Positions 1 to 64,000 of a stretch of 64,000 nt of DNA are shown here, piece after piece. The translations under genes were made by a program, and so were the position numbers. The notes beneath the pieces are model-generated. The model was not told the origin of the DNA and made no database searches. It saw nothing but the letters and a program-made list of their open reading frames with translations. Within the stretch, counting starts at the first letter, position 1, and each line of letters opens with the position of its first letter. This stretch comes from a virus: positions 4,778 to 68,777 of the IMG/VR virus record IMGVR_UViG_3300020401_000002; one strand, given 5' to 3'.

Positions 1-74
1 TAGCGGTGATTCAGTCAAAATTAGAGCACTAAAAGAAATGACATCTATAAGAGATTATAAGCTAATTAAGAAAG

Positions 75-569
75 CTATGACTCTGTACTTGCGTGATAAG
101 TAGCATTCATCTTTTTAATTAGTTTTTTGTATGCTTTATCTATTTGTGTAGTTTCTTTAAATATTTCATTTCTGTATGGGTTCTCAGATATCTCTTCTTC
201 ACCATTTAATTTTTTGTAGGTGTGATTACAAATAAGCTTTGCTCTTTGAGATAGTTCTAACAAATCTCTGTTTCCTGGTCCAGAAGATCCTTTCCTCCAC
301 ATCTTAAATAAACCTTTGTCTAAAAACATTTTAGTTGTATTGTTACCCCAACTACATATCCTCGCATATTCATTTACATCCTTTCTATCGAATATACCCA
401 TATCGTATAAATACAATAGTATTTCTAATTCTTTTATATTGATGTCATATTTTTTCTGTATGTAGTATCTTACTATCCTCCAGTTTTTTAAGTAGTTGTT
501 TTCTTTCTCTCTGTGTGTGTATGTTTTTGATTTTGCTGGAACTCTACGGACATAATATGCTTTCCTCAT
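75..569 (-). CDS. Hypothetical protein, possible winged-helix DNA-binding protein
   Basis: ORF track gives 75..644; the start is more likely ATG at 569 (MRKAYY), 15 nt downstream of a TATATTTG box at 585-592 on the - strand. Basic protein with ELEILLYLYD helix. Confidence 0.6.
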   Translation of the reverse strand: MRKAYYVRRVPAKSKTYTHREKENNYLKNWRIVRYYIQKKYDINIKELEILLYLYDMGIFDRKDVNEYARICSWGNNTTKMFLDKGLFKMWRKGSSGPGNRDLLELSQRAKLICNHTYKKLNGEEEISENPYRNEIFKETTQIDKAYKKLIKKMNATYHASTES

Positions 570-584
570 ACGTTGTGTTTTGCA

Positions 585-616
585 CAAATATACAACACAA
601 ATAATTAGTATCTTTG
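585..616. promoter_or_regulatory. Divergent pair of Bacteroidota-type -7 promoter boxes (TAnnTTTG)
   Basis: TATATTTG at 585-592 (- strand) and TATCTTTG at 609-616 (+ strand), each 15-16 nt upstream of an ATG. Confidence 0.7.
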
Positions 617-632
617 TTCTAAATATTTTAGA

Positions 633-797
633 ATGGCACATCAAGGACTAGGGGACACTGTATCTAGCTTAACTGAGATTATGGGTATTAAAAAACTCGT
701 AAATACTATTAGCGAAAAAACAGGTAGACCGTGTGGATGTGAAGGGAGAAGGAAAAAGCTAAATGAGCTCTTTCCATATCAACAATATAAAAAGTAA
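633..797 (+). CDS. Small phage protein (GLGDT...CGC...LNELFPY), 54 aa
   Basis: Hand-translated MAHQGLGDTVSSLTEIMGIKKLVNTISEKTGRPCGCEGRRKKLNELFPYQQYKK; directly behind a promoter box; below the ORF-track cutoff. Confidence 0.7.
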   Translation: MAHQGLGDTVSSLTEIMGIKKLVNTISEKTGRPCGCEGRRKKLNELFPYQQYKK

Positions 798-801
798 TAT
801 T

Positions 802-879
802 ATGGGACACTATGGTAAAAAAATGACTAAAACGTCTTACTCAAAAAAGAAAAAGAAAAAAACAAAAACTAAGAAGTAA
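802..879 (+). CDS. Tiny lysine-rich peptide, 25 aa
   Basis: MGHYGKKMTKTSYSKKKKKKTKTKK; stop overlaps the next start (TAATG). Confidence 0.45.
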   Translation: MGHYGKKMTKTSYSKKKKKKTKTKK

Positions 880-1016
880 TGGCAACAAGAAAAAAGAAAA
901 TGAAAAACACTTGTTGGAAAGGATACGAACCTATCGGAATGAAAACGAAGAATGGTCGTAAAGTTCCAAACTGTGTTCCTATTAAAGGAAATAAAAGAAG
1001 AGGATCAAGATCATGA
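879..1016 (+). CDS. Small basic protein with CWKGY...VPNCVP motif, 45 aa
   Basis: MATRKKKMKNTCWKGYEPIGMKTKNGRKVPNCVPIKGNKRRGSRS; TAATG and ATGA coupling on both sides. Confidence 0.65.
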   Translation: MATRKKKMKNTCWKGYEPIGMKTKNGRKVPNCVPIKGNKRRGSRS

Positions 1017-1123
1017 AAAAATTATCTAAAAAACAAAAGATGATAGCTAATGCAGCAAAGCCTTTCAATAAAATTACTGGTGCTGATTTTAAAGCACTAA
1101 AGAAAAAACGTAAAAGAGGATGA
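1013..1123 (+). CDS. Small basic protein with KITGADFKAL motif, 36 aa
   Basis: MKKLSKKQKMIANAAKPFNKITGADFKALKKKRKRG; ATGA overlaps at both ends. Confidence 0.6.
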   Translation: MKKLSKKQKMIANAAKPFNKITGADFKALKKKRKRG

Positions 1124-1452
1124 AAGAGTTTTGGTTAGTATTGTTAGCAGCCATAGTTTTTGCTATTGTGGTTTTTATAGTTGCAATGGGATTAAACAAG
1201 TTAGGCTGGATTAAATCCAATAAATTAAAAGACGAAGATAAAGATTGGATACCTGATAGTGTAGAAACCACTATTGCGGAACTCAGACAAGATTTAAAAG
1301 AAACAAAGGAGCGTTTACAACAGGAGCTGAGTGATGTTGGTGATGCTATCAAAGAAGTAGGTAACCAAATAAGTGATGTCCCACAAGCTTTCTCTGGCAA
1401 AAAAAGACCAGGAAGAAAAAAGAAAGGCAACAATGGAAATAGTGGATCTTAA
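1120..1452 (+). CDS. Membrane-anchored coiled-coil protein
   Basis: N-terminal hydrophobic helix (FWLVLLAAIVFAIVVFIVAM), then a heptad-like segment and a basic tail. Confidence 0.65.
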   Translation: MKEFWLVLLAAIVFAIVVFIVAMGLNKLGWIKSNKLKDEDKDWIPDSVETTIAELRQDLKETKERLQQELSDVGDAIKEVGNQISDVPQAFSGKKRPGRKKKGNNGNSGS

Positions 1453-1606
1453 AGTTTGGGGTATAAATACCTTTGCATTAACAGTCACTCTCCTAGATGT
1501 GGATATGGCTATAAGTGCAATGGCTGCCCTGACTGCTTTAGGTTATACAATACATAAATGGATTCTATTATATAAATCAAATCAAAAGAAAAAGAATGGA
1601 TCATGA
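1433..1606 (+). CDS. Small membrane protein (holin-like)
   Basis: Probable start MEIVDLKVWG at 1433; hydrophobic segments then a basic C-terminus; near the endolysin. Confidence 0.5.
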   Translation: MEIVDLKVWGINTFALTVTLLDVDMAISAMAALTALGYTIHKWILLYKSNQKKKNGS

Positions 1607-2342
1607 AATAATCTACAACATTGCTCATGACGATAATAATAAAAAGTTAGGTCGTTGGTTACAACCAGCGATGAAAATGTTACCACAGTGGTATAAAGAT
1701 CTAAAGATCGAAGGAAACAAAGGAGAAATGGATGGGCATGTAAACGTAAAAACATGTGTGTCCTTTTTATATTTATGGCAAAACTCATATCTAATGTTGT
1801 GTCCTTGTGACATAGAAATAGACTTAGGTCCTGATGGTTATGAAGTGCATGTAGAAGACGACCAGGCTGTTAGATTTAATTCTCATACATATGAAGAAGA
1901 TCAGCCAAGAAATCAAATGGGATCAGGATTTAATCCAGATTGGATGAATCTAAAATTTGAAACTCCCATTAGTATTATGAGTACAGAACATAGATTGGAT
2001 CTCATATGGCAACAACCATTTTACTGGGATCAACAACAAGAAATAGTAACTGCTCCTGGTGTACTACCAGTGTTACCAAATAGAAGTACTGGCTTAAATA
2101 TAAATACGTTTATAAATAAGTCTAGAAGAAGAACAATAAAAATACCAAAAGGATTTCCTGTAGCAAGTGTCTACAGTGCCTCTGGTAAAATTAAATGGAT
2201 ACAGGAACCAGATAGGAATTATTTTTTAGCAACAGCTAACACCAGGAATCAAAGATTCGAAGCAAAGGTGTATTATAAAGCAACTAAAACTTGTCCCTAT
2301 CACGAACCTAACACAAATGATATCAAAGAACATAAGTTATAA
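1596..2342 (+). CDS. Hypothetical phage protein (LPQWYK...VKTC motif)
   Basis: 248 aa ORF overlapping both neighbours; function not assignable. Confidence 0.6.
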   Translation: MDHEIIYNIAHDDNNKKLGRWLQPAMKMLPQWYKDLKIEGNKGEMDGHVNVKTCVSFLYLWQNSYLMLCPCDIEIDLGPDGYEVHVEDDQAVRFNSHTYEEDQPRNQMGSGFNPDWMNLKFETPISIMSTEHRLDLIWQQPFYWDQQQEIVTAPGVLPVLPNRSTGLNINTFINKSRRRTIKIPKGFPVASVYSASGKIKWIQEPDRNYFLATANTRNQRFEAKVYYKATKTCPYHEPNTNDIKEHKL

Positions 2343-2772
2343 AGAAGCAACTCAATCTAATACAGCACTTAGATTAGGTATCAATAATGAGCCTGATGGA
2401 TATCAACTTGGCAATATGTCGAATATAGCCAATAACTTATTTCAACCTTTAAGAGAATGGGTTGGAGGACCAATTAAAATAAATAGTTTCTTCAGATGTG
2501 AAGAATTAAATGAAGCTATCGGTGGAAGCCCTCGATCACAGCATTGTCAGGGCAGAGCAATGGACCTGGATGATATTCATGGACATAAAACAAATGCCGA
2601 GATGTTTAATTATATAAAATCTGAATTAAATTTTGATCAATTGATATGGGAGTTCGGAGATGACGAAAACCCTGCGTGGATTCATGTCAGTTATGTAAGT
2701 GACATGGAAAATCGAAATAGATGTTTGAAAGCATATAAATCTAATGGAAAAACTAAATATGAACTGATATGA
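2317..2772 (+). CDS. Endolysin, peptidase M15 family (Zn D-Ala-D-Ala peptidase fold)
   Basis: Motifs SFFRC..N..IGG, SQHCQGRAMD (H-x6-D) and WIHVS, typical of M15 peptidases. Confidence 0.85.
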   Translation: MISKNISYKEATQSNTALRLGINNEPDGYQLGNMSNIANNLFQPLREWVGGPIKINSFFRCEELNEAIGGSPRSQHCQGRAMDLDDIHGHKTNAEMFNYIKSELNFDQLIWEFGDDENPAWIHVSYVSDMENRNRCLKAYKSNGKTKYELI

Positions 2773-3191
2773 CTAAAGAACCGTTAATAAAAAGACCAGA
2801 ACCTACAAATAAAAAACCTAAGATGAGAAACAAAGATTTACGACACTATATCGGAGCTGCAGGTGTATTTATACTCGTTGTTGCTCTAATGTTGTTTTTG
2901 GCATATAATGATATTCCATCAGCAAATAAAGATATTTTTGTATCTATAATCGGAATGATAGTGGGGAGCTTATCTGTGGTCATTTACACCATCATAGGGA
3001 AGAACCCAGATGAGGTGAATGCTTTACAACAGAAAGTAGAATCCTTACAATCACTCGCTGATACTATGGAGAAAAGAAACGATCAACTAGAAGCAATGAT
3101 CATAGAACTACAAAGAGAAATAATTTCTAAGTTGTCTGTGGTAGGAGCACAGTTCGTTTTAAAAGATAAGAAAACTAAGAATGATGCTTAA
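2769..3191 (+). CDS. Two-TM membrane protein with C-terminal coiled coil (lysis accessory candidate)
   Basis: Two hydrophobic helices followed by a heptad repeat; between endolysin and holin. Confidence 0.55.
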   Translation: MTKEPLIKRPEPTNKKPKMRNKDLRHYIGAAGVFILVVALMLFLAYNDIPSANKDIFVSIIGMIVGSLSVVIYTIIGKNPDEVNALQQKVESLQSLADTMEKRNDQLEAMIIELQREIISKLSVVGAQFVLKDKKTKNDA

Positions 3192-3561
3192 ATTTTTATT
3201 AGGTCTACTAGGTAAAGGAGAAGGTGGTAGAAGTAAAATTGGAGGGTTAGCTCTAGATCTTAGGGAAGCTATAAAAGGTAAAGAGTTAGATCCAAACCAG
3301 ATATTAGAATTGCAAACAAAGATAAATGAAGTTGAAGCACAACACCGTTCTATGTTTGTTGCTGGTTGGAGACCTAGTGTTGGCTGGGTTTGTAGTCTTG
3401 CATTTGCTTATCACTTTGTTGCCTTTCCAATCATTCAAACTATTTATCCAGATGTTGATTTTCCTGAACTGGATACAGAACCTTTGTTTACTGTGTTAAT
3501 GGGTATGTTAGGTTTAGGAGGACTCAGAACTTTTGAAAAACTAAAAGGTAAAACTAAATAG
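3181..3561 (+). CDS. Holin (3TM/GTA-holin-like)
   Basis: AGWRPSVGWVC motif and C-terminal MLGLGGLRTFEK, characteristic of this holin family. Confidence 0.75.
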   Translation: MMLKFLLGLLGKGEGGRSKIGGLALDLREAIKGKELDPNQILELQTKINEVEAQHRSMFVAGWRPSVGWVCSLAFAYHFVAFPIIQTIYPDVDFPELDTEPLFTVLMGMLGLGGLRTFEKLKGKTK

Positions 3562-3827
3562 TGATAAAACTAAAATTGCTGAGAGCTTTAGTCAAAGATA
3601 GAAGGCTCTCACCTGTAGAAAGGTTAGCTATTAGACTTGGATATATGGGCTCTGCATTAATTATGCTTAGTCCATATTTACTTAATTACGGTAAGATAGG
3701 TGCGGTAACCTATATTATCGGTGGTGTATTAATGACACCTCAAGTATGGGTTGCAAAGCAATGGAATTTAGTTTTAGTAAATGTTAATTTAGTAATTGGA
3801 TATTTGATTTATTATTATTCATCATAA
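3561..3827 (+). CDS. Small multi-pass membrane protein
   Basis: GTG start overlapping the upstream stop; about three hydrophobic segments. Confidence 0.55.
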   Translation: MIKLKLLRALVKDRRLSPVERLAIRLGYMGSALIMLSPYLLNYGKIGAVTYIIGGVLMTPQVWVAKQWNLVLVNVNLVIGYLIYYYSS

Positions 3828-3961
3828 TGGCAAAAGTAAACTTACCTGTATATTACAAAAGACCAAAGGTTAAAAGACCAGGGATACATGCTAAGACTAA
3901 AAGCTCTAAATGTAAAACTAGTAAAAACTACCGTAAAGGCTATCGTGGGCAGGGACGTTAA
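3827..3961 (+). CDS. Small basic protein ending YRGQGR, 44 aa
   Basis: Hand-translated MAKVNLPVYYKRPKVKRPGIHAKTKSSKCKTSKNYRKGYRGQGR; TAATG coupling. Confidence 0.65.
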   Translation: MAKVNLPVYYKRPKVKRPGIHAKTKSSKCKTSKNYRKGYRGQGR

Positions 3962-3974
3962 AAACTGCTTTATA

Positions 3975-3990
3975 TAAATTTGTACCTTTG
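3975..3990 (+). promoter_or_regulatory. Tandem TAnnTTTG promoter boxes
   Basis: TAAATTTG 3975-3982 and TACCTTTG 3983-3990, 16 nt before ATG 4007. Confidence 0.65.
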
Positions 3991-4006
3991 CACAAACACC
4001 TAGAAT

Positions 4007-6439
4007 ATGCCTAGAATAAGTACGTTTTCTCAAGACTCAACTGTAAGTAAGCAAGATCAGTGGATAGGAACCGACAGTGTAACTGGCGATACTAAAAACT
4101 ATGCGATACAAAGTTTTGTAGATTTAATAAATGACGAGAATCTTGTAAACTTATTCGATGGTGTTTTATATAAATTTACAGAAGTAGATACCTCATCTAC
4201 AGGAAAAGGTATTATAAGTGTAACAGCAACAAACACTTTAACTACAGCATTCAATACAATAACAACTATATACCTTCACATAAAAGATACAGACAATAAG
4301 AATGTAGCTGATTATCTAGATAAAACACTTGATAATTATATAAAGATAAGTGAGCAAGGCAACCTCAACAACTTCGGAATATATGAGGTAACTGCTATAG
4401 AAGATTTTAATACATACTACAAAAAATTAACTCTGAATATTAGAGACACAAATGGTAGTATGTCTCCTAACCAAAGCTATTTTGTTTCTAACTATCAAGC
4501 TATAAACGATCAAGATTTCAGTGATAATTCTGTAACTGAGTTTGGTGATGTTACTAATGCTGGTTCTGGACAGATTATTTCAAACATAGAAAGAACTAAC
4601 TATAACGAAATATATCAAAATGGTTTAAGGCATTCTGATATTGTGGATAATGTACTCTCTACAGATGCAGGTGTTCCACTATCAGCAAATCAAGGAAAAG
4701 TATTGAAAGATGCTATTGATGCTATTAATGTTCTTCTTACAAGTGATGAAACAGACCTAGATACTATCCAGGAGATAGTAGATTATATTGAGACAAACAG
4801 AGACACTTTAGAAAATTTAGGCATAAGTAATATATCAGGACTACAAGTTGCATTAGATTCTAAGGTTGATAAAATAGTAGGAAAAGGATTATCTGCTAAT
4901 GATTTTACCGATCTTCTACTTGCAAAACTTAATGGTATAGCAACTGGAGCAGAGGTTAATGTTCAGGCAGATTGGAATGAAAACGTAACAAGTAATGATG
5001 CCTATATAAATAACAAGCCTACTGATGTAACTGATTTATCTTTACACAATGCTACAGAGTTAGCTGATATAAACAGCTCTGGTTCTGGATACATACTTAC
5101 AGATGATGAAAGAACATCTATTTCTGGTTTAGAATTTAATAGCTTAGATACAGATGAAACAAAAACTAAAGGAAAGTTATCTGTAGTAGATCACATAAAT
5201 TTCCCTACATCATTAAGTGTTGAACCTACAAGTGATGAAGCAATATATAGTGAGACAGGTGCTGGTAGCAACAAACTAACTTTTAAGCAAAACGACTATA
5301 AGTATAAGTTAGATTATTATAGTAATCACTTAAAAACAGGAATACTAGAAGGCGGAAATATAACAGTATTAAACAGCACTCAAGTAAGAGTAGCTAGTGG
5401 TAAGGGTATTGTCGTGAGCTATAATAAAGGAGTAGCTGGTTCAGCACCAACTATACAAGAAGTTAATTGGGATCAAATAGATGTAACTGTAAGTAATTTA
5501 AATGCAGGTGATCCAGATCAATTAAACCAATGGTTTTATGTAGATACTGCAGGTGCTGTACAACAACAACCTGGAGAGTTTACTGATTCACAATATAAAA
5601 CAACTGTTGTTCTAGGATCAGTAATTCATTCGGATGGAACAGTAAGGTTTGCAAAAACATTTCCTACCGCAGCATACGGAACGCATAATGAGTTTAGCGA
5701 ATTTGCTAGAATATTTGGACCACTAAAAAAGAGTGGTCATACAATTACAGCAAACGGTGCTAATCTTTCTTTAGATAGAGCTGCTGGTACTGCCTTTGCT
5801 TTAGGGCGTAACTTTACAACCGATGCAAACAATCCTTCTATAATTACGGATGGAGCTCAATCAATTGTAAACTTTTACAGATATTATCGTGATGGATCAG
5901 GTGGTTTTGTATTAGACGATGGAGCATCTAACGCTGGTTACACTGTATTAGATCCAACTAAATATGACGATGGATCTGGTACACTTGCAACTGTTGCAGC
6001 TAATAAGTTTACCACACAAAGACTTTACTATTTTCCATCAACTACAGGTATAGTGGTTGCTTATTATGGAAGGAATGAATATGATAGCTTAGATGCTGCT
6101 AACACACAAATTAGTGCTGAACCTTTTACTGAGGCAACTAACACAGCACAACAAGCTATATTCCTAGGGTATGTTATAATGGAAAATACTTGCACTGATT
6201 TATCAGCAGCAACAAACTCTAGAATTATACAGGGAGGACTATTTAGATCAGTAGCATTTACCTCAACAGGAGCTGCTGCTGGTACATCTAATATATCAGA
6301 TCTAGGAGATGTACAAGTTACTTCACCTGCAAACGATCAAATATTACAATATAACACTAACACAGGTGCTTGGGAAAATAAAGATTTACAAGACTATAAC
6401 TCATTCTCGATGGCAATGTCAATTGCTTTAGGAGGATAA
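4007..6439 (+). CDS. Head/tail fibre-like structural protein
   Basis: 810 aa; fibre-type motifs LSANQGKVLK, DLDTIQEIVDYI, KVDK..GKGLS.NDFT...KL.GI..GAEVNVQADW, ISDLGDV and C-terminal AMSIALG. Confidence 0.7.
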   Translation: MPRISTFSQDSTVSKQDQWIGTDSVTGDTKNYAIQSFVDLINDENLVNLFDGVLYKFTEVDTSSTGKGIISVTATNTLTTAFNTITTIYLHIKDTDNKNVADYLDKTLDNYIKISEQGNLNNFGIYEVTAIEDFNTYYKKLTLNIRDTNGSMSPNQSYFVSNYQAINDQDFSDNSVTEFGDVTNAGSGQIISNIERTNYNEIYQNGLRHSDIVDNVLSTDAGVPLSANQGKVLKDAIDAINVLLTSDETDLDTIQEIVDYIETNRDTLENLGISNISGLQVALDSKVDKIVGKGLSANDFTDLLLAKLNGIATGAEVNVQADWNENVTSNDAYINNKPTDVTDLSLHNATELADINSSGSGYILTDDERTSISGLEFNSLDTDETKTKGKLSVVDHINFPTSLSVEPTSDEAIYSETGAGSNKLTFKQNDYKYKLDYYSNHLKTGILEGGNITVLNSTQVRVASGKGIVVSYNKGVAGSAPTIQEVNWDQIDVTVSNLNAGDPDQLNQWFYVDTAGAVQQQPGEFTDSQYKTTVVLGSVIHSDGTVRFAKTFPTAAYGTHNEFSEFARIFGPLKKSGHTITANGANLSLDRAAGTAFALGRNFTTDANNPSIITDGAQSIVNFYRYYRDGSGGFVLDDGASNAGYTVLDPTKYDDGSGTLATVAANKFTTQRLYYFPSTTGIVVAYYGRNEYDSLDAANTQISAEPFTEATNTAQQAIFLGYVIMENTCTDLSAATNSRIIQGGLFRSVAFTSTGAAAGTSNISDLGDVQVTSPANDQILQYNTNTGAWENKDLQDYNSFSMAMSIALGG

Positions 6440-6451
6440 ATAAATAAAACG

Positions 6452-9400
6452 ATGGCTAAAAAATTATTACATTCTTCAAAGCTACAGGTTGACAAGGCTA
6501 ATAACCTTTTTGTCATAAATGATGTCATACCTCTAGAAAACATTTTGTTGATTACAGACGTAACAGCAAATAAAGTTATTTATCAATTTAACAGTCCTAC
6601 ACTAGGTGGGACAGTTGTAACAGATGGTCAGTCTTCATCGACAACACTTACGGTGACTCACGACATGGCTAATGATGCAGATATTCAAGAGACAGATTCT
6701 TTTCAATTTTTTTACGATTCAGCAGAAGTTCATATAGAGCCATCAGAAACTTTTGTAGATCCTGTAAGTAAATTTAGAGTATCTAATCCAGAGAACTTAA
6801 TTGATACTGACTTTGAGTATGGTCTACAGTCTACAAAATGGGAAACTATTCAAACTGTAAACAATGTTCCAACATTGTATGCTTCAGGAGGTGAAGTACC
6901 TATTGAAGGTATAACTTCTGTTAGTTCACTAATTGGATCTAGACAAATTAGAGTCCAGGTAACTACACCTCACGGACTAACTGTAGGTGATCCTTTATCT
7001 GTTCAAGGTGTAAGCGATTATCAATCAGAAGGATTTTTTATTGTTTCTGGTACACCATCAGCTTTAGAGTTCTTTTATGAAATAGACGTAGAGTCTAGTA
7101 TATCAGGAGAGATATCAGGATCATACACCACAATAATTCCAGCCAAATTTTTTGAGGGTGCACAACTAAATATTAGCAATGCAGAAGGAGTTACAACAGA
7201 TGAAGCCGATCAGAGTGTGTTGACAGCAACAACTCGTGCTGCTCACGGATTTACGTCAGGAACTAAATTATATATAAGAAACTCGATAGGTCCAAAAGAA
7301 TTAAAAATTACTGATCCAACAGCAACCGCTTCAGATGGTAGACCTTTTGTAGATACAGTTGCTTCGTTTCAAATAGATAATCAAGTACAAGATACAAACA
7401 CTACCAGGGGTAATGCAACATATAATAACACAGTTGCTTGGGACTGGGAGATGACACACACTAAATATTTGTCATACACAGATATAGGTTCTTCTAATCA
7501 AATTACCTGGGCAGGTCATGGTTTGACAGACAGAGCTTGTGTTCTTTTTAATACTCCTGTTGCTTATGGAGGTATCAACAGAGATTACAACTCTAACAAA
7601 AGTCAATATTCATATAACTATTCATTCAGTTATTTTTCAAATGCTGAACCAGACGAAACACAAAATTATAGTGGAACCCAAGTGGACACATTCAAAAACT
7701 TAGATAATTTTGGATTGTATGATGGTGAAGTATATTATGTAAAAGTAATAGATGATAATACGTTAGAATTATATGAGTTCGGTGATGAATCACTAAGTAC
7801 TGTAATTCCTTTAACACAGCCATCATCAGAGTTTACATTAGGCTTACCTAGGCTAGGGTTAATATATGAAGTTGCTCGTGCAGGTTATAATAGTAATTAT
7901 GGAAACTCAAATGATAACTGGAGATGGACAAGATGGAATTATGAAGATGCAGGATTATTAACTAACTCATTTAATTCTGGTTATACTTATAGTTATGACA
8001 GATATAGTTACTGGGCTATGAGCACATATTCTCCTGGATGGGTTGACTACAACGATGAAGTAACAGTTACAAATATTAGATTAGCAACTTCTGGTCTTTA
8101 CTATTACTACTATTACACTAGAGTAGGAACGCCTGATAATGGACAATATACAGGTAATATAGGTCTATACGCATGGTGGTACTATGGAGGTAGAGAGTAT
8201 TATGCTTGGTTGAACTCTGTAAATAATCAGCCATCACATTTTTATAATGGTGCAGGGATTAGAACAAGACAATATAAAAACCACTATGGATGGATGTATC
8301 ACAAAGGTGATATACAAAGAATGACAAGCGGACAGGCAACACAAGATTGGTCTGGTAAAGATTTAGTAGCTAATGAATATGGTGCAGGAATTAGTGAACC
8401 TAATATGATTGTTGCATTCCAAGGAGCTACCAGAGGATATAGAAATGGATATTACATGTCTGTTGGTGCAAATGATTACTATTCAGATTCTTTGAGTGCT
8501 GAAGGTGCTTATAAAAACAGAATTGGTGTTACAAGACAGATGAACGAAGATGTAACATTAGATTCAGCTAGTAACGATGGTATATTTGTAATAGCTAATA
8601 ACTTTGGATTTAGTTATGGGTATGAAAGATATGGTTTAAATCAACAGCCAGTTTTGTTCTATGGTTTTGCAAATAAATTAGAACAAACAAGAAATACTAT
8701 ATATATAGCAGGACATGAGATACCAGATCAACAAACTGTAACAGTAAAAATACCAGATGCAGAGTATAATGAAAATCTTACTCTCCCTAATAACAATATT
8801 ACAGGTCAAACATTTATATATGCAGATCAATATCAGATAACTGAGCAGACACAAAATTTTCAAGCGACTGTTATAAAAATAAGTGATAATGTAATCAAAC
8901 TACAAACAGATGACTTTCCTAATAATGATGACTTTATAGAGTTCCCTGATAATTATACAATATCTTATAATTTAGAAAATCCTTTTTATAACACTTTATT
9001 TATTCAAGATCATAAAATTATAGGTATTGAAGAAGGAACTTATACAGCAGAAGGTAACACAGAACCAAATCCTGGAATATGGAATGTTTCATTTGAACCA
9101 GGTAATTATATATTTTCAGGTTTAAGAATTAGCGGTACAGCTACAGATCCAGATATAGTAGTATATAGAGGATCAACCTACAACTTTGTTGTAAACGCTA
9201 CAGGACATCCATTCTATTTAACAACTACTGATGCAAGTGGATACGTTTCAGGAACTTATGCTGGTGAATATCTGTTAGGAGTTACAAACTCAAGAACTAC
9301 ATCAGGCACACTATCTTGGACTGTAGATGCAAGTGCTCCTAATACTATGTATTATTTCTGTGGAAATCATGGCAATATGAATGGCACTATAGAGGTCAGA

Positions 9401-12400
9401 GATGTAGGAGCTGCAATAGGTGGTTTAACTGATAATACAGACTATAAAGTTATTAGAGTAAATGACTCTAGAGTAAGTTTAAGTTCATTAGCTAGTAGCA
9501 CAGCTCAAGCGACTACAAATAATGTAGGGTTTGCTAATAACAGCCCACAACCAGCAACAACGATAGATTGTGTTACACCATTTTCTCCTGCTGTTCCAAC
9601 AGAAGTAACAATTGATGCTATAGAATATAGAGGAGACTTTTCAGGTAGATATGAATATTTAGTATTAGTGTTTGGAGATGGAGATACTTATTACATAGGT
9701 AATATAAATGGTCAAGATACAGATCAGTTTAGGAAGGAAACTTCTTTTGTCTCTAAAAACATAACATCTCTTTTAGCAGGTGGTAATACTATAAGTGTTG
9801 ATTTATTCCCAACGTCACAAATTAATTTTGCTCACGGAAGTATGTCTAATTGGTATGAGATTAGATTTGTAATGAGTGGTGGTGTAGGATCAGTTGTATT
9901 ATCATCAACAGGTAGTGGAGAGCAGAAGTTTTCTTTTGATGCTCTTGCAGGTGCGTATGATGGTATATATGAAATATCAGGTCAACAGACTTCAGGATCA
10001 ACATTTACTATGACTTCTGATATTAAAATACCAAAAAGACCATATACTATTTTAAATCCTAATGTAGACACGACTGTAAATGAAATTACTTTCCCTACTG
10101 AACATAATTTCTTATTAGGCGAAAAAGTTAAATATGATCCGCATTTAGATACTTCATATCATTTTTCAACTGATATAGCAAGTCTTGATTATTATGTATA
10201 TGCGATACCTGTAACTGATACTAAAGTTGCATTCGCAACATCAGAGACTTTAGCAAAAGAAAATCAAAGAATACCTTTAGCTACAGTTGCTGCAACAGGA
10301 GATGATCACTTACTTAGATCAGAAAGTATTATAAAAGCAAGAACTGGACAAGGAACTGTTTCTTTAACACAAGACTCTAACGAGGTTGTAGGTAACGGTA
10401 CTGAGTTCTTGAAAGATTTTAAAAGGTTTGATAGGGTATATATATACAATGGAACATTTAATAAAGAGTTTACAGTATCTAGAGTTTTAACAGACAACAG
10501 ATTACTTTTATTCGAAAATGCAGGTGTTACTGTTACAAGTAATATTTATTTCCATCCTACAGAACTTATATTAAGACCAGATGGATATGGAATTCACTTG
10601 CCTTTTGATGGCGGTGTAAATATTACAGCAGGAACATCTCCTGATAGTAAAATTGTAAGACAAACTAGAAAATATTTTAGATATCAATCTGGTAAGGGTA
10701 TACAAAACTCTTTTGCCATAAACTTTAATCCTCCTAAAATTGTTAGGATTCTTATAAAAGCTGATGGTACTACTGCAGAAATTGAAACACAAGAAGCACA
10801 TAACTTAAATGTAGGTGACATTGTTGTAATAGAAAATGCAGAGGTAACTTTAGGTAACAATGAATTCAACGGAGAGTTTTCAGTAACAACTGTTGTAGAT
10901 GCTTTCAAATTTAGATATACGATGGCAAATGCACCATTGCAAGAAAAAGCTTCAGGATTCCCAACATATTACTTAAAGAACTGGAATGATTCTTTTGTAA
11001 GAGCTGGTATGTTTGACGATCAAAACGGTTTCTTTATGCAATATGATGGAAGAGACTTAGCGTGTGTTAGGAGATCATCTACATTACAACTCGCAGGAAC
11101 TGCAAACGTAACTAGAAACTCTCAGGTAGTTACAGGTCAACAGACTTCATTCACTACACAATTAACTACTGGAAGCCACGTTGTAATTAGAGGACAATCT
11201 TACAAGGTTGTGGAAATTAGATCTGATATAGCCTTTACAGTACAACCTCCATATAGAGGTGTAGATGCAACTCAAGTAAAAATTACTTTGACAAAAGATG
11301 CGGTTGTAAAACAAAACGAATGGAACTTGGATAGATGTGATGGAACAGGTCCTTCAGGATTTGATATAAATGTCAATAGAATCCAAATGGCATATGCTGA
11401 TTACTCATGGTATGGTGCTGGTAAAATTAGATTTGGTTTTAAAGACAGAAAAGGTCATGTTAAATATGTACATGAGTTTATACACAACAACATTTTAGAT
11501 GAATCATACTTTAGATCAGGTAACTTACCAGGTAGATATGAAATTGCGAATGGACCATCAGCTAATGCTGCTCCAACATTATTCCACTTTGGTACATCTG
11601 TAATTATGGATGGAACATTTGATGATGACAAAGCTTACTTGTTTACTGGAAATTCAAAACCATTTGCATTTACAAACGGAAACGGAGATAATATATCTAC
11701 TACTGGAGATAGTACATTTGAATTAATAACACTTAATGGTCAAAGAGTATTTGTTTACGCTTTCGATATGAACACAAGTTCAGTAGGTGACTTAAAGGTA
11801 GGAATGCTATTACAACATGCTAATTTACCAGAAGGTACTTATTTATCACAAATAAAAGATCTTGGTGGAGGAACAACAAAAATATACGCTTCTCATCCAT
11901 CTACTAGTACATTACCAAACATTGCTCAAAATCCAGTTATAACTGCTGGTTCAGGTATAGATATTGCAGAAGACACTAATAATGCAGTTGATTTATCTAG
12001 ACCGATACCGCTTATATCTGTAAGATTAGCACCATCAGTAGACTCTTCATTGACAGGTGATATAGGAGAAAGAGAGATAATGAATAGGATGCAACTTGGA
12101 TTGAGACAAGCAGGTGTTACATCAAACAAAGATTTGGAAGTATTTGTAGTCTTAAATCCACAACCATCTAATCTTGATTTTAGAAACGTAGATTCACCAT
12201 CTTTATCTCAGGTTATAGAGTTTAACTCTGGAGATACATATCAAGGTGGTACGGTTATATTAGCTACTAAAGTATCTGCAGGATCCACAACTATTGACTT
12301 AGGAGAGTTATTAGAATTAGGTAACTCTATATTAGGAGGAGATAGTGTGTTCCCTACAGGACCAGATATTTTGACGATAGCGGTTCAGCCACAGGATACA

Positions 12401-12469
12401 GCAGGTATTAATTTTACTAATCCTTTACAGGTTACAGGGAAAGTATCTTGGTCAGAATCTCAAGCCTAG
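6452..12469 (+). CDS. Large virion structural/appendage protein with cupredoxin-like insert
   Basis: 2005 aa, beta-rich; RVSNPENLIDTDFEYGLQSTKWE N-terminal motif, repeated HG/HN-x-x-x-GD beta modules, GHPF...YYFCGNHGNM segment. Confidence 0.7.
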   Translation: MAKKLLHSSKLQVDKANNLFVINDVIPLENILLITDVTANKVIYQFNSPTLGGTVVTDGQSSSTTLTVTHDMANDADIQETDSFQFFYDSAEVHIEPSETFVDPVSKFRVSNPENLIDTDFEYGLQSTKWETIQTVNNVPTLYASGGEVPIEGITSVSSLIGSRQIRVQVTTPHGLTVGDPLSVQGVSDYQSEGFFIVSGTPSALEFFYEIDVESSISGEISGSYTTIIPAKFFEGAQLNISNAEGVTTDEADQSVLTATTRAAHGFTSGTKLYIRNSIGPKELKITDPTATASDGRPFVDTVASFQIDNQVQDTNTTRGNATYNNTVAWDWEMTHTKYLSYTDIGSSNQITWAGHGLTDRACVLFNTPVAYGGINRDYNSNKSQYSYNYSFSYFSNAEPDETQNYSGTQVDTFKNLDNFGLYDGEVYYVKVIDDNTLELYEFGDESLSTVIPLTQPSSEFTLGLPRLGLIYEVARAGYNSNYGNSNDNWRWTRWNYEDAGLLTNSFNSGYTYSYDRYSYWAMSTYSPGWVDYNDEVTVTNIRLATSGLYYYYYYTRVGTPDNGQYTGNIGLYAWWYYGGREYYAWLNSVNNQPSHFYNGAGIRTRQYKNHYGWMYHKGDIQRMTSGQATQDWSGKDLVANEYGAGISEPNMIVAFQGATRGYRNGYYMSVGANDYYSDSLSAEGAYKNRIGVTRQMNEDVTLDSASNDGIFVIANNFGFSYGYERYGLNQQPVLFYGFANKLEQTRNTIYIAGHEIPDQQTVTVKIPDAEYNENLTLPNNNITGQTFIYADQYQITEQTQNFQATVIKISDNVIKLQTDDFPNNDDFIEFPDNYTISYNLENPFYNTLFIQDHKIIGIEEGTYTAEGNTEPNPGIWNVSFEPGNYIFSGLRISGTATDPDIVVYRGSTYNFVVNATGHPFYLTTTDASGYVSGTYAGEYLLGVTNSRTTSGTLSWTVDASAPNTMYYFCGNHGNMNGTIEVRDVGAAIGGLTDNTDYKVIRVNDSRVSLSSLASSTAQATTNNVGFANNSPQPATTIDCVTPFSPAVPTEVTIDAIEYRGDFSGRYEYLVLVFGDGDTYYIGNINGQDTDQFRKETSFVSKNITSLLAGGNTISVDLFPTSQINFAHGSMSNWYEIRFVMSGGVGSVVLSSTGSGEQKFSFDALAGAYDGIYEISGQQTSGSTFTMTSDIKIPKRPYTILNPNVDTTVNEITFPTEHNFLLGEKVKYDPHLDTSYHFSTDIASLDYYVYAIPVTDTKVAFATSETLAKENQRIPLATVAATGDDHLLRSESIIKARTGQGTVSLTQDSNEVVGNGTEFLKDFKRFDRVYIYNGTFNKEFTVSRVLTDNRLLLFENAGVTVTSNIYFHPTELILRPDGYGIHLPFDGGVNITAGTSPDSKIVRQTRKYFRYQSGKGIQNSFAINFNPPKIVRILIKADGTTAEIETQEAHNLNVGDIVVIENAEVTLGNNEFNGEFSVTTVVDAFKFRYTMANAPLQEKASGFPTYYLKNWNDSFVRAGMFDDQNGFFMQYDGRDLACVRRSSTLQLAGTANVTRNSQVVTGQQTSFTTQLTTGSHVVIRGQSYKVVEIRSDIAFTVQPPYRGVDATQVKITLTKDAVVKQNEWNLDRCDGTGPSGFDINVNRIQMAYADYSWYGAGKIRFGFKDRKGHVKYVHEFIHNNILDESYFRSGNLPGRYEIANGPSANAAPTLFHFGTSVIMDGTFDDDKAYLFTGNSKPFAFTNGNGDNISTTGDSTFELITLNGQRVFVYAFDMNTSSVGDLKVGMLLQHANLPEGTYLSQIKDLGGGTTKIYASHPSTSTLPNIAQNPVITAGSGIDIAEDTNNAVDLSRPIPLISVRLAPSVDSSLTGDIGEREIMNRMQLGLRQAGVTSNKDLEVFVVLNPQPSNLDFRNVDSPSLSQVIEFNSGDTYQGGTVILATKVSAGSTTIDLGELLELGNSILGGDSVFPTGPDILTIAVQPQDTAGINFTNPLQVTGKVSWSESQA

Positions 12470-12470
12470 T

Positions 12471-12698
12471 ATGAAGAATATAAGAAAGATTTCTATCGGA
12501 GCCAACTATAAGGATGCAATGCATTATGTAGTTGGCAATGATGCTTTAGGAGGCAAGTATAAAATATATGAAATCTCACAAAGCACAACAGCAGATACTA
12601 CTTATTCTGTTTGGATAATAAATAAAGACAAAGAAGTAGTAAAATGGAAAGAGTTTAAAAACATTCCAATAACAATTGAATTTAATATAGATATATGA
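12471..12698 (+). CDS. Hypothetical protein (IRKISIG.NYKDAMHY)
   Basis: 75 aa ORF coupled to the GroES-like gene. Confidence 0.6.
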   Translation: MKNIRKISIGANYKDAMHYVVGNDALGGKYKIYEISQSTTADTTYSVWIINKDKEVVKWKEFKNIPITIEFNIDI

Positions 12699-13234
12699 AA
12701 TCAAGATATCATGTCTTGGTCAAACCTTTAGGTAATGAGTATAATAACATAGAAGTTGTAGGAGATAAAGAGCTCCTGGTAAATACATCGATAGAAGATG
12801 TAGACTATGTTAATAGGTTAGGCGAAGTTTTATACTCGCCAGATAAAGATTTACAAAAAGGTGATATAGTTGTGATACATCATAATGTATTTAGACTTTA
12901 TTACGACATGAAGGGTGACAAGAGGAGAAGTAATGAATACTTTAGAGATAATATGTATTTAGTTCCTCCTGAAAAAATCTACATGTACAAAAGAAATAAT
13001 AAGTGGAATGCGTATAAAGAATATTGTTTTATCTCTCCTGTTGAATTTATACAAGATAGTACTCTACATAGAATTGACGAGAAAGAGGAAGAGCATGTGG
13101 GAGTTGTAAAATACTCAAATGCGTTTAAGCCAGGTGACAAAATAGGATTTTCTAAAAACAGTGAATATGAATTTACTATTGACAAAGAAAAACTATACAG
13201 AATGAGAAATAGAGATATTTGTATTAAATTGTAG
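12695..13234 (+). CDS. GroES-like co-chaperonin-fold protein
   Basis: Two GroES-like beta modules (VLVKP...GEV...LQKGDIVV; GVVKY...KPGDKIGF...YRM); just upstream of the terminase genes. Confidence 0.55.
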   Translation: MKSRYHVLVKPLGNEYNNIEVVGDKELLVNTSIEDVDYVNRLGEVLYSPDKDLQKGDIVVIHHNVFRLYYDMKGDKRRSNEYFRDNMYLVPPEKIYMYKRNNKWNAYKEYCFISPVEFIQDSTLHRIDEKEEEHVGVVKYSNAFKPGDKIGFSKNSEYEFTIDKEKLYRMRNRDICIKL

Positions 13235-13238
13235 GAAC

Positions 13239-13436
13239 ATGGCGAAAGACGAGATAAAGATCAAGTCAAATGGCTTGAGGAATGAATTAAAAGAGATACG
13301 GAAAAGTATTGACAAACTAACAAACGCTTTGATTGAAATACATCTGGCACAAACAAACAAACACCATGAAACGGATATTATTAATGATTGTTGTGATGAC
13401 GATGCTGAGTGTGAATGCAAAAGAATCATCCAGTAA
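13239..13436 (+). CDS. Small coiled-coil protein
   Basis: 65 aa; NGLRNELKEIRKSIDKLTNAL heptads and an acidic Cys-rich tail. Confidence 0.5.
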   Translation: MAKDEIKIKSNGLRNELKEIRKSIDKLTNALIEIHLAQTNKHHETDIINDCCDDDAECECKRIIQ

Positions 13437-13590
13437 CGCAAGTTTAAATGCATACAATGAAATCAAGAAAAAATTAGAATCTAAAGAAATAACAATTAAA
13501 GAAGCACAAATATTGTGGATAAAGCACAGGAATCAACTAAGACAAACGAAACTATACTCAGAGTTATCTCGGCAGGAGAACGTGCAGTAG
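13366..13590 (+). CDS. Putative small protein with signal peptide
   Basis: MKRILLMIVVMTMLSVNA reads as a Sec signal peptide; overlaps both neighbours. Confidence 0.4.
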   Translation: MKRILLMIVVMTMLSVNAKESSSNASLNAYNEIKKKLESKEITIKEAQILWIKHRNQLRQTKLYSELSRQENVQ

Positions 13591-13832
13591 AAGAGCTTAT
13601 AAAGGTAGCAGAAGAAGAAATTATTACTGACTCTCCAGATGATGATTTAGCTGCTGATAGATTAAAGAACGCTGCTGCTACAAAAAAACTTGCGATTTTT
13701 GATGCTTTCGAAATACTACAAAGAATAGAAAACGAAAGAGATAAACTTAATAATGAGGACGAGTCACAAGCAAATACAGGGAAAGATAAAGGATTCCAAA
13801 GCTTCGCAGAATCCAGAAGCAGAAAGTCTTGA
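13515..13832 (+). CDS. Putative terminase small subunit
   Basis: Helical 105 aa protein (ADRLKNAAATKKLAIFDAFEIL) immediately upstream of and overlapping the large terminase. Confidence 0.55.
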   Translation: MDKAQESTKTNETILRVISAGERAVEELIKVAEEEIITDSPDDDLAADRLKNAAATKKLAIFDAFEILQRIENERDKLNNEDESQANTGKDKGFQSFAESRSRKS

Positions 13833-16008
13833 CATCTGTAAATCAGTAGATTTAGTCATACCAAAAAAAACTAAATTTGCATACGGTTACAATCCTGAAC
13901 TAGATATTGTTGTCATTTCTAAAGATGGCAATATAGGTGAAGTTGTGGAGATCCAGGGTTTAAAAATAGGTTTACCAAAAAAACCTAAAAAAATATATAA
14001 AAGAAGTGGTAAAAAATCTGATCAGTATTGGGAGGAGTTTGATTACCCCAAAGAATTAAGAAAAATATCTACAGTATTTCAATGGAACGAATATCCAACA
14101 ACTTTCAAAAACAAATATGTAGATTATATAGAAGAAGAATTTAACAGAAGAGATAATGGTTTTTGGTTTAAGAACAGAGGCTTGGATACTTATATTACTG
14201 GTTCTCATTACATGTACTTGCAGTGGACTAAAATTGACGTTGGGAAGCCAGAATACCGTGAAGCCAATAGAATTTTCTTTATTTTCTGGGAAGCTTGTAA
14301 GGCAGACTCAAGATCTTATGGTATGTGCTATCTTAAAAACAGACGCTCAGGGTTTAGTTACATGTCTTCAGCAGAGACCGTGCATCAAGCCACAATTAGT
14401 TCTGACTCACGGTACGGATTGTTGTCCAAATCTGGAGCGGATGCAAAAAATATGTTCACAGATAAAATTGTCCCAATATCTAACAACTACCCCTTCTTCT
14501 TTAAACCCATCCAGGATGGAATGGACAAACCAAAATCGGAACTTGCTTACAGGGTTCCAGCATCAAAACTTACTAGAAAAAACATTGAGCAACACGACAG
14601 GGAATACCTTACAGGTCTCGATACCACTATTGACTGGAAAAACACAGGAGACAACTCATATGATGGTCAAAAGTTGCAACTACTAGTTCATGACGAATCA
14701 GGTAAGTGGGAAAAACCAGACAACATATTGAATAACTGGCGTGTAACAAAAACTTGTTTACGTCTAGGGAGAAGGATAGTTGGTAAATGCATGATGGGTT
14801 CTACCGTAAATGCTAGAGATAAAGGTGGTGAGAATTTTAAACAACTATATGATGATTCCAATGTAGCAGAACGTAATGCAAACGGTCAAACCAAAAGTGG
14901 CTTGTATAGTTTGTTTATACCTATGGAATGGAATATGGAAGGGTTTATGGATATACATGGACACCCTGTATTTAATACACCAGAAAAAGCTGTCAAAGAT
15001 ATTGGTGGAGATTATATATTTCAAGGCGTTTTAGACTATTGGTCGAATGAAGCTGATGCTTTAAAAAATGATCCAGATGCTCTAAATGAATTTTATAGAC
15101 AGTTTCCTAGAACAGAAAATCATGCTTTTAGAGATGAAGCACAAAATAGTCTATTTAATCTTACAAGGATATACGATCAAATAGATCACAATGACACCTT
15201 AGAAGGACAGAGGGTTGTGCAACGTGGAAGATTTTCATGGAAGAACGGAAAAAAAGATACAGAAGTAATATGGACACCAGACAATAGAGGACCTTTTTAT
15301 GTAACCTGGATACCGCCTAGAGATCTAAGAAATAACGTAAAAAAAGTAAACGGTTTGTTTTCTCCTGGCAATTCACATATAGGAGCGTTTGGTTGTGATT
15401 CATATGATATATCTGGTACTGTTGGCGGAGGTGGATCTAAAGGAGCTCTTCATGGTATAACTAAAGTTAACTTTGATGGTCCATCAAATGTTTTCTTTTT
15501 AGAATATATATCAAGACCACAAACAGCAGAGTTGTTTTTTGAAGATGTATTAATGGCATTACGTTTTTATGGTATGCCTATATTGGTAGAAAACAACAAA
15601 CCTAGATTATTATATTACTTAAAAAACAGAGGATACAGAAAGTTTTCTGTTTCAAGACCAGATAAAAATAAATATGATTTATCGAAAGCTGAAAGAGAGT
15701 TAGGAGGTATACCTTCTTCTCCTTCAGTCATTTCTATACATGCTGAGGCTATAGAGTCTTATATAAATGAGTGTGTAGGTTATCATGATGAGGGACCAGG
15801 ACAAATGTTTTTTACAAGGACATTATTAGACTGGGCAAACTATGATATACACAAGAGAACAAAGTTTGATGCAACAGTAAGTTCTGGACTGGCTATAATG
15901 GCTACACAGCGTTACGTTGTCAAACCACCAAAAAAGAGTAACGAAATAAACATTACCTTTGCAAGGTATAATAACTCAGGATTAACTAGTTCTATTTTAA
16001 AGAGCTAG
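13753..16008 (+). CDS. terL: Terminase large subunit
   Basis: Walker A-like KNRRSGFS, Walker B LLVHDESGK, coupling motif GST, RNase H-like nuclease motifs GCDSYD, VENN and KFDATVS; precedes portal. Exact start uncertain. Confidence 0.9.
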   Translation: MRTSHKQIQGKIKDSKASQNPEAESLDICKSVDLVIPKKTKFAYGYNPELDIVVISKDGNIGEVVEIQGLKIGLPKKPKKIYKRSGKKSDQYWEEFDYPKELRKISTVFQWNEYPTTFKNKYVDYIEEEFNRRDNGFWFKNRGLDTYITGSHYMYLQWTKIDVGKPEYREANRIFFIFWEACKADSRSYGMCYLKNRRSGFSYMSSAETVHQATISSDSRYGLLSKSGADAKNMFTDKIVPISNNYPFFFKPIQDGMDKPKSELAYRVPASKLTRKNIEQHDREYLTGLDTTIDWKNTGDNSYDGQKLQLLVHDESGKWEKPDNILNNWRVTKTCLRLGRRIVGKCMMGSTVNARDKGGENFKQLYDDSNVAERNANGQTKSGLYSLFIPMEWNMEGFMDIHGHPVFNTPEKAVKDIGGDYIFQGVLDYWSNEADALKNDPDALNEFYRQFPRTENHAFRDEAQNSLFNLTRIYDQIDHNDTLEGQRVVQRGRFSWKNGKKDTEVIWTPDNRGPFYVTWIPPRDLRNNVKKVNGLFSPGNSHIGAFGCDSYDISGTVGGGGSKGALHGITKVNFDGPSNVFFLEYISRPQTAELFFEDVLMALRFYGMPILVENNKPRLLYYLKNRGYRKFSVSRPDKNKYDLSKAERELGGIPSSPSVISIHAEAIESYINECVGYHDEGPGQMFFTRTLLDWANYDIHKRTKFDATVSSGLAIMATQRYVVKPPKKSNEINITFARYNNSGLTSSILKS
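15954..15961 (+). promoter_or_regulatory. TAnnTTTG box upstream of portal
   Basis: TACCTTTG inside the end of terL, 57 nt before the portal start. Confidence 0.45.
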
Positions 16009-16018
16009 AAGTATTGCT

Positions 16019-18442
16019 ATGATGAACGGAAACTACAAGAAAGGAGCCATAGGATTGCCAAATACCTTAGCTAGTGATGGTGAAAAAGCATCAGAAGAAT
16101 ATGGGCTAAGAGTAGGAAGAGCAATAGAAGAAGAATGGTTTAGAAAAGATACAGGATCATCAAGATTTATAAATAACCGAGACACTTACCATAGATTAAG
16201 ACAATACTCTTTAGGAGAACAATCTGTACAAAAATATAAAAACGAGTTAGCAATAAATGGCGACATATCTTACCTTAACCTGGATTGGACACCTGTCCCT
16301 ATTATACCAAAATTTGTAGATGTTGTAGTTAATGGAATGTCTGACAGATTATACGACATCAAAGTAGATGCTATTGATCCTGTTTCATCTAATAAAAAAG
16401 CAGTTTACAAAAATCGTGTGCAAACACAAATGAGGAACAGAGAAGACTTCCAGGAGATGGAAGAGATCTTAGGTTCAAAAATGTTTTCTGAAAACACCGA
16501 CAATTTACCTGAATCATCAGATGAGTTAGATCTGCATATGATTACAGAATATAAAGACGATATAGAAATAGCTAACGAAAAGTCTATAGAGTCTGTATTA
16601 AAAACAAACAACTACGAACACATTAAAAAAAGAGTTGATTATGATCAAGTAACTTTAGGAATATCAGCAGTCAAACATTCATTCAATAGAAATGAAGGCG
16701 TAAAAGTTGAATACGTTGATCCAGCTAATATGATTTGGAGTCCAACAGAAGATCCTAAGTTTGGAGATTGTTATTACTTTGGAGAGGTAAAAAACGTAAA
16801 CATAACAGAATTAAAAAAAATAGATCCATCTCTTACTCAATCAGAACTAGAAGAAATAGCTAAAATGTCATCAAAGGCTGACGTTTATCCAGGTGTTAGC
16901 GGAGGTTATAATACTGATAGTTTTGATAAAAATACCGCAACACTACTTTATTTCTGCTATAAGACTGATAAGAATATCGTATATAAAAAGAAAAAAAACT
17001 CATTCGGTACAGATAAAGTTTTACAGAAAGACGATTCTTTTAATCCGCCTAAAACAGAACAAGCAAGATTTGAAAAACTTTCTAAAAAAATTGACGTATG
17101 GTACGAAGGTGTACTTGTTCTAAACACAAATTATCTGCTGAAATGGGAGATGATGAAAAATATGGTAAGACCAAAGTCAGCAGTTCAAAAAGTATACGCA
17201 CCGTATATTGTAAGTGCTCCAAAAATGTACAGAGGAAGAGTTGACTCTTTGGTAAAAAGAATGATACCCTTTGCTGATCAAATTCAGCTTACACATTTAA
17301 AACTACAACAGGTTACATCTAAAATGATTCCTGATGGTGTGTACCTCGACATAGATGGTTTGTCTTCTATAAATCTAGGCAATGGAAATACATACAATCC
17401 ACAAGAAGCTCTGAACTTATTTTTCCAAACAGGATCTGTTATTGGAAGAAGCATGACTGAAGAAGGTGAGTTTAATCATGGTAAAATACCAGTACAAGAA
17501 CTTACGTCTAGTGGTGCTAATAGTAAAATATCTAGCTTAGTAAGTGTATATAATTACAATTTAGAAATGATTAGGTCTGTAACAGGTCTTAATGAAGCTA
17601 GAGATGGTAGTACTCCAGACTCTAAAAGTTTAGTTGGCGTACAAAAATTAGCTGCATTGAATTCTAACACAGCAACAAGACATGTATTACAATCAGGAGT
17701 ATTTACAACACAAAGATTAGCTGAATGTGTTTCATATAGAATATCTGATATATTAGAATATTCAGACTTTACAGAAGACTTTATAAAGTCTGTTGGTAAA
17801 TATAGCGTAGAGCTAATGCAAGAAATAAAAGATTTACACTTGCATGACTTCGGTATATTTATTGAATTACATCCAGATGAAGAAGAAAAACAAATATTAG
17901 AATCGAATATACAGGCATCACTTAGCCAAGGTAAAATCGATATTGATGATGCTATAGATGTAAGAAATGTAAAGAATGTTAAAATTGCATCACAATTACT
18001 AAAAGTAAGAAAGAAAAGGAAAGAGAAAAAAGATCAGCAGAGACAACAAGAAAATATGGCTGTCCAGGCTGAAGCACAAAATCAAGCATCAATGGCACTA
18101 GAAGCCAAGAAACAAGAAGGAGATGCTAGACGTTTACAATTAGAAGCACAGCTTCTACAAATGAAAAATGAATTTGAATTAGCTCGTATGGATAAAGAAG
18201 CTCAATATAAAATTATGCTTCTTGAAAAACAAGGCGAGGTCAATAATAGAAAACAAAGTATTGATCTAGCAACACAAATGACTAAAGAAAATTTTAGAGA
18301 AGACAGAAAAGATAAGCGGACTGAAAAACAAGCAAGTCAGCAATCTAAGATGATTCAGCAAAGACAACAGGACTTAGATCCTATTGATTTTGATGGACAA
18401 GATGCTCTAGGTTCAGGAAAACAGGGACTTATGGGCTCGTAA
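16019..18442 (+). CDS. Portal protein
   Basis: 807 aa after terL; LDWTPVPIIPKFVDVVVNG motif, TGLNEARDG, long C-terminal Gln/Glu/Lys coiled coil. Confidence 0.85.
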   Translation: MMNGNYKKGAIGLPNTLASDGEKASEEYGLRVGRAIEEEWFRKDTGSSRFINNRDTYHRLRQYSLGEQSVQKYKNELAINGDISYLNLDWTPVPIIPKFVDVVVNGMSDRLYDIKVDAIDPVSSNKKAVYKNRVQTQMRNREDFQEMEEILGSKMFSENTDNLPESSDELDLHMITEYKDDIEIANEKSIESVLKTNNYEHIKKRVDYDQVTLGISAVKHSFNRNEGVKVEYVDPANMIWSPTEDPKFGDCYYFGEVKNVNITELKKIDPSLTQSELEEIAKMSSKADVYPGVSGGYNTDSFDKNTATLLYFCYKTDKNIVYKKKKNSFGTDKVLQKDDSFNPPKTEQARFEKLSKKIDVWYEGVLVLNTNYLLKWEMMKNMVRPKSAVQKVYAPYIVSAPKMYRGRVDSLVKRMIPFADQIQLTHLKLQQVTSKMIPDGVYLDIDGLSSINLGNGNTYNPQEALNLFFQTGSVIGRSMTEEGEFNHGKIPVQELTSSGANSKISSLVSVYNYNLEMIRSVTGLNEARDGSTPDSKSLVGVQKLAALNSNTATRHVLQSGVFTTQRLAECVSYRISDILEYSDFTEDFIKSVGKYSVELMQEIKDLHLHDFGIFIELHPDEEEKQILESNIQASLSQGKIDIDDAIDVRNVKNVKIASQLLKVRKKRKEKKDQQRQQENMAVQAEAQNQASMALEAKKQEGDARRLQLEAQLLQMKNEFELARMDKEAQYKIMLLEKQGEVNNRKQSIDLATQMTKENFREDRKDKRTEKQASQQSKMIQQRQQDLDPIDFDGQDALGSGKQGLMGS

Positions 18443-18450
18443 AGGTTTTG

Positions 18451-18458
18451 TACCTTTG
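18451..18458 (+). promoter_or_regulatory. TAnnTTTG box upstream of scaffold/capsid
   Basis: TACCTTTG in the intergenic gap, followed by an A-rich leader. Confidence 0.65.
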
Positions 18459-18484
18459 TAACAAATTTAATTAAATAAAATAAA

Positions 18485-19720
18485 ATGGCAGAAGAAAACG
18501 ATTTAGGTTGGAAGTTCACGCCTCTTGACGAAAATGGAGAACCAGTTAAGAAGGAAGAAGAACCAGCAAAAGAGGAGACGACTACAGAAGTAGATGCTTC
18601 TCAAGAAAAAAAGGAGGAAACTCCAGAAGTAAAAGAGAAGGAAGAAGTAGAACCAGGGACATCTAGAACTGGAACTGTGAATCCTGAAGATGAGAATATT
18701 GCTCAAGTTGAATCACAAGAACCTGAAAAGGATAGTGAGCCAAATGTTGAAGTTTCGACAGAGGAAGTAAAAGAGCAACAAAAAGAAATAGACGAACAAC
18801 AAGTTCTTGCATATCTAAAAAATAGGCATCAAAAAGAATTTAGTTCGTTGGAAGATGTTCTTTCAAATATTGAAAAACCGCAGTCTCAGGAATTATCTGA
18901 AGACATCCAGACGTACTTAAAGTTTAGGGAAGAAACTGGAAGGTCTATGCAGGATTTTATTCTTGCACAAAGAGACGTTTCTGCTCTTGATGATTCTGCT
19001 GCTTTATTCGAGTTCTACAAAGAAACGAAGCCACATTTATCTGCTGATGATATTAATTATTTAATTACAGAGAATTTTGGTTACGATGAAGAAGTTGATG
19101 AAGAGCGAGATATCAAAAAGAAAAAGATTGCGTACAAAGATGAGGTATATAAAGCAAAACAACATCTTACGGATCTTGCTAACAAATACAAGGTTCCGCT
19201 TGAGTCAAGTGGTAAGCCTTTGGAGGCAGATGCAAAAGAAGCTGTTGAGTTTTATGCCAAATATAAGGAGGATGCTAGTAATCAAGAAAAGCAATCTAAG
19301 CAACTTCAGGAAGTATTCAGACAGAAAACAGACAAACTATTTTCTGACGAATTCAAAGGTTTTGAATTTAATGTTGGAAAAAAGAAATTAATGTTTAAGT
19401 TGTCTAGTCCTAATGAAGTGAAACAATCTCAGTCAGACATCAATAAGATGTTATCGAGATTTACTGATAAAGATTCTGGAGCTTTGAATGATGCATATCT
19501 ATTTCATAAATCTGCGTTTGCTATGACAAACCCAGACCTTATAGCTAAACTTGCTTACGAGCAAGGTATAGCCGATGCAACTAATAACATCGTTAAGGAG
19601 ACAAAAAATTTAGATATGACAGTCAGGACTAATAAAGTAGAAGGTGAATCAGGCACAAGGTTTAAAGTATTAGATAGCGAAGGCGATTTTTCTGGTGGAC
19701 TCAAAATTCGTAAAAAATAA
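18485..19720 (+). CDS. Putative capsid scaffolding protein
   Basis: Very acidic, low-complexity N-terminus; between portal and capsid. Confidence 0.65.
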   Translation: MAEENDLGWKFTPLDENGEPVKKEEEPAKEETTTEVDASQEKKEETPEVKEKEEVEPGTSRTGTVNPEDENIAQVESQEPEKDSEPNVEVSTEEVKEQQKEIDEQQVLAYLKNRHQKEFSSLEDVLSNIEKPQSQELSEDIQTYLKFREETGRSMQDFILAQRDVSALDDSAALFEFYKETKPHLSADDINYLITENFGYDEEVDEERDIKKKKIAYKDEVYKAKQHLTDLANKYKVPLESSGKPLEADAKEAVEFYAKYKEDASNQEKQSKQLQEVFRQKTDKLFSDEFKGFEFNVGKKKLMFKLSSPNEVKQSQSDINKMLSRFTDKDSGALNDAYLFHKSAFAMTNPDLIAKLAYEQGIADATNNIVKETKNLDMTVRTNKVEGESGTRFKVLDSEGDFSGGLKIRKK

Positions 19721-19751
19721 AACTATTTAAAAACTTTAAAAATTTTACAAA

Positions 19752-21098
19752 ATGGCTGTAACTATGACTGGAGTAGGTGGTGCGTTAACTCCCTCTCCAA
19801 CGAAGTCGACATTATCGACTAACTATTTAGGATCAAGTATTGAGTTTACTTCTCAGTACTTACCAGAAGTATACGAAGCTGAATTTGAAAAGTATGGTAA
19901 CAGAACTGTTTCTTCTTTTCTAAGACAGCTAGGTGCAGAAATGCCTTTTGCTTCTGATGTTATTCAATGGGCTGAACAAGGAAGATTACACTTGGCGGTA
20001 ACTGCTGCAACTCGTGCTTCAGATGTTATTTCAAGTGCTGGTCACCCTTTCAGACTAAACCAAACTGTTGTTATTATCGATGGCGATGGTGATACTGATA
20101 AAGCTATCATCACTGACGTTGATGCAGGAGGTACTGAATTTACTGTTGCTTCTTACTCAGGAGCTAACTTAAATGCGAATCTTGCAAACAGTGGACTAAA
20201 AGTTTTTGCATTCGGTTCTGAATTTAAAAAAGGAACTAATGGAATGACTGGATCTCTAGAAGCTCCAAAAGACATCCTTACAAATAGCCCAATTATCATT
20301 AAAGATAAGTATGAGGTTAATGGATCAGACATGGCACAAATCGGATGGATTGAAGTGACTACTGAAAAAGGAACTACTGGATATCTATGGTATCTAAAAT
20401 CTGAGCATGAAACAAGACTAAGATTTGAAGACTATATGGAACTTTCTCTTGTAGAAGGTAGACCTGCTGCTTCATCTTCTGGTGCTGATACTGCTGGGTA
20501 CAAAGGTACTAAAGGTCTTTTCTATGAATTAGAGAACAGAGGCAACATTGCTACTGGAACTATTGATTCTAGAGATGATATTGAAGAGATTATTAAAATC
20601 TTAGACAAAGAAGGAGCTATTCAAGAAAATGCTCTTTTCGTAAACAGAACTAAATCTTTTGAGATTGACACAGTACTAGCTGCACAAAATAATAGCGGTG
20701 CTTCTACAAGCTCTTACGGTTTGTTTGACAACGATGAAGACATGGCGTTGAATCTTGGATTTAAAGGATTTAACCTTGGATATGACTTCTATAAAACTGA
20801 TTGGAAATACTTAAATGATCCAACTACTGGTGGTCTTACCTCTGCTGTTGATGGAGTTTTAGTTCCTGCTGGAACTACTTCTATCTACGATCAAGTAATG
20901 GGTAGAAACGCCACACGTCCTTTCCTACACGTTAAGTTTAGAAAGAACGAAGCTGAAGATCGTAAGTATAAGTCTTGGGTTGTAGGATCTGCTGGACCAT
21001 CTGGAATGTCTAGTGATCTTGATGCAATGCAAGTACACTTCTTATCAGAAAGAGCACTTTGCGTACATGGAGCGAACAACTTCATTTTGATGCAGTAA
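19752..21098 (+). CDS. Major capsid protein
   Basis: 448 aa after the scaffold, YLPEVYEAEFEKYGNRT motif, followed by a strong terminator. Confidence 0.85.
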   Translation: MAVTMTGVGGALTPSPTKSTLSTNYLGSSIEFTSQYLPEVYEAEFEKYGNRTVSSFLRQLGAEMPFASDVIQWAEQGRLHLAVTAATRASDVISSAGHPFRLNQTVVIIDGDGDTDKAIITDVDAGGTEFTVASYSGANLNANLANSGLKVFAFGSEFKKGTNGMTGSLEAPKDILTNSPIIIKDKYEVNGSDMAQIGWIEVTTEKGTTGYLWYLKSEHETRLRFEDYMELSLVEGRPAASSSGADTAGYKGTKGLFYELENRGNIATGTIDSRDDIEEIIKILDKEGAIQENALFVNRTKSFEIDTVLAAQNNSGASTSSYGLFDNDEDMALNLGFKGFNLGYDFYKTDWKYLNDPTTGGLTSAVDGVLVPAGTTSIYDQVMGRNATRPFLHVKFRKNEAEDRKYKSWVVGSAGPSGMSSDLDAMQVHFLSERALCVHGANNFILMQ

Positions 21099-21106
21099 TC
21101 TTAATC

Positions 21107-21137
21107 AGGGGGATGGGATTCTGTCCCCCTTTTTTTT
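21107..21137 (+). terminator. Intrinsic terminator after capsid gene
   Basis: AGGGGGATGG / CTGTCCCCCT hairpin followed by a T run. Confidence 0.85.
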
Positions 21138-21158
21138 AATCTAATAAAATATAATAAA

Positions 21159-21920
21159 ATGGCAACTACTAAAACACGAGCTACCAGCTCTAAATGGGAA
21201 ATAAAAGATCGTACCTACATTCTTCTCTTAGATGGTACGCCAGTAAATTACTTACTGAACACAAAGCATAGTCGAAACAAACCACTACAATATTTTGATG
21301 GGAAAAGACAACGTGCACTAAGATATGCAACTAATCAAAGTTCTGTATTTGTAGATGAACAGGAAGGAGATGTAATCATCGGTAGAATAAATTTCGAAGA
21401 TGGTAAACTGTTAGTAAAAAAAGAAGACGTTTTACTACAGCAATTTCTAAGCATATATCATCCATCTTTAGGTAAAACATATACAGAGTTTGATCCTGAT
21501 AAAGATGCAGGAAAAGACTTAGATCAAATGACAGATGTTCTTGATGCTATGAATATGGTAAAAGAAATGGAAATAGAAGACTTAGAAGCAATAGCTAGAA
21601 GTGTTTTTAAATCACAAGTTTCACATATGAAATCTAATGAGATTAAAAGAGACATGATGATTTGGGCACAACAAAATCCTATGGAGTTTAAAGAACTAGC
21701 TAACGACTCTGATTTAAAACTAAGGAACTTAGCTATTAGATCGGTTGAAATGGGTATACTGAAATTAGATGACAACAATAGAACATTCTATTGGACTGGT
21801 AAGAAAAAGGAAAAGCTAATTACAGTTCCTTTTGGTGAAAACCCATATAGTTCATTAGCAAAGTTTTTTAAGACTGACGAAGGTCTTGATGCTATCCAAG
21901 CTATTCAGACTAAGTTGTAA
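21159..21920 (+). CDS. Hypothetical protein downstream of capsid
   Basis: 253 aa ORF flanked by terminators; function not assignable. Confidence 0.7.
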   Translation: MATTKTRATSSKWEIKDRTYILLLDGTPVNYLLNTKHSRNKPLQYFDGKRQRALRYATNQSSVFVDEQEGDVIIGRINFEDGKLLVKKEDVLLQQFLSIYHPSLGKTYTEFDPDKDAGKDLDQMTDVLDAMNMVKEMEIEDLEAIARSVFKSQVSHMKSNEIKRDMMIWAQQNPMEFKELANDSDLKLRNLAIRSVEMGILKLDDNNRTFYWTGKKKEKLITVPFGENPYSSLAKFFKTDEGLDAIQAIQTKL

Positions 21921-21943
21921 TACAAATAAAAACTAAGACCTAG

Positions 21944-21976
21944 AAGGGGAGGCAAAAAAACGCCTTCCCTTTTTTT
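21944..21976 (+). terminator. Intrinsic terminator
   Basis: AAGGGGAGGC / GCCTTCCCTT hairpin plus T run. Confidence 0.8.
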
Positions 21977-21977
21977 G

Positions 21978-21985
21978 TACCTTTG
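21978..21985 (+). promoter_or_regulatory. TAnnTTTG box 4 nt before ATG (possible leaderless transcript)
   Basis: TACCTTTG-GCGT-ATG(21990), directly after the terminator. Confidence 0.7.
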
Positions 21986-21989
21986 GCGT

Positions 21990-22679
21990 ATGATAAATCA
22001 CGTTAGAAATACAGTACTATCAGTCTTAAATAAAGAGAACAGAGGTTTCTTGACTCCTGCTGAATTTAACAATTATGCAAAACACGCACAGGACCTCGTA
22101 TTCAAAAGATATTTTGACGAATATAACAAGCTATCAAGCCAAACTAGAACAGGGCGTGGAGGCGATGTATATGCTGATAGGGAGGCTATTCTAAGACAGA
22201 ATATTGAAAGATTAGTTAAGACAACATCTGTAGCACAAGGTGGAGGAGTTTATGCGTTTCCTGTAGATTTATATCACTTAATATCTATAAGAAACGGAGA
22301 TGTAGATATAGAAGAAGTAGAAAAGAGACATGAGAAGTTTCTTATGAATTCTAACTTAACAGCTCCAACAGAAAAATATCCAGTTTATGTAGATGTAAAT
22401 GGTTTTATTACAGTAAAACCTGCAAGTATAACAGGAGCGTTAGATTTTCTTTACATAAGAAAACCAAAAGATCCAAACTGGACATACACAGTTATAGGAG
22501 AAGATTTATTATTTAATGGTTCTGCGTTAGACTATCAAGATTTTGAAATGTCAGACGAAGACACACCATTGCTTGTAATTGAAATATTAAAATTAGCTGG
22601 AGTAACAATAAGAGAAGCAGAGGTATCTCAAGTTGCACAAAGTATAGATGCAACAGAGACACAGAAAGAAAATATGTAA
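21990..22679 (+). CDS. Tail ring/adaptor protein 1
   Basis: Start ATG 21990 (MINHVR); LNKENRGFLTPAEFN and YIRKPKDPNW motifs; first gene of the tail operon. Confidence 0.65.
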   Translation: MINHVRNTVLSVLNKENRGFLTPAEFNNYAKHAQDLVFKRYFDEYNKLSSQTRTGRGGDVYADREAILRQNIERLVKTTSVAQGGGVYAFPVDLYHLISIRNGDVDIEEVEKRHEKFLMNSNLTAPTEKYPVYVDVNGFITVKPASITGALDFLYIRKPKDPNWTYTVIGEDLLFNGSALDYQDFEMSDEDTPLLVIEILKLAGVTIREAEVSQVAQSIDATETQKENM

Positions 22680-22682
22680 GAT

Positions 22683-23546
22683 ATGTCATTAACTGATCAG
22701 CAATATTATCAAGACAGCAGTAATTGGGGAGGTAATCAATTTATAAAACTCAATGACTTAATTAACAACTTCTATTTATTTTATGTAGGAGATGATAAGG
22801 TATTGCAATCTGTTAAAAGATATGACGTTGTTTTCCATGCTAAAAGAGCACTACAAGAATTACATTATGATGCTTTAAAAGATGTAAAAGCATTAGAACT
22901 AGAATTGCCACCAGATCTACAAGTAGAGTTACCTAAAGATTTTGTAAAACTTGTACGATTATCATGGGTAGATGAAAGAGGTAGATTACATCAAGTAATG
23001 AAAGACGACACCTCAACCATAGCAAAAGCATATTTACAGGACAGTAGTTATGATATATTATTTAATAACGATGGTGAAGCAATAGAAGGTACTCCTTATC
23101 TAGAACAAAAAATGACAGAGTTAGCAGATGCTGCAGAGAACAAGAGCACTGCATCAAATCTCAGCGAGGGACAAAACGGTGGTAGATTTGGTATGGATAC
23201 ATCTAGAGCAAACGTAAATGGAAAATATAGATTAGATAAAAAATTAGGTGTAATTAGATTTAGCTCTGAAGTAAAAGGACAGTTTGTAGTAATAGAATAT
23301 ATAACAGATGGATTATCCTATTTATCGGAAGATGAGCTTCAAGTAAACAAATTGGCAGAAGATTTTTTATACAAGCAAATAGCTCATCAAATTGTTAGCC
23401 ACAGATTTGGCATTCAAGAGTATATAGTTCGCAGGTATAAAAATGAAGCATTTGCAGCTATGAAAAATATGAAGATTAGAATGATGGATATCCATCCTTT
23501 TGATTTGATACAATCTCTGAAAGGTCGAAATAAGTGGATTAAATAA
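22683..23546 (+). CDS. Tail ring/tubular protein 2
   Basis: 287 aa; LPKDFVKLVRLSW and VVIEYITDG motifs; coupled to the muzzle gene. Confidence 0.65.
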   Translation: MSLTDQQYYQDSSNWGGNQFIKLNDLINNFYLFYVGDDKVLQSVKRYDVVFHAKRALQELHYDALKDVKALELELPPDLQVELPKDFVKLVRLSWVDERGRLHQVMKDDTSTIAKAYLQDSSYDILFNNDGEAIEGTPYLEQKMTELADAAENKSTASNLSEGQNGGRFGMDTSRANVNGKYRLDKKLGVIRFSSEVKGQFVVIEYITDGLSYLSEDELQVNKLAEDFLYKQIAHQIVSHRFGIQEYIVRRYKNEAFAAMKNMKIRMMDIHPFDLIQSLKGRNKWIK

Positions 23547-26500
23547 TGGAATCAAAAAACGTATTTTCTTCTGGTAAAATGAATCGTGATGCCGATGAGA
23601 GGCTGATTCAACAAGGCGAATATAGATATGCTCTAAACGCAAGAGTACTCAATTCGGCTACATCAGGTGTTGGTGCGTTAGAAAACGCATTATCTAACGA
23701 AGCAGTTACAACAAGCACAGACCTTGATTTCGGCACAAACCCTGTTTGTCTTGGTTCTGTTGCTGACGATTCACTAAATAAAATTTGGTGGTTTGTAAGA
23801 TCTGATGAAGGATCTTATATAGCTGAGTATGATATTGACAATAATCTTGCATCTTTCGTGTTACATGATGAAAGAGCAGGAAATGCCAATGTTCTAAATT
23901 TTTCTAAATCTGACTACGTCCAGGCTGATGTTTTATATGATAATGACAATGACATTATCATGTTGTTTTTTACAGATGGTATAAACGAGCCTAGGAAAAT
24001 AAATGTAGAAGAGGCAAAGCTTTTATCTCAAGGTTCATTTTTAGAATCAGATATAACTGTAATAAAAAAGCCACCTTTATTTCCACCGACACTAACACTA
24101 TCCACGTCTGGCAATACACAAACAAACAATTTAAAAGAAAAGTTTATCACTTTTGCATACAGGTATGAATATTCTGGTGGTGAGTATTCTGTTTTATCGC
24201 CTTTTTCTGAAGTAGCTTTTCAACCGTTTGATTTTACGTTTGACTATTCTATTTCTTCTAACGAGTCGATGTTAAATAAACACAACTCTGCTGCAATAGA
24301 AATTGAAACTGGAGGAAGTGATGTTGTAAAAATAGATTTAGTATTTAAAATATATGGAGATGATACACTTTTCCTGATAGAAAGTTTTGACAAATCTAAG
24401 CTAGGTATAGGTAATGACACTAACTATACTGTTGATTTTGACAACAATAAAATATACAAATTACTTGACAGCAGAGAACTAAAAAGGTATTACGACAATG
24501 TTCCATTAACTGCTAAAACACAAGCAATAGTAGATAACCGTATTATGTACGGAAACTACACAGAGAACTTTGATTTAAAAGATAGAAATGGAGATCAGAT
24601 AAAAATAGATTTTACTACATCTGTTACATCTAAAGAATCAGGTACTCCAGGTCCAGCATACAGATCTGTAAAAACTAACAGAGATTACGAACTAGGTCTT
24701 GTTTATCTAGATGATTTTGGAAGGTCAACAACTGTACTTACATCTAACACAAATTCAGTATACGTTGATGCATCAAAATCTAAATCTGAAAATTCATTAC
24801 AAGTACAGATAAATAGTTTGCCTCCTAAGTTTGCAACTAAGTATAGAATTTTTGTAAAACAAACAAAACAGAATTATTATAATATTCTTCCTACTATATT
24901 TAGAACAGATACTGACACAGGTTTTGTTTATGTACTGCTAAATGCAACGGATGTAAATAAAGTAAAAGAAGATGATTTTGTAATTGTAAAAGCAGATACT
25001 GGAGGACAAAAGACTACACTAGTAGAAACTAAAGTATTAGAAGTATCTTCTAAAGATCTAAACTTTTTAGAAGCTGAAGACTATCCAGGAACAAACGATC
25101 CGCCTATTGCACAACCTGCTGGTGTTTATATGAAGATAAAGCCAGTAGGCTTTAGAATGAATTTAGATGATTATGATGTTTATGAAAATAATGATTATGA
25201 CACTAGTGCTAACGATAGGAATGATCCTCTGGGATTTTATGGAGGGTTACCAGCAAAAACCACAGGACCATTCTATTACGGAACAACGTCATCTGCTGGT
25301 AATGATATTACTGTCGCTGGTACTTATAGTGGTAGCGTTTACGCTAGACTTACTATACAAATAGATGGAACTGGAGATGGTATAAGCACCTTTGACACGT
25401 TTACATGGGCTATAGATTATTTAGATGATGGAACTACACCTGGTGTATCAGCCACAGGAGTAACTATAACTCCAGGAGTACCTATAACTTTAGCAGATGG
25501 TATAACAGTTGACTGGGCAGCAGCAACAGGTCACGATACTTCAGATGAATGGAACTCTACATTAAAACCTGCAAACCCTACATATGATAATGACTCTAAA
25601 GCATACTCTGTTTTTAAAGGAATTGATGAGGTAGCAGACGAAGAGATTAGAGCAGGTACTATACTTAATTTTGAGTACGATGAATATAATGAAGCAACTC
25701 AATATTGGACTTATGAATTTGTGTCTAGTGGTAACTATCCTAATTTAGAGGAGTGGTATTTTAAGAGTGGTGCTAAACCAATATTTGATGCTGAATTTAG
25801 TGAAGCTAGAGTCTTTTTTGAAAGAGGTACTTATGGAAGCAGAACAACAAGCTTAGAACAATCAAGAGCTAATACAGATCCTATACATCTTATAATAAAA
25901 TCATTTGGAACACAAAACAATGATTTTGATTCTAGGGTTAAAGTAGATAATAGGTTTAGAATTACAAAAAGAGCATCTACTGATGAATTATGTTTTGAAA
26001 CAAAACCTGTAGAAGACACAACTGAGTTATATTATGAGACACCACAAACTTATAGTATTGTAAATGGATACCATACAGGTACTGCTGCTTCAGCAGGTCA
26101 AATACCGCAGGTAACACAAACATTAACACAAGGTAGTACCAACTTAACAGCAGTTAATAATGTAGGTTATGTAAACGTAACTGATCCTGTAGCTAGTGAT
26201 GACTGGGACAACTTTGCTGCATTGTCTTCTGATCCTTTTAGTGGAGATGCTTACAAACTGCAATTCACTCTTGAGCCTGATGACTATACAGCATTTGCAA
26301 ACTACACTAATGAACAAGGAGCTCCTGGCAACGGAAGTTTTGGTTTTGGTCAAGGTAAAACAATTACTATTACACAGGGTAGTGCTACTTTAACTGTTAA
26401 AGTATGGTACTTCCAAAGAAATGATATAACAGGAGGCACAAGAGTTACTTTATTTGATGACGATCAAGGTCTAACATCTATGAGTTCTACGAACTATGTT

Positions 26501-27400
26501 AGTGGTTCTGGATCTTTTGCTAATCTTGGAGGAGACTTTACAGTAGTATTTGGTGATGCAGTAGATATAGCTCAAAGCAGTACAAATCCAGCTACAATAG
26601 TTTTACCTTATTTTAACTGCTATGCTTTTGGTAATACAGTTGAAAGTATAAGAATTCGTGATTTATTCAATGCACCTGTATATAAGTTAGATACAAAACC
26701 ACTCACAAACTTACAGGAATATAAAAAATCTTTTAGAACTACTTCTATAACATGGAGTGGTATATATGAACAATCAACACAATTTAATGCATTAAACGAC
26801 TTTAGTCTTGCTGATCTAAACTACAAGGATTTAGATGATGAATATGGCAACGTAGGAAGGATAGTGCCAAGAGGATCAGACCTTATAGCATTTCAAGAAA
26901 ACAGAGTTTCAAGAATCCTTGTAAACAAAAACATATTATTTAATGCTGATGGATCTGGTAACGTAGGAGCATCAACAGATATATTAGGAACTGTCGTACC
27001 ATATGCAGGAGAGTTTGGTGTTACACGACATCCATTCTCAGTTTCGTTGTGGGGTGGACGTATATACTTTGTAGATGAAAGAAGAGGAGCAGTATGTCGA
27101 CTATCACAAGATGGCATAGAGCAAATATCAGATTTCGGAATGGTAGATTTCTTCAGAGACAACCTGAAAGGAGTAGATCCGTTCCGTGTATTAGGTGGCT
27201 TTGATCCACACGATAGGGAGTATGTGGTGTCCCTCCAGGGAACTTACAGTGAATGGAGACCAGATACAATAACGTGTGAGCTCATATATGACGATGATGC
27301 ACCACCGACTTCTACAACGTCAACAACCTCGACATCGTCCACGACAACGTCAAGTACAACAGCACCTCCAACAACGTCATCAACGACCTTTTTTTTTTGA
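23546..27400 (+). CDS. Tail stabilisation/muzzle protein (P22 gp10-like role), N-terminal part
   Basis: GKMNRD.DERL...GEYRYALN start; FAYRY.Y..GEYS..SPFS, NRIMYGNY, FNCYAFGNTVES, GEFGV..HP.S, GGFDPH..EYV motifs. Lacks the expected C-terminus and ends in Ser/Thr repeats at a T10 tract. Confidence 0.75.
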   Translation: MESKNVFSSGKMNRDADERLIQQGEYRYALNARVLNSATSGVGALENALSNEAVTTSTDLDFGTNPVCLGSVADDSLNKIWWFVRSDEGSYIAEYDIDNNLASFVLHDERAGNANVLNFSKSDYVQADVLYDNDNDIIMLFFTDGINEPRKINVEEAKLLSQGSFLESDITVIKKPPLFPPTLTLSTSGNTQTNNLKEKFITFAYRYEYSGGEYSVLSPFSEVAFQPFDFTFDYSISSNESMLNKHNSAAIEIETGGSDVVKIDLVFKIYGDDTLFLIESFDKSKLGIGNDTNYTVDFDNNKIYKLLDSRELKRYYDNVPLTAKTQAIVDNRIMYGNYTENFDLKDRNGDQIKIDFTTSVTSKESGTPGPAYRSVKTNRDYELGLVYLDDFGRSTTVLTSNTNSVYVDASKSKSENSLQVQINSLPPKFATKYRIFVKQTKQNYYNILPTIFRTDTDTGFVYVLLNATDVNKVKEDDFVIVKADTGGQKTTLVETKVLEVSSKDLNFLEAEDYPGTNDPPIAQPAGVYMKIKPVGFRMNLDDYDVYENNDYDTSANDRNDPLGFYGGLPAKTTGPFYYGTTSSAGNDITVAGTYSGSVYARLTIQIDGTGDGISTFDTFTWAIDYLDDGTTPGVSATGVTITPGVPITLADGITVDWAAATGHDTSDEWNSTLKPANPTYDNDSKAYSVFKGIDEVADEEIRAGTILNFEYDEYNEATQYWTYEFVSSGNYPNLEEWYFKSGAKPIFDAEFSEARVFFERGTYGSRTTSLEQSRANTDPIHLIIKSFGTQNNDFDSRVKVDNRFRITKRASTDELCFETKPVEDTTELYYETPQTYSIVNGYHTGTAASAGQIPQVTQTLTQGSTNLTAVNNVGYVNVTDPVASDDWDNFAALSSDPFSGDAYKLQFTLEPDDYTAFANYTNEQGAPGNGSFGFGQGKTITITQGSATLTVKVWYFQRNDITGGTRVTLFDDDQGLTSMSSTNYVSGSGSFANLGGDFTVVFGDAVDIAQSSTNPATIVLPYFNCYAFGNTVESIRIRDLFNAPVYKLDTKPLTNLQEYKKSFRTTSITWSGIYEQSTQFNALNDFSLADLNYKDLDDEYGNVGRIVPRGSDLIAFQENRVSRILVNKNILFNADGSGNVGASTDILGTVVPYAGEFGVTRHPFSVSLWGGRIYFVDERRGAVCRLSQDGIEQISDFGMVDFFRDNLKGVDPFRVLGGFDPHDREYVVSLQGTYSEWRPDTITCELIYDDDAPPTSTTSTTSTSSTTTSSTTAPPTTSSTTFFF

Positions 27401-30400
27401 TACCACTACCTCCACTACTCTGGAGCCTCTCCCTACTACAACAGAGTCTCCTGAACCTACCACAACTACAGCATTTGTATGTAAGCCATTTTACATAGGA
27501 ACTGATGCTGATGGTGACATATTCTTCTCTACTAATCCTGATCCGTGTGATAGGTATGATTACTTTGATGAAGCTTTCTGTCATAATGGAGCTGGTGATT
27601 TGCCAGATGTGTTTGACACAGTATATAGAATAGTAAATGGTCAGTATACACCTTTTGTAGGTTTTAATTCATGGTTTAGCACTTCTAAAACAAACGCATT
27701 TAGAAGTCAAACACAGGCTACACAAATAGGATTTGATGGAACAGTAATGAATAAATCAGCATGTAGTGCTAAAGAATTGCCTACTACATCAACATCATCT
27801 ACTTCTAGTACGACTTCTAGTACAACTTCATCTACCACAACATCTAGTACATCCTCTAGTACAACATCAACATCTAGTACCTCATCTACTACTAGCACTT
27901 CATCAACAACTACATCGTCAACTAGTAGCACAACGACAAGCACAAGCTCAACTAGTAGCACATCTAGTACAACATTATTGCCAACAAGCAGTACGTCAAC
28001 ATCAAGTACAAGTTCTAGCACAAGCTCTAGCACAAGTAGCTCAACAAGTAGTAGTACATCTAGTAGTACATCTAGTAGTACAAGTAGTTCTACAAGTAGT
28101 ACATCTTCTACTTCATCTACATCATCAACAACGAGTACATCGTCAACATCATCAACATCATCAACGTCATCTAGTACAATACCAACTTGTAATCCATTTG
28201 TTTTAGGAACTGGAACTGGAACAAGCGTACCTTATTGTAACTCTGATCCAGCAGTAGCTTGTGAAGCTGCTACAAGAATGTTAGCGGATATGTGTCATAA
28301 CGGTGATACAACTATACCAGAGGTTGGAGATAGAGTAAGAAGAATAAATGGTATAGTATTGCAAGGTGGAAACTGTTGGTTCCATGCTGGTGCTTCTTCT
28401 AATGCTGATTTGTCAACTGAGTATTATACACATATAATACAAATAGATAATAGTGGATACGTTGTAAGTGTTTATGATTGTAACCCACCTACAACAAGCA
28501 CAACTAGCTCTTCTACTAGCTCAACTACATCTAGCACAACGTCAACTAGTTCTTCTACTACAAGCACTTCTAGTACGACAACTTCATCTACAAGTTCTTC
28601 AACGACTAGTACAACAAGTACTTCTAGTACATCTAGCACTACAAGCTCTACTAGTTCTACTAGTTCTACAACAGAATCACCATTTACAACAACAAGTACT
28701 TCGAGCTCTACATCGACAAGTACTTCAAGCTCTACAACCTCAACGTCATCTACAACATTACCACCATACACAGAAATATTTAGAGCTCCATATCATTGTA
28801 ACACATCAACACATCCGACTTGCTCTACATCTTGTACAACACCAGTACAGTTTGACAATCAGACACTTTATTTTGATGGTGTGCTAACACCTTACCAGGG
28901 ATATATATACACTGATCCACAATTAACACAACCTTACTTTACAGGTGTATTTACATATCAAGGATTCTCATTTGATTCTAATGACAAAATGCAATGTAAA
29001 ATTGCACCTATGGTAATCCGTACATCTCAATCTGGTGCTATTATGGATATATGTGCAGCATGTCCAACAACAAGCACGACAAGCACAAGTTCTAGTACAA
29101 CATCGACATCAAGCACAACTAGCACAAGTAGTTCCACTAGTAGCACAACTTCCAGTACGTCTAGTTCAACATCATCTAGCACGACAAGTACATCTAGCTC
29201 TACAACAAGTACATCATCTAGCACAACTAGTACTTCATCGAGTACATCATCTAGTACGTCTAGTTCGACTACTTCTACGAGCTCAAGCACAACGAGTACA
29301 TCATCTAGTACATCATCCAGTACCTCTTCTAGTACCTCTAGTACATCAACGTCTAGTACAAGTTCTACAACAACATTTGGATGTCCTACTGGATCTTTCC
29401 CTGATGGTCCGTATAATTATCCAATATATCTTCTTAGGCAGTTGAGTGGTGGTGGGTATGTTTATGCTAATGCATATGAGTCTACTCCATATCAACCAGG
29501 AGATATAGTCACATTAAATGCAGGAAGTACAAACTGTTACTACGTTTTATGTTATTATCCAACCTCAGCATTTACGACTAACCAGGCATCTAGCGTAGCT
29601 GGTCCATGTCCAACAACTACGACTACACTACAACCTACGACTAGTACTTCGTCTAGTACCTCATCAAGTACATCGTCAAGTACTTCATCAAGTACATCGT
29701 CAAGTACTTCGTCTAGTACTTCGTCTAGCACATCTTCTAGTACTTCTTCTAGCACTACAAGCACGTCATCAAGTACATCAAGTACAACTAGTAGTACATC
29801 TTCTTCAACTTCTAGTTCTACATCAAGTACAACATTAGAGCCAACGACTTCTACATCTAGTTCTACATCATCAAGTACATCTAGTTCAACGTCTAGTTCT
29901 ACAAGTAGTTCTACATCTAGTTCTACAAGTAGTTCTACAACTAGTACGAGTAGTTCAACGTCTAGCACAAGTTCTACATCAAGTACTACAATAGAGCCGA
30001 CTACGTCAACATCTAGTACAACTATAAATCCTGGTTTATCTACAACGACAACTTCTAGTACATCAAGTACAACTAGTTCTACAAGTAGTACCTCAACATC
30101 GACAACCTCAACTTCAAGTACATCAAGTACAAGTACATCGAGTACAACACTACTACCAACAAGTGTCTTTTATTTAGGATCTGATCAATACGCATATGCT
30201 TGGTTTGCTAAAGAAAACTATGAATTTGCTCAGACCTTTGGTGGACCAACACATTGGTTCCATGATTTCTTATGTGATATAAATACATTTAAGCAAACAA
30301 AAAGACACAACGGTACAAATGCACTACCGCAAGTTGGTGATATGATTTATAATCCTAACACTTCTATGTTTGATGGATCATTAGGTGGTCACCAGGGATC

Positions 30401-31706
30401 TACTTACAACTGGTATATAATGACTGAAAACCCTCATGATGGTTCTACTACAGTTACTAATAAATACATGCTTAAAATTGATAATACTGGTGAAGTTCTA
30501 GATATTATTGATTGTTCTGTTGGTTCTACGACTACAACGTCTACTACTATTGCACCAGGAACACCAACAACAACAGTTAGTTTTGCAGCACAAAATTGTC
30601 CTGCTAGTTTTAGTTATGGAGCTTCAGGTGCACAAACATATCCTTCATTAACAAAAGTAAATTTAGGAACTGGAGTAGGATGGGTTGAGATAGATATATC
30701 AACATATCAATTACCTGATAAAATAGTAATAAAGTATTTAGGTGATATTGTATATGATACTGGTTATTTAGGCGATAGTAGTTACCAGTCAGATTTAGAT
30801 ACTGAATTAGCAAACAGAGGTCTGCCAAGTGAAACAATTACACAAGGAACTGGTGCTAATATTAGATGGTTTAAACCTCAAAGTTACTCATTGTTAGATG
30901 TAGAAGTATATGCACCATTAGCAGGTACAGGATGGGATGTAGATGTTTCTTGTCCAACTGCTCCAACGACAATACCACCAACAACTACTAGTAGTACGTC
31001 TAGTACAACGCTAGTTCCAACGACAACATTGTTCCCTACAACAACAACATCTACTATTGACACAGATGGAGATGGTATACCAGATCACATTGATCCAGAT
31101 GATGACAACGATGGATGCTACGATCACTTGGATAAATATCCAACAAATGCACAGTTTAATGCAGATGCATACTTCCAAGTATTTGCTGCAAGTGATAATT
31201 ATTTAGACACAGGTAACGGTCTTGCTAGTGTAGACGTGTCAGTATTTAGTCAATCTCTTACACCAACAGAGTTAAGACAAAGCTATCATCATATAGTCAA
31301 CTTAGGTAATGATATGCCTACAAACTTACAGATATGGGATCTAGGTCAAACATACTTTGGAACTTATCAAACTATGGCATCTAGTCAATACGCTAATGAT
31401 GGTTCAGATAACAGAGGATTCTATTATTACAACAAGAGACCACAGTTTGATGTATGTAATCATAACTATTGTTCTCCTCCTCCAGGATCTAATGTGTGTA
31501 TTATAAAAACATATGCTGATAAAGATTTTAGTGGAGGTCAGAATTCATTCCCAACATTTAATTTAACTCCATATTTTGCTATTATAAATTCAAGTGGTGG
31601 GCGTGTAGATGACTTATTTATAGTTAGATGGGAAGATGCAACAGTAGTGGCGTTATACACAGATGGAGTGGGATCTGCTAATCCAACATTACAAACATTA
31701 ACATAA
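27276..31706 (+). CDS. Mucin-like Ser/Thr-rich virion protein with Cys-bounded domains (probably the frameshifted continuation of the muzzle gene from 27399)
   Basis: About 1435 aa after the T tract; several long Ser/Thr tracts; repeated HNG..LP.VGD domains; DTDGDGIPD..DPDDDNDG acidic repeat. The predicted GTG-start segment before 27399 looks like an off-frame reading. Confidence 0.75.
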   Translation: MSSYMTMMHHRLLQRQQPRHRPRQRQVQQHLQQRHQRPFFFDTTTSTTLEPLPTTTESPEPTTTTAFVCKPFYIGTDADGDIFFSTNPDPCDRYDYFDEAFCHNGAGDLPDVFDTVYRIVNGQYTPFVGFNSWFSTSKTNAFRSQTQATQIGFDGTVMNKSACSAKELPTTSTSSTSSTTSSTTSSTTTSSTSSSTTSTSSTSSTTSTSSTTTSSTSSTTTSTSSTSSTSSTTLLPTSSTSTSSTSSSTSSSTSSSTSSSTSSSTSSSTSSSTSSTSSTSSTSSTTSTSSTSSTSSTSSSTIPTCNPFVLGTGTGTSVPYCNSDPAVACEAATRMLADMCHNGDTTIPEVGDRVRRINGIVLQGGNCWFHAGASSNADLSTEYYTHIIQIDNSGYVVSVYDCNPPTTSTTSSSTSSTTSSTTSTSSSTTSTSSTTTSSTSSSTTSTTSTSSTSSTTSSTSSTSSTTESPFTTTSTSSSTSTSTSSSTTSTSSTTLPPYTEIFRAPYHCNTSTHPTCSTSCTTPVQFDNQTLYFDGVLTPYQGYIYTDPQLTQPYFTGVFTYQGFSFDSNDKMQCKIAPMVIRTSQSGAIMDICAACPTTSTTSTSSSTTSTSSTTSTSSSTSSTTSSTSSSTSSSTTSTSSSTTSTSSSTTSTSSSTSSSTSSSTTSTSSSTTSTSSSTSSSTSSSTSSTSTSSTSSTTTFGCPTGSFPDGPYNYPIYLLRQLSGGGYVYANAYESTPYQPGDIVTLNAGSTNCYYVLCYYPTSAFTTNQASSVAGPCPTTTTTLQPTTSTSSSTSSSTSSSTSSSTSSSTSSSTSSSTSSSTSSSTTSTSSSTSSTTSSTSSSTSSSTSSTTLEPTTSTSSSTSSSTSSSTSSSTSSSTSSSTSSSTTSTSSSTSSTSSTSSTTIEPTTSTSSTTINPGLSTTTTSSTSSTTSSTSSTSTSTTSTSSTSSTSTSSTTLLPTSVFYLGSDQYAYAWFAKENYEFAQTFGGPTHWFHDFLCDINTFKQTKRHNGTNALPQVGDMIYNPNTSMFDGSLGGHQGSTYNWYIMTENPHDGSTTVTNKYMLKIDNTGEVLDIIDCSVGSTTTTSTTIAPGTPTTTVSFAAQNCPASFSYGASGAQTYPSLTKVNLGTGVGWVEIDISTYQLPDKIVIKYLGDIVYDTGYLGDSSYQSDLDTELANRGLPSETITQGTGANIRWFKPQSYSLLDVEVYAPLAGTGWDVDVSCPTAPTTIPPTTTSSTSSTTLVPTTTLFPTTTTSTIDTDGDGIPDHIDPDDDNDGCYDHLDKYPTNAQFNADAYFQVFAASDNYLDTGNGLASVDVSVFSQSLTPTELRQSYHHIVNLGNDMPTNLQIWDLGQTYFGTYQTMASSQYANDGSDNRGFYYYNKRPQFDVCNHNYCSPPPGSNVCIIKTYADKDFSGGQNSFPTFNLTPYFAIINSSGGRVDDLFIVRWEDATVVALYTDGVGSANPTLQTLT
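27389..27400 (+). other. T10 homopolymer / TTT-TGA slippery site joining two ORFs in the +1 frame
   Basis: ACC TTT TTT TTT TGA T; removing one T or shifting +1 reads TTFFFDTTTSTT and fuses the ORFs into 2719 aa. Confidence 0.75.
27781..30150 (+). repeat. Low-complexity Ser/Thr-coding tracts
   Basis: Main tracts at about 27781-28178, 28485-28757, 29066-29375 and 29612-30150, built from mixed TCT/TCA/AGT/AGC and ACA/ACT/ACG codons. Confidence 0.9.
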
Positions 31707-31718
31707 TTCGTAAATTTG
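31704..31718 (+). promoter_or_regulatory. TAnnTTTG promoter 4 nt before ATG
   Basis: TAATTCGTAAATTTG overlapping the upstream stop; one mismatch to 36040-36054. Confidence 0.7.
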
Positions 31719-31722
31719 TAAA

Positions 31723-34700
31723 ATGGCAAACAATGTACTAATACAAGCAACAACCATAAGGGAACTAAGCGTAGGAGAGCTAGGTCCTTTTACATTTAAA
31801 GCTGCTCAAGGAAAAATATTTTCTGGTCCTCCTAATATATGGATATATGGAAACGAATGGGATGGTAACGCAGAAGATATACTAGTTGTTGACGATACTG
31901 CTACTGATCATGCAATGACAGATAGATCTGGTAATGGTATATATGGTACACAGACTTTTAAAGTTAGTTTGAAATATGACATAGGCGATATAGAATGTGG
32001 TGATCAACCAAATAATATTGCTACAATAGATTTTCCTACAACTACCATAGGTGAAAATTGTATAGACGTTACAAGCAATATAGTTTTTTCATACTTTAAT
32101 ACTGGTGGCGATTTCCCTATATTCAGTCCTTTTGTTTATCCAAGAGAAATACCACAAAATGAATACATAGGAGATTCAGGAGGAAGTTATGGTGTTGCAG
32201 CTTTAAGCACACAAACATATACTTTTTATGTAGCACAAGAAACAAACGCATGTACATTTTATACATCAACTCTTATAAATGGTGGAGCAGCTTTTGGAAT
32301 TAGTGCTCAATATTCAAAAACAGTTAGTGTTACGACTAATGTTTATACTGGATCTATAGATATTTATTGGGGTACTATAACATTAGTTGTTAACGGTGAT
32401 TTTGTAAGTGCAAGTATGATATTTGATAATGGTTTAAGAGGCACAGAAAACTGGATTACTTGGAATGATAAATGCGATTTTTCAGCAGGAAGAAGAAGAA
32501 CTGGTGTATCTACAGGTATACATACTTTAGTAAAAACAAATAACTGTGAGTTTATAGGAGGAAAAAGAACACCAATATACTCAGCAACAACTAACAGTCA
32601 ATCTAGTTCTTATGTCATTATGCAGTCTGCCACAAACGGTTATGGATGGGGTGCAGTAAATCAAGCTAGAGCTGCTGATTGGAATAGTAATAGTGCCGAG
32701 ATTATTGAGCCATATGGTAGGAATTATGATGAAGGAGGCTCAGGCACTATAATAACTGTTTATGCAAACGGTATTGTTAGGAGATCTATAGATAGAGGTG
32801 AAACTTATCAAAGCACAACTTTCCCTAATACATGGAGCACTGGTACATTTCAGACTAGAATAGAAGATGTAGCATATGCAGGTGTAAATGCATCTGGAAA
32901 TAAAGTTTGGTATTGTATAGGTATGTATTTACAAACAGTATCTAGTATTCAATATTTAAACGAAGCAGGGTTTTTTATATCAGAGGACGATGGACAAACA
33001 TGGAGTTTTGTAGATCAATATACAGACAACTCAGGTGGTGATGATTTACAAAGAACTGTAGAGTACTACGGAACTACAGGTTCTTTTCATAGACAATTTA
33101 GAATTCATGCTAATCTAGATAAAAACTATGTGTTTATAGAAGTTACTGGTATGAAACATTCAGATACTAGTTTTACACAACAAGTTTTATTTAAATATCA
33201 TCCAAGTCAAACAGGAAGTAGTAACCCACAAGCAAAAGTTGCTCCTGTTGCAGAGTTTGTGTCAGTAGGCAGTACTCCAGTTTCGTGGGATTATGCAGAT
33301 ACTTTTCAAGTAAATAATAATGTACCTGGAGGAGGATCAAATGGTGTGAACAACATGAGAGATCCTGGTGTAATGTTCGCAGTAAATGATGCTAGTGGTG
33401 TTTGTATTTGGATGCAAGGCACAATGTATATGATGTCTTGGAATTGGGGATTGAATTGGACTGAAGATAAAGATATGATGACGAACATAGGTACAACAAA
33501 AGTCCATCCAACAACAGGACTAACATTGTTGTATCCAGAACGAGCACCAGATGTAGTGTTTTATGATGGTCAATTATTAGCGTTAACATCTCAAAAATAT
33601 GGTGAGACAAGTTCTACTTCATTTAGAAATTATAGTGTCGTTAATGATGTTAATGACAGATTGATAGATGGTATGATGAGGATTGTAGTAAAGCAAAACG
33701 ATTTAGTTACAGGCGAAGTTTTAGATGACTTTACAACTTACACTACATACGGTCAAGTGCCATCAGTTACTAGTACTGATTTTGGTCCATACAATCAAGT
33801 GTACGGAAGTGGTGCACCTATTAGTTTTGGGAATGGTAGGGGATACATATATATGGGTTATCAGACAGATTTAGATCCTTCATATGTCAATGTATACTTT
33901 ATGGTATATGATTTTGCAAATGATACAGTTTTAAATAACGGTGACTTAAATAGTTTTGCAGGTGGAATCATGCCAGACATAAGAGGTGTTCATGGAAATA
34001 CTGTGTATTTTTCACCAAATTCTAATGGACCAACTATAACTACTAGAAATGTTTTATATAAAACTACAGATAATTTTGCTACAGCATCCGTTGTTTTTAC
34101 TGGTCCAAAAACTAACTCTTATTCTACAACACTTTGTGAATATGATGGAAGTTCAAACAATTTTATAGTTACACAAACAAGTAGTGGGTATGTAAATCCT
34201 GGTGATGCATTATATTATTCTACAGATGGGAGTACTTTTACTGCTGTTGCAAATCTCAGCAACATAGGTGATGGTACATCCTGGAATACTGCTACCATAA
34301 GCAAGAATTGTTTTATAGGAAGTAATTGTGTTATGGAAAACGGATACATTTATTTTCTAGATGACACTAGACAAAGTACATATGGAACTTTAGGAAGATC
34401 TTTTGTTATCCCTGTGTCTGAAATAGCAGATGCTAGTACTTGGGTTAACTATGAAATTACTAGTGCGTTAAAAAATAACAATGGAAGTTACAATGGTGTA
34501 ACTAGGATAGTTGCTATAGATGATAAAGCAATAATAAAATATGGTAGTAACGAATGGCAATACACTACTAATCAAGGTACTAGCTGGACTGACCTTACTT
34601 CTATAACCGACACTTCTGGGAATGTATGGTCTACAAGTGATTTGAATAGTTTTTATGCACAAAAAAATCATAATGCAGGACAATTTATCCTAGCTTATCA

Positions 34701-36042
34701 ATCAGCTTATAATAAGGCTAATACTATATTAGGAACTTGGTGGCAAATATTATGGACAACTGACTTTAGTACCTGGGAGTTTGCTGAATGGTATCAGCAG
34801 GATCCAAATGGCGACAACAATTCTTCTACTCCAAACTTAGGCGGATGGACAGGGGATGGAACTAACGGTGATATAATTGCTACATTTAGGCAAAGTAATT
34901 CATACACACAAAAATTAAGAAAGGTAGTTGTTTCAGATTCACAAGCAACAGCAAATCCAGCCATATCTAGTTTTATAGATACATGGGAGGTTATTCAAGA
35001 TTATGAATATGTTCCTGCTGCTAACACAAGTGCAACAACTATTCAAAACGGAGCATATACAGATTGCCTGTATATAGATAAAAATACTGATTCTGGTGTG
35101 CCTATGTTAATGACTAATCACATAAATTCAGTAACATGCTATCCTGAGCCATTAACACCTAATGTTGCTAATGGACCAATAGGAGAAATTATAGCACCTA
35201 CTTATACTGGATCGACTGCCTTTACTTACGCTCCTGCAACACAACAATATAAATACAGAGCTAGTTCCGAACAACCGTTTAGTATTGTATACACAAAATC
35301 AAATGGTGCATTGATGCAATATGATGGAGTGTTCGATATATTAGTTTATAGTCTTTCCGAACCTGTATTAATTGAAGGTTTTGTAAATCAGGATATAGAT
35401 GTAAGTATTAATGAATTAATTAATAGATTCCCAACACAACCTAATAATGCAGATCCTAACTTTGCTGCTTATGTTTATTTTAATAGAGAGATAGTATGTT
35501 ATGAGCATTGGAATATTACAGCTACTGGTTCTCAAAATGGCGTTACATGGTCGCCTACAGCAGACATAGGTTACATACCTACAGCATCTGCAATCAATAC
35601 TACACAAATGAGACATACATTCAACAGAGAAGATGTTGCTTTATTAAGTAGTGCAGGAGAACTCTTTAATGATCAAAAAACATACACTAATGATTTTGCA
35701 ATAGAGGTTCCAACAGGATATGATATGGACAATCAGGGAATAGGATTTCCTCTGACTTATAGTTATGGTCAATATCTTTTATGTTTCCCTCCTTCGGATA
35801 ATAGAAAGTTAGACCTTATAGGTCTTAAATGGTATGCTGATTTGAATGGTACACAATACGCTGACGGTTATTATTGGTATGAGAACTTGACTGATTATAG
35901 TTTTGGAGGTTTTATAACTGGGTATGCTTCTATGACTCATCCCTGGGCTAATATAGATGACAACACATTTTTGCGTATACAAAATGGTTTTGTTACCGAG
36001 GTTGGACATGCTAAAGATTTACCTAATTATGATCGATGTTAA
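31723..36042 (+). CDS. Large Asp-box (BNR) beta-propeller protein, putative receptor-binding/appendage protein
   Basis: Asp-box-like repeats SIDRGETY, SEDDGQTW, SWNWGLNW, TTDNFAT, STDGSTF, TTNQGTSW, TTDFSTW; rich in G/S/T/N/Y. Confidence 0.65.
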   Translation: MANNVLIQATTIRELSVGELGPFTFKAAQGKIFSGPPNIWIYGNEWDGNAEDILVVDDTATDHAMTDRSGNGIYGTQTFKVSLKYDIGDIECGDQPNNIATIDFPTTTIGENCIDVTSNIVFSYFNTGGDFPIFSPFVYPREIPQNEYIGDSGGSYGVAALSTQTYTFYVAQETNACTFYTSTLINGGAAFGISAQYSKTVSVTTNVYTGSIDIYWGTITLVVNGDFVSASMIFDNGLRGTENWITWNDKCDFSAGRRRTGVSTGIHTLVKTNNCEFIGGKRTPIYSATTNSQSSSYVIMQSATNGYGWGAVNQARAADWNSNSAEIIEPYGRNYDEGGSGTIITVYANGIVRRSIDRGETYQSTTFPNTWSTGTFQTRIEDVAYAGVNASGNKVWYCIGMYLQTVSSIQYLNEAGFFISEDDGQTWSFVDQYTDNSGGDDLQRTVEYYGTTGSFHRQFRIHANLDKNYVFIEVTGMKHSDTSFTQQVLFKYHPSQTGSSNPQAKVAPVAEFVSVGSTPVSWDYADTFQVNNNVPGGGSNGVNNMRDPGVMFAVNDASGVCIWMQGTMYMMSWNWGLNWTEDKDMMTNIGTTKVHPTTGLTLLYPERAPDVVFYDGQLLALTSQKYGETSSTSFRNYSVVNDVNDRLIDGMMRIVVKQNDLVTGEVLDDFTTYTTYGQVPSVTSTDFGPYNQVYGSGAPISFGNGRGYIYMGYQTDLDPSYVNVYFMVYDFANDTVLNNGDLNSFAGGIMPDIRGVHGNTVYFSPNSNGPTITTRNVLYKTTDNFATASVVFTGPKTNSYSTTLCEYDGSSNNFIVTQTSSGYVNPGDALYYSTDGSTFTAVANLSNIGDGTSWNTATISKNCFIGSNCVMENGYIYFLDDTRQSTYGTLGRSFVIPVSEIADASTWVNYEITSALKNNNGSYNGVTRIVAIDDKAIIKYGSNEWQYTTNQGTSWTDLTSITDTSGNVWSTSDLNSFYAQKNHNAGQFILAYQSAYNKANTILGTWWQILWTTDFSTWEFAEWYQQDPNGDNNSSTPNLGGWTGDGTNGDIIATFRQSNSYTQKLRKVVVSDSQATANPAISSFIDTWEVIQDYEYVPAANTSATTIQNGAYTDCLYIDKNTDSGVPMLMTNHINSVTCYPEPLTPNVANGPIGEIIAPTYTGSTAFTYAPATQQYKYRASSEQPFSIVYTKSNGALMQYDGVFDILVYSLSEPVLIEGFVNQDIDVSINELINRFPTQPNNADPNFAAYVYFNREIVCYEHWNITATGSQNGVTWSPTADIGYIPTASAINTTQMRHTFNREDVALLSSAGELFNDQKTYTNDFAIEVPTGYDMDNQGIGFPLTYSYGQYLLCFPPSDNRKLDLIGLKWYADLNGTQYADGYYWYENLTDYSFGGFITGYASMTHPWANIDDNTFLRIQNGFVTEVGHAKDLPNYDRC

Positions 36043-36054
36043 TTCGTATATTTG
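36040..36054 (+). promoter_or_regulatory. TAnnTTTG promoter 3 nt before ATG
   Basis: TAATTCGTATATTTG-CAT-ATG(36058). Confidence 0.7.
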
Positions 36055-36057
36055 CAT

Positions 36058-37020
36058 ATGGCTAAATATAGATCTGGATACGCAAACGTAGAGACTTTAA
36101 GAAAGTATGTTAATGGAAAACCGACTAACATTACAAAAGAGAATGTTCCAAGTGATCCTGACTACAGACCTAAATACCTATCAGACCAATGTGATGTAAA
36201 TACTGATATCCCAAACGGTGTTTACAGTCTTCCTATAGAAGCAGATCCATATGTTACTGATGCATATGTTAGTCCTGAAAAATCAGACAAACAAGAAAGC
36301 ACTCTAAGTTTTAATGAAATGAATAAAGGATGGACATCTTTTCATTCATACATTCCAGAGTTTTTGGAAAATATAAACAGTGACTTTTACTCATTTAAAA
36401 ATGGTCAACTATATAAACATCATGCAAATGAGGACAATAGAAATACTTTTTATGGTCAGGCATATAACACAGAATTAGGTTTTGTTTCTAATCCTGCACC
36501 ATCTGAAAACAAAATATTTAAGACAATAGAAATAGAAGGTGACAGTGGAGATTGGGATGTTACTGTCATGACTAATTTAGATAGTGGTCACGTTAACAAG
36601 GAATCTTTCAAAAAGAAAGAAGGATTTTATTATGCATACATAAGAAGAGACAACGATGACATTACTAATACCCAACTGTTATCAGTTCAGGGTATAGGCA
36701 ACTTAATACTACTCGACAATCTAACTTATCAATTTAATTTTGTGCCTAGTACTATTGCAATAGGCGATAGTTTATATCGTGCTCAAGGAGGATCATATCA
36801 ATTAATAGGTGTGGTATCTGGTAGAACAGCACAGACACTAACCGTAGGAGGTTCCACAGTCGTACCTAACCCAGGAGACTTTTTCTTCGGAGCCAAATCA
36901 CCAATAGCAGAAAGTTATGGATTGAAGGGGTATTTTGCTAACATTAAGCTAGTAAGTAACAGCACCTCACCAGTAGAAATCTTTGCAGTAAACTCAGAGA
37001 TTTCAAAAAGCTTTCCATAA
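36058..37020 (+). CDS. Tail stabilisation/muzzle protein, C-terminal part with separate N-terminal module
   Basis: TLSFNE..KGWTSFHSYIPE...FYSFKNGQLYKH...NTFYG, KIFKTIEIEG, KKEG.YYAYI and LKGYF motifs, which I recognise as the C-terminus of such proteins; true start probably ATG 36058. Confidence 0.7.
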   Translation: MAKYRSGYANVETLRKYVNGKPTNITKENVPSDPDYRPKYLSDQCDVNTDIPNGVYSLPIEADPYVTDAYVSPEKSDKQESTLSFNEMNKGWTSFHSYIPEFLENINSDFYSFKNGQLYKHHANEDNRNTFYGQAYNTELGFVSNPAPSENKIFKTIEIEGDSGDWDVTVMTNLDSGHVNKESFKKKEGFYYAYIRRDNDDITNTQLLSVQGIGNLILLDNLTYQFNFVPSTIAIGDSLYRAQGGSYQLIGVVSGRTAQTLTVGGSTVVPNPGDFFFGAKSPIAESYGLKGYFANIKLVSNSTSPVEIFAVNSEISKSFP

Positions 37021-37964
37021 TGATATACCTTTGTGCTCAACCAGCAACCAAATATTACGCATGGCAAATAGATGTAATGCTGTGGTCTTTTAAACAGCAA
37101 GGCGTTCTTTTAGATAATTGTCATATAGTTTGTGCTAAACACGGTGAGATAGATCCTCATTTTAATATAATGATATCTAAATATCCAGGTGTCAACTTTT
37201 CTTTTTATGATGACACAAGATTAGATAAAAGATATATATCAAGCATAAGACCTCATATTATACAAAAACACTACGAGGCATATCCTTTTTTATTTACTAG
37301 TTCAGTTTTTTATCATGATTGCGATATAGCTTTAGTTAAACCTATGCCAGAAGAAAAATTATCTAGAGATGATATTTGCTATGTTTCTGATACAATTTCT
37401 TATATAGGTTATGATTATATATTATCTAAAGGACGTGATGTTTTAGATAAAATGTTATGTGTAATGGCTATAGACGAAGAGACAGTTAAAAAGAATCAAT
37501 GGCATTCAGGTGGTGCACAATACATTATAAAGAATGTAGATAAGTATTACTGGATGGATGTAGAAAGAGATTCTAATAGATTATTTATTGATGTAACAGA
37601 ACTCAATAATCAAAAGAAAGCTGCTGATCCTTCTCATCACGAATTACAAATATGGTGTGCTGATATGTGGGCAGTCCTATGGAACCTATGGAAAAGAGGA
37701 AAACATACTATGGTAATTCCAGAGATGGATTTTACCTGGTCAACTTCAAGTATAAATAACTGGGGAGAACATTCTATTTATCATAATGCTGGTGTAGTAG
37801 GAGATGCAAAAGACAGGCAGTTTTTCAAGGCAGAGTTTATGGATAAATTCCCTGACTTAGATAGAGAGTATGAAACTAATACATGTGGTCATAAATATTA
37901 TGAGATGGTAAAGAAAGCTTTATCGCCTAAAGAACACATTGTAGATGTTAAGATACTACCATGA
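37020..37964 (+). CDS. GT-A glycosyltransferase resembling HPAT / peptidyl-serine galactosyltransferase (GT95/GT96)-like enzymes
   Basis: YYAWQ..VM..SF N-terminus, Y..SIRPH, DxD (YHDCD), GGAQY, WCADMWA and IYHN motifs. Confidence 0.55.
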   Translation: MIYLCAQPATKYYAWQIDVMLWSFKQQGVLLDNCHIVCAKHGEIDPHFNIMISKYPGVNFSFYDDTRLDKRYISSIRPHIIQKHYEAYPFLFTSSVFYHDCDIALVKPMPEEKLSRDDICYVSDTISYIGYDYILSKGRDVLDKMLCVMAIDEETVKKNQWHSGGAQYIIKNVDKYYWMDVERDSNRLFIDVTELNNQKKAADPSHHELQIWCADMWAVLWNLWKRGKHTMVIPEMDFTWSTSSINNWGEHSIYHNAGVVGDAKDRQFFKAEFMDKFPDLDREYETNTCGHKYYEMVKKALSPKEHIVDVKILP

Positions 37965-38107
37965 AAAATATAATTAAGTGTAGTCAATGTGAAGAAGAGT
38001 TCCCTAATGGTTACGACTATAGAATGCATTGGGAACAAGTACACTTTTATCCGTTCTTAAAAAAAAACAAATTTGATCATGTATCCGCATTAAAAAAACA
38101 AAAATGA
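37961..38107 (+). CDS. Small C2H2 zinc-finger protein, 48 aa
   Basis: Hand-translated MKNIIKCSQCEEEFPNGYDYRMHWEQVHFYPFLKKNKFDHVSALKKQK = C-x2-C-x3-F-x8-H-x4-H; ATGA overlaps at both ends. Confidence 0.65.
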   Translation: MKNIIKCSQCEEEFPNGYDYRMHWEQVHFYPFLKKNKFDHVSALKKQK

Positions 38108-38805
38108 TATCTGTAATTACTTTAACATACAAAAGACACCACATACTAGAAGAAGCAATAGAATCTTTTTTAAGACAAAACAGAGATGACTGTGAGATGA
38201 TTGTAATAAATGATGCACCTAATGTAACATATAAGTCATTATATCCATACCCTAATGTTAGAATTATTAATTGTCCACACAGGTTTGGATCTATAATAGA
38301 GAAATTAAAGTTTGGATTTACTGTTGCGAACCATAAATACATGTATAGATTAGACGATGATGATCTACTCACTGAGTTTGCTCTTAGAGATAGTATAAAA
38401 GCTATAGAAGAAAATCCAGGATATGATGTGTATAGATCTAAAGGACATTATTTTTTCTCTAATAATGAATATGGAGACAGAGGTTCATCAATAAACAACG
38501 GTAACATATACACTAAAGATTATATAAATAGTATACAAGAGTGGAAAAACAAATCATTCGGTGAAGACAACTGGCTAACTTTTTTTCATGATGGTAAAGT
38601 ACATGAGTATGATGCCATGAGTATGATTTATAGGTGGGGTATGTATACATATCATATCTCAGGAATGGGTGATGTAGATCAGGAAGAGATGTTTGAAAGG
38701 GTAGATAAAGATATGAATGAAGATGGAGAATATATATTAGTACCAAGATTTATAGAAAATTATTATGAGCAAATCAGAACAAAAGACAAACTTGCAGCAG
38801 TTTAG
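38104..38805 (+). CDS. Glycosyltransferase family 2
   Basis: ISVITLTY.R...L.EAIESFL.Q, IVIND, LDDDD and GED motifs of the GT2 GT-A fold. Confidence 0.85.
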   Translation: MISVITLTYKRHHILEEAIESFLRQNRDDCEMIVINDAPNVTYKSLYPYPNVRIINCPHRFGSIIEKLKFGFTVANHKYMYRLDDDDLLTEFALRDSIKAIEENPGYDVYRSKGHYFFSNNEYGDRGSSINNGNIYTKDYINSIQEWKNKSFGEDNWLTFFHDGKVHEYDAMSMIYRWGMYTYHISGMGDVDQEEMFERVDKDMNEDGEYILVPRFIENYYEQIRTKDKLAAV

Positions 38806-39454
38806 TGTAATTATTCCTACTTTATGGAAGACTGACAGAATACATCCATTGTTAAGTCATTTAAATAGATGTGAATGGGTTGGAGAAATTTTGGTTATAG
38901 ATAATGCTAATGAAGCTCCTACCAGACTAAGGGGTGGTCTTGATAAAGCTCGTGCAATATCTCTGCCTGAAAATATATTTGTAAACCCAGCATGGAATCT
39001 AGGTGTTAAAGAAGCTAAATATGAAAATGTTTGTATAGCAAATGATGATATATTTTTTAATGACCTCAGCGTGTTTCCCTGGGTATCATCAAAACTTTCA
39101 CTAGGCATTGTCGGTATGTTTATAGGAAACTTTTATGGTGAAGTTATGCATGATGGAGGTAATGATTTTGTACTAGAAAGAACACCAGAGAATGGCACAC
39201 AAAGAGGTTGGGGTTGGGGTTGCTTGTTTTTTGTAAGAAAAGACATGTATGTACCTATACCTGAAGATTTAAAAATAGCTTGTGGTGATGATTGGCTTAT
39301 ACAAAATGTTAAAGGCGGAGCCTGGTGGATAAAAAATCTAAATTTATATTCAGATGACATATCTATAACTAGCGGTAGAGGTGAGTTCAGACATCAACAA
39401 GCAGACGATGCTAATTTATTTAAATCAAAATATGACAAATACAATATATCCTAA
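38765..39454 (+). CDS. Glycosyltransferase family 2-like
   Basis: FSVIIPT, EILVIDN, AWNLGV..A, ANDD and CGDDW motifs. Confidence 0.8.
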   Translation: MSKSEQKTNLQQFSVIIPTLWKTDRIHPLLSHLNRCEWVGEILVIDNANEAPTRLRGGLDKARAISLPENIFVNPAWNLGVKEAKYENVCIANDDIFFNDLSVFPWVSSKLSLGIVGMFIGNFYGEVMHDGGNDFVLERTPENGTQRGWGWGCLFFVRKDMYVPIPEDLKIACGDDWLIQNVKGGAWWIKNLNLYSDDISITSGRGEFRHQQADDANLFKSKYDKYNIS

Positions 39455-40442
39455 AGTAAACAATGTATTTTTCTACTGGGATGGTGACATTTCTCCAGAA
39501 AGAAAAAAAATATTAGATGATGCTCTATATTCAACAAGATATTTTAATCCAGACAGAGACATATATCTAATCACTAACTCATTAAAACAAGAAGATTTTG
39601 AAGACAGATACAAAATTTTGGTGCATTCTTGGGATGATAATATATATGAGCCTATATTCCATCTTCCTAATATCACTGACTTAAAAAATATATATAACAA
39701 TACACATCCTAGGGAAAGATCTGATTTATTTAGATTACTCTTGTTGTGTCAATTTGGTGGAACTTATGTAGATACTGATGACATAGCTATACAAACTATG
39801 CCAAGTCCACAAAAAGTGGTGAATGCTTTCTGTGCTTCTTATGATCCGCATACAGCACATTACAGTAAAGTAGAGCCAGATGACTGTATTCCTGGCAAGT
39901 ATAGAGAGTATAGAGGATACGATGACATACCAGTATTTCCTAGAAATGATTGTATGATGAATTTTTTACCACACAATCGTATAATAGGTCAAATATTAAA
40001 TGACAAAAGGTTTCACGAGAGAGATAAAGAGGTATATATAGGTGATGAGTTTTCTTTTCAAAGATTAATATTAGAGGCTATAAAAGATAATATAGATCAA
40101 TTAGGCAAAAGTTTTAATCTAACTCTAAACTTATTATATCTTTTTGAAAGTCATGTAGGAGTGGCATCATATTGGGACAGATGTTGGCATGGTGGACCTA
40201 TGTGTGATATATGGGTTTTAGAAAAGGATGACGAAAGATGGTCAAAGTATAAAACCAACAGAAAAGAATCTCTACAAGTGTTATATGATTCCATAAGAAA
40301 GTTTCCTGTTGTCTCATTTATGTGGATGCATGACAAGTGTGGACACCCTGAATGGCAACTTGATAAGCTAGATGATGACAAGGACTACTATATCTCTACC
40401 TGGATCATAGATGCAATACGGTCTCGATACCGTACCTATTAA
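39432..40442 (+). CDS. Glycosyltransferase, GT32 / DxD sugar-binding family
   Basis: FFYW near the N-terminus and ERSDLFRLLLLCQFGGTYVDTD signature; start probably ATG 39432. Confidence 0.8.
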   Translation: MTNTIYPKVNNVFFYWDGDISPERKKILDDALYSTRYFNPDRDIYLITNSLKQEDFEDRYKILVHSWDDNIYEPIFHLPNITDLKNIYNNTHPRERSDLFRLLLLCQFGGTYVDTDDIAIQTMPSPQKVVNAFCASYDPHTAHYSKVEPDDCIPGKYREYRGYDDIPVFPRNDCMMNFLPHNRIIGQILNDKRFHERDKEVYIGDEFSFQRLILEAIKDNIDQLGKSFNLTLNLLYLFESHVGVASYWDRCWHGGPMCDIWVLEKDDERWSKYKTNRKESLQVLYDSIRKFPVVSFMWMHDKCGHPEWQLDKLDDDKDYYISTWIIDAIRSRYRTY

Positions 40443-40455
40443 ATTAGTATCTTTG
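40442..40455 (+). promoter_or_regulatory. TAnnTTTG promoter 5 nt before ATG
   Basis: AATTAGTATCTTTG, identical to 603-616. Confidence 0.7.
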
Positions 40456-40460
40456 CACTA

Positions 40461-40871
40461 ATGGAATTCAATGTAAGAAAATTAAACATTGATGACTATG
40501 ATAAACACCTAGTCAAGTGGTGGAAAGCCTGGGGATGGAAACCTATACCTAGAGACTTTTTACCAGAAGATGCAACTAGTGGGTTGATGGTCACAAAAGG
40601 AGATCAAAACATATGTGCTGGGTTTTTGTATTTAACAAATTCTAAAGTAGCTCTTACAGAGTTTGTAATATCAAATAAACAGTATAAAGAAAAAGATAGG
40701 AAAGAGGCTATTGAATTGCTAATAGATTGTATTATAGAACTAGCCGATAAAAATGGGTATAAGTACGCTCATGTTATATTGAAGAACGAAAGTTTGTTAA
40801 ATAAATACCTGGATGCAGGATATGTTTTATCTGATAGAAAGGTAACAGAAATGATAAAAGTATGGCAATAG
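40461..40871 (+). CDS. GNAT-fold acetyltransferase-like protein
   Basis: VRKL...DY, ICAGFLY, acetyl-CoA-loop-like segment and Y...GY; position before internal virion proteins is typical of podoviruses. Confidence 0.6.
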   Translation: MEFNVRKLNIDDYDKHLVKWWKAWGWKPIPRDFLPEDATSGLMVTKGDQNICAGFLYLTNSKVALTEFVISNKQYKEKDRKEAIELLIDCIIELADKNGYKYAHVILKNESLLNKYLDAGYVLSDRKVTEMIKVWQ

Positions 40872-41635
40872 CAACAGCAACAGCAATAGGTCTAGGCATC
40901 AGTGCAGCAGGAGCTGCAGCAAACGCTATATCAGGTGCATCTAGAGCTAGAAAAGCAAAAAAAGCATTAGAAAATTATAAACGCCAGGAGTTAACTAACG
41001 TAGCAAAAGACCTCCGTGTATCTACCCTTGGTGCTGAAATGAAAACATTAGCAGCACAACGACAAGCTTCAAGCACTATACAAGCACTTCGTTCTGGAGG
41101 TGTTCGTGGAGTCGTAGGAGGAGCTCGTGATTTAACTTCTGGTCAACAAGCACTTCAACAAAACATAGCTGCTGATTTAGATAGACAACAAATGGGCATA
41201 CAACAAATGCAAATGCAGGAAGAGCAGAACATTAGAAGTATGCAAGAGAAGAGAGAAACTCAAGACATAGCAGGACTTGGTGCAGAAATGGCTGCAGGTA
41301 GAGCTCAGGTACAAGAAGGTATAACAGGACTTGCAGGAGCAGCAGCAGGTGCAGCTCAGGCTATTCCAGATGCAAAACCAGTAATAGAGGGTGCAGCAGC
41401 TAAACAATTAGCTGGAACAAACTTTTTAGCAGGTGCTGGAGCGTTTGATACTTTTGGAGCGGACATTGTAAAACAGTCGCAAGGTGCTTTACATAGTGCC
41501 TCTCAGTCTTTGACAGGTGGAAGTGGGTTTGGTCAGTTTACTGGAGCACCAGCTCCTACTTTAAATACTGGTCAATCATCATATTCTGGGTTTGGTGTAA
41601 ACCCTAATTTTAGAAACGCATTATCAGGAGGTTAA
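40862..41635 (+). CDS. Internal virion (ejection) protein 1
   Basis: Ala/Gly-rich hydrophobic N-terminus and Gln-rich coiled coil. Confidence 0.65.
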   Translation: MAIATATAIGLGISAAGAAANAISGASRARKAKKALENYKRQELTNVAKDLRVSTLGAEMKTLAAQRQASSTIQALRSGGVRGVVGGARDLTSGQQALQQNIAADLDRQQMGIQQMQMQEEQNIRSMQEKRETQDIAGLGAEMAAGRAQVQEGITGLAGAAAGAAQAIPDAKPVIEGAAAKQLAGTNFLAGAGAFDTFGADIVKQSQGALHSASQSLTGGSGFGQFTGAPAPTLNTGQSSYSGFGVNPNFRNALSGG

Positions 41636-41636
41636 T

Positions 41637-43325
41637 ATGGCAAAAGGAGCATTAGCAGCAGGATACGCAGCACAAGGTGCTGGAGGTGCTAGATCTAGAG
41701 GAGCTGGTATGACTGGCTTGGCTCAGATTGGTTTATCAATAGGAGCTGCTGCAGAAAGAAGAAACATAAGAGAGCAAGAAGCTCAAAAAGAATTCACTGA
41801 AAAACGTGAAGCCTTTAGAAAAGAACAGCAAGAACTTTATGATGGAATTGCATATGAAGATCAGTTTGAAGATACTGGTATTACAGATCTTGACGAAGCT
41901 GGTCAGAAGTTTGCTGATACGTTGAGGTCTGAGTATGAAATGAATAATCAGATGTATGAGATGGGTTACATAGATGAAGCTCAACTCAGAAAGAGAAACG
42001 CCAGGATGAAAGGGCAAGTAAAACATCTGAAAGATGGATTGTATGGTAAAATGACCGCTTTCAAAGAAAACTTTGATAAGCTACAAGCTGAAGGAAAAGA
42101 ATCAGAAGCTGATTCACTAAAGATGCAGATGATGGAGGAAATGACTAAAAACATTTCCTTCGGTGTAGATGGTAATGGAAATGTAGAATTAAGAACTCCA
42201 GGGACTGGTGATGTTGCTATTGGTCCAGATGGTAAAGTTGATCCAACAAAAGCTACAAGAATTCCTCTAAGTAAGTTTAATGATCTTTTAACTAACGAGA
42301 ATGGTGTTCAGTTAAATGATTTAACAGATAGAATAACAGGTCTAGAAGGTGCTGGAGATATATATCAGGTAGGTAGTAGAGAGTACACTAGATATACTGG
42401 CTTTGCAAAAGAAGGAGGAAGACAGCTAACAGATCAACAGAGTGCATTGATGGATACTGCCATAGCAGGACTATCACAAACAGAAAAAATAGATGCACTA
42501 TCTAGATTAGGAGGTGTATTTACTGATGAAGAAGAATATAATAAACTTACAGCAGAAGAAAAGAAAGATGCACTGTTTATAGATCCTAAGAATGTTATGG
42601 GATACGGTGTTGAGATGGAGAGAGAAATAAATGAGAAACTCAAATTAGGATTGAACAATAAACTAATGAATGAGCTCGTTGCTAAAGAATCATCTAAACC
42701 TTTCCAAGATCCTATCGAAAGAGCAAAAGCAGTAAGCGATGCAACAAAAGAACCTCTTACTTACGAAAGAGTAATTATGAATAGAGATAAAACTGCACCA
42801 GTTAGATCTGATGGATTCAATGATACTTTACAAATAGGTCCAAACAAAGGTAAAAACTTAACAATGAGTTCTTTAGCTATTGGGGACAAAGAAGCAGATA
42901 ATATATTTAAAAGATCTATATTCCAGGGTGCTGATGGTTCAGAGTTACCAGGTATAGACAACTTAACTTCTGCACAAAGGATTGATGCAATTAAGAATGC
43001 AAAATTTGTAAACGCAGAAATGCCTTGGAACTCTAAGAAAAAAACAAGAGGAAATTATAAAGAAGCAACCTTCACACTTGAGATACAGGTTCCTGATATG
43101 TCAGGTCCCACAAACAATGGTGATCTAGTAGCACTGTATGCTGGTGAGCCATCAAAAGTTCCTATGAAAACTGTACAAATAAAATATTCTCCTGCTGGAT
43201 ATGCAGAATACAATAACTTTATGTCTCTTACAGGAAGAGATGATCTAATGGTTGGAACTACTAGAGAAGGTGCAAAAGAAATTGCAGAGCGAAATCAAAG
43301 AGGTGCAGGATTTAATAATGACTAA
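41637..43325 (+). CDS. Internal virion (ejection) protein 2
   Basis: 562 aa, Gly/Ala N-terminus then charged helices; second of three increasing-size genes. Confidence 0.6.
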   Translation: MAKGALAAGYAAQGAGGARSRGAGMTGLAQIGLSIGAAAERRNIREQEAQKEFTEKREAFRKEQQELYDGIAYEDQFEDTGITDLDEAGQKFADTLRSEYEMNNQMYEMGYIDEAQLRKRNARMKGQVKHLKDGLYGKMTAFKENFDKLQAEGKESEADSLKMQMMEEMTKNISFGVDGNGNVELRTPGTGDVAIGPDGKVDPTKATRIPLSKFNDLLTNENGVQLNDLTDRITGLEGAGDIYQVGSREYTRYTGFAKEGGRQLTDQQSALMDTAIAGLSQTEKIDALSRLGGVFTDEEEYNKLTAEEKKDALFIDPKNVMGYGVEMEREINEKLKLGLNNKLMNELVAKESSKPFQDPIERAKAVSDATKEPLTYERVIMNRDKTAPVRSDGFNDTLQIGPNKGKNLTMSSLAIGDKEADNIFKRSIFQGADGSELPGIDNLTSAQRIDAIKNAKFVNAEMPWNSKKKTRGNYKEATFTLEIQVPDMSGPTNNGDLVALYAGEPSKVPMKTVQIKYSPAGYAEYNNFMSLTGRDDLMVGTTREGAKEIAERNQRGAGFNND

Positions 43326-43327
43326 AA

Positions 43328-46300
43328 ATGGAAGAAGAAGAAGTTATTGATGGTGCTGTACAAGGACCAGATACTGAGCAAAAAGCTCAACAAAGGTCTG
43401 AGTCTCAAGAAGCACTAGATAGAGATGCTGAGATAAAAGAAAGACAAGCTCAGTTAGACAGGGTAAAGGCAGGATCAAGGACGTTCCAGGCTTTACAAAC
43501 TTCTTATGCCATGTTCCAGGAAGAAGGATACAATGGTGGCTTCGAAGAGTATTTTGAATTACTATGTAAAAACCCTGATGCATTACAAACTGCATTCACT
43601 ATGTTCCAGGAAGAAGGATATAATGGTGATTTCGATGGTTTTAAAAAGTTAGTTGGAGTTGAGGAGGTTCAAAAAAAAAATCCTGGCGACACCTCAGATT
43701 CAGATTCTTCAGTTACATCTGTAGATTCTCCTACAGATCCAAACATTCAAAGTAAGATAAGTGACGACAATCAAAAGTCACTAAACGCAGGTACATTTAC
43801 TTCATTCAAAGAGCTGTGGGAAAACATGCCTACTGCTGAGGAATATTATTCAGATTCTGTAAGACCAGAAATCACACAGTTAGAACCCATGCCTGATAAA
43901 AAAGATAAATCTTTTATTCAGAGTGTAGTAAACAGATTAAACCTACCAGGTTTTGGTAAAGAAACTGAGTCTTTTGTTACTTTAAAAGACAGAGGTATTT
44001 CAAAAGATGAGATGGAAAGGCGAGAAAAAAGGAAAGCAGACTTTGAAGCTTATCAAAAGGGAGAAAAAGAATTAGACTTCATGACTAACCTGTCTAATAA
44101 CCTTACACAACAAATGGGTTATTTAGCTGGTACAGATGACAGACATAAGTTTGCATATGCTGTAATGTATCAAGATTTAGATGCACTACAAGCTTCTGCA
44201 TTAGAGTTAGATAGAATAGAAAATTACGCAAAGCCAGTATACACTCCTGAAGATTTTTTTAAAGACGATGAAAAAAGCATTGGTAAGTTTGGTCAAGCTG
44301 TAACAACTGGCTTATCAGGATTTTTAGGAAGTGCTGTTATAGGAGGATTGTCATTTGGGTATGGGTTATATACTGATTTTGCAGCATCACAAATATATAA
44401 TTACAACAGGAGAGAGGCAGAAGCTAAAGGTATAAGTTTAGAAGAGCAAATCACTAATGGTGATACAGACATATTAGTTCCTGCAACTATAGGTATTCTT
44501 CAGGGAGTATTAGAAAAGTTTCAGTTAAATCGTATTTCAAGAGGCATCAATGCAGTTGGGAACAAGGCTATGAAAAGAGTAATTAACTTTTTTGCTGGTG
44601 TTGGTAAGAACGGTGCTGAAGAATTTGGACAAGAATCTTTAGAGATTGTATCAGAACATATAGCTGATGCTGATGCAAAAGATGACTTCAGCGATGTTGA
44701 GTTAGATGACATGGGCAAAAGCATAGCTAAAGAAATGTTTAGCTGGAGAACAGCAAATGCCTTTTTACTTGGTGCGTTTGGTTCTGGAGCTGCAACAATA
44801 AGTGGTTCGGCTGCTAAGTCAGCATTTACTATGCTTAAAACTAAAGAGCAAGAAGATCAAGATGAAAAAAATGTAGAAAAATTAGCTGACATAGAAAGAA
44901 TCAGGTCTACAAAAAAACTTAATAAAGATGAGAAGGCAGCATTAAAAATAGCAGAAGAAAGAGTAAAGGCAGAGTTAAAAAGAAATCAGGAGCTCGTGTC
45001 TGATAAAGTTATGCAGATGACTGATGCTGAATTAGAACAGACACAACGACTGTATCACAAAGACAAAGACTTAAACTCTAGGATTGAGGGTGTACAGAAC
45101 TCAAAAACATTTAGTGAGGAAGAAAAGAAAACCTACATAGATGAACTGTTAGTAGAAAAAAAGAAGATAGCAGATGAAATAACGCAAATAGAAGATGCTA
45201 TCAAAACAAGAGAACCTCAAAATGCACAGGTCGTAGCTGCTCCTTACTTTGATTTAGAAGTAAACAATGCAACTGAAGCATCTAGAGTTAGATCATCAAA
45301 AAATTATCAAGAAAATATAGCTAGACTTACAAGTTTAGCAACCGACATGGGTATCAGAGTCGAGGTTGTAGATAAAACTATAGGCGGATACGAGCATGAA
45401 GGTAGGGGTGCAGTTCAGGAAGTTTCTACAGTATTCAATGTAATGAGTACAGACATGGATAAAATTGCAGACTTCGCTGCTATAGCTGCAACACAAACTG
45501 CTGCTGTCCAGGATGCTACTATTGCTGCTAGATATACGGAAGAAGGTGCTGAAGGACACAACGCAGATGAATGGACTATTAAAGTTGACGATGTAGATGC
45601 TACATTAGAAGCTTTAAAAGAAGTTGGTATCACTGAATTTACACTAAACGAGGATCAAGGAACAGTATCCTTCCTCGATTTACATAAGTTCCCAGATGCA
45701 GAATTAGATAGTAAAACAGATAAATTAATAGATGTACTAAATAGTAAAGGAGTAAGTTATGAAGGCAAAACAAAAACCGCAGTCGAGAGCAGATATATTG
45801 ACCGCAAGGAAAGAAAACAAATTCTACAAGCTATTCGACAACGTCTCGCCCAACAAGGACAAACTGGGACAGGGCTTTATCGTCAGGTCGAAGATGCGTT
45901 AACTAAAAACGAAATATTCTTAGAGAAAAGATTTCCTGAAGAAAGTAATATTAGATCTACAGCAGATAAAAAGAAATATAAGTTTGCACAAACTGATGAT
46001 CCAAAAACATTAGCAGAGCTTAAAGATCGTACTTTAGATCCTCGTAAAAGAGATTTGATAGAACAAGCAGAAAAAGCAGCTAAAGCTTTTGAAACTGTAG
46101 CACCTGATGCTGTCATCAGATTACATGAAACAAAACAATCTTATGCTGCTTCAGTAGGAGGTAGAGCAGGTAGAACTAGTATGGGTGCATACAATAGAAA
46201 AACTAATATAATACATATTAGTCTTAAAGATGCAGATCCTAGTACGGTAGGTCATGAGGTTTTCCACTTACTATTAAGACGTAAGTTTTCTGATGACAAA

Positions 46301-49300
46301 CAAATACAAGCTGCCACTAAAGAATTATTTGATACTTTAAAAGAACAAGTAGGTGGTAAAACTAAAGAAGCAATAGAGCAACTCGTCTCTAATTATAAGG
46401 AAAACCAGAAAGACGAAGAAAGAATTGTAGAGTTGTTTGGTCTTATGTCTTCAAATCAAACAGACATTCCTAAAACATCAGTACAAGCAATTAAGTTATG
46501 GGTAAATAAAGTAGCTAAATTATTAGGTATAGGTAAACTATTTACAGGTAGAGATGTAGGTAGAGCTGAACAAATAGATATATTTAAAAGACTTGCTACT
46601 AAAGTTGCTACAGCAGAACAGCTTACTGATGTGGATATACATTCTATATCAGAAGCTCAGGATCAAACAGAAGTAAACTCAGAGGATATTGTTAGACCTA
46701 AAATAATAGACGATGACGATACTATAGCAAAAAGAACTGTAGGTCCATTTGACATACAATATTTTAATGAGACAGAAAGGTTCCAAAAACTTATAGATGA
46801 AGGTAGATTGATCACTCATGTAGATTCTTCTTTTATTCCAGAGGGTGCACAAGTTGTAGTCCACTCGCCTGATAACATGTTTGTAGGTGATATATATCAC
46901 AGAGGTGAAAAGATTATTAATGGTGAGGGTGGTTTATTTTATACACTTAACACAGATAATGTATGGGCATCAACAGAACAAAATTTAACTTCTTTAGTAA
47001 ACACAATCAACAAAGCTGTAAAGGCATCACCTGATGGAAAAGCATTCATGATGCTAGTTGGAGGTAGTAATAGTAAAATGTTAGGGAATATAACTGCATC
47101 ATCTGCAGCACTACAGGTCCTTAACAAGATGCCAGAAAAAAATATATTCGCCAGAGGTGATCTAAGAAAGATATTGGCAGACGTTGGTAAGGAACGTGGT
47201 ATAGATATTCCTCCAAAGTTTAGTGTTGAAAGAATGATTCAGCATATTGATAAAACATTCTTAGCTACAGAGAAACCTTCTTTTGATGAACGTAGAAGTT
47301 TTATACAGGATATAGTTAAGAGAATTGGTGAGTTAGAAGGAGTCAAAAACGACAAGGTCGCTAATCAAAAGTTCAGAGAGTTCTTTGGTATGAGTGATAT
47401 GTCAAAATTATCGAAGACAGGATTTACAAATAACCTTGCTAATCTTTTAACTGAACCTTTACTCCAGGGATTACCTAGTGGTCACGCTTATGCTGCCATA
47501 GAAATAAATGGTCCTGTTGAGGGATTTGTAGAAAGATCACACAGAGCTTATGCAGGAGCTGTTAAGCAAAAAGAAGGTGTTCCAACACTACACTTGTTTG
47601 ATAAAAGACAAAATATAGATGAGTTAGTTGATACTGTGGATGGTTTATCTAAGGATGCAGAAACTAAACCAGGAGAATTTAGAGGAAAGATAGGTTTAGC
47701 TCAAGCAGGTTTAGGAATAGGCGTAATAAAACAAAGCATTGATGAAGCTGTTAGTGCTAAGATGACACCAGAAGAAGGTAAACGAGCTGATAGATCTGAT
47801 AAAGGATGGAAGGAAGTTACTGAAGAGGGGAAAAGATTGTTGTCTCCTCCTAAAAGAAGTTTAAAACAGCGTTTTAAAGAAGGTATAAATAATTTCATGA
47901 CGAACTGGATGGATAGACAGTTTGATGTAAAAAAGAAATTATTAAAAACAAAAGATGCTACAGCTAAAGAAGTATATAATCGTCTTATAACTGCTGCTGG
48001 TGCTAGTGCTAGTGCTAAAAATGTGTTCAGACAATTCGATAAGTTGATATATGGTAAGCTTAGTGAAAAGAATAAAGAAGCATTAGACCGTATTATAGCA
48101 GAGAGAAGACTTATAGCTATAGAAGAAAACATAAGTAAAAGGAAAAAGAATTTAAAGAATGCAAAAAATTTAACAGAAGGGTATAAAAGAGGAAGACAAG
48201 GACTTACTGCTGACGATGCTAGAGCTGCATTAAAAAGAATGAGAGAGCAATTAGGTGAAGATACATACAACGATCTAAATAATAGAGCTGATGTATACTT
48301 CCAAGCAATGTCTGATCAGCTTAAAAGATTATATGAAGGAGGTAGGATAACTGAGAAGATGTATTTAAATCTTCGTGACATTGAGTATTCACCTATACGA
48401 ACTATCAAGTTCATGTTGCAAGAAAACCAAGACTTGTATAGCCAAGACAGTATAGATGCACAAGCAGAAAAGTATGGAATGACTGCAGAAGATATAAAAG
48501 CTTTGACTGAAGCAAATGAGGATGCATATGTTCAGGACAGTAGATGGCTTTTAAGAACTCAGATTGCAGTAACAGAAAAAAAATTCTTCCAAAACAGTTT
48601 ATTGAATCAGGTAGGTAAACTTGTTGACGAAGGAAAAGCAGAAGGTTTAGGAATTACAAGATTAGTTCCAGGTATGCCAGGAAATCCTGTAAGCAACAAA
48701 GCATTCTTATCTAAAAAAGGTTTAGCTGAAGTTAAATACAAAGTAGATGGAGAAGATGCTACTTTATATATGCCTGTAGATATGGCTCGACAGATATTAG
48801 ATATAGATCCTGAGCCTAATGTGACAGCTAGATACAGGAAAGCTGGTAAATTTACTGGATCAAATCTACTTAGATTCCAGGCAACTGGAGGTAACCTTAC
48901 ATTCTTTGTAAGAAACGTGCCAATGGATTATTTAAACGTGTTATTCTTTACAGATGCGTATGGTAAATTTAAATTATTGTCTGGTGCTCAACTTGCTATC
49001 GATGGTATAGTAAATGCAACTAAGGCTACCTTAAGAACAAAAGGATTTAAAGAAAATTACAATGAGTTTTTAAAGTATGGAGGTGGTCTAGACTTTCTAG
49101 GTGTAGATGGTATTGCTAAAATAGAGGAAGCAAAAATTGTAAGAGGTTTAAAAACTGCACAGCAAAAAGCAGGTTATTATTTTGTCAAAGGATTGTCTCA
49201 CTTCAATGAAATAGCCGAGCTTACATTTAGGTTATCTGTATACAACAAAACAAAAAACGACCTTATAAGTGAATATAAGAAAGCTAATGATGGAGGTACA

Positions 49301-50641
49301 CCACAAGGTGATGCACTTAACTCTATATTATTTGAAGCTGCTGCAAAAGCAAGAGCTTCTATAGATTTTGCACAAGGTGGTATAAAAGCAAGAAGGTTAG
49401 ACAAATTCTTTCCATATTTTAATCCTGCAATGCAATCTACCAGGAGAGTATTAGATATGGCACAACAAAAACCAGTAGAGTTTGTAAGTAATATTACACA
49501 GGCTGGTTTAATGTCTGCTGGTGTAGTTGCTGGTATGGGTATGCTGATGGGATACTTGATGGGAACTGATGACGAAGATGAAATTAAAGAGAAGATAAAA
49601 GACTTCAGACAAGGATTGAGTAAGTACGAGAAATCAAATTACTTTACATATCCTGTAGGTATTAATGCTGATGGTTCTGTAAAGTATGTCAGGATAAGAA
49701 AACTACCTATACTATCTATACCTATTACGTTAGCAGAAGAAGTTGCTTATAAACGTATCTGGGGTATTGATATGGATGATTCTGCTCTGGCTGAGTCAGT
49801 ATTATCATCTGCTCCTATCTTACCTTCAAATTTACTATCAAGAAACCCTGCTATATCTGCAGCATTTGCTTTAGGTGGTTATGATACTTTTAGAAGAGAG
49901 ATGATATTTAAAGATCCTGATCCATACAACCCTATACCTGCTAGTAAACAAGGTATACATAGTGAATATGTAAACGAGTTATTTAAAGTGACAGGAGATA
50001 TCACAGGTTTATCACCTATGAATACACAAAGAGCAGCAGAAAAATTGTTTACTAATCCAAATACAAATCCTTTAGTTGGTTTAGCGTATGCAGGTTTTGA
50101 AGCAGGTTTGTCTGAAAACACAGAACTGAATCAGAGAATGAAACAGGGTATGGAAGACTTTAAGAAAGCTACAAGCAAAGCTGTTGTCAGAAATAGTAAT
50201 CCTGATCTACAGAAGTACGCACAAAGAGAGGTGATCAACAAAGAAATACAAGAAATATTAGGTTCTAAATATGAAAGAGATCAGAAGTATAAAAGAAAAG
50301 TTCGTGATTTACTAAAAGAAAAACCTGGTACAAGGAGATTACCAGAAGATTTACGAATGGAAATTTTAAAAGACTTTGGGAGAGATGACTATATAAGAGC
50401 AAGAGATAAATATACTAAATATTTAACTTTGAAAAATGGAGATGGTAGAATCATAGACATAGGGTTTCAACGAGATCCTGACGTTGCTGCTAAGTTAATA
50501 ATGAGTGGCTATGGTGTCATGGATCCTGAAGTATTTAGAGATTTTGATATGAAAGTAAAATCATACACTGGTAAAAGATTATCTAAAAGAACAAAAATAG
50601 CATATGGTAAGTTAGTTAGAGATGCTGGAGGTATAAAATAG
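43328..50641 (+). CDS. Giant internal virion / polyvalent protein with HExxH metallopeptidase-like motif
   Basis: 2437 aa; STVGHEVFH zincin motif; C-terminal DFAQGG...FPYFNPAMQ region resembling LPD38-type domains; hydrophobic Gly/Ala segments. Confidence 0.7.
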   Translation: MEEEEVIDGAVQGPDTEQKAQQRSESQEALDRDAEIKERQAQLDRVKAGSRTFQALQTSYAMFQEEGYNGGFEEYFELLCKNPDALQTAFTMFQEEGYNGDFDGFKKLVGVEEVQKKNPGDTSDSDSSVTSVDSPTDPNIQSKISDDNQKSLNAGTFTSFKELWENMPTAEEYYSDSVRPEITQLEPMPDKKDKSFIQSVVNRLNLPGFGKETESFVTLKDRGISKDEMERREKRKADFEAYQKGEKELDFMTNLSNNLTQQMGYLAGTDDRHKFAYAVMYQDLDALQASALELDRIENYAKPVYTPEDFFKDDEKSIGKFGQAVTTGLSGFLGSAVIGGLSFGYGLYTDFAASQIYNYNRREAEAKGISLEEQITNGDTDILVPATIGILQGVLEKFQLNRISRGINAVGNKAMKRVINFFAGVGKNGAEEFGQESLEIVSEHIADADAKDDFSDVELDDMGKSIAKEMFSWRTANAFLLGAFGSGAATISGSAAKSAFTMLKTKEQEDQDEKNVEKLADIERIRSTKKLNKDEKAALKIAEERVKAELKRNQELVSDKVMQMTDAELEQTQRLYHKDKDLNSRIEGVQNSKTFSEEEKKTYIDELLVEKKKIADEITQIEDAIKTREPQNAQVVAAPYFDLEVNNATEASRVRSSKNYQENIARLTSLATDMGIRVEVVDKTIGGYEHEGRGAVQEVSTVFNVMSTDMDKIADFAAIAATQTAAVQDATIAARYTEEGAEGHNADEWTIKVDDVDATLEALKEVGITEFTLNEDQGTVSFLDLHKFPDAELDSKTDKLIDVLNSKGVSYEGKTKTAVESRYIDRKERKQILQAIRQRLAQQGQTGTGLYRQVEDALTKNEIFLEKRFPEESNIRSTADKKKYKFAQTDDPKTLAELKDRTLDPRKRDLIEQAEKAAKAFETVAPDAVIRLHETKQSYAASVGGRAGRTSMGAYNRKTNIIHISLKDADPSTVGHEVFHLLLRRKFSDDKQIQAATKELFDTLKEQVGGKTKEAIEQLVSNYKENQKDEERIVELFGLMSSNQTDIPKTSVQAIKLWVNKVAKLLGIGKLFTGRDVGRAEQIDIFKRLATKVATAEQLTDVDIHSISEAQDQTEVNSEDIVRPKIIDDDDTIAKRTVGPFDIQYFNETERFQKLIDEGRLITHVDSSFIPEGAQVVVHSPDNMFVGDIYHRGEKIINGEGGLFYTLNTDNVWASTEQNLTSLVNTINKAVKASPDGKAFMMLVGGSNSKMLGNITASSAALQVLNKMPEKNIFARGDLRKILADVGKERGIDIPPKFSVERMIQHIDKTFLATEKPSFDERRSFIQDIVKRIGELEGVKNDKVANQKFREFFGMSDMSKLSKTGFTNNLANLLTEPLLQGLPSGHAYAAIEINGPVEGFVERSHRAYAGAVKQKEGVPTLHLFDKRQNIDELVDTVDGLSKDAETKPGEFRGKIGLAQAGLGIGVIKQSIDEAVSAKMTPEEGKRADRSDKGWKEVTEEGKRLLSPPKRSLKQRFKEGINNFMTNWMDRQFDVKKKLLKTKDATAKEVYNRLITAAGASASAKNVFRQFDKLIYGKLSEKNKEALDRIIAERRLIAIEENISKRKKNLKNAKNLTEGYKRGRQGLTADDARAALKRMREQLGEDTYNDLNNRADVYFQAMSDQLKRLYEGGRITEKMYLNLRDIEYSPIRTIKFMLQENQDLYSQDSIDAQAEKYGMTAEDIKALTEANEDAYVQDSRWLLRTQIAVTEKKFFQNSLLNQVGKLVDEGKAEGLGITRLVPGMPGNPVSNKAFLSKKGLAEVKYKVDGEDATLYMPVDMARQILDIDPEPNVTARYRKAGKFTGSNLLRFQATGGNLTFFVRNVPMDYLNVLFFTDAYGKFKLLSGAQLAIDGIVNATKATLRTKGFKENYNEFLKYGGGLDFLGVDGIAKIEEAKIVRGLKTAQQKAGYYFVKGLSHFNEIAELTFRLSVYNKTKNDLISEYKKANDGGTPQGDALNSILFEAAAKARASIDFAQGGIKARRLDKFFPYFNPAMQSTRRVLDMAQQKPVEFVSNITQAGLMSAGVVAGMGMLMGYLMGTDDEDEIKEKIKDFRQGLSKYEKSNYFTYPVGINADGSVKYVRIRKLPILSIPITLAEEVAYKRIWGIDMDDSALAESVLSSAPILPSNLLSRNPAISAAFALGGYDTFRREMIFKDPDPYNPIPASKQGIHSEYVNELFKVTGDITGLSPMNTQRAAEKLFTNPNTNPLVGLAYAGFEAGLSENTELNQRMKQGMEDFKKATSKAVVRNSNPDLQKYAQREVINKEIQEILGSKYERDQKYKRKVRDLLKEKPGTRRLPEDLRMEILKDFGRDDYIRARDKYTKYLTLKNGDGRIIDIGFQRDPDVAAKLIMSGYGVMDPEVFRDFDMKVKSYTGKRLSKRTKIAYGKLVRDAGGIK

Positions 50642-50645
50642 GAAA

Positions 50646-50672
50646 AGCCTAAGCGGTGTTACGACTTAGGCT
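50646..50672. terminator. Hairpin between convergent transcription units
   Basis: AGCCTAAG / CTTAGGCT inverted repeat just after the giant gene; preceding A run gives a short U tail on the - strand. Confidence 0.55.
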
Positions 50673-50805
50673 CTCCTAAACTCACTTCCTTGTCGTCAAA
50701 CTAAAAATACATCACTAAGTGAAGATATTTCGGAAGTGATTACTAACCAAATTCAAAAATGAATAACAAAAAATAAAGTCTTTGATTTTAATAATCAAGG
50801 TAAAT

Positions 50806-51255
50806 TTACAACAAATCTTTTAATAACTTACCTACTTCTTCACAATCTTTTTTATTTCTTGGCATATATAGTTTAGCTTGTATGTTATTTCCTACTAAAA
50901 ACTTCTTAAATAGTTTCCATCTCAAGGGGAAAGAATCGTTAGGATGCCCTTTACATTCTATTATAAACCTGGGCGGATATTGTTTGTCTACAAAGTCAGG
51001 GGTATATTTTATAGGTAGTATGTTTTTTTGACCTACATTGTGTAAAAACTTCTTAGATGGAGTTTTCTCATACGACATATTAGGAAATTTAAAACCATCT
51101 ACAATAACATACGTTTGTCCTTCGTATGTAAAAGGTATCTTTAATTCTTTTAAGACCTTATACATATGCACTTCTAGGTTACTAGCAAACTTTATACCAT
51201 CTAGTGTAGGTTTTTTAGAACGTATTCTGCCCTTCTTGCCTGTCGTCCTCCTCAT
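50806..51255 (-). CDS. PD-(D/E)XK endonuclease (DUF1064 / T7 endonuclease I-like)
   Basis: DGIKFAS.LE, YTPDF and IIECKG motifs. Confidence 0.75.
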   Translation of the reverse strand: MRRTTGKKGRIRSKKPTLDGIKFASNLEVHMYKVLKELKIPFTYEGQTYVIVDGFKFPNMSYEKTPSKKFLHNVGQKNILPIKYTPDFVDKQYPPRFIIECKGHPNDSFPLRWKLFKKFLVGNNIQAKLYMPRNKKDCEEVGKLLKDLL

Positions 51256-51694
51256 ATATATCTATTATTGATTTTAATTTTACAACATCTGTAAAATACT
51301 CTACTGCCATAGCAAATGTTTTTACATAGATTTCTGGCTCATACAAGCTGTTGTCTAAAAGTGTATCAGAGGTAAGAGCCACATATCTTTTTACATCACC
51401 TAAATGATTTTGATATAGCATATAGTTTAAATCAAATATGTATCCAGGAAAACGTCCTTCTACAAAGGTTGCTGCTCTTGGTCCAACTCCTAACACTTTA
51501 CAGTTCCAGTTTATCAATGATTCAGTAAATTCATATACAGCTAGATCACCTATAGTTCCTTTACCTAAATGAATATAGTAATATCTGTCATCTTTTTTTG
51601 ATGTAACTAAATCACTTAACAAGGCAATAAGTTGCTTATGCTCTTCTTCATTTACTGATCTACTGATCACGATTCTTGTTGGTTCCGACAACAT
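51215..51694 (-). CDS. Hypothetical protein
   Basis: 159 aa ORF overlapping neighbours in the - strand operon. Confidence 0.55.
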   Translation of the reverse strand: MLSEPTRIVISRSVNEEEHKQLIALLSDLVTSKKDDRYYYIHLGKGTIGDLAVYEFTESLINWNCKVLGVGPRAATFVEGRFPGYIFDLNYMLYQNHLGDVKRYVALTSDTLLDNSLYEPEIYVKTFAMAVEYFTDVVKLKSIIDIYEEDDRQEGQNTF

Positions 51695-51917
51695 CCTTTT
51701 TCATTGCTTTAAGTTCTTCAAAGTTAACAATAAGTTCTTGCATTTTCTTTTGGATGTCGTTGACCTTTTCCCAAAACATGTCTGGGTTATGAAGTTTTGG
51801 TTTTGGCTCTACTTGTACTCTAGCAGAGTTAGTTGTGTACCAGTACGCAGCTTCAGTTCCAGATATTATATCGTGAGAACCTAACGCATCTTCTGTGTGT
51901 GTATCATCTCCTACCAT
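51660..51917 (-). CDS. Hypothetical protein
   Basis: 85 aa with C-terminal coiled coil. Confidence 0.5.
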   Translation of the reverse strand: MVGDDTHTEDALGSHDIISGTEAAYWYTTNSARVQVEPKPKLHNPDMFWEKVNDIQKKMQELIVNFEELKAMKKDVVGTNKNRDQ

Positions 51918-51977
51918 AGGTTGTTTTTAGTTAAATATTTAGGGCACATTAGAGGTAGTTGTCTTATAGGATCAAAA

Positions 51978-52232
51978 CTAATCTCTTGACTCTTCTCCTC
52001 TTTTCGATAACTTCTGTCCTCGTTTTTTTCGTTGTGCCTGTTCTTCTTTTGCTCTTTCATATTCTAGTTTTGCTTTATTGTATGCCTCATTAAATTGTGG
52101 AAACTCTTGAATAACCTTTTGCATGGTTTTTAGTTGTTCACGCAAAGTGTCAACAGCTTTATGTAACTCAATAAATCTTAGATGCATTGCATCAAGTGAA
52201 CGCCTGATTCTAAATAGCTCTGTAAATTTCAT
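51978..52232 (-). CDS. Hypothetical coiled-coil protein
   Basis: 84 aa, ATGA-coupled to the methyltransferase. Confidence 0.55.
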   Translation of the reverse strand: MKFTELFRIRRSLDAMHLRFIELHKAVDTLREQLKTMQKVIQEFPQFNEAYNKAKLEYERAKEEQAQRKKRGQKLSKRGEESRD

Positions 52233-52933
52233 TTGTGATCTTCTCTTGTATTAGGCGTAGCTTCGTCTCCTTTCATTTGTCCAAGCTCCCAATCATGAAC
52301 TCTATTAGCATTATAATCTTTATGCTTGAGTACAGTTAAACCATTATTGTAGAAGTAATGGCAATAAAATTCCCAATCACTTTCAGACACAAACTCTTCT
52401 ATAGCTTTCCATGTGCCTTTGCCTTTACCAGTGCTTTCATCTTTTGTTTTAAATGATTCTGTATCGTGTATAATAATCCACTTATGACATTTCGGTTCCC
52501 AATGTTTAAATTCAGCTTTTAACTGAGCATAGTCATGAAGGGTATCTATAAATAATAGGTCACAAGCTATATCTACATCTACTTTTCTACTGTCTCCTTT
52601 AAAAAATCTAAAGTCTATATCTTCAGATTCAGCAAATTTTTTCATCATGTCCATTTTACCCATTGCTCTATCTGCCCATTGTGTATCATCAGGATGCTCT
52701 AAGTCTACACAAAACAGTAAGTGTGGTCTTGCAACTGCAAAAGCCAAAGTGGATACTACCCATCTAACTCCAAGTTCCACTATGTTCCTGGTGTCAAACC
52801 TTGCAGCAAAATCTACAAGCGTAGGTAAATGGTCTTTTATATCACTACTTATAAACTCTTGTCCTTCAGGTGGACTGCAGTGATGCATATAAAGTTCATC
52901 AATAGTTTCAGGTTGTTTTTTATACTCTCTCAT
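52229..52933 (-). CDS. Class I SAM-dependent methyltransferase (Methyltransf_24-like)
   Basis: IVELGV, FCVD, GDS, DLLFIDTLH, IIIHDT and NGL motifs. Confidence 0.8.
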   Translation of the reverse strand: MREYKKQPETIDELYMHHCSPPEGQEFISSDIKDHLPTLVDFAARFDTRNIVELGVRWVVSTLAFAVARPHLLFCVDLEHPDDTQWADRAMGKMDMMKKFAESEDIDFRFFKGDSRKVDVDIACDLLFIDTLHDYAQLKAEFKHWEPKCHKWIIIHDTESFKTKDESTGKGKGTWKAIEEFVSESDWEFYCHYFYNNGLTVLKHKDYNANRVHDWELGQMKGDEATPNTREDHK

Positions 52934-53388
52934 TTTATTAAATTTAAGTTTTCAAATCTACATAACATTTTTGGTACTCTATAAAAAAGATCCTTTCCGT
53001 AACGATATTGATTGTTAACGTGGATCTGTTTTTTATATTCTTCTTGATATATTGTGTCGCTGTTACAAAAGACAGCCCATCCAGTTTGCTTACATATTAG
53101 GAAATACCAGAAGTCTGACAAAACCTCATACTTTCTTTTTCTTCCCAGGAACGATACCGTGTCAAACGGAAAGCTATGTCTATCGGTAAAATACAAATCA
53201 CTTCTAACCTCAGCCTCTATCCTGTACAGTTTGTCTTTAAAAAACGCTTCGATATCTATAGTGTAATCCTCCTCTTTGTCTTCTACTACAAATCCTTTGT
53301 GTCGTAGAAAGTCTGATATAAGATCAATACCATACTGATTTAATTCATCGTAAACGTCTTGTCTAAATTCTCCTGCTTTTGTTTTCAT
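52930..53388 (-). CDS. Putative PD-(D/E)XK nuclease-like protein
   Basis: Probable start MKTKAGEF at 53388 (TAATG overlap); D-I...IEAEVR pattern. Confidence 0.5.
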   Translation of the reverse strand: MKTKAGEFRQDVYDELNQYGIDLISDFLRHKGFVVEDKEEDYTIDIEAFFKDKLYRIEAEVRSDLYFTDRHSFPFDTVSFLGRKRKYEVLSDFWYFLICKQTGWAVFCNSDTIYQEEYKKQIHVNNQYRYGKDLFYRVPKMLCRFENLNLIK

Positions 53389-54569
53389 TAAAATGTATAA
53401 GTGTACCTGGCTACTTGTCCTTTTGTAGGATGATGTAAGAAACCTTCTATTGCTTGAGGTGATACATATCCTTTCATTGAATGCCATACATCTGTAGTCG
53501 TTGGACTTCTTAATGATTCAACGGTTACATTTATATAGTCTTTAGATGTTTTATGGTGCACATGATGTACATAAAAGTATTTATGATTAGTGTCTGCCCA
53601 ATATTTTTTTGCCTCTACACTCATTAGGCTACCTAAGTCTTGATGCTTTGCACCATCTCCATGCGTTGTTCCGATAAGATTTTTATGATACTTAAAATAC
53701 TTCCTGTACATAAGATCTGTTTCGAAACTAATGTTTTTACAATCCTTAAACCAGGCTTTTATCATATCGCTGAGGTAAAACCCTGCCATGTAATCATGGT
53801 TTGATGGATTAAACATGTAGTGCACATCAGCTATTTGTACTAAATTTTCCAGGCAGTCAATATATAGTTCTTTTGCAGTTCTATAATTATCATACCACAT
53901 ACCATCAGTATCTTGTGGCGTACCTTTAGTTGTTGATCTTTTAGTGTTGTCTGTGTGTAATATGTCATTACCTGCAACAAACAGAATCTGATCTATTTCG
54001 AAAGAAGACGAGTAATCGATAATCTTCTGTACTCCTTCTTTAACTCTTCGCACAGCTTCGTCTCCTGAATAATCTGTTCCTGTCGCAAAGCTCGTTGACA
54101 GCTTTCCAATATGCACATCTGCTGGATCAACCACCAGGAGGTGGGGATCGTCTTGCTTTTCTCTTTTGATTTTTTCATATTTAAATGTATGTTGTTCTAT
54201 AGCATCAATATGATCCTGATACATTTGTTCAAATGATGGACCATTGTTATCAGGCTTAAAATTAATTGACCAGTATTTTCCTTTGTACCAGGCATGATTT
54301 ACTCTAGATATATCTATACCTACAGCTTCACATTCCTCTGCTAGTGCAGGATTAATACCTTGTATCTCAAATTCTTTTAGCCATCTATTTACTTTACTTC
54401 TGAAGTTGAAAAAGCCATTTGAACCCCAGACTTTAAAACCTTCATCAATAAGTTTTCTTGTGATCTTTGATCTATTCTTTGTACCATCCATGTACATTTG
54501 CAAAGCTCTTTCTTTTATTGGAGCTTCGTGCTCTTTAATCTTTTTTTGATTTTCTTTAGTTACTCTCAT
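53388..54569 (-). CDS. Calcineurin-like metallophosphoesterase
   Basis: ADVHIGK, GNDILH, SNHD, HGD and HHVHH metal-binding motifs. Confidence 0.8.
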   Translation of the reverse strand: MRVTKENQKKIKEHEAPIKERALQMYMDGTKNRSKITRKLIDEGFKVWGSNGFFNFRSKVNRWLKEFEIQGINPALAEECEAVGIDISRVNHAWYKGKYWSINFKPDNNGPSFEQMYQDHIDAIEQHTFKYEKIKREKQDDPHLLVVDPADVHIGKLSTSFATGTDYSGDEAVRRVKEGVQKIIDYSSSFEIDQILFVAGNDILHTDNTKRSTTKGTPQDTDGMWYDNYRTAKELYIDCLENLVQIADVHYMFNPSNHDYMAGFYLSDMIKAWFKDCKNISFETDLMYRKYFKYHKNLIGTTHGDGAKHQDLGSLMSVEAKKYWADTNHKYFYVHHVHHKTSKDYINVTVESLRSPTTTDVWHSMKGYVSPQAIEGFLHHPTKGQVARYTYTF

Positions 54570-54733
54570 TCTTCTATAGTTTGGTTCAATATAGTATGAG
54601 AATCAGATATAATTTCATTCAAGATTGATGTTGTGGATGAGTTTCCCTTGTCGTAGAAGGAATCTTTCAAGTCATTAATTTTCCCTCTAAGATTATTACA
54701 GACATGGTTTATATAAATATCTCTTTTGTTCAT
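54566..54733 (-). CDS. Small hypothetical protein, 55 aa
   Basis: Hand-translated MNKRDIYINHVCNNLRGKINDLKDSFYD...; ATGA overlaps at both ends fill the gap. Confidence 0.5.
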   Translation of the reverse strand: MNKRDIYINHVCNNLRGKINDLKDSFYDKGNSSTTSILNEIISDSHTILNQTIEE

Positions 54734-55014
54734 TTATCCATACAAGACAGAAAGGACACACCTAAATCAGGTCTGTACTTTTTGATTCTATTGTAGATTA
54801 ATCTTGAATGCTTTTTTGATTCACGCTTATCAGATTTAGAAGAACTAATATCTAAATCCATATTTAATGTTGCATCAAAACATAACATAGCATCTACAAT
54901 ATCATCATTTTCAAATTTTTCCTCTATAAAATCTAATTCAGATTCTACAGAGAAGTCATTTGATTGCCTTCTTATATGTAAATCTTCATAATAAGCTACC
55001 ATAATTTCGGTCAT
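54730..55014 (-). CDS. Hypothetical protein
   Basis: 94 aa ORF in the operon; start uncertain. Confidence 0.55.
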   Translation of the reverse strand: MTEIMVAYYEDLHIRRQSNDFSVESELDFIEEKFENDDIVDAMLCFDATLNMDLDISSSKSDKRESKKHSRLIYNRIKKYRPDLGVSFLSCMDK

Positions 55015-55033
55015 CTATATTTAAAATTACAAT

Positions 55034-55387
55034 TTATTTGTTTAAGTCGTCTGATTTCAATATCCTATGCTCAATAGACTTATCAAAAAACTTCCTTCCG
55101 TATTTGTTAAACAAATGCATGTATAGTCTAGACAAAACACCTGAGAGCTCCTTGTTTGTGTACTTTTTTCCTGACCAATGTGACTTTCCATTAATAACAA
55201 CCTCTAATTCTATGTTAATAACTTTTCCACTTCGCTTAGGGTGAGGATATATAATCATACCATTTGACATACACCAATAACGTGCATTAATTTCAAGATA
55301 TGAGGAAAAAGGTTCTCTAAAATTAGAAGGGGAGGTCTTCTTCTTGGTCTGTGTAGATTGTGGGTTTTGGTTTGTGTATGATTTCAT
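55034..55387 (-). CDS. Hypothetical protein
   Basis: 117 aa ORF overlapping the primase-helicase end; start uncertain. Confidence 0.5.
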   Translation of the reverse strand: MKSYTNQNPQSTQTKKKTSPSNFREPFSSYLEINARYWCMSNGMIIYPHPKRSGKVINIELEVVINGKSHWSGKKYTNKELSGVLSRLYMHLFNKYGRKFFDKSIEHRILKSDDLNK

Positions 55388-57146
55388 TGTATGTTGGTGT
55401 CTCTGATAAGTTGCTCAGTATTCCTTTCGGAACGTAATCGCCTACATAGTATCTACCACTAGCTATATCGAATTTAAAAACTACTGATTGTCCTATTTCT
55501 CCCTGATACTTAAATTTTACTTTTTGAGTTTTAAATTCTACCTGGTCTTTTTCTATATCTTGTCCTGTAACGCTATTGTGTATTGATTGAAAGTGCCTAT
55601 AAACTACAGCACCACAATGACAGATGTTTCTAAAGTCACTACTACCTGAAATATCATAGAGTCCTGGCATCTGATAAATACCATTAGCATCTCTAGTCAT
55701 CTTCCTGGGGTGTGCAATCAGAAAAACTATCACGTTATTCAGTTGTGCGAATATAGTAAGTTTAGTTAAGACTTCTCTGATGCTCTGCAGTTCGTTTTGA
55801 TTTTTATTATTATACTCTAGCTTGTTAAATGCATCAATAACAAATATATCTACACCGTAAACAAACACCTGTTCTTTAAATTTTTCTAACAACCAATTCC
55901 AGTTGGGATTTTTACCATCCTCTGCAGATGTCAAATATAATTTTTCATTTGCCCACTCTTTATATTGATTCATCTCAGACTTATTCATTCGATCAGAATT
56001 TTCAGACTTCCAAAACGATTTACCAATATACTTTTCCATAAATATAGATTGGTGAAGAGCCAGGGGATGATGCTCAGGCGAAAAGAAAGATGCCTTCATG
56101 TCGTGATCGTTAATTAAATTCATGACGTACCACTCTATAAAATTACTTTTACCATGTGATGGTATGCCTGTAGTAATTACAAGTTGACCTCTCATGACTG
56201 AGAATATATTTTTTAGATTACCGAAGCTATTGTGTTTTGGATATATAGTATCAGGCAATCCTTTATCATAGAGTTCCATTATGTCATCGTATAGATCATC
56301 AACAGCAAATGTTCCCTGAGTTTTAAAATGTCTTGCGTTGTCTATAGCATCAACAACAGATGGTTTGCCACTATTTATTAGTTGACCATTAGCATCTTTG
56401 TGTTTGAATTCAACACGAACACATCTATAATTTCCTAATCTCTGTGCTATTTTTTCTGCTACAATATTCCCTTGCTCATCATTATCTGTGCAGATATAAA
56501 ACTTTTTTAATGTATCTAGGTATTGTTTGCAGTTGATCCACACCTCATCATTGTCATTTGCACCATTAGGCAAACTAATTGTGTTTTTGTATCCACATTC
56601 ATGCATAGCCAGGACATCAAATTCTCCTTCTACTATGTATGCCTCTTCCTGATCTATGACAGAGTTAATGTTGTAGAAAATACTCTTACCGTTTGTGGTC
56701 TGTGTAAAATGTTTCTTACCTGTTCTGTATTTTTTGTTTACGACTTGATTTAGTTCGAAATAATTGAAGACAATATTTTGTACCTCTTTTTTGAGTTGAG
56801 GTTGATAATACTTTTCTTCTGTAATACCTAGATCAGTTAAAGTCTTCTGTGATATTTTTCTAGTTGTTTCTATCCATTTGACTACCTGGTCTGAAATATC
56901 TGTGTAATTTTTCCAGTCTTGTTTAGGAAGTTTATATGGTCTTGTCTCAATGGTGTGTTGCTTACGAAACGATATAGCATCGCAGTAATGACATTTGGCA
57001 ACACCTTTATCTAAATTAACACTCAGAGCAGGATCTTTCTTGTTTGTTCTTCTGCCTACACAGGATGGACAAACTATTTTTAACACCTTACCTCTTTTGC
57101 CACGAGTCAAAGACTCTATTTCACTCCATTCGATTATTTTATTCAT
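55323..57146 (-). CDS. Primase-helicase (T7 gp4/Twinkle-like)
   Basis: Zn ribbon CPSC...CHYC, TOPRIM EGEFDVLA and DND, SF4 helicase Walker A TGIPSHGKS, FVID, IAHPRK, ISGS. Confidence 0.9.
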   Translation of the reverse strand: MNKIIEWSEIESLTRGKRGKVLKIVCPSCVGRRTNKKDPALSVNLDKGVAKCHYCDAISFRKQHTIETRPYKLPKQDWKNYTDISDQVVKWIETTRKISQKTLTDLGITEEKYYQPQLKKEVQNIVFNYFELNQVVNKKYRTGKKHFTQTTNGKSIFYNINSVIDQEEAYIVEGEFDVLAMHECGYKNTISLPNGANDNDEVWINCKQYLDTLKKFYICTDNDEQGNIVAEKIAQRLGNYRCVRVEFKHKDANGQLINSGKPSVVDAIDNARHFKTQGTFAVDDLYDDIMELYDKGLPDTIYPKHNSFGNLKNIFSVMRGQLVITTGIPSHGKSNFIEWYVMNLINDHDMKASFFSPEHHPLALHQSIFMEKYIGKSFWKSENSDRMNKSEMNQYKEWANEKLYLTSAEDGKNPNWNWLLEKFKEQVFVYGVDIFVIDAFNKLEYNNKNQNELQSIREVLTKLTIFAQLNNVIVFLIAHPRKMTRDANGIYQMPGLYDISGSSDFRNICHCGAVVYRHFQSIHNSVTGQDIEKDQVEFKTQKVKFKYQGEIGQSVVFKFDIASGRYYVGDYVPKGILSNLSETPTYNEIIHKPKPTIYTDQEEDLPF

Positions 57147-57805
57147 TAGTATGATTGGTTAGAATAGTTACTGATTACTTTACCATCCTTAGTTTTCTTT
57201 TTGTAAGTCAGGTAATTTTTAAAATGATAATTAAAATGCTGTAGTTTATCTTTTGTTCTGCCTTGATTCATTCGATGAACAACAAAGTCTTCAATCTGTG
57301 CTATGACGAAATCAGTTTTGAATTTATTGTTCTTGGCAACAGCATTAATTAGTTTCTTATTGTTTCTATACTCCTCTGCCCAGTTATGTATATAGATTAT
57401 TTCATTATTATCATTGTTATCATTATTGTTTGATGACGTTTGTATAATTTTTGAATGACTTTTGTGTGATGTTTGTGTGACGTTCTCATCATTCCAATCC
57501 TGGTAATCATCATATTTTACAATGGTTACCAAGGAAAAGCTGCGTGATGGATTGTCTATTTTTATCTCACCACTTTTTTTAAGTTTGTTTATAGCCTTTC
57601 TAACCCTGGAAAAGGTCATGTTAAGCTGTTCCATTAACTTAGGTGTGGAGGTTATATGCTGTCCTCTCGCTACGTTTTGTCCTCTTACTTTATTAGGCTT
57701 GTGATTTGCCATGAGAAGTAAATGTAAAAACACCCTGGAGGTATCTGCACAAGTGTACCACTCCCACTCAATTACTTTTCTGTGTAGTGCTATGAATCCC
57801 TCCAT
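57146..57805 (-). CDS. Phage replication initiator (lambda O/DnaD-like N-terminal wHTH)
   Basis: GFIALHRKVIEWEWY...VFLHLLLMANH...RGQ...VTIVKYDDYQ, followed by a low-complexity linker carrying DNA repeats. Confidence 0.75.
   Translation of the reverse strand: MEGFIALHRKVIEWEWYTCADTSRVFLHLLLMANHKPNKVRGQNVARGQHITSTPKLMEQLNMTFSRVRKAINKLKKSGEIKIDNPSRSFSLVTIVKYDDYQDWNDENVTQTSHKSHSKIIQTSSNNNDNNDNNEIIYIHNWAEEYRNNKKLINAVAKNNKFKTDFVIAQIEDFVVHRMNQGRTKDKLQHFNYHFKNYLTYKKKTKDGKVISNYSNQSY
57430..57484 (-). repeat. Five imperfect 11-bp direct repeats (candidate origin iterons)
   Basis: - strand: AACGTCACACA AACATCACACA AAAGTCATTCA AAAATTATACA AACGTCATCAA, followed by an AT-rich stretch. Confidence 0.6.
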
Positions 57806-58286
57806 CTCTTCTTAACTTATTGTTTTCTAACATTAGTTTGTAAATGATTTTTCTTTGATGCATAATATATGAATCCTTAATGAGTTTTGATCTAAACCCT
57901 TCTTCGAGTTGGGGGATGTGTCCTCTGATCCTTAAAAGCTGATGTAGTTCTTTTATGATGTTATGATAAATCTCTTTTATAAGAGGATTGTACACCTTAT
58001 AAGTTTCTTCAAATGCTTTGTATCCATGCAAAACTGTAGCATGATTCTTCGGCTTTCCACTTCTATCACGAAATAGCTGACCTATTTCTCCAAGTGTTAG
58101 GCTTGTATAATGGAAATATACGTTGTAGTACATACCTCTCCACTCAACAAGTTTTCTTTTTCTGCTTCCATTCTTGACTGGGGTATTGTACTCCAGGTAA
58201 AGTCCATGATTTATAAGAATGTTACTCACGGAGTCTGACGTAAGCACAGGTTGTCTCCTGATATTTGTAATTCTATCTGTGTCCAT
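57768..58286 (-). CDS. DnaA C-terminal-like HTH protein
   Basis: SRKRKLVEWR...LTLGEIGQLF...KNHATVLHG resembles DnaA domain IV (EIG..F..RDHTTV.H); probable start MDTDR at 58286. Confidence 0.65.
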   Translation of the reverse strand: MDTDRITNIRRQPVLTSDSVSNILINHGLYLEYNTPVKNGSRKRKLVEWRGMYYNVYFHYTSLTLGEIGQLFRDRSGKPKNHATVLHGYKAFEETYKVYNPLIKEIYHNIIKELHQLLRIRGHIPQLEEGFRSKLIKDSYIMHQRKIIYKLMLENNKLRRDGGIHSTTQKSN

Positions 58287-58299
58287 ATTAATAAAAGTT

Positions 58300-58329
58300 A
58301 AAAAGGAGGAGGACTGTGAATCCTCCCCC
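58300..58329 (-). terminator. Intrinsic terminator after SSB-like gene
   Basis: - strand GGGGGAGGA-loop-TCCTCCTCC followed by TTTTT. Confidence 0.65.
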
Positions 58330-58352
58330 AAATCAAACAAAATGAAAAAAAA

Positions 58353-58643
58353 TTAAGGTAAGTCGAAAAAGTTTTCTTCTTCTACTTTTTTCTGACTCTG
58401 TTGACTTTGTGGATTGTCAGTCTTTGCCCATCCTTGTCCTAAGCTATAGCTTTTCTTCTTATCAGCACAATAAGATGACATTGATATATTACCTTCGTCC
58501 CACTCAGCCACTTCTAGCCATAGTGTAGTACCGTACTTATCATCTTTTTTAAGAGATGATGCTTGGTCAGTTGCTAATTCTTTTAGCGTATCGTATTTGA
58601 AAGCTACGTTCCATTTACGTTTTGGTTGCATTTTGCCACTCAT
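58353..58643 (-). CDS. Putative single-stranded DNA-binding protein
   Basis: 96 aa, beta-rich, acidic/aromatic tail EEENFFDLP; follows exonuclease and annealing protein. Confidence 0.55.
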   Translation of the reverse strand: MSGKMQPKRKWNVAFKYDTLKELATDQASSLKKDDKYGTTLWLEVAEWDEGNISMSSYCADKKKSYSLGQGWAKTDNPQSQQSQKKVEEENFFDLP

Positions 58644-59371
58644 ATTAATTTATTTGAAATGTGATCGGAAAGGAAATTTAAATATTCACGACAATGAGCA
58701 ATCCTCTCCTTTAGTTGCTCAATGTGTTCTTCATTGTATTCTACTGGTATTTCTACTACTCTAAGTTGTGGAGGATGATGCTCAAAGGTATGATCCCTGA
58801 TAATTTTCTCTTCCTCTTCTAATGGCAAGTCAATTACACCTAGTTCTCTTGCTCTTCTGAACCTTACACCTTCAACAATATCTTCAGGTGTGTTCATAAG
58901 ACAACGAACAAGGGTAGCCTTTTTCATATTTGTCAACCACATATACCCTTGCAGTTGCCAATAGTAATCCTTATTGTAGCTTAATAAGTCTCCTGTATAA
59001 TACATCGGAAATGTTTTCATGGTAAATGAATTCTTGATATCCATCAGGCATTCATCTTTCCTGTATACATCAGGCTCTCCCTGGATGTAATCATTCCAAT
59101 ATCTTATTGCGTTCTTTACATAACGATTTTCTAAATCTCTGTTGTGAAGTTCGCTCACTAGATCAATTGCATCGTCCTCTACAAGTATACCTTTTTTCAT
59201 CTCCAGGGTTTGAATGTCATTAGTGTAGCCAAATAAGGCTTCCTTATGAAGTTCCTGGAGGAATGATTTAGTAGTTACTGATAGAGTTTCTTTCTTTGAT
59301 CTAGGGTTTGTCATAATCAATCCCAGGCTTGATGCTCTGAATTGATATTCTGTGAAGTCTGTTTCTCTCAT
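58640..59371 (-). CDS. YqaJ/lambda-exonuclease-like nuclease
   Basis: RASSLG, KG...E, GEPD, DIKNS and YYWQLQGYMWLT motifs. Confidence 0.8.
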   Translation of the reverse strand: MRETDFTEYQFRASSLGLIMTNPRSKKETLSVTTKSFLQELHKEALFGYTNDIQTLEMKKGILVEDDAIDLVSELHNRDLENRYVKNAIRYWNDYIQGEPDVYRKDECLMDIKNSFTMKTFPMYYTGDLLSYNKDYYWQLQGYMWLTNMKKATLVRCLMNTPEDIVEGVRFRRARELGVIDLPLEEEEKIIRDHTFEHHPPQLRVVEIPVEYNEEHIEQLKERIAHCREYLNFLSDHISNKLI

Positions 59372-59490
59372 TTAGATTTTTTTTTGTAGACAACGTAGTT
59401 GTTCTTTTTTAAGAGTTCGACTGCCTCTTCGACTTTCTTTTCGTTGTCTCTATACGCTTTAAAAATCTCGTTTTCTATCCATTCATTCAT
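59368..59490 (-). CDS. Small hypothetical protein, 40 aa
   Basis: Hand-translated MNEWIENEIFKAYRDNEKKVEEAVELLKKNNYVVYKKKSK; fills the gap with an ATGA overlap. Confidence 0.5.
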   Translation of the reverse strand: MNEWIENEIFKAYRDNEKKVEEAVELLKKNNYVVYKKKSK

Positions 59491-59492
59491 AA

Positions 59493-59996
59493 CTATGCTT
59501 TTTTAATTCTAGTTACACCATCTTTATCAATGATTCCTAAAGCTACAACCTTACCATCAACAATCTTATTCTTGACAGTCCAACCAAATAAGTTTGGTTT
59601 ACCCTGGTTATTTAAATCTTTGTTCTCAAGTTTTAAGTTGAGGTTTTTATATGGAAGATCGTATAGTTCTCTTCCAATACCCCAATTTGTACAGGCTCTC
59701 TTAAATGAGTCAGATGCCTCACCCTTTTGACTGTGAACATTGGATGGCTCACCTACGTCATCTTTCCATATCCATTCGTTTCCGACTTTAATACCAACAG
59801 AACAAAATAGATTTCCTTTCTCCTCGTAGTGTTTCCTCATCCAGTTCTCCGTGCCCACGACATCATCAAGTCTTGCCATGTCCACTCTTGCATCTTTGTA
59901 GATTAATAGTGAACACCATCCATTCCTGAATGATCCCACTCTAACTTCTAAGTCTTCTCCTCTCAGAGGACTCTTCAAATTTTTCAATGTATTCAT
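59493..59996 (-). CDS. Sak/Rad52-like single-strand annealing protein
   Basis: YKDAR....LD..VG..NW, W.WK.D.G and KGEASDSFKRA...WGIGRELY motifs. Confidence 0.8.
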   Translation of the reverse strand: MNTLKNLKSPLRGEDLEVRVGSFRNGWCSLLIYKDARVDMARLDDVVGTENWMRKHYEEKGNLFCSVGIKVGNEWIWKDDVGEPSNVHSQKGEASDSFKRACTNWGIGRELYDLPYKNLNLKLENKDLNNQGKPNLFGWTVKNKIVDGKVVALGIIDKDGVTRIKKA

Positions 59997-60387
59997 CTTT
60001 TATTTTATTTAAGTTAATTGGATTCTTTTTTTTTATGTCAGCTAATTGACTATACAAGTTGTCAACCCTGATTTGCTTCCTTTCCATCTCTTCGTCTGTA
60101 CTGCATTTTTTACGTCTTGTTTTTTCCAGTTCAGAATGTTTATAAGTGTATGAAAGGGAATTTGAAAGTTCACGCAGTCCGTTTACATGAGCAAACATCA
60201 CACGCCAATCTTCCATCACATAGTATATGTCGCTTGAAGTGTTGTACATCTCAAATCGATCATTTCCTAAGTTAACTAGTTGCACCCTGGGAAGAATAAT
60301 TTTCTCTTCGTCTTTAAATCTTGTGATTGGTAGGATGCGAGATTCTTTTTCATAAATCTGACTAAGTAATATATCTCTTAATTTCAT
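59941..60387 (-). CDS. Hypothetical protein
   Basis: 148 aa ORF overlapping neighbours. Confidence 0.55.
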   Translation of the reverse strand: MKLRDILLSQIYEKESRILPITRFKDEEKIILPRVQLVNLGNDRFEMYNTSSDIYYVMEDWRVMFAHVNGLRELSNSLSYTYKHSELEKTRRKKCSTDEEMERKQIRVDNLYSQLADIKKKNPINLNKIKDEYIEKFEESSERRRLRS

Positions 60388-60637
60388 TTAAATATGTTTC
60401 TCTCTTTTTTAAAGTTTCTGCAGTTGTATCGATACGTTCCATAAACTGCTCTTTCGTCATAACACCTGTAGCATATCTCATAACTAATGCCAGGCATTGA
60501 AATCGTATACTAACTACTTGGTCTTCTACGAACACCTTGTGTTTGTACAACCTGATCTTCTTTATGTGAGTTGGTATACTCATAGTACTCGAAATCAAGT
60601 TTAAGTTCATTAACAATGTCTTGATCAATCTTATCAT
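60362..60637 (-). CDS. Hypothetical protein
   Basis: 91 aa ORF in the operon. Confidence 0.5.
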   Translation of the reverse strand: MIRLIKTLLMNLNLISSTMSIPTHIKKIRLYKHKVFVEDQVVSIRFQCLALVMRYATGVMTKEQFMERIDTTAETLKKRETYLNEIKRYIT

Positions 60638-60648
60638 ATAATAAAGTT

Positions 60649-61035
60649 TTAATTAGTCCCATTTTCTTTCCGTGATTTAGCTATATTCTGAATCAATTCT
60701 ACGAGGTCTAATGGGTTTGCATCCTCGTGACTTCCGATGTGCCAAAAAGTATTAAATCGGATTGTGTACTGCTCATCAAAGGTATGATAATCATATATTT
60801 CATACACCTTTGAATCCCAGACTAATACCCAAGACTTCTGGACAGTCCCATCAGAATTAGCATTAGGAAAGGTAGGTTTGCCAAGTATGTCAACGAGTTG
60901 ATCGTAGCTTACATTGGTGATCCTGTACCCTTTAAAACTTGTTAAATGTAATTTGTCAAGTGCAGTTGCTTGTTCGTGAACCGCATGAACCCACATAGAG
61001 TCAGGCAATTCAGTAATTTTAGTTTGACTTTCCAT
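60649..61035 (-). CDS. Hypothetical phage protein
   Basis: 128 aa; TS.KG...SYDQLV..LG.P...W...IYDY...WHIG pattern seen in phage early genes. Confidence 0.6.
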   Translation of the reverse strand: MESQTKITELPDSMWVHAVHEQATALDKLHLTSFKGYRITNVSYDQLVDILGKPTFPNANSDGTVQKSWVLVWDSKVYEIYDYHTFDEQYTIRFNTFWHIGSHEDANPLDLVELIQNIAKSRKENGTN

Positions 61036-61092
61036 ATTAGATTTAATTTAATTGTTGACAAGTTACAAACAATTATTCTAAAAACCTAGAAT

Positions 61093-61119
61093 AAAAAAAG
61101 GGAAGATTTCTCTTCCCCT
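61093..61119 (-). terminator. Intrinsic terminator
   Basis: - strand GGGAAGA-GAAA-TCTTCCC followed by T7. Confidence 0.75.
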
Positions 61120-61145
61120 GAAAAAATTCGTATTCGACTTTTTGT

Positions 61146-61526
61146 CTAATCGTGTGATTGTTCCTTGTGAGCGTAGTCACACGCATCGTTATACAGGTTT
61201 CTATTGACCTTATATACATAATCAACAAAGTAGTTATTCCATTCTACCTGTGATTCAAGTTCAGCATTCTTCTCTTGCAGTCTTTCTTCATCGTATGCAT
61301 CAGAGGATTTATCTCCTCTCTTTTCATAGTCATCTATAAGACTTTCCAGTTCCATGCTTTTCATTTCATGATACGGTATTGTATATGGTTTGTGTGGAGG
61401 AATCCAAGTTCCCCCACCATCACCATCATTCCATATGATTACGTTTTTTACGTTTGTGGTACATTCATATCCTGTACCTCTGCGAGTTTGAAAGTATCGC
61501 ACATTTGTGACTTCTAATTTTGCCAT
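61146..61526 (-). CDS. Hypothetical early protein
   Basis: 126 aa; YFQTRRG and NDGDGGGT motifs. Confidence 0.6.
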   Translation of the reverse strand: MAKLEVTNVRYFQTRRGTGYECTTNVKNVIIWNDGDGGGTWIPPHKPYTIPYHEMKSMELESLIDDYEKRGDKSSDAYDEERLQEKNAELESQVEWNNYFVDYVYKVNRNLYNDACDYAHKEQSHD

Positions 61527-61759
61527 GAGTATTCATTTTTAAATTCGTTAGTAATATATTCCATTAAATTCTTTTGAGATGTTTGTAACACCTGGGCAAG
61601 TAATTTAAACTTCTTAGGATCAGGAATGGACAATCTAATGTGTCCGTTTGTGATCTCAACATCAAAACTGTGGATCGAAAATCCAAATTCTGTGTTTGCG
61701 TAGAGACTTACTTCTGCATTCTCCACGTCAATGTGTAAAGAAAATTTTGAATGTAACAT
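61514..61759 (-). CDS. Hypothetical early protein
   Basis: 81 aa, overlapping both neighbours. Confidence 0.5.
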   Translation of the reverse strand: MLHSKFSLHIDVENAEVSLYANTEFGFSIHSFDVEITNGHIRLSIPDPKKFKLLAQVLQTSQKNLMEYITNEFKNEYSWQN

Positions 61760-62055
61760 TATATTAAGTATTTAGTTCTAGTTAAAAATTCCATGATATC
61801 GGTTTTGTTCTCGATCATGTAGTCCCATAGGGCATCACCAATCGTTTCACAAATCCTTTCATGGTGCTCTAATACAGCATCTCTCATAATACCCTGTAGG
61901 TATTCTCTGTGCTGTTCTGTGATCTCAAGAGTTGTGTCAAGATCAATGCCTTTGTCGTTTTCCATATGCACCCAGTCATCGACTTTGTACGCAACGTCTT
62001 CGGCAGTCCATTCGAGACAAGTAGCTTTTACTTGTTCTTTAAATAATTCAGTCAT
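61759..62055 (-). CDS. Hypothetical acidic early protein
   Basis: 98 aa, TAATG-coupled. Confidence 0.55.
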   Translation of the reverse strand: MTELFKEQVKATCLEWTAEDVAYKVDDWVHMENDKGIDLDTTLEITEQHREYLQGIMRDAVLEHHERICETIGDALWDYMIENKTDIMEFLTRTKYLI

Positions 62056-62118
62056 GTCTTTTCATTTTTAGTTTGACAATTACTATCGCTGTTTCCCAAC
62101 AGTAATAGTTTCGGAAAA

Positions 62119-62403
62119 TCATTCCTCATCAGATTGCCTGTGCATTACTGTGATCTCCTCAAATGTTACAACAGTCCTGGGATGATTAGTACTATCGTTG
62201 TAGTGAATGTGTATCACTTCTTCAGGATGAAATGACTTCCTCCTGTTGATCTTACGATATTCTAACGCAGTCTCCATACTGTCAAACATCAGATGTGTTC
62301 TTAGATAAGGTGTATCCTTTCTAATTTTACCACCTTCGCAAATGTATTGGTCTCTACTGTTCTTCAAGTACCATCCAAAAGTTTCTCTGCTCTCTGTTAC
62401 CAT
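62119..62403 (-). CDS. Hypothetical early protein
   Basis: 94 aa ORF. Confidence 0.5.
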   Translation of the reverse strand: MVTESRETFGWYLKNSRDQYICEGGKIRKDTPYLRTHLMFDSMETALEYRKINRRKSFHPEEVIHIHYNDSTNHPRTVVTFEEITVMHRQSDEE

Positions 62404-62735
62404 TGGTCATTATTTTCATTGAAATCATATTCCATCTCCAGTTCCCAAAGGTTCTGATCATCGTTGTAGAAATCATAGGCATTATCTAATGATCCTTCAG
62501 TTCCGATCCTGATCTCCTCCCTGGAGGGAATGTGTTGACCGTAGGGATTTCTAAATGATTCATTGGGGAGGAAATACAATCCTGATTGTAATCCTCTCAT
62601 AGCTGATCTGCCCAATGTACCTTCCATTGACCAAACCCATCCTTTGTCGATCCATTTTTGCATCCTCTCAATCGTTGGAAAGTCTGCTTGTCGTTCTCTT
62701 ATAAATTTTTCTTTTGCTTTCATTTTAATAGTCAT
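62397..62735 (-). CDS. Hypothetical early protein
   Basis: 112 aa; Q.WID.G.VWSMEG..GR.A motif. Confidence 0.6.
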   Translation of the reverse strand: MTIKMKAKEKFIRERQADFPTIERMQKWIDKGWVWSMEGTLGRSAMRGLQSGLYFLPNESFRNPYGQHIPSREEIRIGTEGSLDNAYDFYNDDQNLWELEMEYDFNENNDQW

Positions 62736-62982
62736 TAATTAATTTATCTAAATGTTCCAGGAGTTTATCCATGTCCTTGATCTCATTCACCAGGAGTAAC
62801 CCAGCATCGTATAAGATGTCGTCATTTCTTTCTAATAGAATCCTTTGGTTTTGCATAAAACCATTTTCATCGTATTCTCCTTCTACTCTGATCTCTTCTT
62901 CTACTCCATCTACGGATGTAAAAGTTAGGTATCCGACAGTTACTGTCAGAAAATGATATTCTGATTCTTTTTTAATGTTCAT
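62725..62982 (-). CDS. Hypothetical acidic early protein
   Basis: 85 aa, ATGA-coupled. Confidence 0.5.
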   Translation of the reverse strand: MNIKKESEYHFLTVTVGYLTFTSVDGVEEEIRVEGEYDENGFMQNQRILLERNDDILYDAGLLLVNEIKDMDKLLEHLDKLINDY

Positions 62983-63578
62983 TTTAAAGAGTTTTTAAGT
63001 TCATTTGATGTTATACCATAGTTATTGAATAATAAGTCCTCAAATCGATCTAAATCAGCCTTCTTGATCATGATATCAGTTGACTGACTAAAGACGTTTG
63101 ATGTCGGTGACATAATTACCCAAATAGGGAAATATAAATCCAGGTGTTGTTCACCTAAATCATCCAGGAATTGATTGAGGGTAAGTTTGTGAGATATTGT
63201 CTCATCTACCCATCCTGTATACCATCCATCAAATGACGTAAATTCGTCTCTGATCTCAGGTTTGTAGTATCCTCTCCAGGCATCAGTTCTTACATACTCG
63301 AAACCGTTGATCGGTAGAGTCTGTTCTGTGTCTCCCCAAAGTTCTTCCAGGTATTCATTGGCAAAACCAAATTCTTTACTCCAGTAAAACTTTTTACCTT
63401 CCTCATGCTCGTGATGACCAAAGCTAATTAGCGTTGGAGGATGATCCCACACAGCATCTGCACAAGATTCACATAGAATCTGTCCATCTTGAGTCTCTCT
63501 TGAGTACTCATTGTCATAATCGATCTCGTGATCGCAATCATTACATTTTTCCATTTTTATGTATTTTAAGTTTGACAT
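62979..63578 (-). CDS. Hypothetical protein with N-terminal Zn ribbon
   Basis: CNDC...CESC; TDAWRGY and TSNVFS motifs. Confidence 0.6.
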   Translation of the reverse strand: MSNLKYIKMEKCNDCDHEIDYDNEYSRETQDGQILCESCADAVWDHPPTLISFGHHEHEEGKKFYWSKEFGFANEYLEELWGDTEQTLPINGFEYVRTDAWRGYYKPEIRDEFTSFDGWYTGWVDETISHKLTLNQFLDDLGEQHLDLYFPIWVIMSPTSNVFSQSTDIMIKKADLDRFEDLLFNNYGITSNELKNSLK

Positions 63579-63610
63579 ATACTCCCAAATGAATGGGAGT
63601 TTCGGTTAAC

Positions 63611-63970
63611 CTAAACCTCATCAGTATGCCTGGGCAATCCTTTCTTACTATAAGTCTTAATTATGTGTTTATATAGTTTGTATCTGTTGCCTTCATCAAG
63701 ATCAGCAAGGAACGTAAAAAATCCGTTCTTATCGTTCTGAATTCTTGCCATGAATTTCTCATGTAGGTGTTTGACCAGGGTAGGATCATCCTTCCAGGTT
63801 GCATCTATGAAATGCTCATTCCAGTATTGGAAATTCCATCCATACCATACAATGTCATCCATGATCTGATAAACTGCATTAAAATTCATGAGGAGTTTTT
63901 GATGTCTTCGACTCTCCTCCTCGCCTAGCTTACGTCTGATCTTAGCAAGTTTTGACTCTAATAGTGTCAT
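63611..63970 (-). CDS. Hypothetical early protein
   Basis: 119 aa ORF. Confidence 0.55.
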   Translation of the reverse strand: MTLLESKLAKIRRKLGEEESRRHQKLLMNFNAVYQIMDDIVWYGWNFQYWNEHFIDATWKDDPTLVKHLHEKFMARIQNDKNGFFTFLADLDEGNRYKLYKHIIKTYSKKGLPRHTDEV

Positions 63971-64000
63971 TCTGCTTTTATCCTGTCTGATCTGCTCATA

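Follow-up and report, generated by a model that had tools for sequence, protein, structure and literature searches.

Programmed +1 frameshifts at shifty stops are known from prfB (RF2) and from Listeria phage PSA, where they occur in capsid and tail genes, and Mimivirus and similar giant viruses carry glycosylated fibrils. In actinobacteriophages, virion proteins are glycosylated (Freeman et al. 2023, Cell Host Microbe; cited in PMC12619734 and PMC13313380). The locus described here lies in a window of 64,000 nucleotides (positions 4,778 to 68,777 of IMG/VR record IMGVR_UViG_3300020401_000002) whose source is an uncultured marine podophage with a complete genome, Pervagoviridae-like and akin to Cellulophaga phage phi38:1, with a muzzle of crAss type. 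The tail tip of this phage appears to bear a very long, sugar-coated, mucin-like thread that would be produced only by a programmed frame slip. Coordinates are given in Table 1.

Table 1. Features of the muzzle locus (window coordinates).
Feature	Position	Strand	Basis
Muzzle protein N-terminal fragment, 1,284 aa	23546..27400	+	PF25731 crAss_MUZ, phrog_14478, alignment to phi38:1 gp097
Recoding site, T10 run, TTT TTT TTT TGA	27389..27400	+	sequence; relatives L012, L013, L014, L094
+1-frame extension of muzzle N-fragment, 1,435 aa + stop	27399..31706	+	tract table; in-frame fusions L100, L101, L103
Ser/Thr tracts of extension	27774-28190, 28482-28766, 29058-29384, 29613-30023, 30030-30164, 30966-31028	+	
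~95-aa Cys module ('HNG..P.VGD'), repeated	28191..28481; further copies 27483-27764, 30228-30515	+	jackhmmer, alignment
Asp-rich thrombospondin type-3-like motif (DTDGDGIPDHIDPDDDNDGC)	31050..31145	+	PF02412, throspo3_MtsC
1,439-aa protein, no family	31723..36042	+	conserved in L012-L014
Muzzle protein C-terminal fragment, 320 aa from ATG	36058..37020	+	PF25729 crAss_MUZ_C, phrog_18548
GT1, GT-A fold glycosyltransferase, phrog_4417	37020..37964	+	PHROG E 1.3e-59, model, linkage
48-aa ORF, C-x2-C-x12-H-x4-H pattern	37961..38107	+	translation
GT2-family glycosyltransferase, 233 aa	38104..38805	+	PF00535, E 3.3e-15, 56.8 bits (cut-off 23.3)
Second, divergent GT2-like glycosyltransferase, 229 aa	38765..39454	+	phrog_29879 'galactosyl transferase', E 1.2e-7
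GT32-type glycosyltransferase, DXD sugar-binding region	39381..40442	+	PF04488, E 2e-8, 35.2 bits (cut-off 23)

The muzzle gene of this phage is split. Its N-terminal fragment matched crAss_MUZ with 57 bits (cut-off 27) and phrog_14478 with an E-value of 2.6e-241, and its residues 1-1243 aligned with residues 2-1087 of phi38:1 gp097; the C-terminal fragment matched crAss_MUZ_C with 67.5 bits (cut-off 27) and phrog_18548 with an E-value of 3e-51, and its residues 82-320 aligned with gp097 residues 1079-1323, behind a leader of ~80 aa outside the muzzle homology. In phi38:1 the two stretches adjoin within one 1,324-aa muzzle protein, with the junction at its residues 1079-1087; the gene has been broken at about residue 1080, with an insertion of roughly 13 kb at and after the break. 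The N-terminal fragment closes with a 22-residue Ser/Thr tract (27302-27367), followed by FFF and TGA. Directly upstream of the C-terminal fragment lies the 1,439-aa protein, which belongs to no family in Pfam, PHROG or NCBIfam and for which an Atlas search gave no lead. It has orthologues of 1,358-1,451 aa in L012-L014, contains three Asp-box-like motifs and probably serves at the tail tip or in receptor binding.

Past the TGA, six tracts of at least 80% Ser/Thr (139, 95, 109, 137, 45 and 21 residues) hold 546 of the 1,436 translated positions of the +1 frame, which comprises 354 Ser and 320 Thr in all. This confirms the original prediction of a Ser/Thr-rich frame followed, two genes on, by four glycosyltransferase genes; its ~1435 aa protein survives in its tracts but not as a separate gene product, being the +1-frame continuation of the N-terminal muzzle fragment. 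The tracts are spaced by small Cys-containing modules, with a C-terminal region behind them, and the extension contains imperfect tandem repeats of 9-45 nt. Jackhmmer searches of the ORFs in the retrieved viral loci gave 53-60 matches to the Cys module for each query, with near-duplicate loci counted one by one. The structure of the module was predicted with a pLDDT of 89.9, and comparison with solved structures gave no match (Foldseek best E 0.31; VIA best Z 3.3). The Asp-rich motif of the C-terminal region, to which homologue matches in this region are mostly limited, scored against PF02412 with an E-value of 0.026, under the Pfam cut-off, and against NCBIfam throspo3_MtsC with 0.012, and is probably calcium-binding. 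Elsewhere in the 68.8-kb genome such tracts occur only as the 22-residue tract at the end of the N-terminal fragment, so that the genome offers no rival acceptor.

The muzzle ORF ends in three TTT codons and TGA in five independent contigs of the lineage, namely the window and L012, L013, L014 and L094, which have a GT1 69-85% identical or a muzzle 59-76% identical to that of the window. All three Phe codons are TTT in every lineage contig, and the +1 frame past the T10 run (GAT ACC ACT ACC in the window) continues with D-T-T-T in all five despite differing flanks. In the four relatives a stop codon lies in the Ser/Thr frame 12-21 codons upstream, and no start codon was found ahead of the first tract; in the window, ATG codons precede the T run by about 35 codons in this frame, and independent initiation is therefore possible for this genome alone. 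In the more distant relatives L100, L101 and L103 a Ser/Thr-rich extension is in frame with the muzzle from about residue 1075. Because of these fusions and the conserved shifty stop the extension can be assigned to the muzzle, which bears out the anchoring proposed for it. A further relative, L117, has Cys modules at the split, 0 Ser/Thr runs and no GT1.

At the U10-GA site a fraction of ribosomes or transcripts would move +1, either by re-pairing of tRNA-Phe on UUU with the stop waiting in the A site or by polymerase slippage with loss of one U, an equally good route since the site is a 10-nt homopolymer. Either would yield a long muzzle isoform with the 1,435-residue appendage. None of the runs listed as containing this stretch was an RNA run. 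Homopolymers of this length are also prone to slipped-strand mutation, and the run could be a DNA phase switch, with the long form made only from T9 or T12, or a lesion that silences the extension. Logan contigs from three other studies cross the run with 0 gaps or indels, but they represent consensus sequence from which rare variants are dropped; T runs of at least 9 are not enriched in the window (7 matches vs 5.3 expected), and a search for a stable RNA structure 3' of the site found none (z -1.21), both of which bear against programming. We nevertheless consider a switch or lesion unlikely: the same out-of-frame state was found in 5/5 lineage contigs and the three outside assemblies, none being in frame, and the invariant TTT codons speak against it as well. 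Moreover, the 4.3-kb frame is still open, its modules are conserved and the module model is confident, which argues that the extension is under selection. Comparable shifts at a stop codon, leading into a poly-Thr frame, are seen in three cultured phages: Staphylococcus phage SA2 and Arcanobacterium phage TPWB06 (ACT CCC TAA, +1), and Enterococcus phage VPE25.

The first of the four glycosyltransferases, GT1, was modelled with a pLDDT of 94 in a GT-A fold closest to GT8 glycogenin (VIA Z 15.3, 223 residues aligned, rmsd 3.3 Å), followed by AgtA (Z 14.3), UGGT (14.2), LgtC (14.1) and GlyE (13.8), an enzyme of the pneumococcal serine-rich-repeat pathway. The original prediction had labelled this enzyme GT95/GT96-like; by fold it lies nearest to GT8 enzymes. 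These fold matches share 8-14% identity with GT1, whose sequence matches none of the CAZy-linked Pfam families; D100-x-D102 is invariant in its family alignment. The resemblance of the model shows GT1 to be a GT-A transferase, which in itself does not make it a protein O-transferase.

The proposed co-occurrence of Ser/Thr tracts with the glycosyltransferases held for GT1. In 30/43 dereplicated viral loci the gene at position -1 of GT1 contains [ST]5+ runs, vs 1/42 at +1 and 15/498 (3%) for genes more than 3 positions away, and run density per 1,000 aa is 7.5 at -1 vs 0.65 in distant genes; in the muzzle family (32 loci), the 7 GT1-positive members have 4-47 runs and the 25 GT1-negative ones 0-3, such that at least 4 runs are present in 7/7 vs 0/25, where both sets consist of related phages rather than independent events and the muzzle table was not dereplicated. 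A search of entire GT1-negative muzzle records recovered GT1 in 0/15, with positive controls at 5/5. A poly-Thr tract lies directly upstream of the GT1 homologue in 9/9 cultured phages examined, hand-picked out of 40 listed rows, with hosts in Enterococcus, Lactococcus, Lactobacillus, Staphylococcus, Clostridium, Arcanobacterium and Chryseobacterium; in 3/9 the tract is read in a different frame and lies where a capsid or tail gene stops. Judged by these sequences, GT1 is the constant partner of Ser/Thr tracts, in a pattern that crosses phyla and unrelated phages, and we propose it as a candidate initiating protein O-glycosyltransferase.

The two GT2 genes and the GT32 gene, predicted to belong to the same set, did not share this constancy. 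Downstream partners of GT1 vary between loci (GT2, GT32, GT29, GT6, GT25, Fringe, WavE, sugar methyltransferases), with an additional Pfam glycosyltransferase at +1 to +3 in 17/41, which agrees with one fixed initiator and a changing set of elongators. In the window, the 48-aa ORF overlaps the GT1 stop with its start and the start of the first GT2 gene with its stop; it is missing from the corresponding position in L012. The second GT2-like protein itself reached 12.9 bits against PF00535, under the cut-off, which about half of its homologues at 40-51% identity match (among the matches listed). The GT32-type gene probably starts at a later ATG, near 39432, and its orthologues in L012 and L013 likewise match PF04488. 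All four enzymes are soluble, as judged from a search for membrane-like segments that found none (highest 19-residue hydropathy 1.41).

GT1 would start the glycan on the Ser/Thr tracts by adding its first sugar in the cytoplasm, prior to assembly, and the GT2, GT2 and GT32 enzymes would then lengthen or cap the glycan. Phage glycosyltransferases are best known from DNA glucosylation and serotype conversion (PMC12619734), and the tracts might be unglycosylated flexible linkers next to a cassette aimed at host envelope glycans (for superinfection block or receptor change) or at phage DNA. In favor of another target, 13/43 GT1 loci have no [ST]5+ run upstream, L058, L062, L070 and L084 among them with non-structural neighbours, and polysaccharide or LPS synthesis is the typical role of the GT2, GT32, GT25 and WavE families. 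The position-specific link of GT1 to tracts across phyla and in virion genes that are unrelated to one another (those for muzzle, major tail protein and capsid), its translationally coupled gene within the late structural operon and the missing membrane segments argue against this, and a PHROG scan of the other 31 ORFs, 13 of which had no match, found no base-hypermodification genes; we regard such a target as improbable. Host modification of the tracts, with the phage enzymes merely decorating a host-made glycan, is conceivable since Bacteroidota possess a general protein O-glycosylation system. We give it very little credence, as that system works on a short D-S/T-hydrophobic motif outside the cytoplasm, the compartment in which phage virion proteins fold and assemble, and the GT1 linkage is the same in phages of Firmicutes and Actinobacteria, which are not known to have this system.

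The appendage, with five long and one short Ser/Thr tract between disulfide-type modules and a C-terminal region that contains a calcium-binding-type motif, would thus form a stiffened, protease-resistant mucin-like thread at the tail tip, carried by only a minority of the six subunits of the muzzle. Its modules would most likely be offered for an initial, reversible contact with polysaccharide gels or the host surface; the spacer, adhesion and shielding roles of the original prediction are possible functions. To the full reading, comprising the split muzzle, the +1-recoded appendage, glycosylation initiated by GT1 and the thread at the tail tip, we assign a probability of about 0.65.

In the actinobacteriophages, as far as the citing papers describe them, the phage encodes glycosyltransferases that act on proteins of its own virion, as is proposed here; the targets are C-terminal extensions of capsid and tail-tube subunits, modified in the cytoplasm prior to assembly. 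Compared with that description, the host phylum here is marine Bacteroidota, the putative acceptor is a tail-tip muzzle at mucin scale reached via +1 recoding, and the constant enzyme is the GT8-like phrog_4417, which has no Pfam model. The serine-rich repeat adhesins of Gram-positive cocci (GspB, Fap1, PsrP) share with the system proposed here hundreds of Ser/Thr-rich residues, cytoplasmic glycosylation by a cluster adjoining the acceptor gene and a stalk that projects binding domains, and the PsrP pathway contributes GlyE, with its fold resemblance to GT1. Unlike in their loci, the four glycosyltransferases have no Pfam GT4 or GtfA/GtfB-type GT-B match, PHROG and Pfam scans found no accessory Sec genes, and the product has no cell-wall anchor, belonging to a virus particle.

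As in prfB and PSA, a P-site codon able to re-pair one base downstream (here UUU to UUU) stands beside a slowly decoded stop, and in phages such shifts give a structural protein a minor form with an extended C terminus, as proposed here; the present site, by contrast, is a 10-nt homopolymer, its product is predicted from sequence and the extension exceeds the protein that it extends. Eukaryotic secreted mucins and the glycosylated Pro/Thr linkers of cellulases similarly alternate long Ser/Thr tracts with small Cys-rich globular modules, with tract lengths that vary among strains. Here, however, there is no secretory pathway, the tracts are proline-poor and the enzymes have no sequence-level kinship to polypeptide GalNAc-transferases. 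Mimivirus coats external fibres by virus-encoded glycosylation machinery, as is proposed here, but it does so on the capsid fibrils of a eukaryotic giant virus, whereas the genes described here point to an appendage at the tail tip of a 69-kb tailed phage.

The source contig measures 68,777 bp, with a 77-bp terminal overlap, and IMG/VR lists it as 100% complete and bounded by direct terminal repeats. Its genes run in the order terminase, portal, capsid genes, two small virion proteins, muzzle, three conserved virion proteins and a giant protein, as they do in Cellulophaga phage phi38:1 (Pervagoviridae) and Maribacter phage Panino. The muzzle protein is about 36% identical to its best cultured relatives; 87 phage records match it, and every named host among them belongs to the Flavobacteriia. 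Among the matches listed, 20 sequencing runs hold the stretch at least in part, labelled mostly as marine or seawater metagenome, with three air metagenomes and one coded organism label; there was no RNA run among those listed.

Both crAss-type muzzle profiles (PF25731, crAss_MUZ, and PF25729, crAss_MUZ_C) were matched above gathering score, on two separate ORFs 8.7 kb apart. In PhicrAss001 gp44 and phi38:1 gp097, in contrast, both parts reside on one polypeptide; in Panino, the muzzle is likewise split. Against the 1,324-residue phi38:1 muzzle, the N-fragment (ORF1) aligns to residues 2-1087 and the C-fragment (ORF4) to residues 1079-1323; as these parts adjoin, the ancestral gene was severed near residue 1080, the very point at which new sequence was inserted. 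Immediately after its muzzle gene, phi38:1 has a homologue of window gene 40461-40871, without the intervening genes, and the segment of about 27300-40442 is thus lineage-specific, except for the muzzle C-fragment.

Features of the split muzzle locus and the adjoining glycosyltransferase (GT) genes, in window coordinates
Feature	Position	Match	Remarks
Muzzle N-part (ORF1)	23546-27400	PF25731, 57 bits (gathering score 27); phrog_14478	
U10-GA site	27389-27400		T10, read TTT TTT TTT TGA
Ser/Thr extension	27399-31706		+1 frame relative to ORF1
Cys-containing modules	27483-27764, 28191-28481, 30228-30515		one family, ~95 residues
ORF3	31723-36042		1,439 aa, conserved in the lineage; three Asp-box-like motifs (residues 355, 420, 948)
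Muzzle C-terminal domain (ORF4)	36058-37020	PF25729, 67.5 bits (gathering score 27)	match on 36052-37020
GT1	37020-37964	phrog_4417	
GT2	38104-38805	PF00535, 56.8 bits (threshold 23.3)	
Probable divergent GT2	38765-39454	PF00535, own score 12.9 bits (threshold 23.3); phrog_29879, E 1.2e-7	
GT32-type	39381-40442	PF04488, 35.2 bits (threshold 23)	

ORF1 ends in …TTSSTT FFF stop, written ACC TTT TTT TTT TGA. Past the T run, the +1 frame reads GAT ACC ACT ACC … (D T T T S T T L E P…) and continues the Ser/Thr tract seamlessly. This is the layout of a shifty stop, in which the P-site UUU can re-pair with UUU in the +1 frame, UGA stands in the A site and the next codon is GAU. The three TTT codons, the TGA and the +1 continuation are kept in all five contigs of the lineage (the window, L012, L013, L014 and L094), two of which, L013 and L014, barely differ in its vicinity; ahead of the T run, the window and L012 have the codon ACC, and L013, L014 and L094 have GAT. 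In the four relatives, the Ser/Thr frame is closed by a stop 12-21 codons before the T run and has its first possible start 53-110 codons into the frame, past the first tract, such that four of the five contigs offer no start before the tracts. The window frame has upstream ATG codons, which makes an independent start conceivable for this one genome. In the more distant relatives L100, L101 and L103 (44-45% identity), the Ser/Thr-rich part is fused in frame to the muzzle N-part from about residue 1075, yielding ORFs of 1,457, 1,725 and >1,822 residues. Based on the conserved site and frame relation and on these in-frame fusions, we conclude that the extension would be made as part of the muzzle protein and, in the window lineage, be reached only via a +1 event at U10-GA. 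The original prediction had the Ser/Thr protein anchored on the muzzle, which the conserved site and the fusions bear out; it had also regarded it as a protein of its own of ~1435 aa, and this view gives way to that of an extension of the split muzzle N-fragment.

Such an event could take two routes. On the ribosome, tRNA-Phe would slip from UUU to the overlapping UUU as UGA occupies the A site; ribosomal +1 slippage of this logic operates in prfB and in Listeria phage PSA. Alternatively, polymerase slippage on the 10-nt homopolymer would lose one U. The retention of all three Phe codons as TTT in the five contigs hints, weakly, at a need for a long homopolymer. No stable RNA structure was found downstream of the site (z -1.21), and T runs of at least 9 are not unusual in this AT-rich genome (7 observed vs 5.3 expected), so that the case for recoding is built on frame logic and on the conservation of the site. 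The late 2,437-aa ORF 43328-50641 contains a second long homopolymer, an A10 run at 43671-43680, which leaves its frame unbroken.

Contigs from three other studies span the T run without gaps, one of them from a strain with 19 substitutions in 671 bases; contigs of sequencing run X5 end before it. An assembly error at the T run was ruled out, as the same state is found in the five IMG/VR contigs and the three other assemblies. Stop-codon reassignment was likewise rejected as the cause of the split ORFs: other late genes, including a 2,437-aa ORF, are long and open under translation table 11, and at the ORF3 and ORF4 junctions TAA stops are followed by ATG starts. A DNA-level phase switch or a dead gene, in place of programmed recoding, has become less plausible, since all eight assemblies, although contigs cannot reveal rare variants, share one out-of-frame state, and the 4.3-kb downstream frame is still open and conserved. 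The muzzle of PhicrAss001 is a hexamer at the tail tip (PMC10172136). Programmed recoding of low efficiency would place the appendage on a minority of the six muzzle subunits.

The extension encodes 1,435 residues and is followed, two genes later, by four GT genes (37020-40442), in agreement with the original prediction. Six Ser/Thr tracts of 139, 95, 109, 137, 45 and 21 residues (≥80% Ser/Thr in 15-residue windows) account for 546 of 1,436 translated positions; in the whole genome, such tracts occur only in the extension and at the end of the preceding ORF. Their DNA consists of imperfect 9-45-nt tandem repeats, with a GC skew down to -0.23. Between the window and L012, tract lengths differ strongly and the modules are retained, as expected of spacer tracts. 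Contigs of sequencing run X4 break within the first tract (27877-27900); the tracts are evidently hard to assemble and variable in length between strains. Mucin domains extend by ~0.25 nm per residue, and at this value the five long tracts together would span roughly 130 nm if extended.

The modules between the tracts are 76-125 residues long, and three of them belong to one Cys-containing family. Each query of this family yielded 53-60 matches, near-duplicates counted, in ORFs of the fetched viral loci, most of them in Ser/Thr-tract proteins of muzzle-family phages. An alignment of 41 sequences of the ~95-residue module resulted in a confident model (pLDDT 89.9), for which no match was found among solved structures (Foldseek best E 0.31; wide VIA search best Z 3.3). 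The C-terminal 226 residues of the extension contain an Asp-rich thrombospondin-type-3-like motif, under the Pfam threshold. Homologue matches to this region mostly comprise the Asp-rich motif alone (coverage 5-7%); about 24-25% of the region is also present in two long muzzle proteins, P0169 and P0177.

ORF3, between the extension and the muzzle C-fragment, returned no family match and only Atlas search scores of ≤0.78, under lead level; with its Asp-box-like motifs, it could hold a beta-propeller. The junctions after the Ser/Thr ORF (31704-31725) and after ORF3 (36040-36060) are nearly identical (TAATTCGTA[A/T]ATTTG…ATG), which suggests a repeated junction or cassette boundary. By eye, the N-terminal ~50 residues of the muzzle C-fragment (…GYANVETLRKYVNGKPT…P.DP.Y.P; within 36058-36300) resemble the N-termini of two Ser/Thr-tract proteins, L015:7199-8401 and L003:7709-8995 (Chryseobacterium phage MA9V-3), and this common stretch may be a shared docking peptide. 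In another viral locus, L024:1926-9986 forms a single 2,686-aa ORF, with the muzzle family phrog_14478 at residues 4-363 and phrog_18548 at residues 948-1079; it continues for ~1,600 residues past the latter and lies directly upstream of a GT1 homologue.

The family of GT1, phrog_4417, is listed as 'unknown function', and the sequence had no match in Pfam (E up to 5), NCBIfam or PDB sequences (E up to 1); it thus does not belong to CAZy GT8 by sequence (Pfam Glyco_transf_8). The family is large and well conserved, with 1,729 proteins at E ≤ 0.001 among 1,986 candidates and, in IMG/VR, 571 confirmed places among 598 candidate stretches. The GT1 model (pLDDT 94, pTM 0.90) has a GT-A fold with a DxD motif, of which D100 and D102 are invariant across 32 sequences, and resembles GT8 enzymes at the level of fold only (8-14% identity). 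Its best VIA matches were glycogenin (Z 15.3; 223 aligned residues, rmsd 3.3 Å), the Skp1 galactosyltransferase AgtA (Z 14.3), the UGGT catalytic domain (Z 14.2), LgtC (Z 14.1) and GlyE of the pneumococcal serine-rich-repeat pathway (Z 13.8). The searches retrieved no solved structure of GT95 (peptidyl-Ser galactosyltransferase) or GT96 (Hyp arabinosyltransferase), the families to which the original prediction had likened GT1.

For the linkage between GT1 and Ser/Thr tracts, 80 viral loci with a GT1 homologue were dereplicated to 44 by GT1 5-mer overlap, and one (L087) was dropped, as the ORF caller failed to recover its GT1 gene (n = 43). Runs of at least five consecutive Ser/Thr residues were present in 30/43 genes at position -1 relative to GT1, 7/42 at -2, 5/41 at -3, 1/42 at +1, 2/39 at +2 and 15/498 at more than three positions; 34/43 loci had a run in any of the three genes upstream. 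Runs of at least four residues numbered 7.5 per 1,000 residues in the -1 gene vs 0.65 in distant genes. In several loci excluded by a stricter criterion (10 of 12 residues), the -1 gene still encodes Cys-containing modules joined by TTTxAPTTT-type linkers. PHROG scans of the upstream gene (n = 40) identified the muzzle in 3 cases, other virion structural proteins in 2, a major tail protein in 1, a prohead protease in 1 and a family of unknown function only in 2, with no match in 31.

The Ser/Thr tracts might serve as mere linkers and the GT cassette have a different target: Ser/Thr runs are missing beside GT1 in 13/43 loci, some of which have GT1 surrounded by non-structural genes. This explanation is weakened by a linkage that is position-specific and cross-phylum. 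That GT1 accompanies the tracts was also seen in loci collected by the muzzle N-terminus (80 loci, near-duplicates included); the 32 reaching 8 kb or more past the start of the muzzle were retained, and 48 were set aside. GT1 was present in 7/32, within range in five and, in L092 and L093, at a more distant point of the contig, as L012, L013 and the record search show. The seven loci with GT1 had 23, 47, 23, 13, 4, 5 and 6 runs of at least five residues, the 25 without it 0-3. Whole-record searches for 15 of the latter, four with records at least 90% complete, retrieved no GT1 (0/15), and matched all positive controls (5/5). Among the 48 set-aside loci, GT1 was found in two (4 and 6 runs), and six with at least four runs end before GT1 could appear. 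A natural control is provided by the fragment L117 (43% complete): where its muzzle is split, it has a 663-aa protein composed of the Cys modules of the extension, and it has neither Ser/Thr runs nor GT1. Cultured relatives are devoid of GT1, as Cellulophaga, Flavobacterium, Tenacibaculum and Maribacter are not represented among the 75 phage records with a GT1 match, and no Ser/Thr tracts were found on the coding strand of the fetched phi38:1 (about 21 kb) and Panino (about 27 kb) stretches. The predicted co-occurrence of tracts and GT set therefore holds for GT1 (30/43 vs 15/498; in muzzle loci 7/7 vs 0/25 at four or more runs), the other GTs being variable.

Nine records of different genera were hand-picked from 40 of the 75 GT1-matching phage records, and each of the nine has a poly-Thr or Thr/Ser tract immediately before the GT1 homologue. 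The tract forms the C-terminus of the major tail protein in Enterococcus phiFL1A and Clostridium phiCTP1 and of the 'major structural protein' in Lactococcus 1706, belongs to a small Thr-rich protein in Lactobacillus iLp84 and Bacchae, and lies within a 429-aa protein in Chryseobacterium MA9V-3. In Staphylococcus SA2, Arcanobacterium TPWB06 and Enterococcus VPE25 (sites at L008:3640-3760, L011:3690-3800 and L009:3700-4010, respectively), it starts from the stop codon of a structural gene in another frame. The major tail (tail-tube) genes of SA2 and TPWB06 end in ACT CCC TAA, after which the +1 frame runs into 60-80 residues of poly-Thr; the capsid gene of VPE25 ends in GCA AAG TAA, and the -1 frame runs into poly-Thr. 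These sites are candidate programmed frameshifts, and all three look like the design of the window, a minor, Thr-rich extended isoform of a major virion protein beside a GT. An automatic recoding-site scan of 79 ORFs with Ser/Thr runs upstream of GT1 found only L012, L013 and VPE25; it under-counts, as SA2 and TPWB06 were missed because a TTG codon precedes their tracts. As far as sequences can tell, the linkage of GT1 and Ser/Thr tracts is strong and general, and the recoding conserved.

All four GT genes are located between the muzzle and the next conserved virion genes, and membrane-like segments were found in none of the four proteins. In homologues of the probable divergent GT2, PF00535 is present in about half of the matches listed at 40-51% identity. 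GT1 and the following GT gene are bridged by a 48-aa ORF (37961-38107) with a C-x2-C-x12-H-x4-H (zinc-finger-like) pattern, its ATG overlapping the GT1 stop and its TGA the ATG of the next GT; at this junction in L012 the ORF is absent, and the two GT genes overlap directly. A further Pfam GT (GT2, GT32, GT29, GT6, GT25, Fringe or WavE) occurs within three genes downstream of GT1 in 17/41 dereplicated loci, often together with methyltransferases of the FkbM or TylF type; other genes seen encode radical-SAM enzymes, a 2OG oxygenase and an acetyltransferase. The window set of GT2, GT2 and GT32 is common only to the close relatives L012-L014 and, in part, L051 and L077. Of the four-enzyme cassette that had been paired with the tracts, GT1 is thus the constant partner, and the rest varies between loci. 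This pattern fits a fixed initiating enzyme, GT1, with lineage-specific elongating or tailoring enzymes, in a putative order of action. Two loci have a radical-SAM/SPASM gene (L015:10906-11952, L031:10908-11948), instead of additional GTs, immediately after the GT1 homologue, which hints at another modification of the same proteins.

Taken together, we give about even odds (0.5) to a reading in which phrog_4417 marks a pan-phylum phage 'glyco-tag' system with all of the following parts. A dedicated GT8-like protein O-glycosyltransferase would recognise Ser/Thr homopolymer tracts on virion proteins (capsid, tail tube, decoration proteins, muzzle). The tracts would often be substoichiometric via stop-codon recoding, at UUU_UGA in the window, CCC_UAA in the Staphylococcus and Arcanobacterium siphophages and A_AAG_UAA in Enterococcus phage VPE25, with variable elongating enzymes diversifying the glycan afterwards. 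The tag of marine flavobacterial podophages would have grown into a true viral mucin of >100 nm at the tail tip, carrying the new ~95-residue module family.

If this is true, one unannotated enzyme family would gain a function and extend virion glycosylation to phages of Bacteroidota, Firmicutes and Actinobacteria, with a simple genomic signature, a Ser/Thr tract followed by a GT. A shifty stop leading into a glyco-tract would constitute a new recoding class that sets the number of appendage-bearing subunits. A mucin-like thread at the tail tip of an abundant marine phage kind would bear on host finding in capsule, gels and particles, and glycan coats on Enterococcus and Staphylococcus phages could affect stability and immune recognition. 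The cultured phages with a GT1 homologue make the reading directly testable.

Literature searches, which mostly did not cover subscription journals, found no paper on Ser/Thr-tract virion proteins paired with the phrog_4417 family and no described mucin-like extension on a phage tail-tip protein. Serine-rich-repeat adhesin loci work alike, but encode a GtfA/GtfB-type GT-B pair and accessory Sec export genes, whereas the four GTs of the window have no GT4/GT-B Pfam match, GT1 being GT-A, and Pfam/PHROG scans of the ORFs found no accessory Sec genes (13 small ORFs had no match); for these two reasons, the window locus is not a member of that group. To our knowledge, most descriptions of virion glycosylation in phages so far concern actinobacteriophages, and the window system would work like theirs. 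With phage GT genes inside or beside the structural operon and a Ser/Thr extension on a virion protein, the muzzle N-fragment, via +1 recoding or, in L100, L101 and L103, in-frame fusion, it represents a putative phage virion O-glycosylation system, the glycosylation itself being predicted.

Follow-up and report, generated by a model that had tools for sequence, protein, structure and literature searches.

The ten-T junction of the muzzle gene

The window (the whole stretch of DNA that was analysed, 64 kb, 35% GC) contained a virion gene, ORF1, that ends at a TGA codon next to a run of ten T. The sequence at 27386-27401 was read as ACC-TTT-TTT-TTT-TGA-T, in agreement with the T10 tract ending in TTT-TGA that the preliminary description had reported, and ORF1 terminates at this TGA because the ten T abut GA. 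A second frame, ORF2, leads on from the junction in the +1 frame. The features of the locus are as follows.

23546..27400, + strand: ORF1, short form of the muzzle protein, 1284 aa, ending in TTFFF-TGA
27299..27388, + strand: residues 1252-1281 of ORF1, where a Ser/Thr-rich linker begins right behind the conserved core (which ends in ...CELIYDDD)
27362..27443, + strand: block of low synonymous variation round the junction, from about -12 to +15 codons
27389..27398, + strand: T10 run, putative slip site, made up of three TTT codons and the T of TGA
27398..27400, + strand: 0-frame TGA stop, abutting the T-run and ending the short form; TGA in 12/12 sequences
27399..31706, + strand: ORF2 (+1 frame), 1435-aa extension, with its stop at 31704-31706

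The Ser/Thr tail of ORF1 set in 33 codons ahead of the stop (residue 1252), and past the T-run the same composition picked up again as DTTTSTTLEPLP; the repeats earlier placed about 30 codons before the stop and resuming in the +1 frame were thus recovered. The +1 frame was open from 27273/27276 through 31706. Together, the 1284 aa of ORF1 and the 1435 aa past the T-run give a fusion of 2719 aa, the figure stated beforehand. Decoding of the TGA as Trp was ruled out, with the 0 frame closing again about 17 codons after it and TGA terminating 8 of 34 tallied ORFs of at least 150 aa. The window held one T10 and one A10 in total. A lone A/T run of 10 nt is within chance for 64 kb at 35% GC; what is beyond chance is that the T-run lies where the two frames join and is conserved in all relatives examined.

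ORF1 matched the Pfam family crAss_MUZ (PF25731) over residues 3-342, with a score of 57 bits (cut-off 27; E = 1.4e-15), and the name 'muzzle' in the preliminary description therefore holds. It also matched phrog_14478 (E = 2.6e-241), and its homologues carry precomputed PF25731/PF25729 assignments. A sequence search against PDB chains gave no match. Upstream of ORF1 were a portal gene (phrog_6547), small virion-protein genes and several 'virion structural protein' PHROGs. The nearest cultured phages were Pervagoviridae, at about 36% identity. In crassviruses, proteins of the muzzle family assemble as a hexamer that gates the tail tip (PMC10172136). ORF1 is comparable to gp44 of PhiCrAss001 in that it scored above the crAss_MUZ threshold, and it follows the genes for the portal and small virion proteins, but the profile was matched only by its N-terminal ~340 residues. 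The passages on gp44 in PMC10172136 describe no recoded extension or long arm. Neither literature searches outside subscription journals nor term look-ups in PMC7886860 and PMC12386605 returned a frameshift or slippage site in muzzle genes or Cellulophaga-type phages.

Conservation of the run and coding status of ORF2

The T10 run was present in all eight sequences of clade A (the window, L001 and L003-L008; 73-100% identity), while T11 was found in 4/4 loci of the deeper clade B (56-61% identity). One of the two lengths was therefore fixed in each of the 12 sequences compared. The codon phase, TTT-TTT-TTT-TGA-T, was identical in both clades, and clade B retained a +1 ORF of 1391-1589 aa, so that the T-run and the frame break, whose conservation in related genomes had been put forward as a check, both persisted. 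An FFF C-terminus was shared by the 13 best protein clusters (13/13, 56-100% identity); 12 of these, with at least 1000 aa each, fell together on one side of a branch with SH-aLRT support of 100. A sister clade encoded a TSP3 extension in frame, starting at the same end point of the core, and core and arm can hence be viewed as a natural single protein. A nucleotide search of the phage collection with the junction region gave no match.

Independently assembled Logan contigs from three runs (X2, X4 and X7) spanned the T-run at assembly depths of about 30, 29 and 5.6, and none (0/3) had an indel. Run length did not vary within clade A, within clade B or among these three contigs. In run X6, contigs ended at 27350 and restarted at 27537, with no contig across the gap. 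A homopolymer sequencing error, behind which the real sequence would be T9 and the gene a single ORF of 2719 aa, had been called an equally live explanation. Homopolymers are error-prone in some sequencing chemistries; however, the same run length recurred in contigs of many separate records and collections, the independent Logan assemblies agreed with it, and the T11 of the deeper clade was likewise out of frame. An in-frame A10 was also intact in the same genome, which shows that runs of 10 nt were assembled without frame breaks. We consider such an error hardly credible.

The preliminary description had also proposed that the population toggles between T10 (off) and T9 (on) by slippage during replication; virions would then have six arms or none. 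Homopolymers of ten nucleotides are mutable during replication, and minor T9 genomes could accompany the main allele, as assemblies and Logan contigs show the majority allele only. Yet the 'on' allele was the majority in 0/12 sequences and in 0/3 bridging run contigs. A pattern scan of IMG/VR for T8-T13 returned nothing but the known T10 contig, and the homologues found included no fused (T9-type) protein above 51% identity. Strong purifying selection on ORF2, at dS values of up to 1.5, would also be hard to maintain if the arm were mostly off. Phase variation at the DNA level is thus improbable. Campylobacter phages carry hypermutable poly-G tracts in receptor-binding genes, where, as is proposed for the T-run, a homopolymer in a host-recognition gene decides whether the distal part is made; there, tract length varies between genomes, whereas it was fixed within each clade here.

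ORF2 is a real coding sequence under purifying selection, with a dN/dS of 0.12-0.23 within clade A (dS 0.3-1.5). Its frame opened just 26 nt before the junction in L001/L005 and just 62 nt before the stop in clade B, and in both cases no ATG, GTG or TTG occurred in that frame until +97 to +294 nt. The first downstream starts, at +97 to +870 nt, were unconserved and lay within or past the first conserved domain. ATGs in the ORF2 frame were found 102-111 nt upstream of the T-run in 4/5 clade-A lineages, and ORF2 might accordingly be taken for an independent gene whose translation starts at a site of its own, perhaps a non-canonical or internal one. These upstream ATGs, however, simply arise from the conserved YDDD codons; in L001/L005 a stop separates them from ORF2, in clade B they do not occur, and promoter-like matches were at chance level (4, against a shuffle mean of 4.4). 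We therefore regard a separate gene as very improbable. The lack of a convincing start for the downstream ORF had been noted before and was borne out in clades A and B, neither of which had a conserved start codon; ORF2 being without a usable start, its union with ORF1 at the T-run in one expression unit is supported. The same promoter count, and the absence of any site resembling a terminator there, also ruled out that the T-run ends transcription intrinsically or acts as a promoter within the gene. In four metatranscriptome runs taken from the same samples, the sampled sequence words were almost entirely absent.

Proposed recoding at the T-run and its possible mechanisms

We propose that the junction is a conserved programmed recoding site, of one kind or the other, which yields short and 2719-aa long muzzle isoforms; on the comparative sequence evidence we give this a probability of roughly 85%. 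In this marine podophage and in its relatives, a single muzzle gene would have two readings at T10/T11. Standard decoding would stop at the TGA next to the T-run and produce the 1284-aa subunit. In a minority of expression events, one U-equivalent would be lost (net +1) and 1435 further codons would be read. The resulting 2719-aa subunit would bear a C-terminal arm built, in the manner of 'beads on a string', from small beta-rich domains and Ser/Thr linkers, and the hexameric muzzle would have fewer than six arms. The slippage step, the ratio of the isoforms and the function of the arm are what we infer.

As for the kind of recoding, our tentative preference is for an RNA polymerase that slips on the U-run, ahead of a +1 frameshift by the ribosome at UUU_UGA. 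The polymerase would slip on U10 to produce some U9 mRNAs, from which ordinary ribosomes would then translate the fusion. Bacterial RNA polymerase slips on runs of at least 7 T, with a poly(T) bias (PMC6260861). The entire run of at least 10 nt was retained here, and the Phe codons of the T-run were always TTT inside a Ser/Thr linker, while elsewhere only 15/50 invariant-Phe columns were all-TTT; the statistic is modest (0.3 cubed, or about 0.03) and the lineages are non-independent. A hairpin followed by T8, resembling a terminator, was found after the gene at 19752..21098, which suggests that a bacterial-type RNA polymerase transcribes the module. The preference also rests in part on a second, in-frame A10 without an adjacent stop, conserved in a giant ORF in 8/8 relatives. 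This run is not strictly discriminating, as an A10 can also be a site of ribosomal slipping or sliding.

Programmed transcriptional slippage on A/T runs is known from dnaX of Thermus thermophilus and from spa13/mxiE of Shigella, where a tract of about 9-10 nt leads to a mixture of mRNAs and hence to two products in a set ratio (PMC5009743). At the frame junction here, an A/T run of about 9 nt or more was likewise kept as such in 12/12 sequences. Those examples are cellular genes, however, and the likeness is one of the DNA run. In Thermus dnaX the 0-frame product is the longer one; the A10 in the window has this arrangement, and the T10 does not.

In programmed +1 ribosomal frameshifting, which we hold to be quite possible but rank second, UGA would occupy the A site, peptidyl-tRNA-Phe would slip off its UUU onto the UUU that overlaps it, and the next codon read would be GAU. 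The perfect re-pairing of tRNA-Phe from UUU to UUU before UGA, described earlier, is present in the sequence, and UUU_UGA_U was conserved in 12/12 sequences. The 0-frame stop adjoins the run, and its phase was the same in the T10 and T11 clades; polymerase slippage needs neither, whereas a +1 shift at UUU_UGA predicts both. UUU_Ynn is prone to +1 shifts in bacteria, which also speaks against slippage by the polymerase, and Listeria phage PSA shifts +1 at the codon just 5' of a stop (PMC5009743). A shift by the ribosome would require no more than UUU_U, yet 10-11 T were conserved, and the conserved A10 of the other gene has no stop beside it.

Synonymous variation was low at the junction: 18/21 invariant-residue codons were identical in 5 lineages, against 465/1533 (30%) gene-wide, and in a clade-B pair synonymous conservation peaked at the junction too. 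Such constraint over about ±12 flanking codons is typical of frameshift cassettes, but synonymous sites in the flanks differed between the clades in the alignment, which argues against a ribosomal site; as a whole, the constraint is accounted for by neither mechanism. On 7 lineages, RNAalifold returned a consensus fold of -0.41 kcal/mol (3 pairs); downstream of the T-run, neither a hairpin nor a pseudoknot was conserved, and a single-sequence fold at the junction had a z of -0.08. No Shine-Dalgarno-like (GGAGG-like) element was conserved in the junction alignment, and the region was G-poor. This lack of a conserved RNA structure or upstream stimulator favours polymerase slippage over a shift by the ribosome. 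A conserved stimulator is not required in every known case of +1 frameshifting. No phage tRNAs that could alter decoding were found.

The site resembles that of prfB (RF2), an autoregulatory +1 frameshift at CUU_UGA_C in which the tRNA re-pairs on UUU. Both have a slippery codon before an in-frame UGA, from which the tRNA can re-pair on UUU in the +1 frame, but prfB needs an upstream Shine-Dalgarno-like stimulator and senses RF2, whereas here no such element was conserved and the product is structural. Translation in Bacteroidota is independent of Shine-Dalgarno sequences, and stimulation in the style of prfB is therefore unlikely there. RF2 frameshifting is mentioned in the review PMC5009743, which also covers several phage structural genes. 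In Listeria phage PSA, the tail-shaft (Tsh) and capsid genes undergo +1 programmed frameshifting and give C-terminally extended virion proteins (PMC5009743). As at the muzzle locus, a phage structural gene has short and C-terminally extended products, and in Tsh the shift is at the codon 5' of the stop; the PSA site, however, is a proline codon with a small extension, as opposed to a 10-nt U-run and 1435 aa here. The gene family (muzzle) and the host phylum also differ, and the mechanism here is a proposal. T3 gene 10 and Lactobacillus phage A2 obtain Ig-like C-terminal decorations by -1 frameshifting, and related phages have, 'by chance', the same type of extension encoded either in frame or out of frame (PMC5009743). 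An accessory binding-type domain on a fraction of subunits would be common to these systems and the muzzle, and the sister clade with its in-frame TSP3 extension is a parallel; the direction of the shift, the type of site, and the type and size of the domain differ, and no Ig-like match was found here.

A second conserved run and the arm of the proposed long isoform

The A10 mentioned above (43671-43680) lay in frame, with no stop beside it, near the 5' end of a 2437-aa ORF of the virion module. It was kept in 8/8 contigs although flank identity was 25-34%. These marine Flavobacteriia-type podophages may conceivably run a homopolymer-slippage programme, a speculative extension that we think rather unlikely. 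The U10/U11 tract would set how many of the six tail-tip subunits bear an adhesive arm of ~1400 aa, and the even older A10 would make the 2437-aa ORF yield both a full-length protein and a ~130-aa fragment. Both ratios, being set by the transcribing polymerase, could vary with NTP pools, temperature and host. If this were true, virions heterogeneous in arm number would amount to bet-hedging in adsorption with no DNA change.

Gene callers annotate the two parts as a 'structural protein' plus an orphan ORF (~1450 aa) without a start codon. A likely host-contact arm is thus mis-annotated in every record examined, in an abundant group of marine phages. Should recoding be confirmed, it would bring programmed recoding to the crass-type muzzle, a gatekeeper of the tail tip. 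The in-frame sister clade, the T10 clade and the T11 clade form a natural three-state test system, which bears on why a phage would restrict how many arms a sixfold assembly carries. As one genome has two conserved 10-nt homopolymers, it could serve to tell slippage of the polymerase from a shift by the ribosome in Bacteroidota.

The ORF2 arm probably serves adhesion or receptor contact. It comprised 7 small globular domains with 6 Ser/Thr linkers of 88-132 aa between them, one TSP3-like Asp-rich repeat and a C-terminal domain. Searches of ORF2 against Pfam, PHROGs and PDB sequences gave nothing significant. The repeated bead domain had a confident predicted fold (pLDDT 88.9); against the PDB, this model had no Foldseek match at E <= 0.001 (best VIA Z 3.4), and in BFVD it resembled uncharacterised phage proteins (3 matches, E <= 0.001). 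The model of the C-terminal 385 aa was poor (pLDDT 45.3). A word-index homologue search with the C-terminus of ORF2 returned 7 distant proteins and missed close relatives, probably through crowding by low-complexity words. With tblastn, the last 517 aa matched only through a domain of ~100 aa that occurs in phages of Xylella, Xanthomonas and Stenotrophomonas.

Layout of the muzzle gene and its frame break

The virus record (68,777 bp), of which the window covers bases 4778–68777, had direct terminal repeats and a completeness rating of 100%. Positions 27386–27401 of the plus strand read ACC TTT TTT TTT TGA T, with the following features around them:

27389–27398, plus strand: T10 run, read from the sequence
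27398–27400, plus strand: TGA stop of ORF1, read from the sequence
23546..27400, plus strand: ORF1, 1284 aa, terminating at the run-adjacent TGA
27273–31706, plus strand: open +1 frame (ORF2), 1435 residues beyond the run

Joined, ORF1 and ORF2 amounted to 2719 aa. A Ser/Thr linker began at ORF1 residue 1252, immediately past ...CELIYDDD, and its composition was taken up again beyond the run as DTTTSTTLEPLP. Every detail observed in the preliminary description, which proposed a switch between a short muzzle and a 2719-aa fusion, was reproduced: the T10 ending in TTT-TGA, the +1 ORF, the total length, and the linker before the stop with its resumption in the +1 frame.

ORF1 residues 3–342 matched Pfam PF25731 'Crassvirus muzzle protein' (57 bits, cut-off 27; E 1.4e-15), and ORF1 also matched phrog_14478 'virion structural protein' (E 2.6e-241). 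The portal gene and a number of small virion-protein genes preceded it. The muzzle of PhiCrAss001 is described as a hexamer of ~1 MDa gating the tail tip (PMC10172136). The closest cultured phages were the Cellulophaga phages phi38:1, phi40:1 and Calle (Pervagoviridae, ~36% identity). Based on these relatives, the phage can be placed as a marine relative of crass-type podophages, with a host probably belonging to the Flavobacteriia. Unlike the window, phi40:1 had no such extension in gp097 (3975 nt), which is annotated as a structural protein with mass-spectrometry support.

Conservation of the run and selection on ORF2

Protein-guided scans (one of metagenome, two of viral contigs) yielded seven related loci (L001, L003–L008) with 73–100% ORF1 identity to the window. 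Exactly T10, then GATACCACTACC, was present in all eight sequences (clade A), which represent about six distinct records, since L003 is possibly the window's source and L001 and L005 are apparently one contig deposited in two collections. Independent Logan assemblies of three other sequencing runs (X2, X4 and X7) spanned the run with 0 indels; the X7 contig had 13 substitutions over 571 bases, with the T-run unaltered in length. The sole match of an IMG/VR pattern scan allowing T8 to T13 was the already known T10 contig. At the protein level, with DNA seen for all but seven of the clusters, the best 13 protein clusters (56–100% identity) shared the ending ...TT(D)FFF, which was lacking in the cluster ranked next (52%). 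A scan with cluster P0085 as the query gave 69 loci, 48 of them with a complete ORF1. The arrangement was found in four of these 48 (L011–L014; clade B), which carried T11, read GAT TTT TTT TTT TGA, and a homologous ORF of 1391–1589 aa, likewise in the +1 frame. In a quick maximum-likelihood tree of 45 rows (P0075–P0102 minus P0086, an 823-aa fragment; P0006–P0018; five outgroup rows), 12 FFF-ending proteins formed one side of a branch with an SH-aLRT of 100, adjoined by 28 proteins with an in-frame extension.

The run and the frame break, for which a comparison of related genomes had been suggested, were thus both kept in clades A and B. The preliminary description had considered a homopolymer error an equally live explanation; T10 in 8/8 sequences, the three indel-free Logan runs and T11 in the deeper clade made assembly or sequencing error very unlikely. 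Its other proposal, a population toggling between T9 (on) and T10 (off), was made unlikely by run lengths fixed within clades, by the T8–T13 scan and by the lack of a fused form above 51% identity among proteins of 2248–5000 aa. A distant muzzle homologue (L032; IMGVR_UViG_3300001589_000413, ~6001–9880) was broken in two: an 809-aa ORF closed by TGA was overlapped over ~110 nt by a 795-aa ORF in the +1 frame, with no homopolymer at the break. Either a further frame break or a fault in the assembly could account for this.

ORF2 had been described as having no convincing start, and start codons near the junction were indeed cut off or absent in L001/L005 and clade B. In four of the five clade-A lineages, ORF2-frame ATGs lay 102–111 nt upstream of the run, created by the Tyr-Asp-Asp-Asp codons that are conserved in ORF1. 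A stop severed these in L001/L005; there, the frame opened just 26 nt ahead of the run, and no ATG/GTG/TTG occurred until 294 nt past it. In clade B, the frame opened 62 nt ahead of the stop, with the first start codon 97 or 256 nt past it. The first downstream starts were at +870 in L006 and +804 in L007. Despite these distant start codons, the ORF2 protein was conserved from the first codon past the run. Its dN/dS was 0.12–0.23 within clade A (dS 0.3–1.5; 849–856 codons outside the Ser/Thr linkers) and 0.34–0.38 between clades A and B; purifying selection acts on ORF2. Promoter-like matches around the junction were at chance level only, and no terminator-like site was found at the T-run. ORF1 and ORF2 are best read as one expression unit.

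The sister clade (~50% identity) encoded single ORFs of 1548–3221 aa, in which the core ended at a shared motif (...EEWREDEVECEILYD) and continued in frame into a long TSP3-repeat extension. It differed from the T-run clades only in linker chemistry and the frame break. Because the in-frame extension starts at the same core end, core plus arm can be regarded as a natural single protein in the muzzle family. The sister clade comprised two length classes (P0088–P0102 versus P0006–P0018), the shorter of ~1550–1790 aa, all ending in ...KVD.T.P, and the longer of ~2350–3220 aa with that motif absent. Distal arm modules appear to be swapped often.

Source of the frame change

The locus combines a conserved run of 10–11 T that ends in a stop with a startless +1 ORF under selection, and relatives have an in-frame equivalent. 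We infer that most expression stops at the UGA and yields a 1284-aa subunit, with a net +1 shift in a minority of cases giving a 2719-aa subunit. Since only a minority of subunits would be 2719 aa long, the hexameric muzzle would carry fewer than six arms.

Codon usage pointed to constraint at the junction. Among five clade-A lineages, 465 of 1533 invariant degenerate-residue columns (30%) kept an identical codon, compared with 18/21 in two non-overlapping 12-codon windows flanking the junction and 10/10 in a junction-centred window. The clade-B pair had a matching peak (12/12 at the centre versus 52% background). The three Phe codons of the run were TTT in 7/7 lineages, compared with uniform TTT in 15 of 50 invariant-Phe columns elsewhere. 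Since clades A and B differed from one another at synonymous sites in the flanks, the constrained feature there is not a single fixed motif. RNA folding predicted no conserved structure at the junction (consensus −0.41 kcal/mol, three pairs; single-sequence fold z −0.08), and no conserved SD-like element was seen in the alignment of this G-poor region.

Two further elements bear on the mechanism:

43671–43680: A10 run in the ORF 43328..50641 (2437 aa), the window's sole other 10-nt run
21107–21137: hairpin and T8 directly after the gene 19752..21098; 10-bp stem, 6 GC pairs, −16.9 kcal/mol

The A10 lay in frame (Gln-Lys-Lys-Asn), ~115 codons into a giant ORF (~2400 aa) for which no family match was found. 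An exact in-frame A10, 64–117 codons from the giant-ORF start, was present in all eight contigs with the region available: the window, two clade-B, one clade-A and four sister-clade contigs (L080–L085 and L093 besides the window). The flanking protein was merely 25–34% identical, and the flanking bases also differed. Both slipped frames closed within 13–48 codons. The A10 had no adjacent stop, and the homopolymer itself was the element common to both sites. The A10 may mark a second site of programmed slippage, which would yield a short N-terminal product. A 61-kb sister-clade contig contained a second A10 (G004:C1:56418-56427, minus strand).

The hairpin and T8 recurred at the equivalent position in L001, L003, L005 and L008, with a different stem sequence in the same layout in L001. 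It looks like an intrinsic terminator within the virion gene module and, together with the L001 counterpart, suggests that a bacterial-type polymerase reads this module.

RNA-polymerase slippage on the U-run, giving U9 transcripts, would be the favoured source of the frame change, because the entire homopolymer was conserved beyond a bare UUU_U, the companion A10 had no adjacent stop, no ribosomal stimulator was conserved, and slippage by bacterial RNA polymerase has been reported for tracts of at least 7 T, biased towards poly(T) (PMC6260861). The same retention of the whole 10–11-nt run and the missing stimulator argue against +1 ribosomal frameshifting at UUU_UGA. That mechanism is nevertheless a strong rival: the stop lies directly against the run, the codon phase is the same in the T10 and T11 clades, and UUU_Ynn is described as +1-prone in bacteria, with a precedent in the tail-shaft gene of Listeria phage PSA, where the +1 shift occurs at the codon just before the stop (PMC5009743). 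Sequence comparison alone does not discriminate between slippage and the ribosomal shift, and the two could act together.

Known extensions and architecture of the arm

It is well established that programmed shifts can equip a fraction of the virion subunits of a phage with an additional C-terminal module, for example in T3/T7 gene 10, Lactobacillus phage A2, Listeria phages and lambda G-T. For such systems, relatives that encode an extension of this type in frame have also been described (PMC5009743). The muzzle locus can be placed among these programmed extensions of virion subunits. New here are the gene family (a crass-type muzzle), the site (a 10–11-nt U-run ending in UGA, fixed in two clades), the length of the appended part (1435 aa, exceeding the core) and the partner A10. 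A literature search, with subscription journals outside its coverage, found no account of the muzzle T-run site.

ORF2 contained 47% Ser+Thr and consisted of seven small globular segments (81–216 aa) with six linkers (88–132 aa) between them, an architecture that suggests an arm for adhesion or receptor contact. Segments 1, 2 and 5 were paralogues (alignment A7). One domain recurred in ORF2:

27456–27785, 28179–28493 and 30153–30524: repeated Cys-containing all-beta bead domain, ~105–125 aa

Conserved features of the repeat were F..G, C, H.G, P..GD and W. One bead domain had a confident all-beta predicted fold (pLDDT 88.9, pTM 0.80) and resembled only uncharacterised aquatic-phage proteins (3 BFVD hits, E ≤ 0.001). 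The bead resembled, at TM 0.6–0.7, small uncharacterised proteins encoded by Cellulophaga phage phi17:1 and by virus NIOZ-UU157. A single Asp-rich repeat close to the C-terminus was TSP3 (thrombospondin type-3)-like. ORF2 residues ~1067–1185 (window ~30597–30953) look like a mobile surface domain of phages, with 36–41% identical counterparts in the jumbo phages XacN1, CM1 and RAS14 and in Xylella phage Xfas53, where the counterpart is annotated as a head completion/closure protein.
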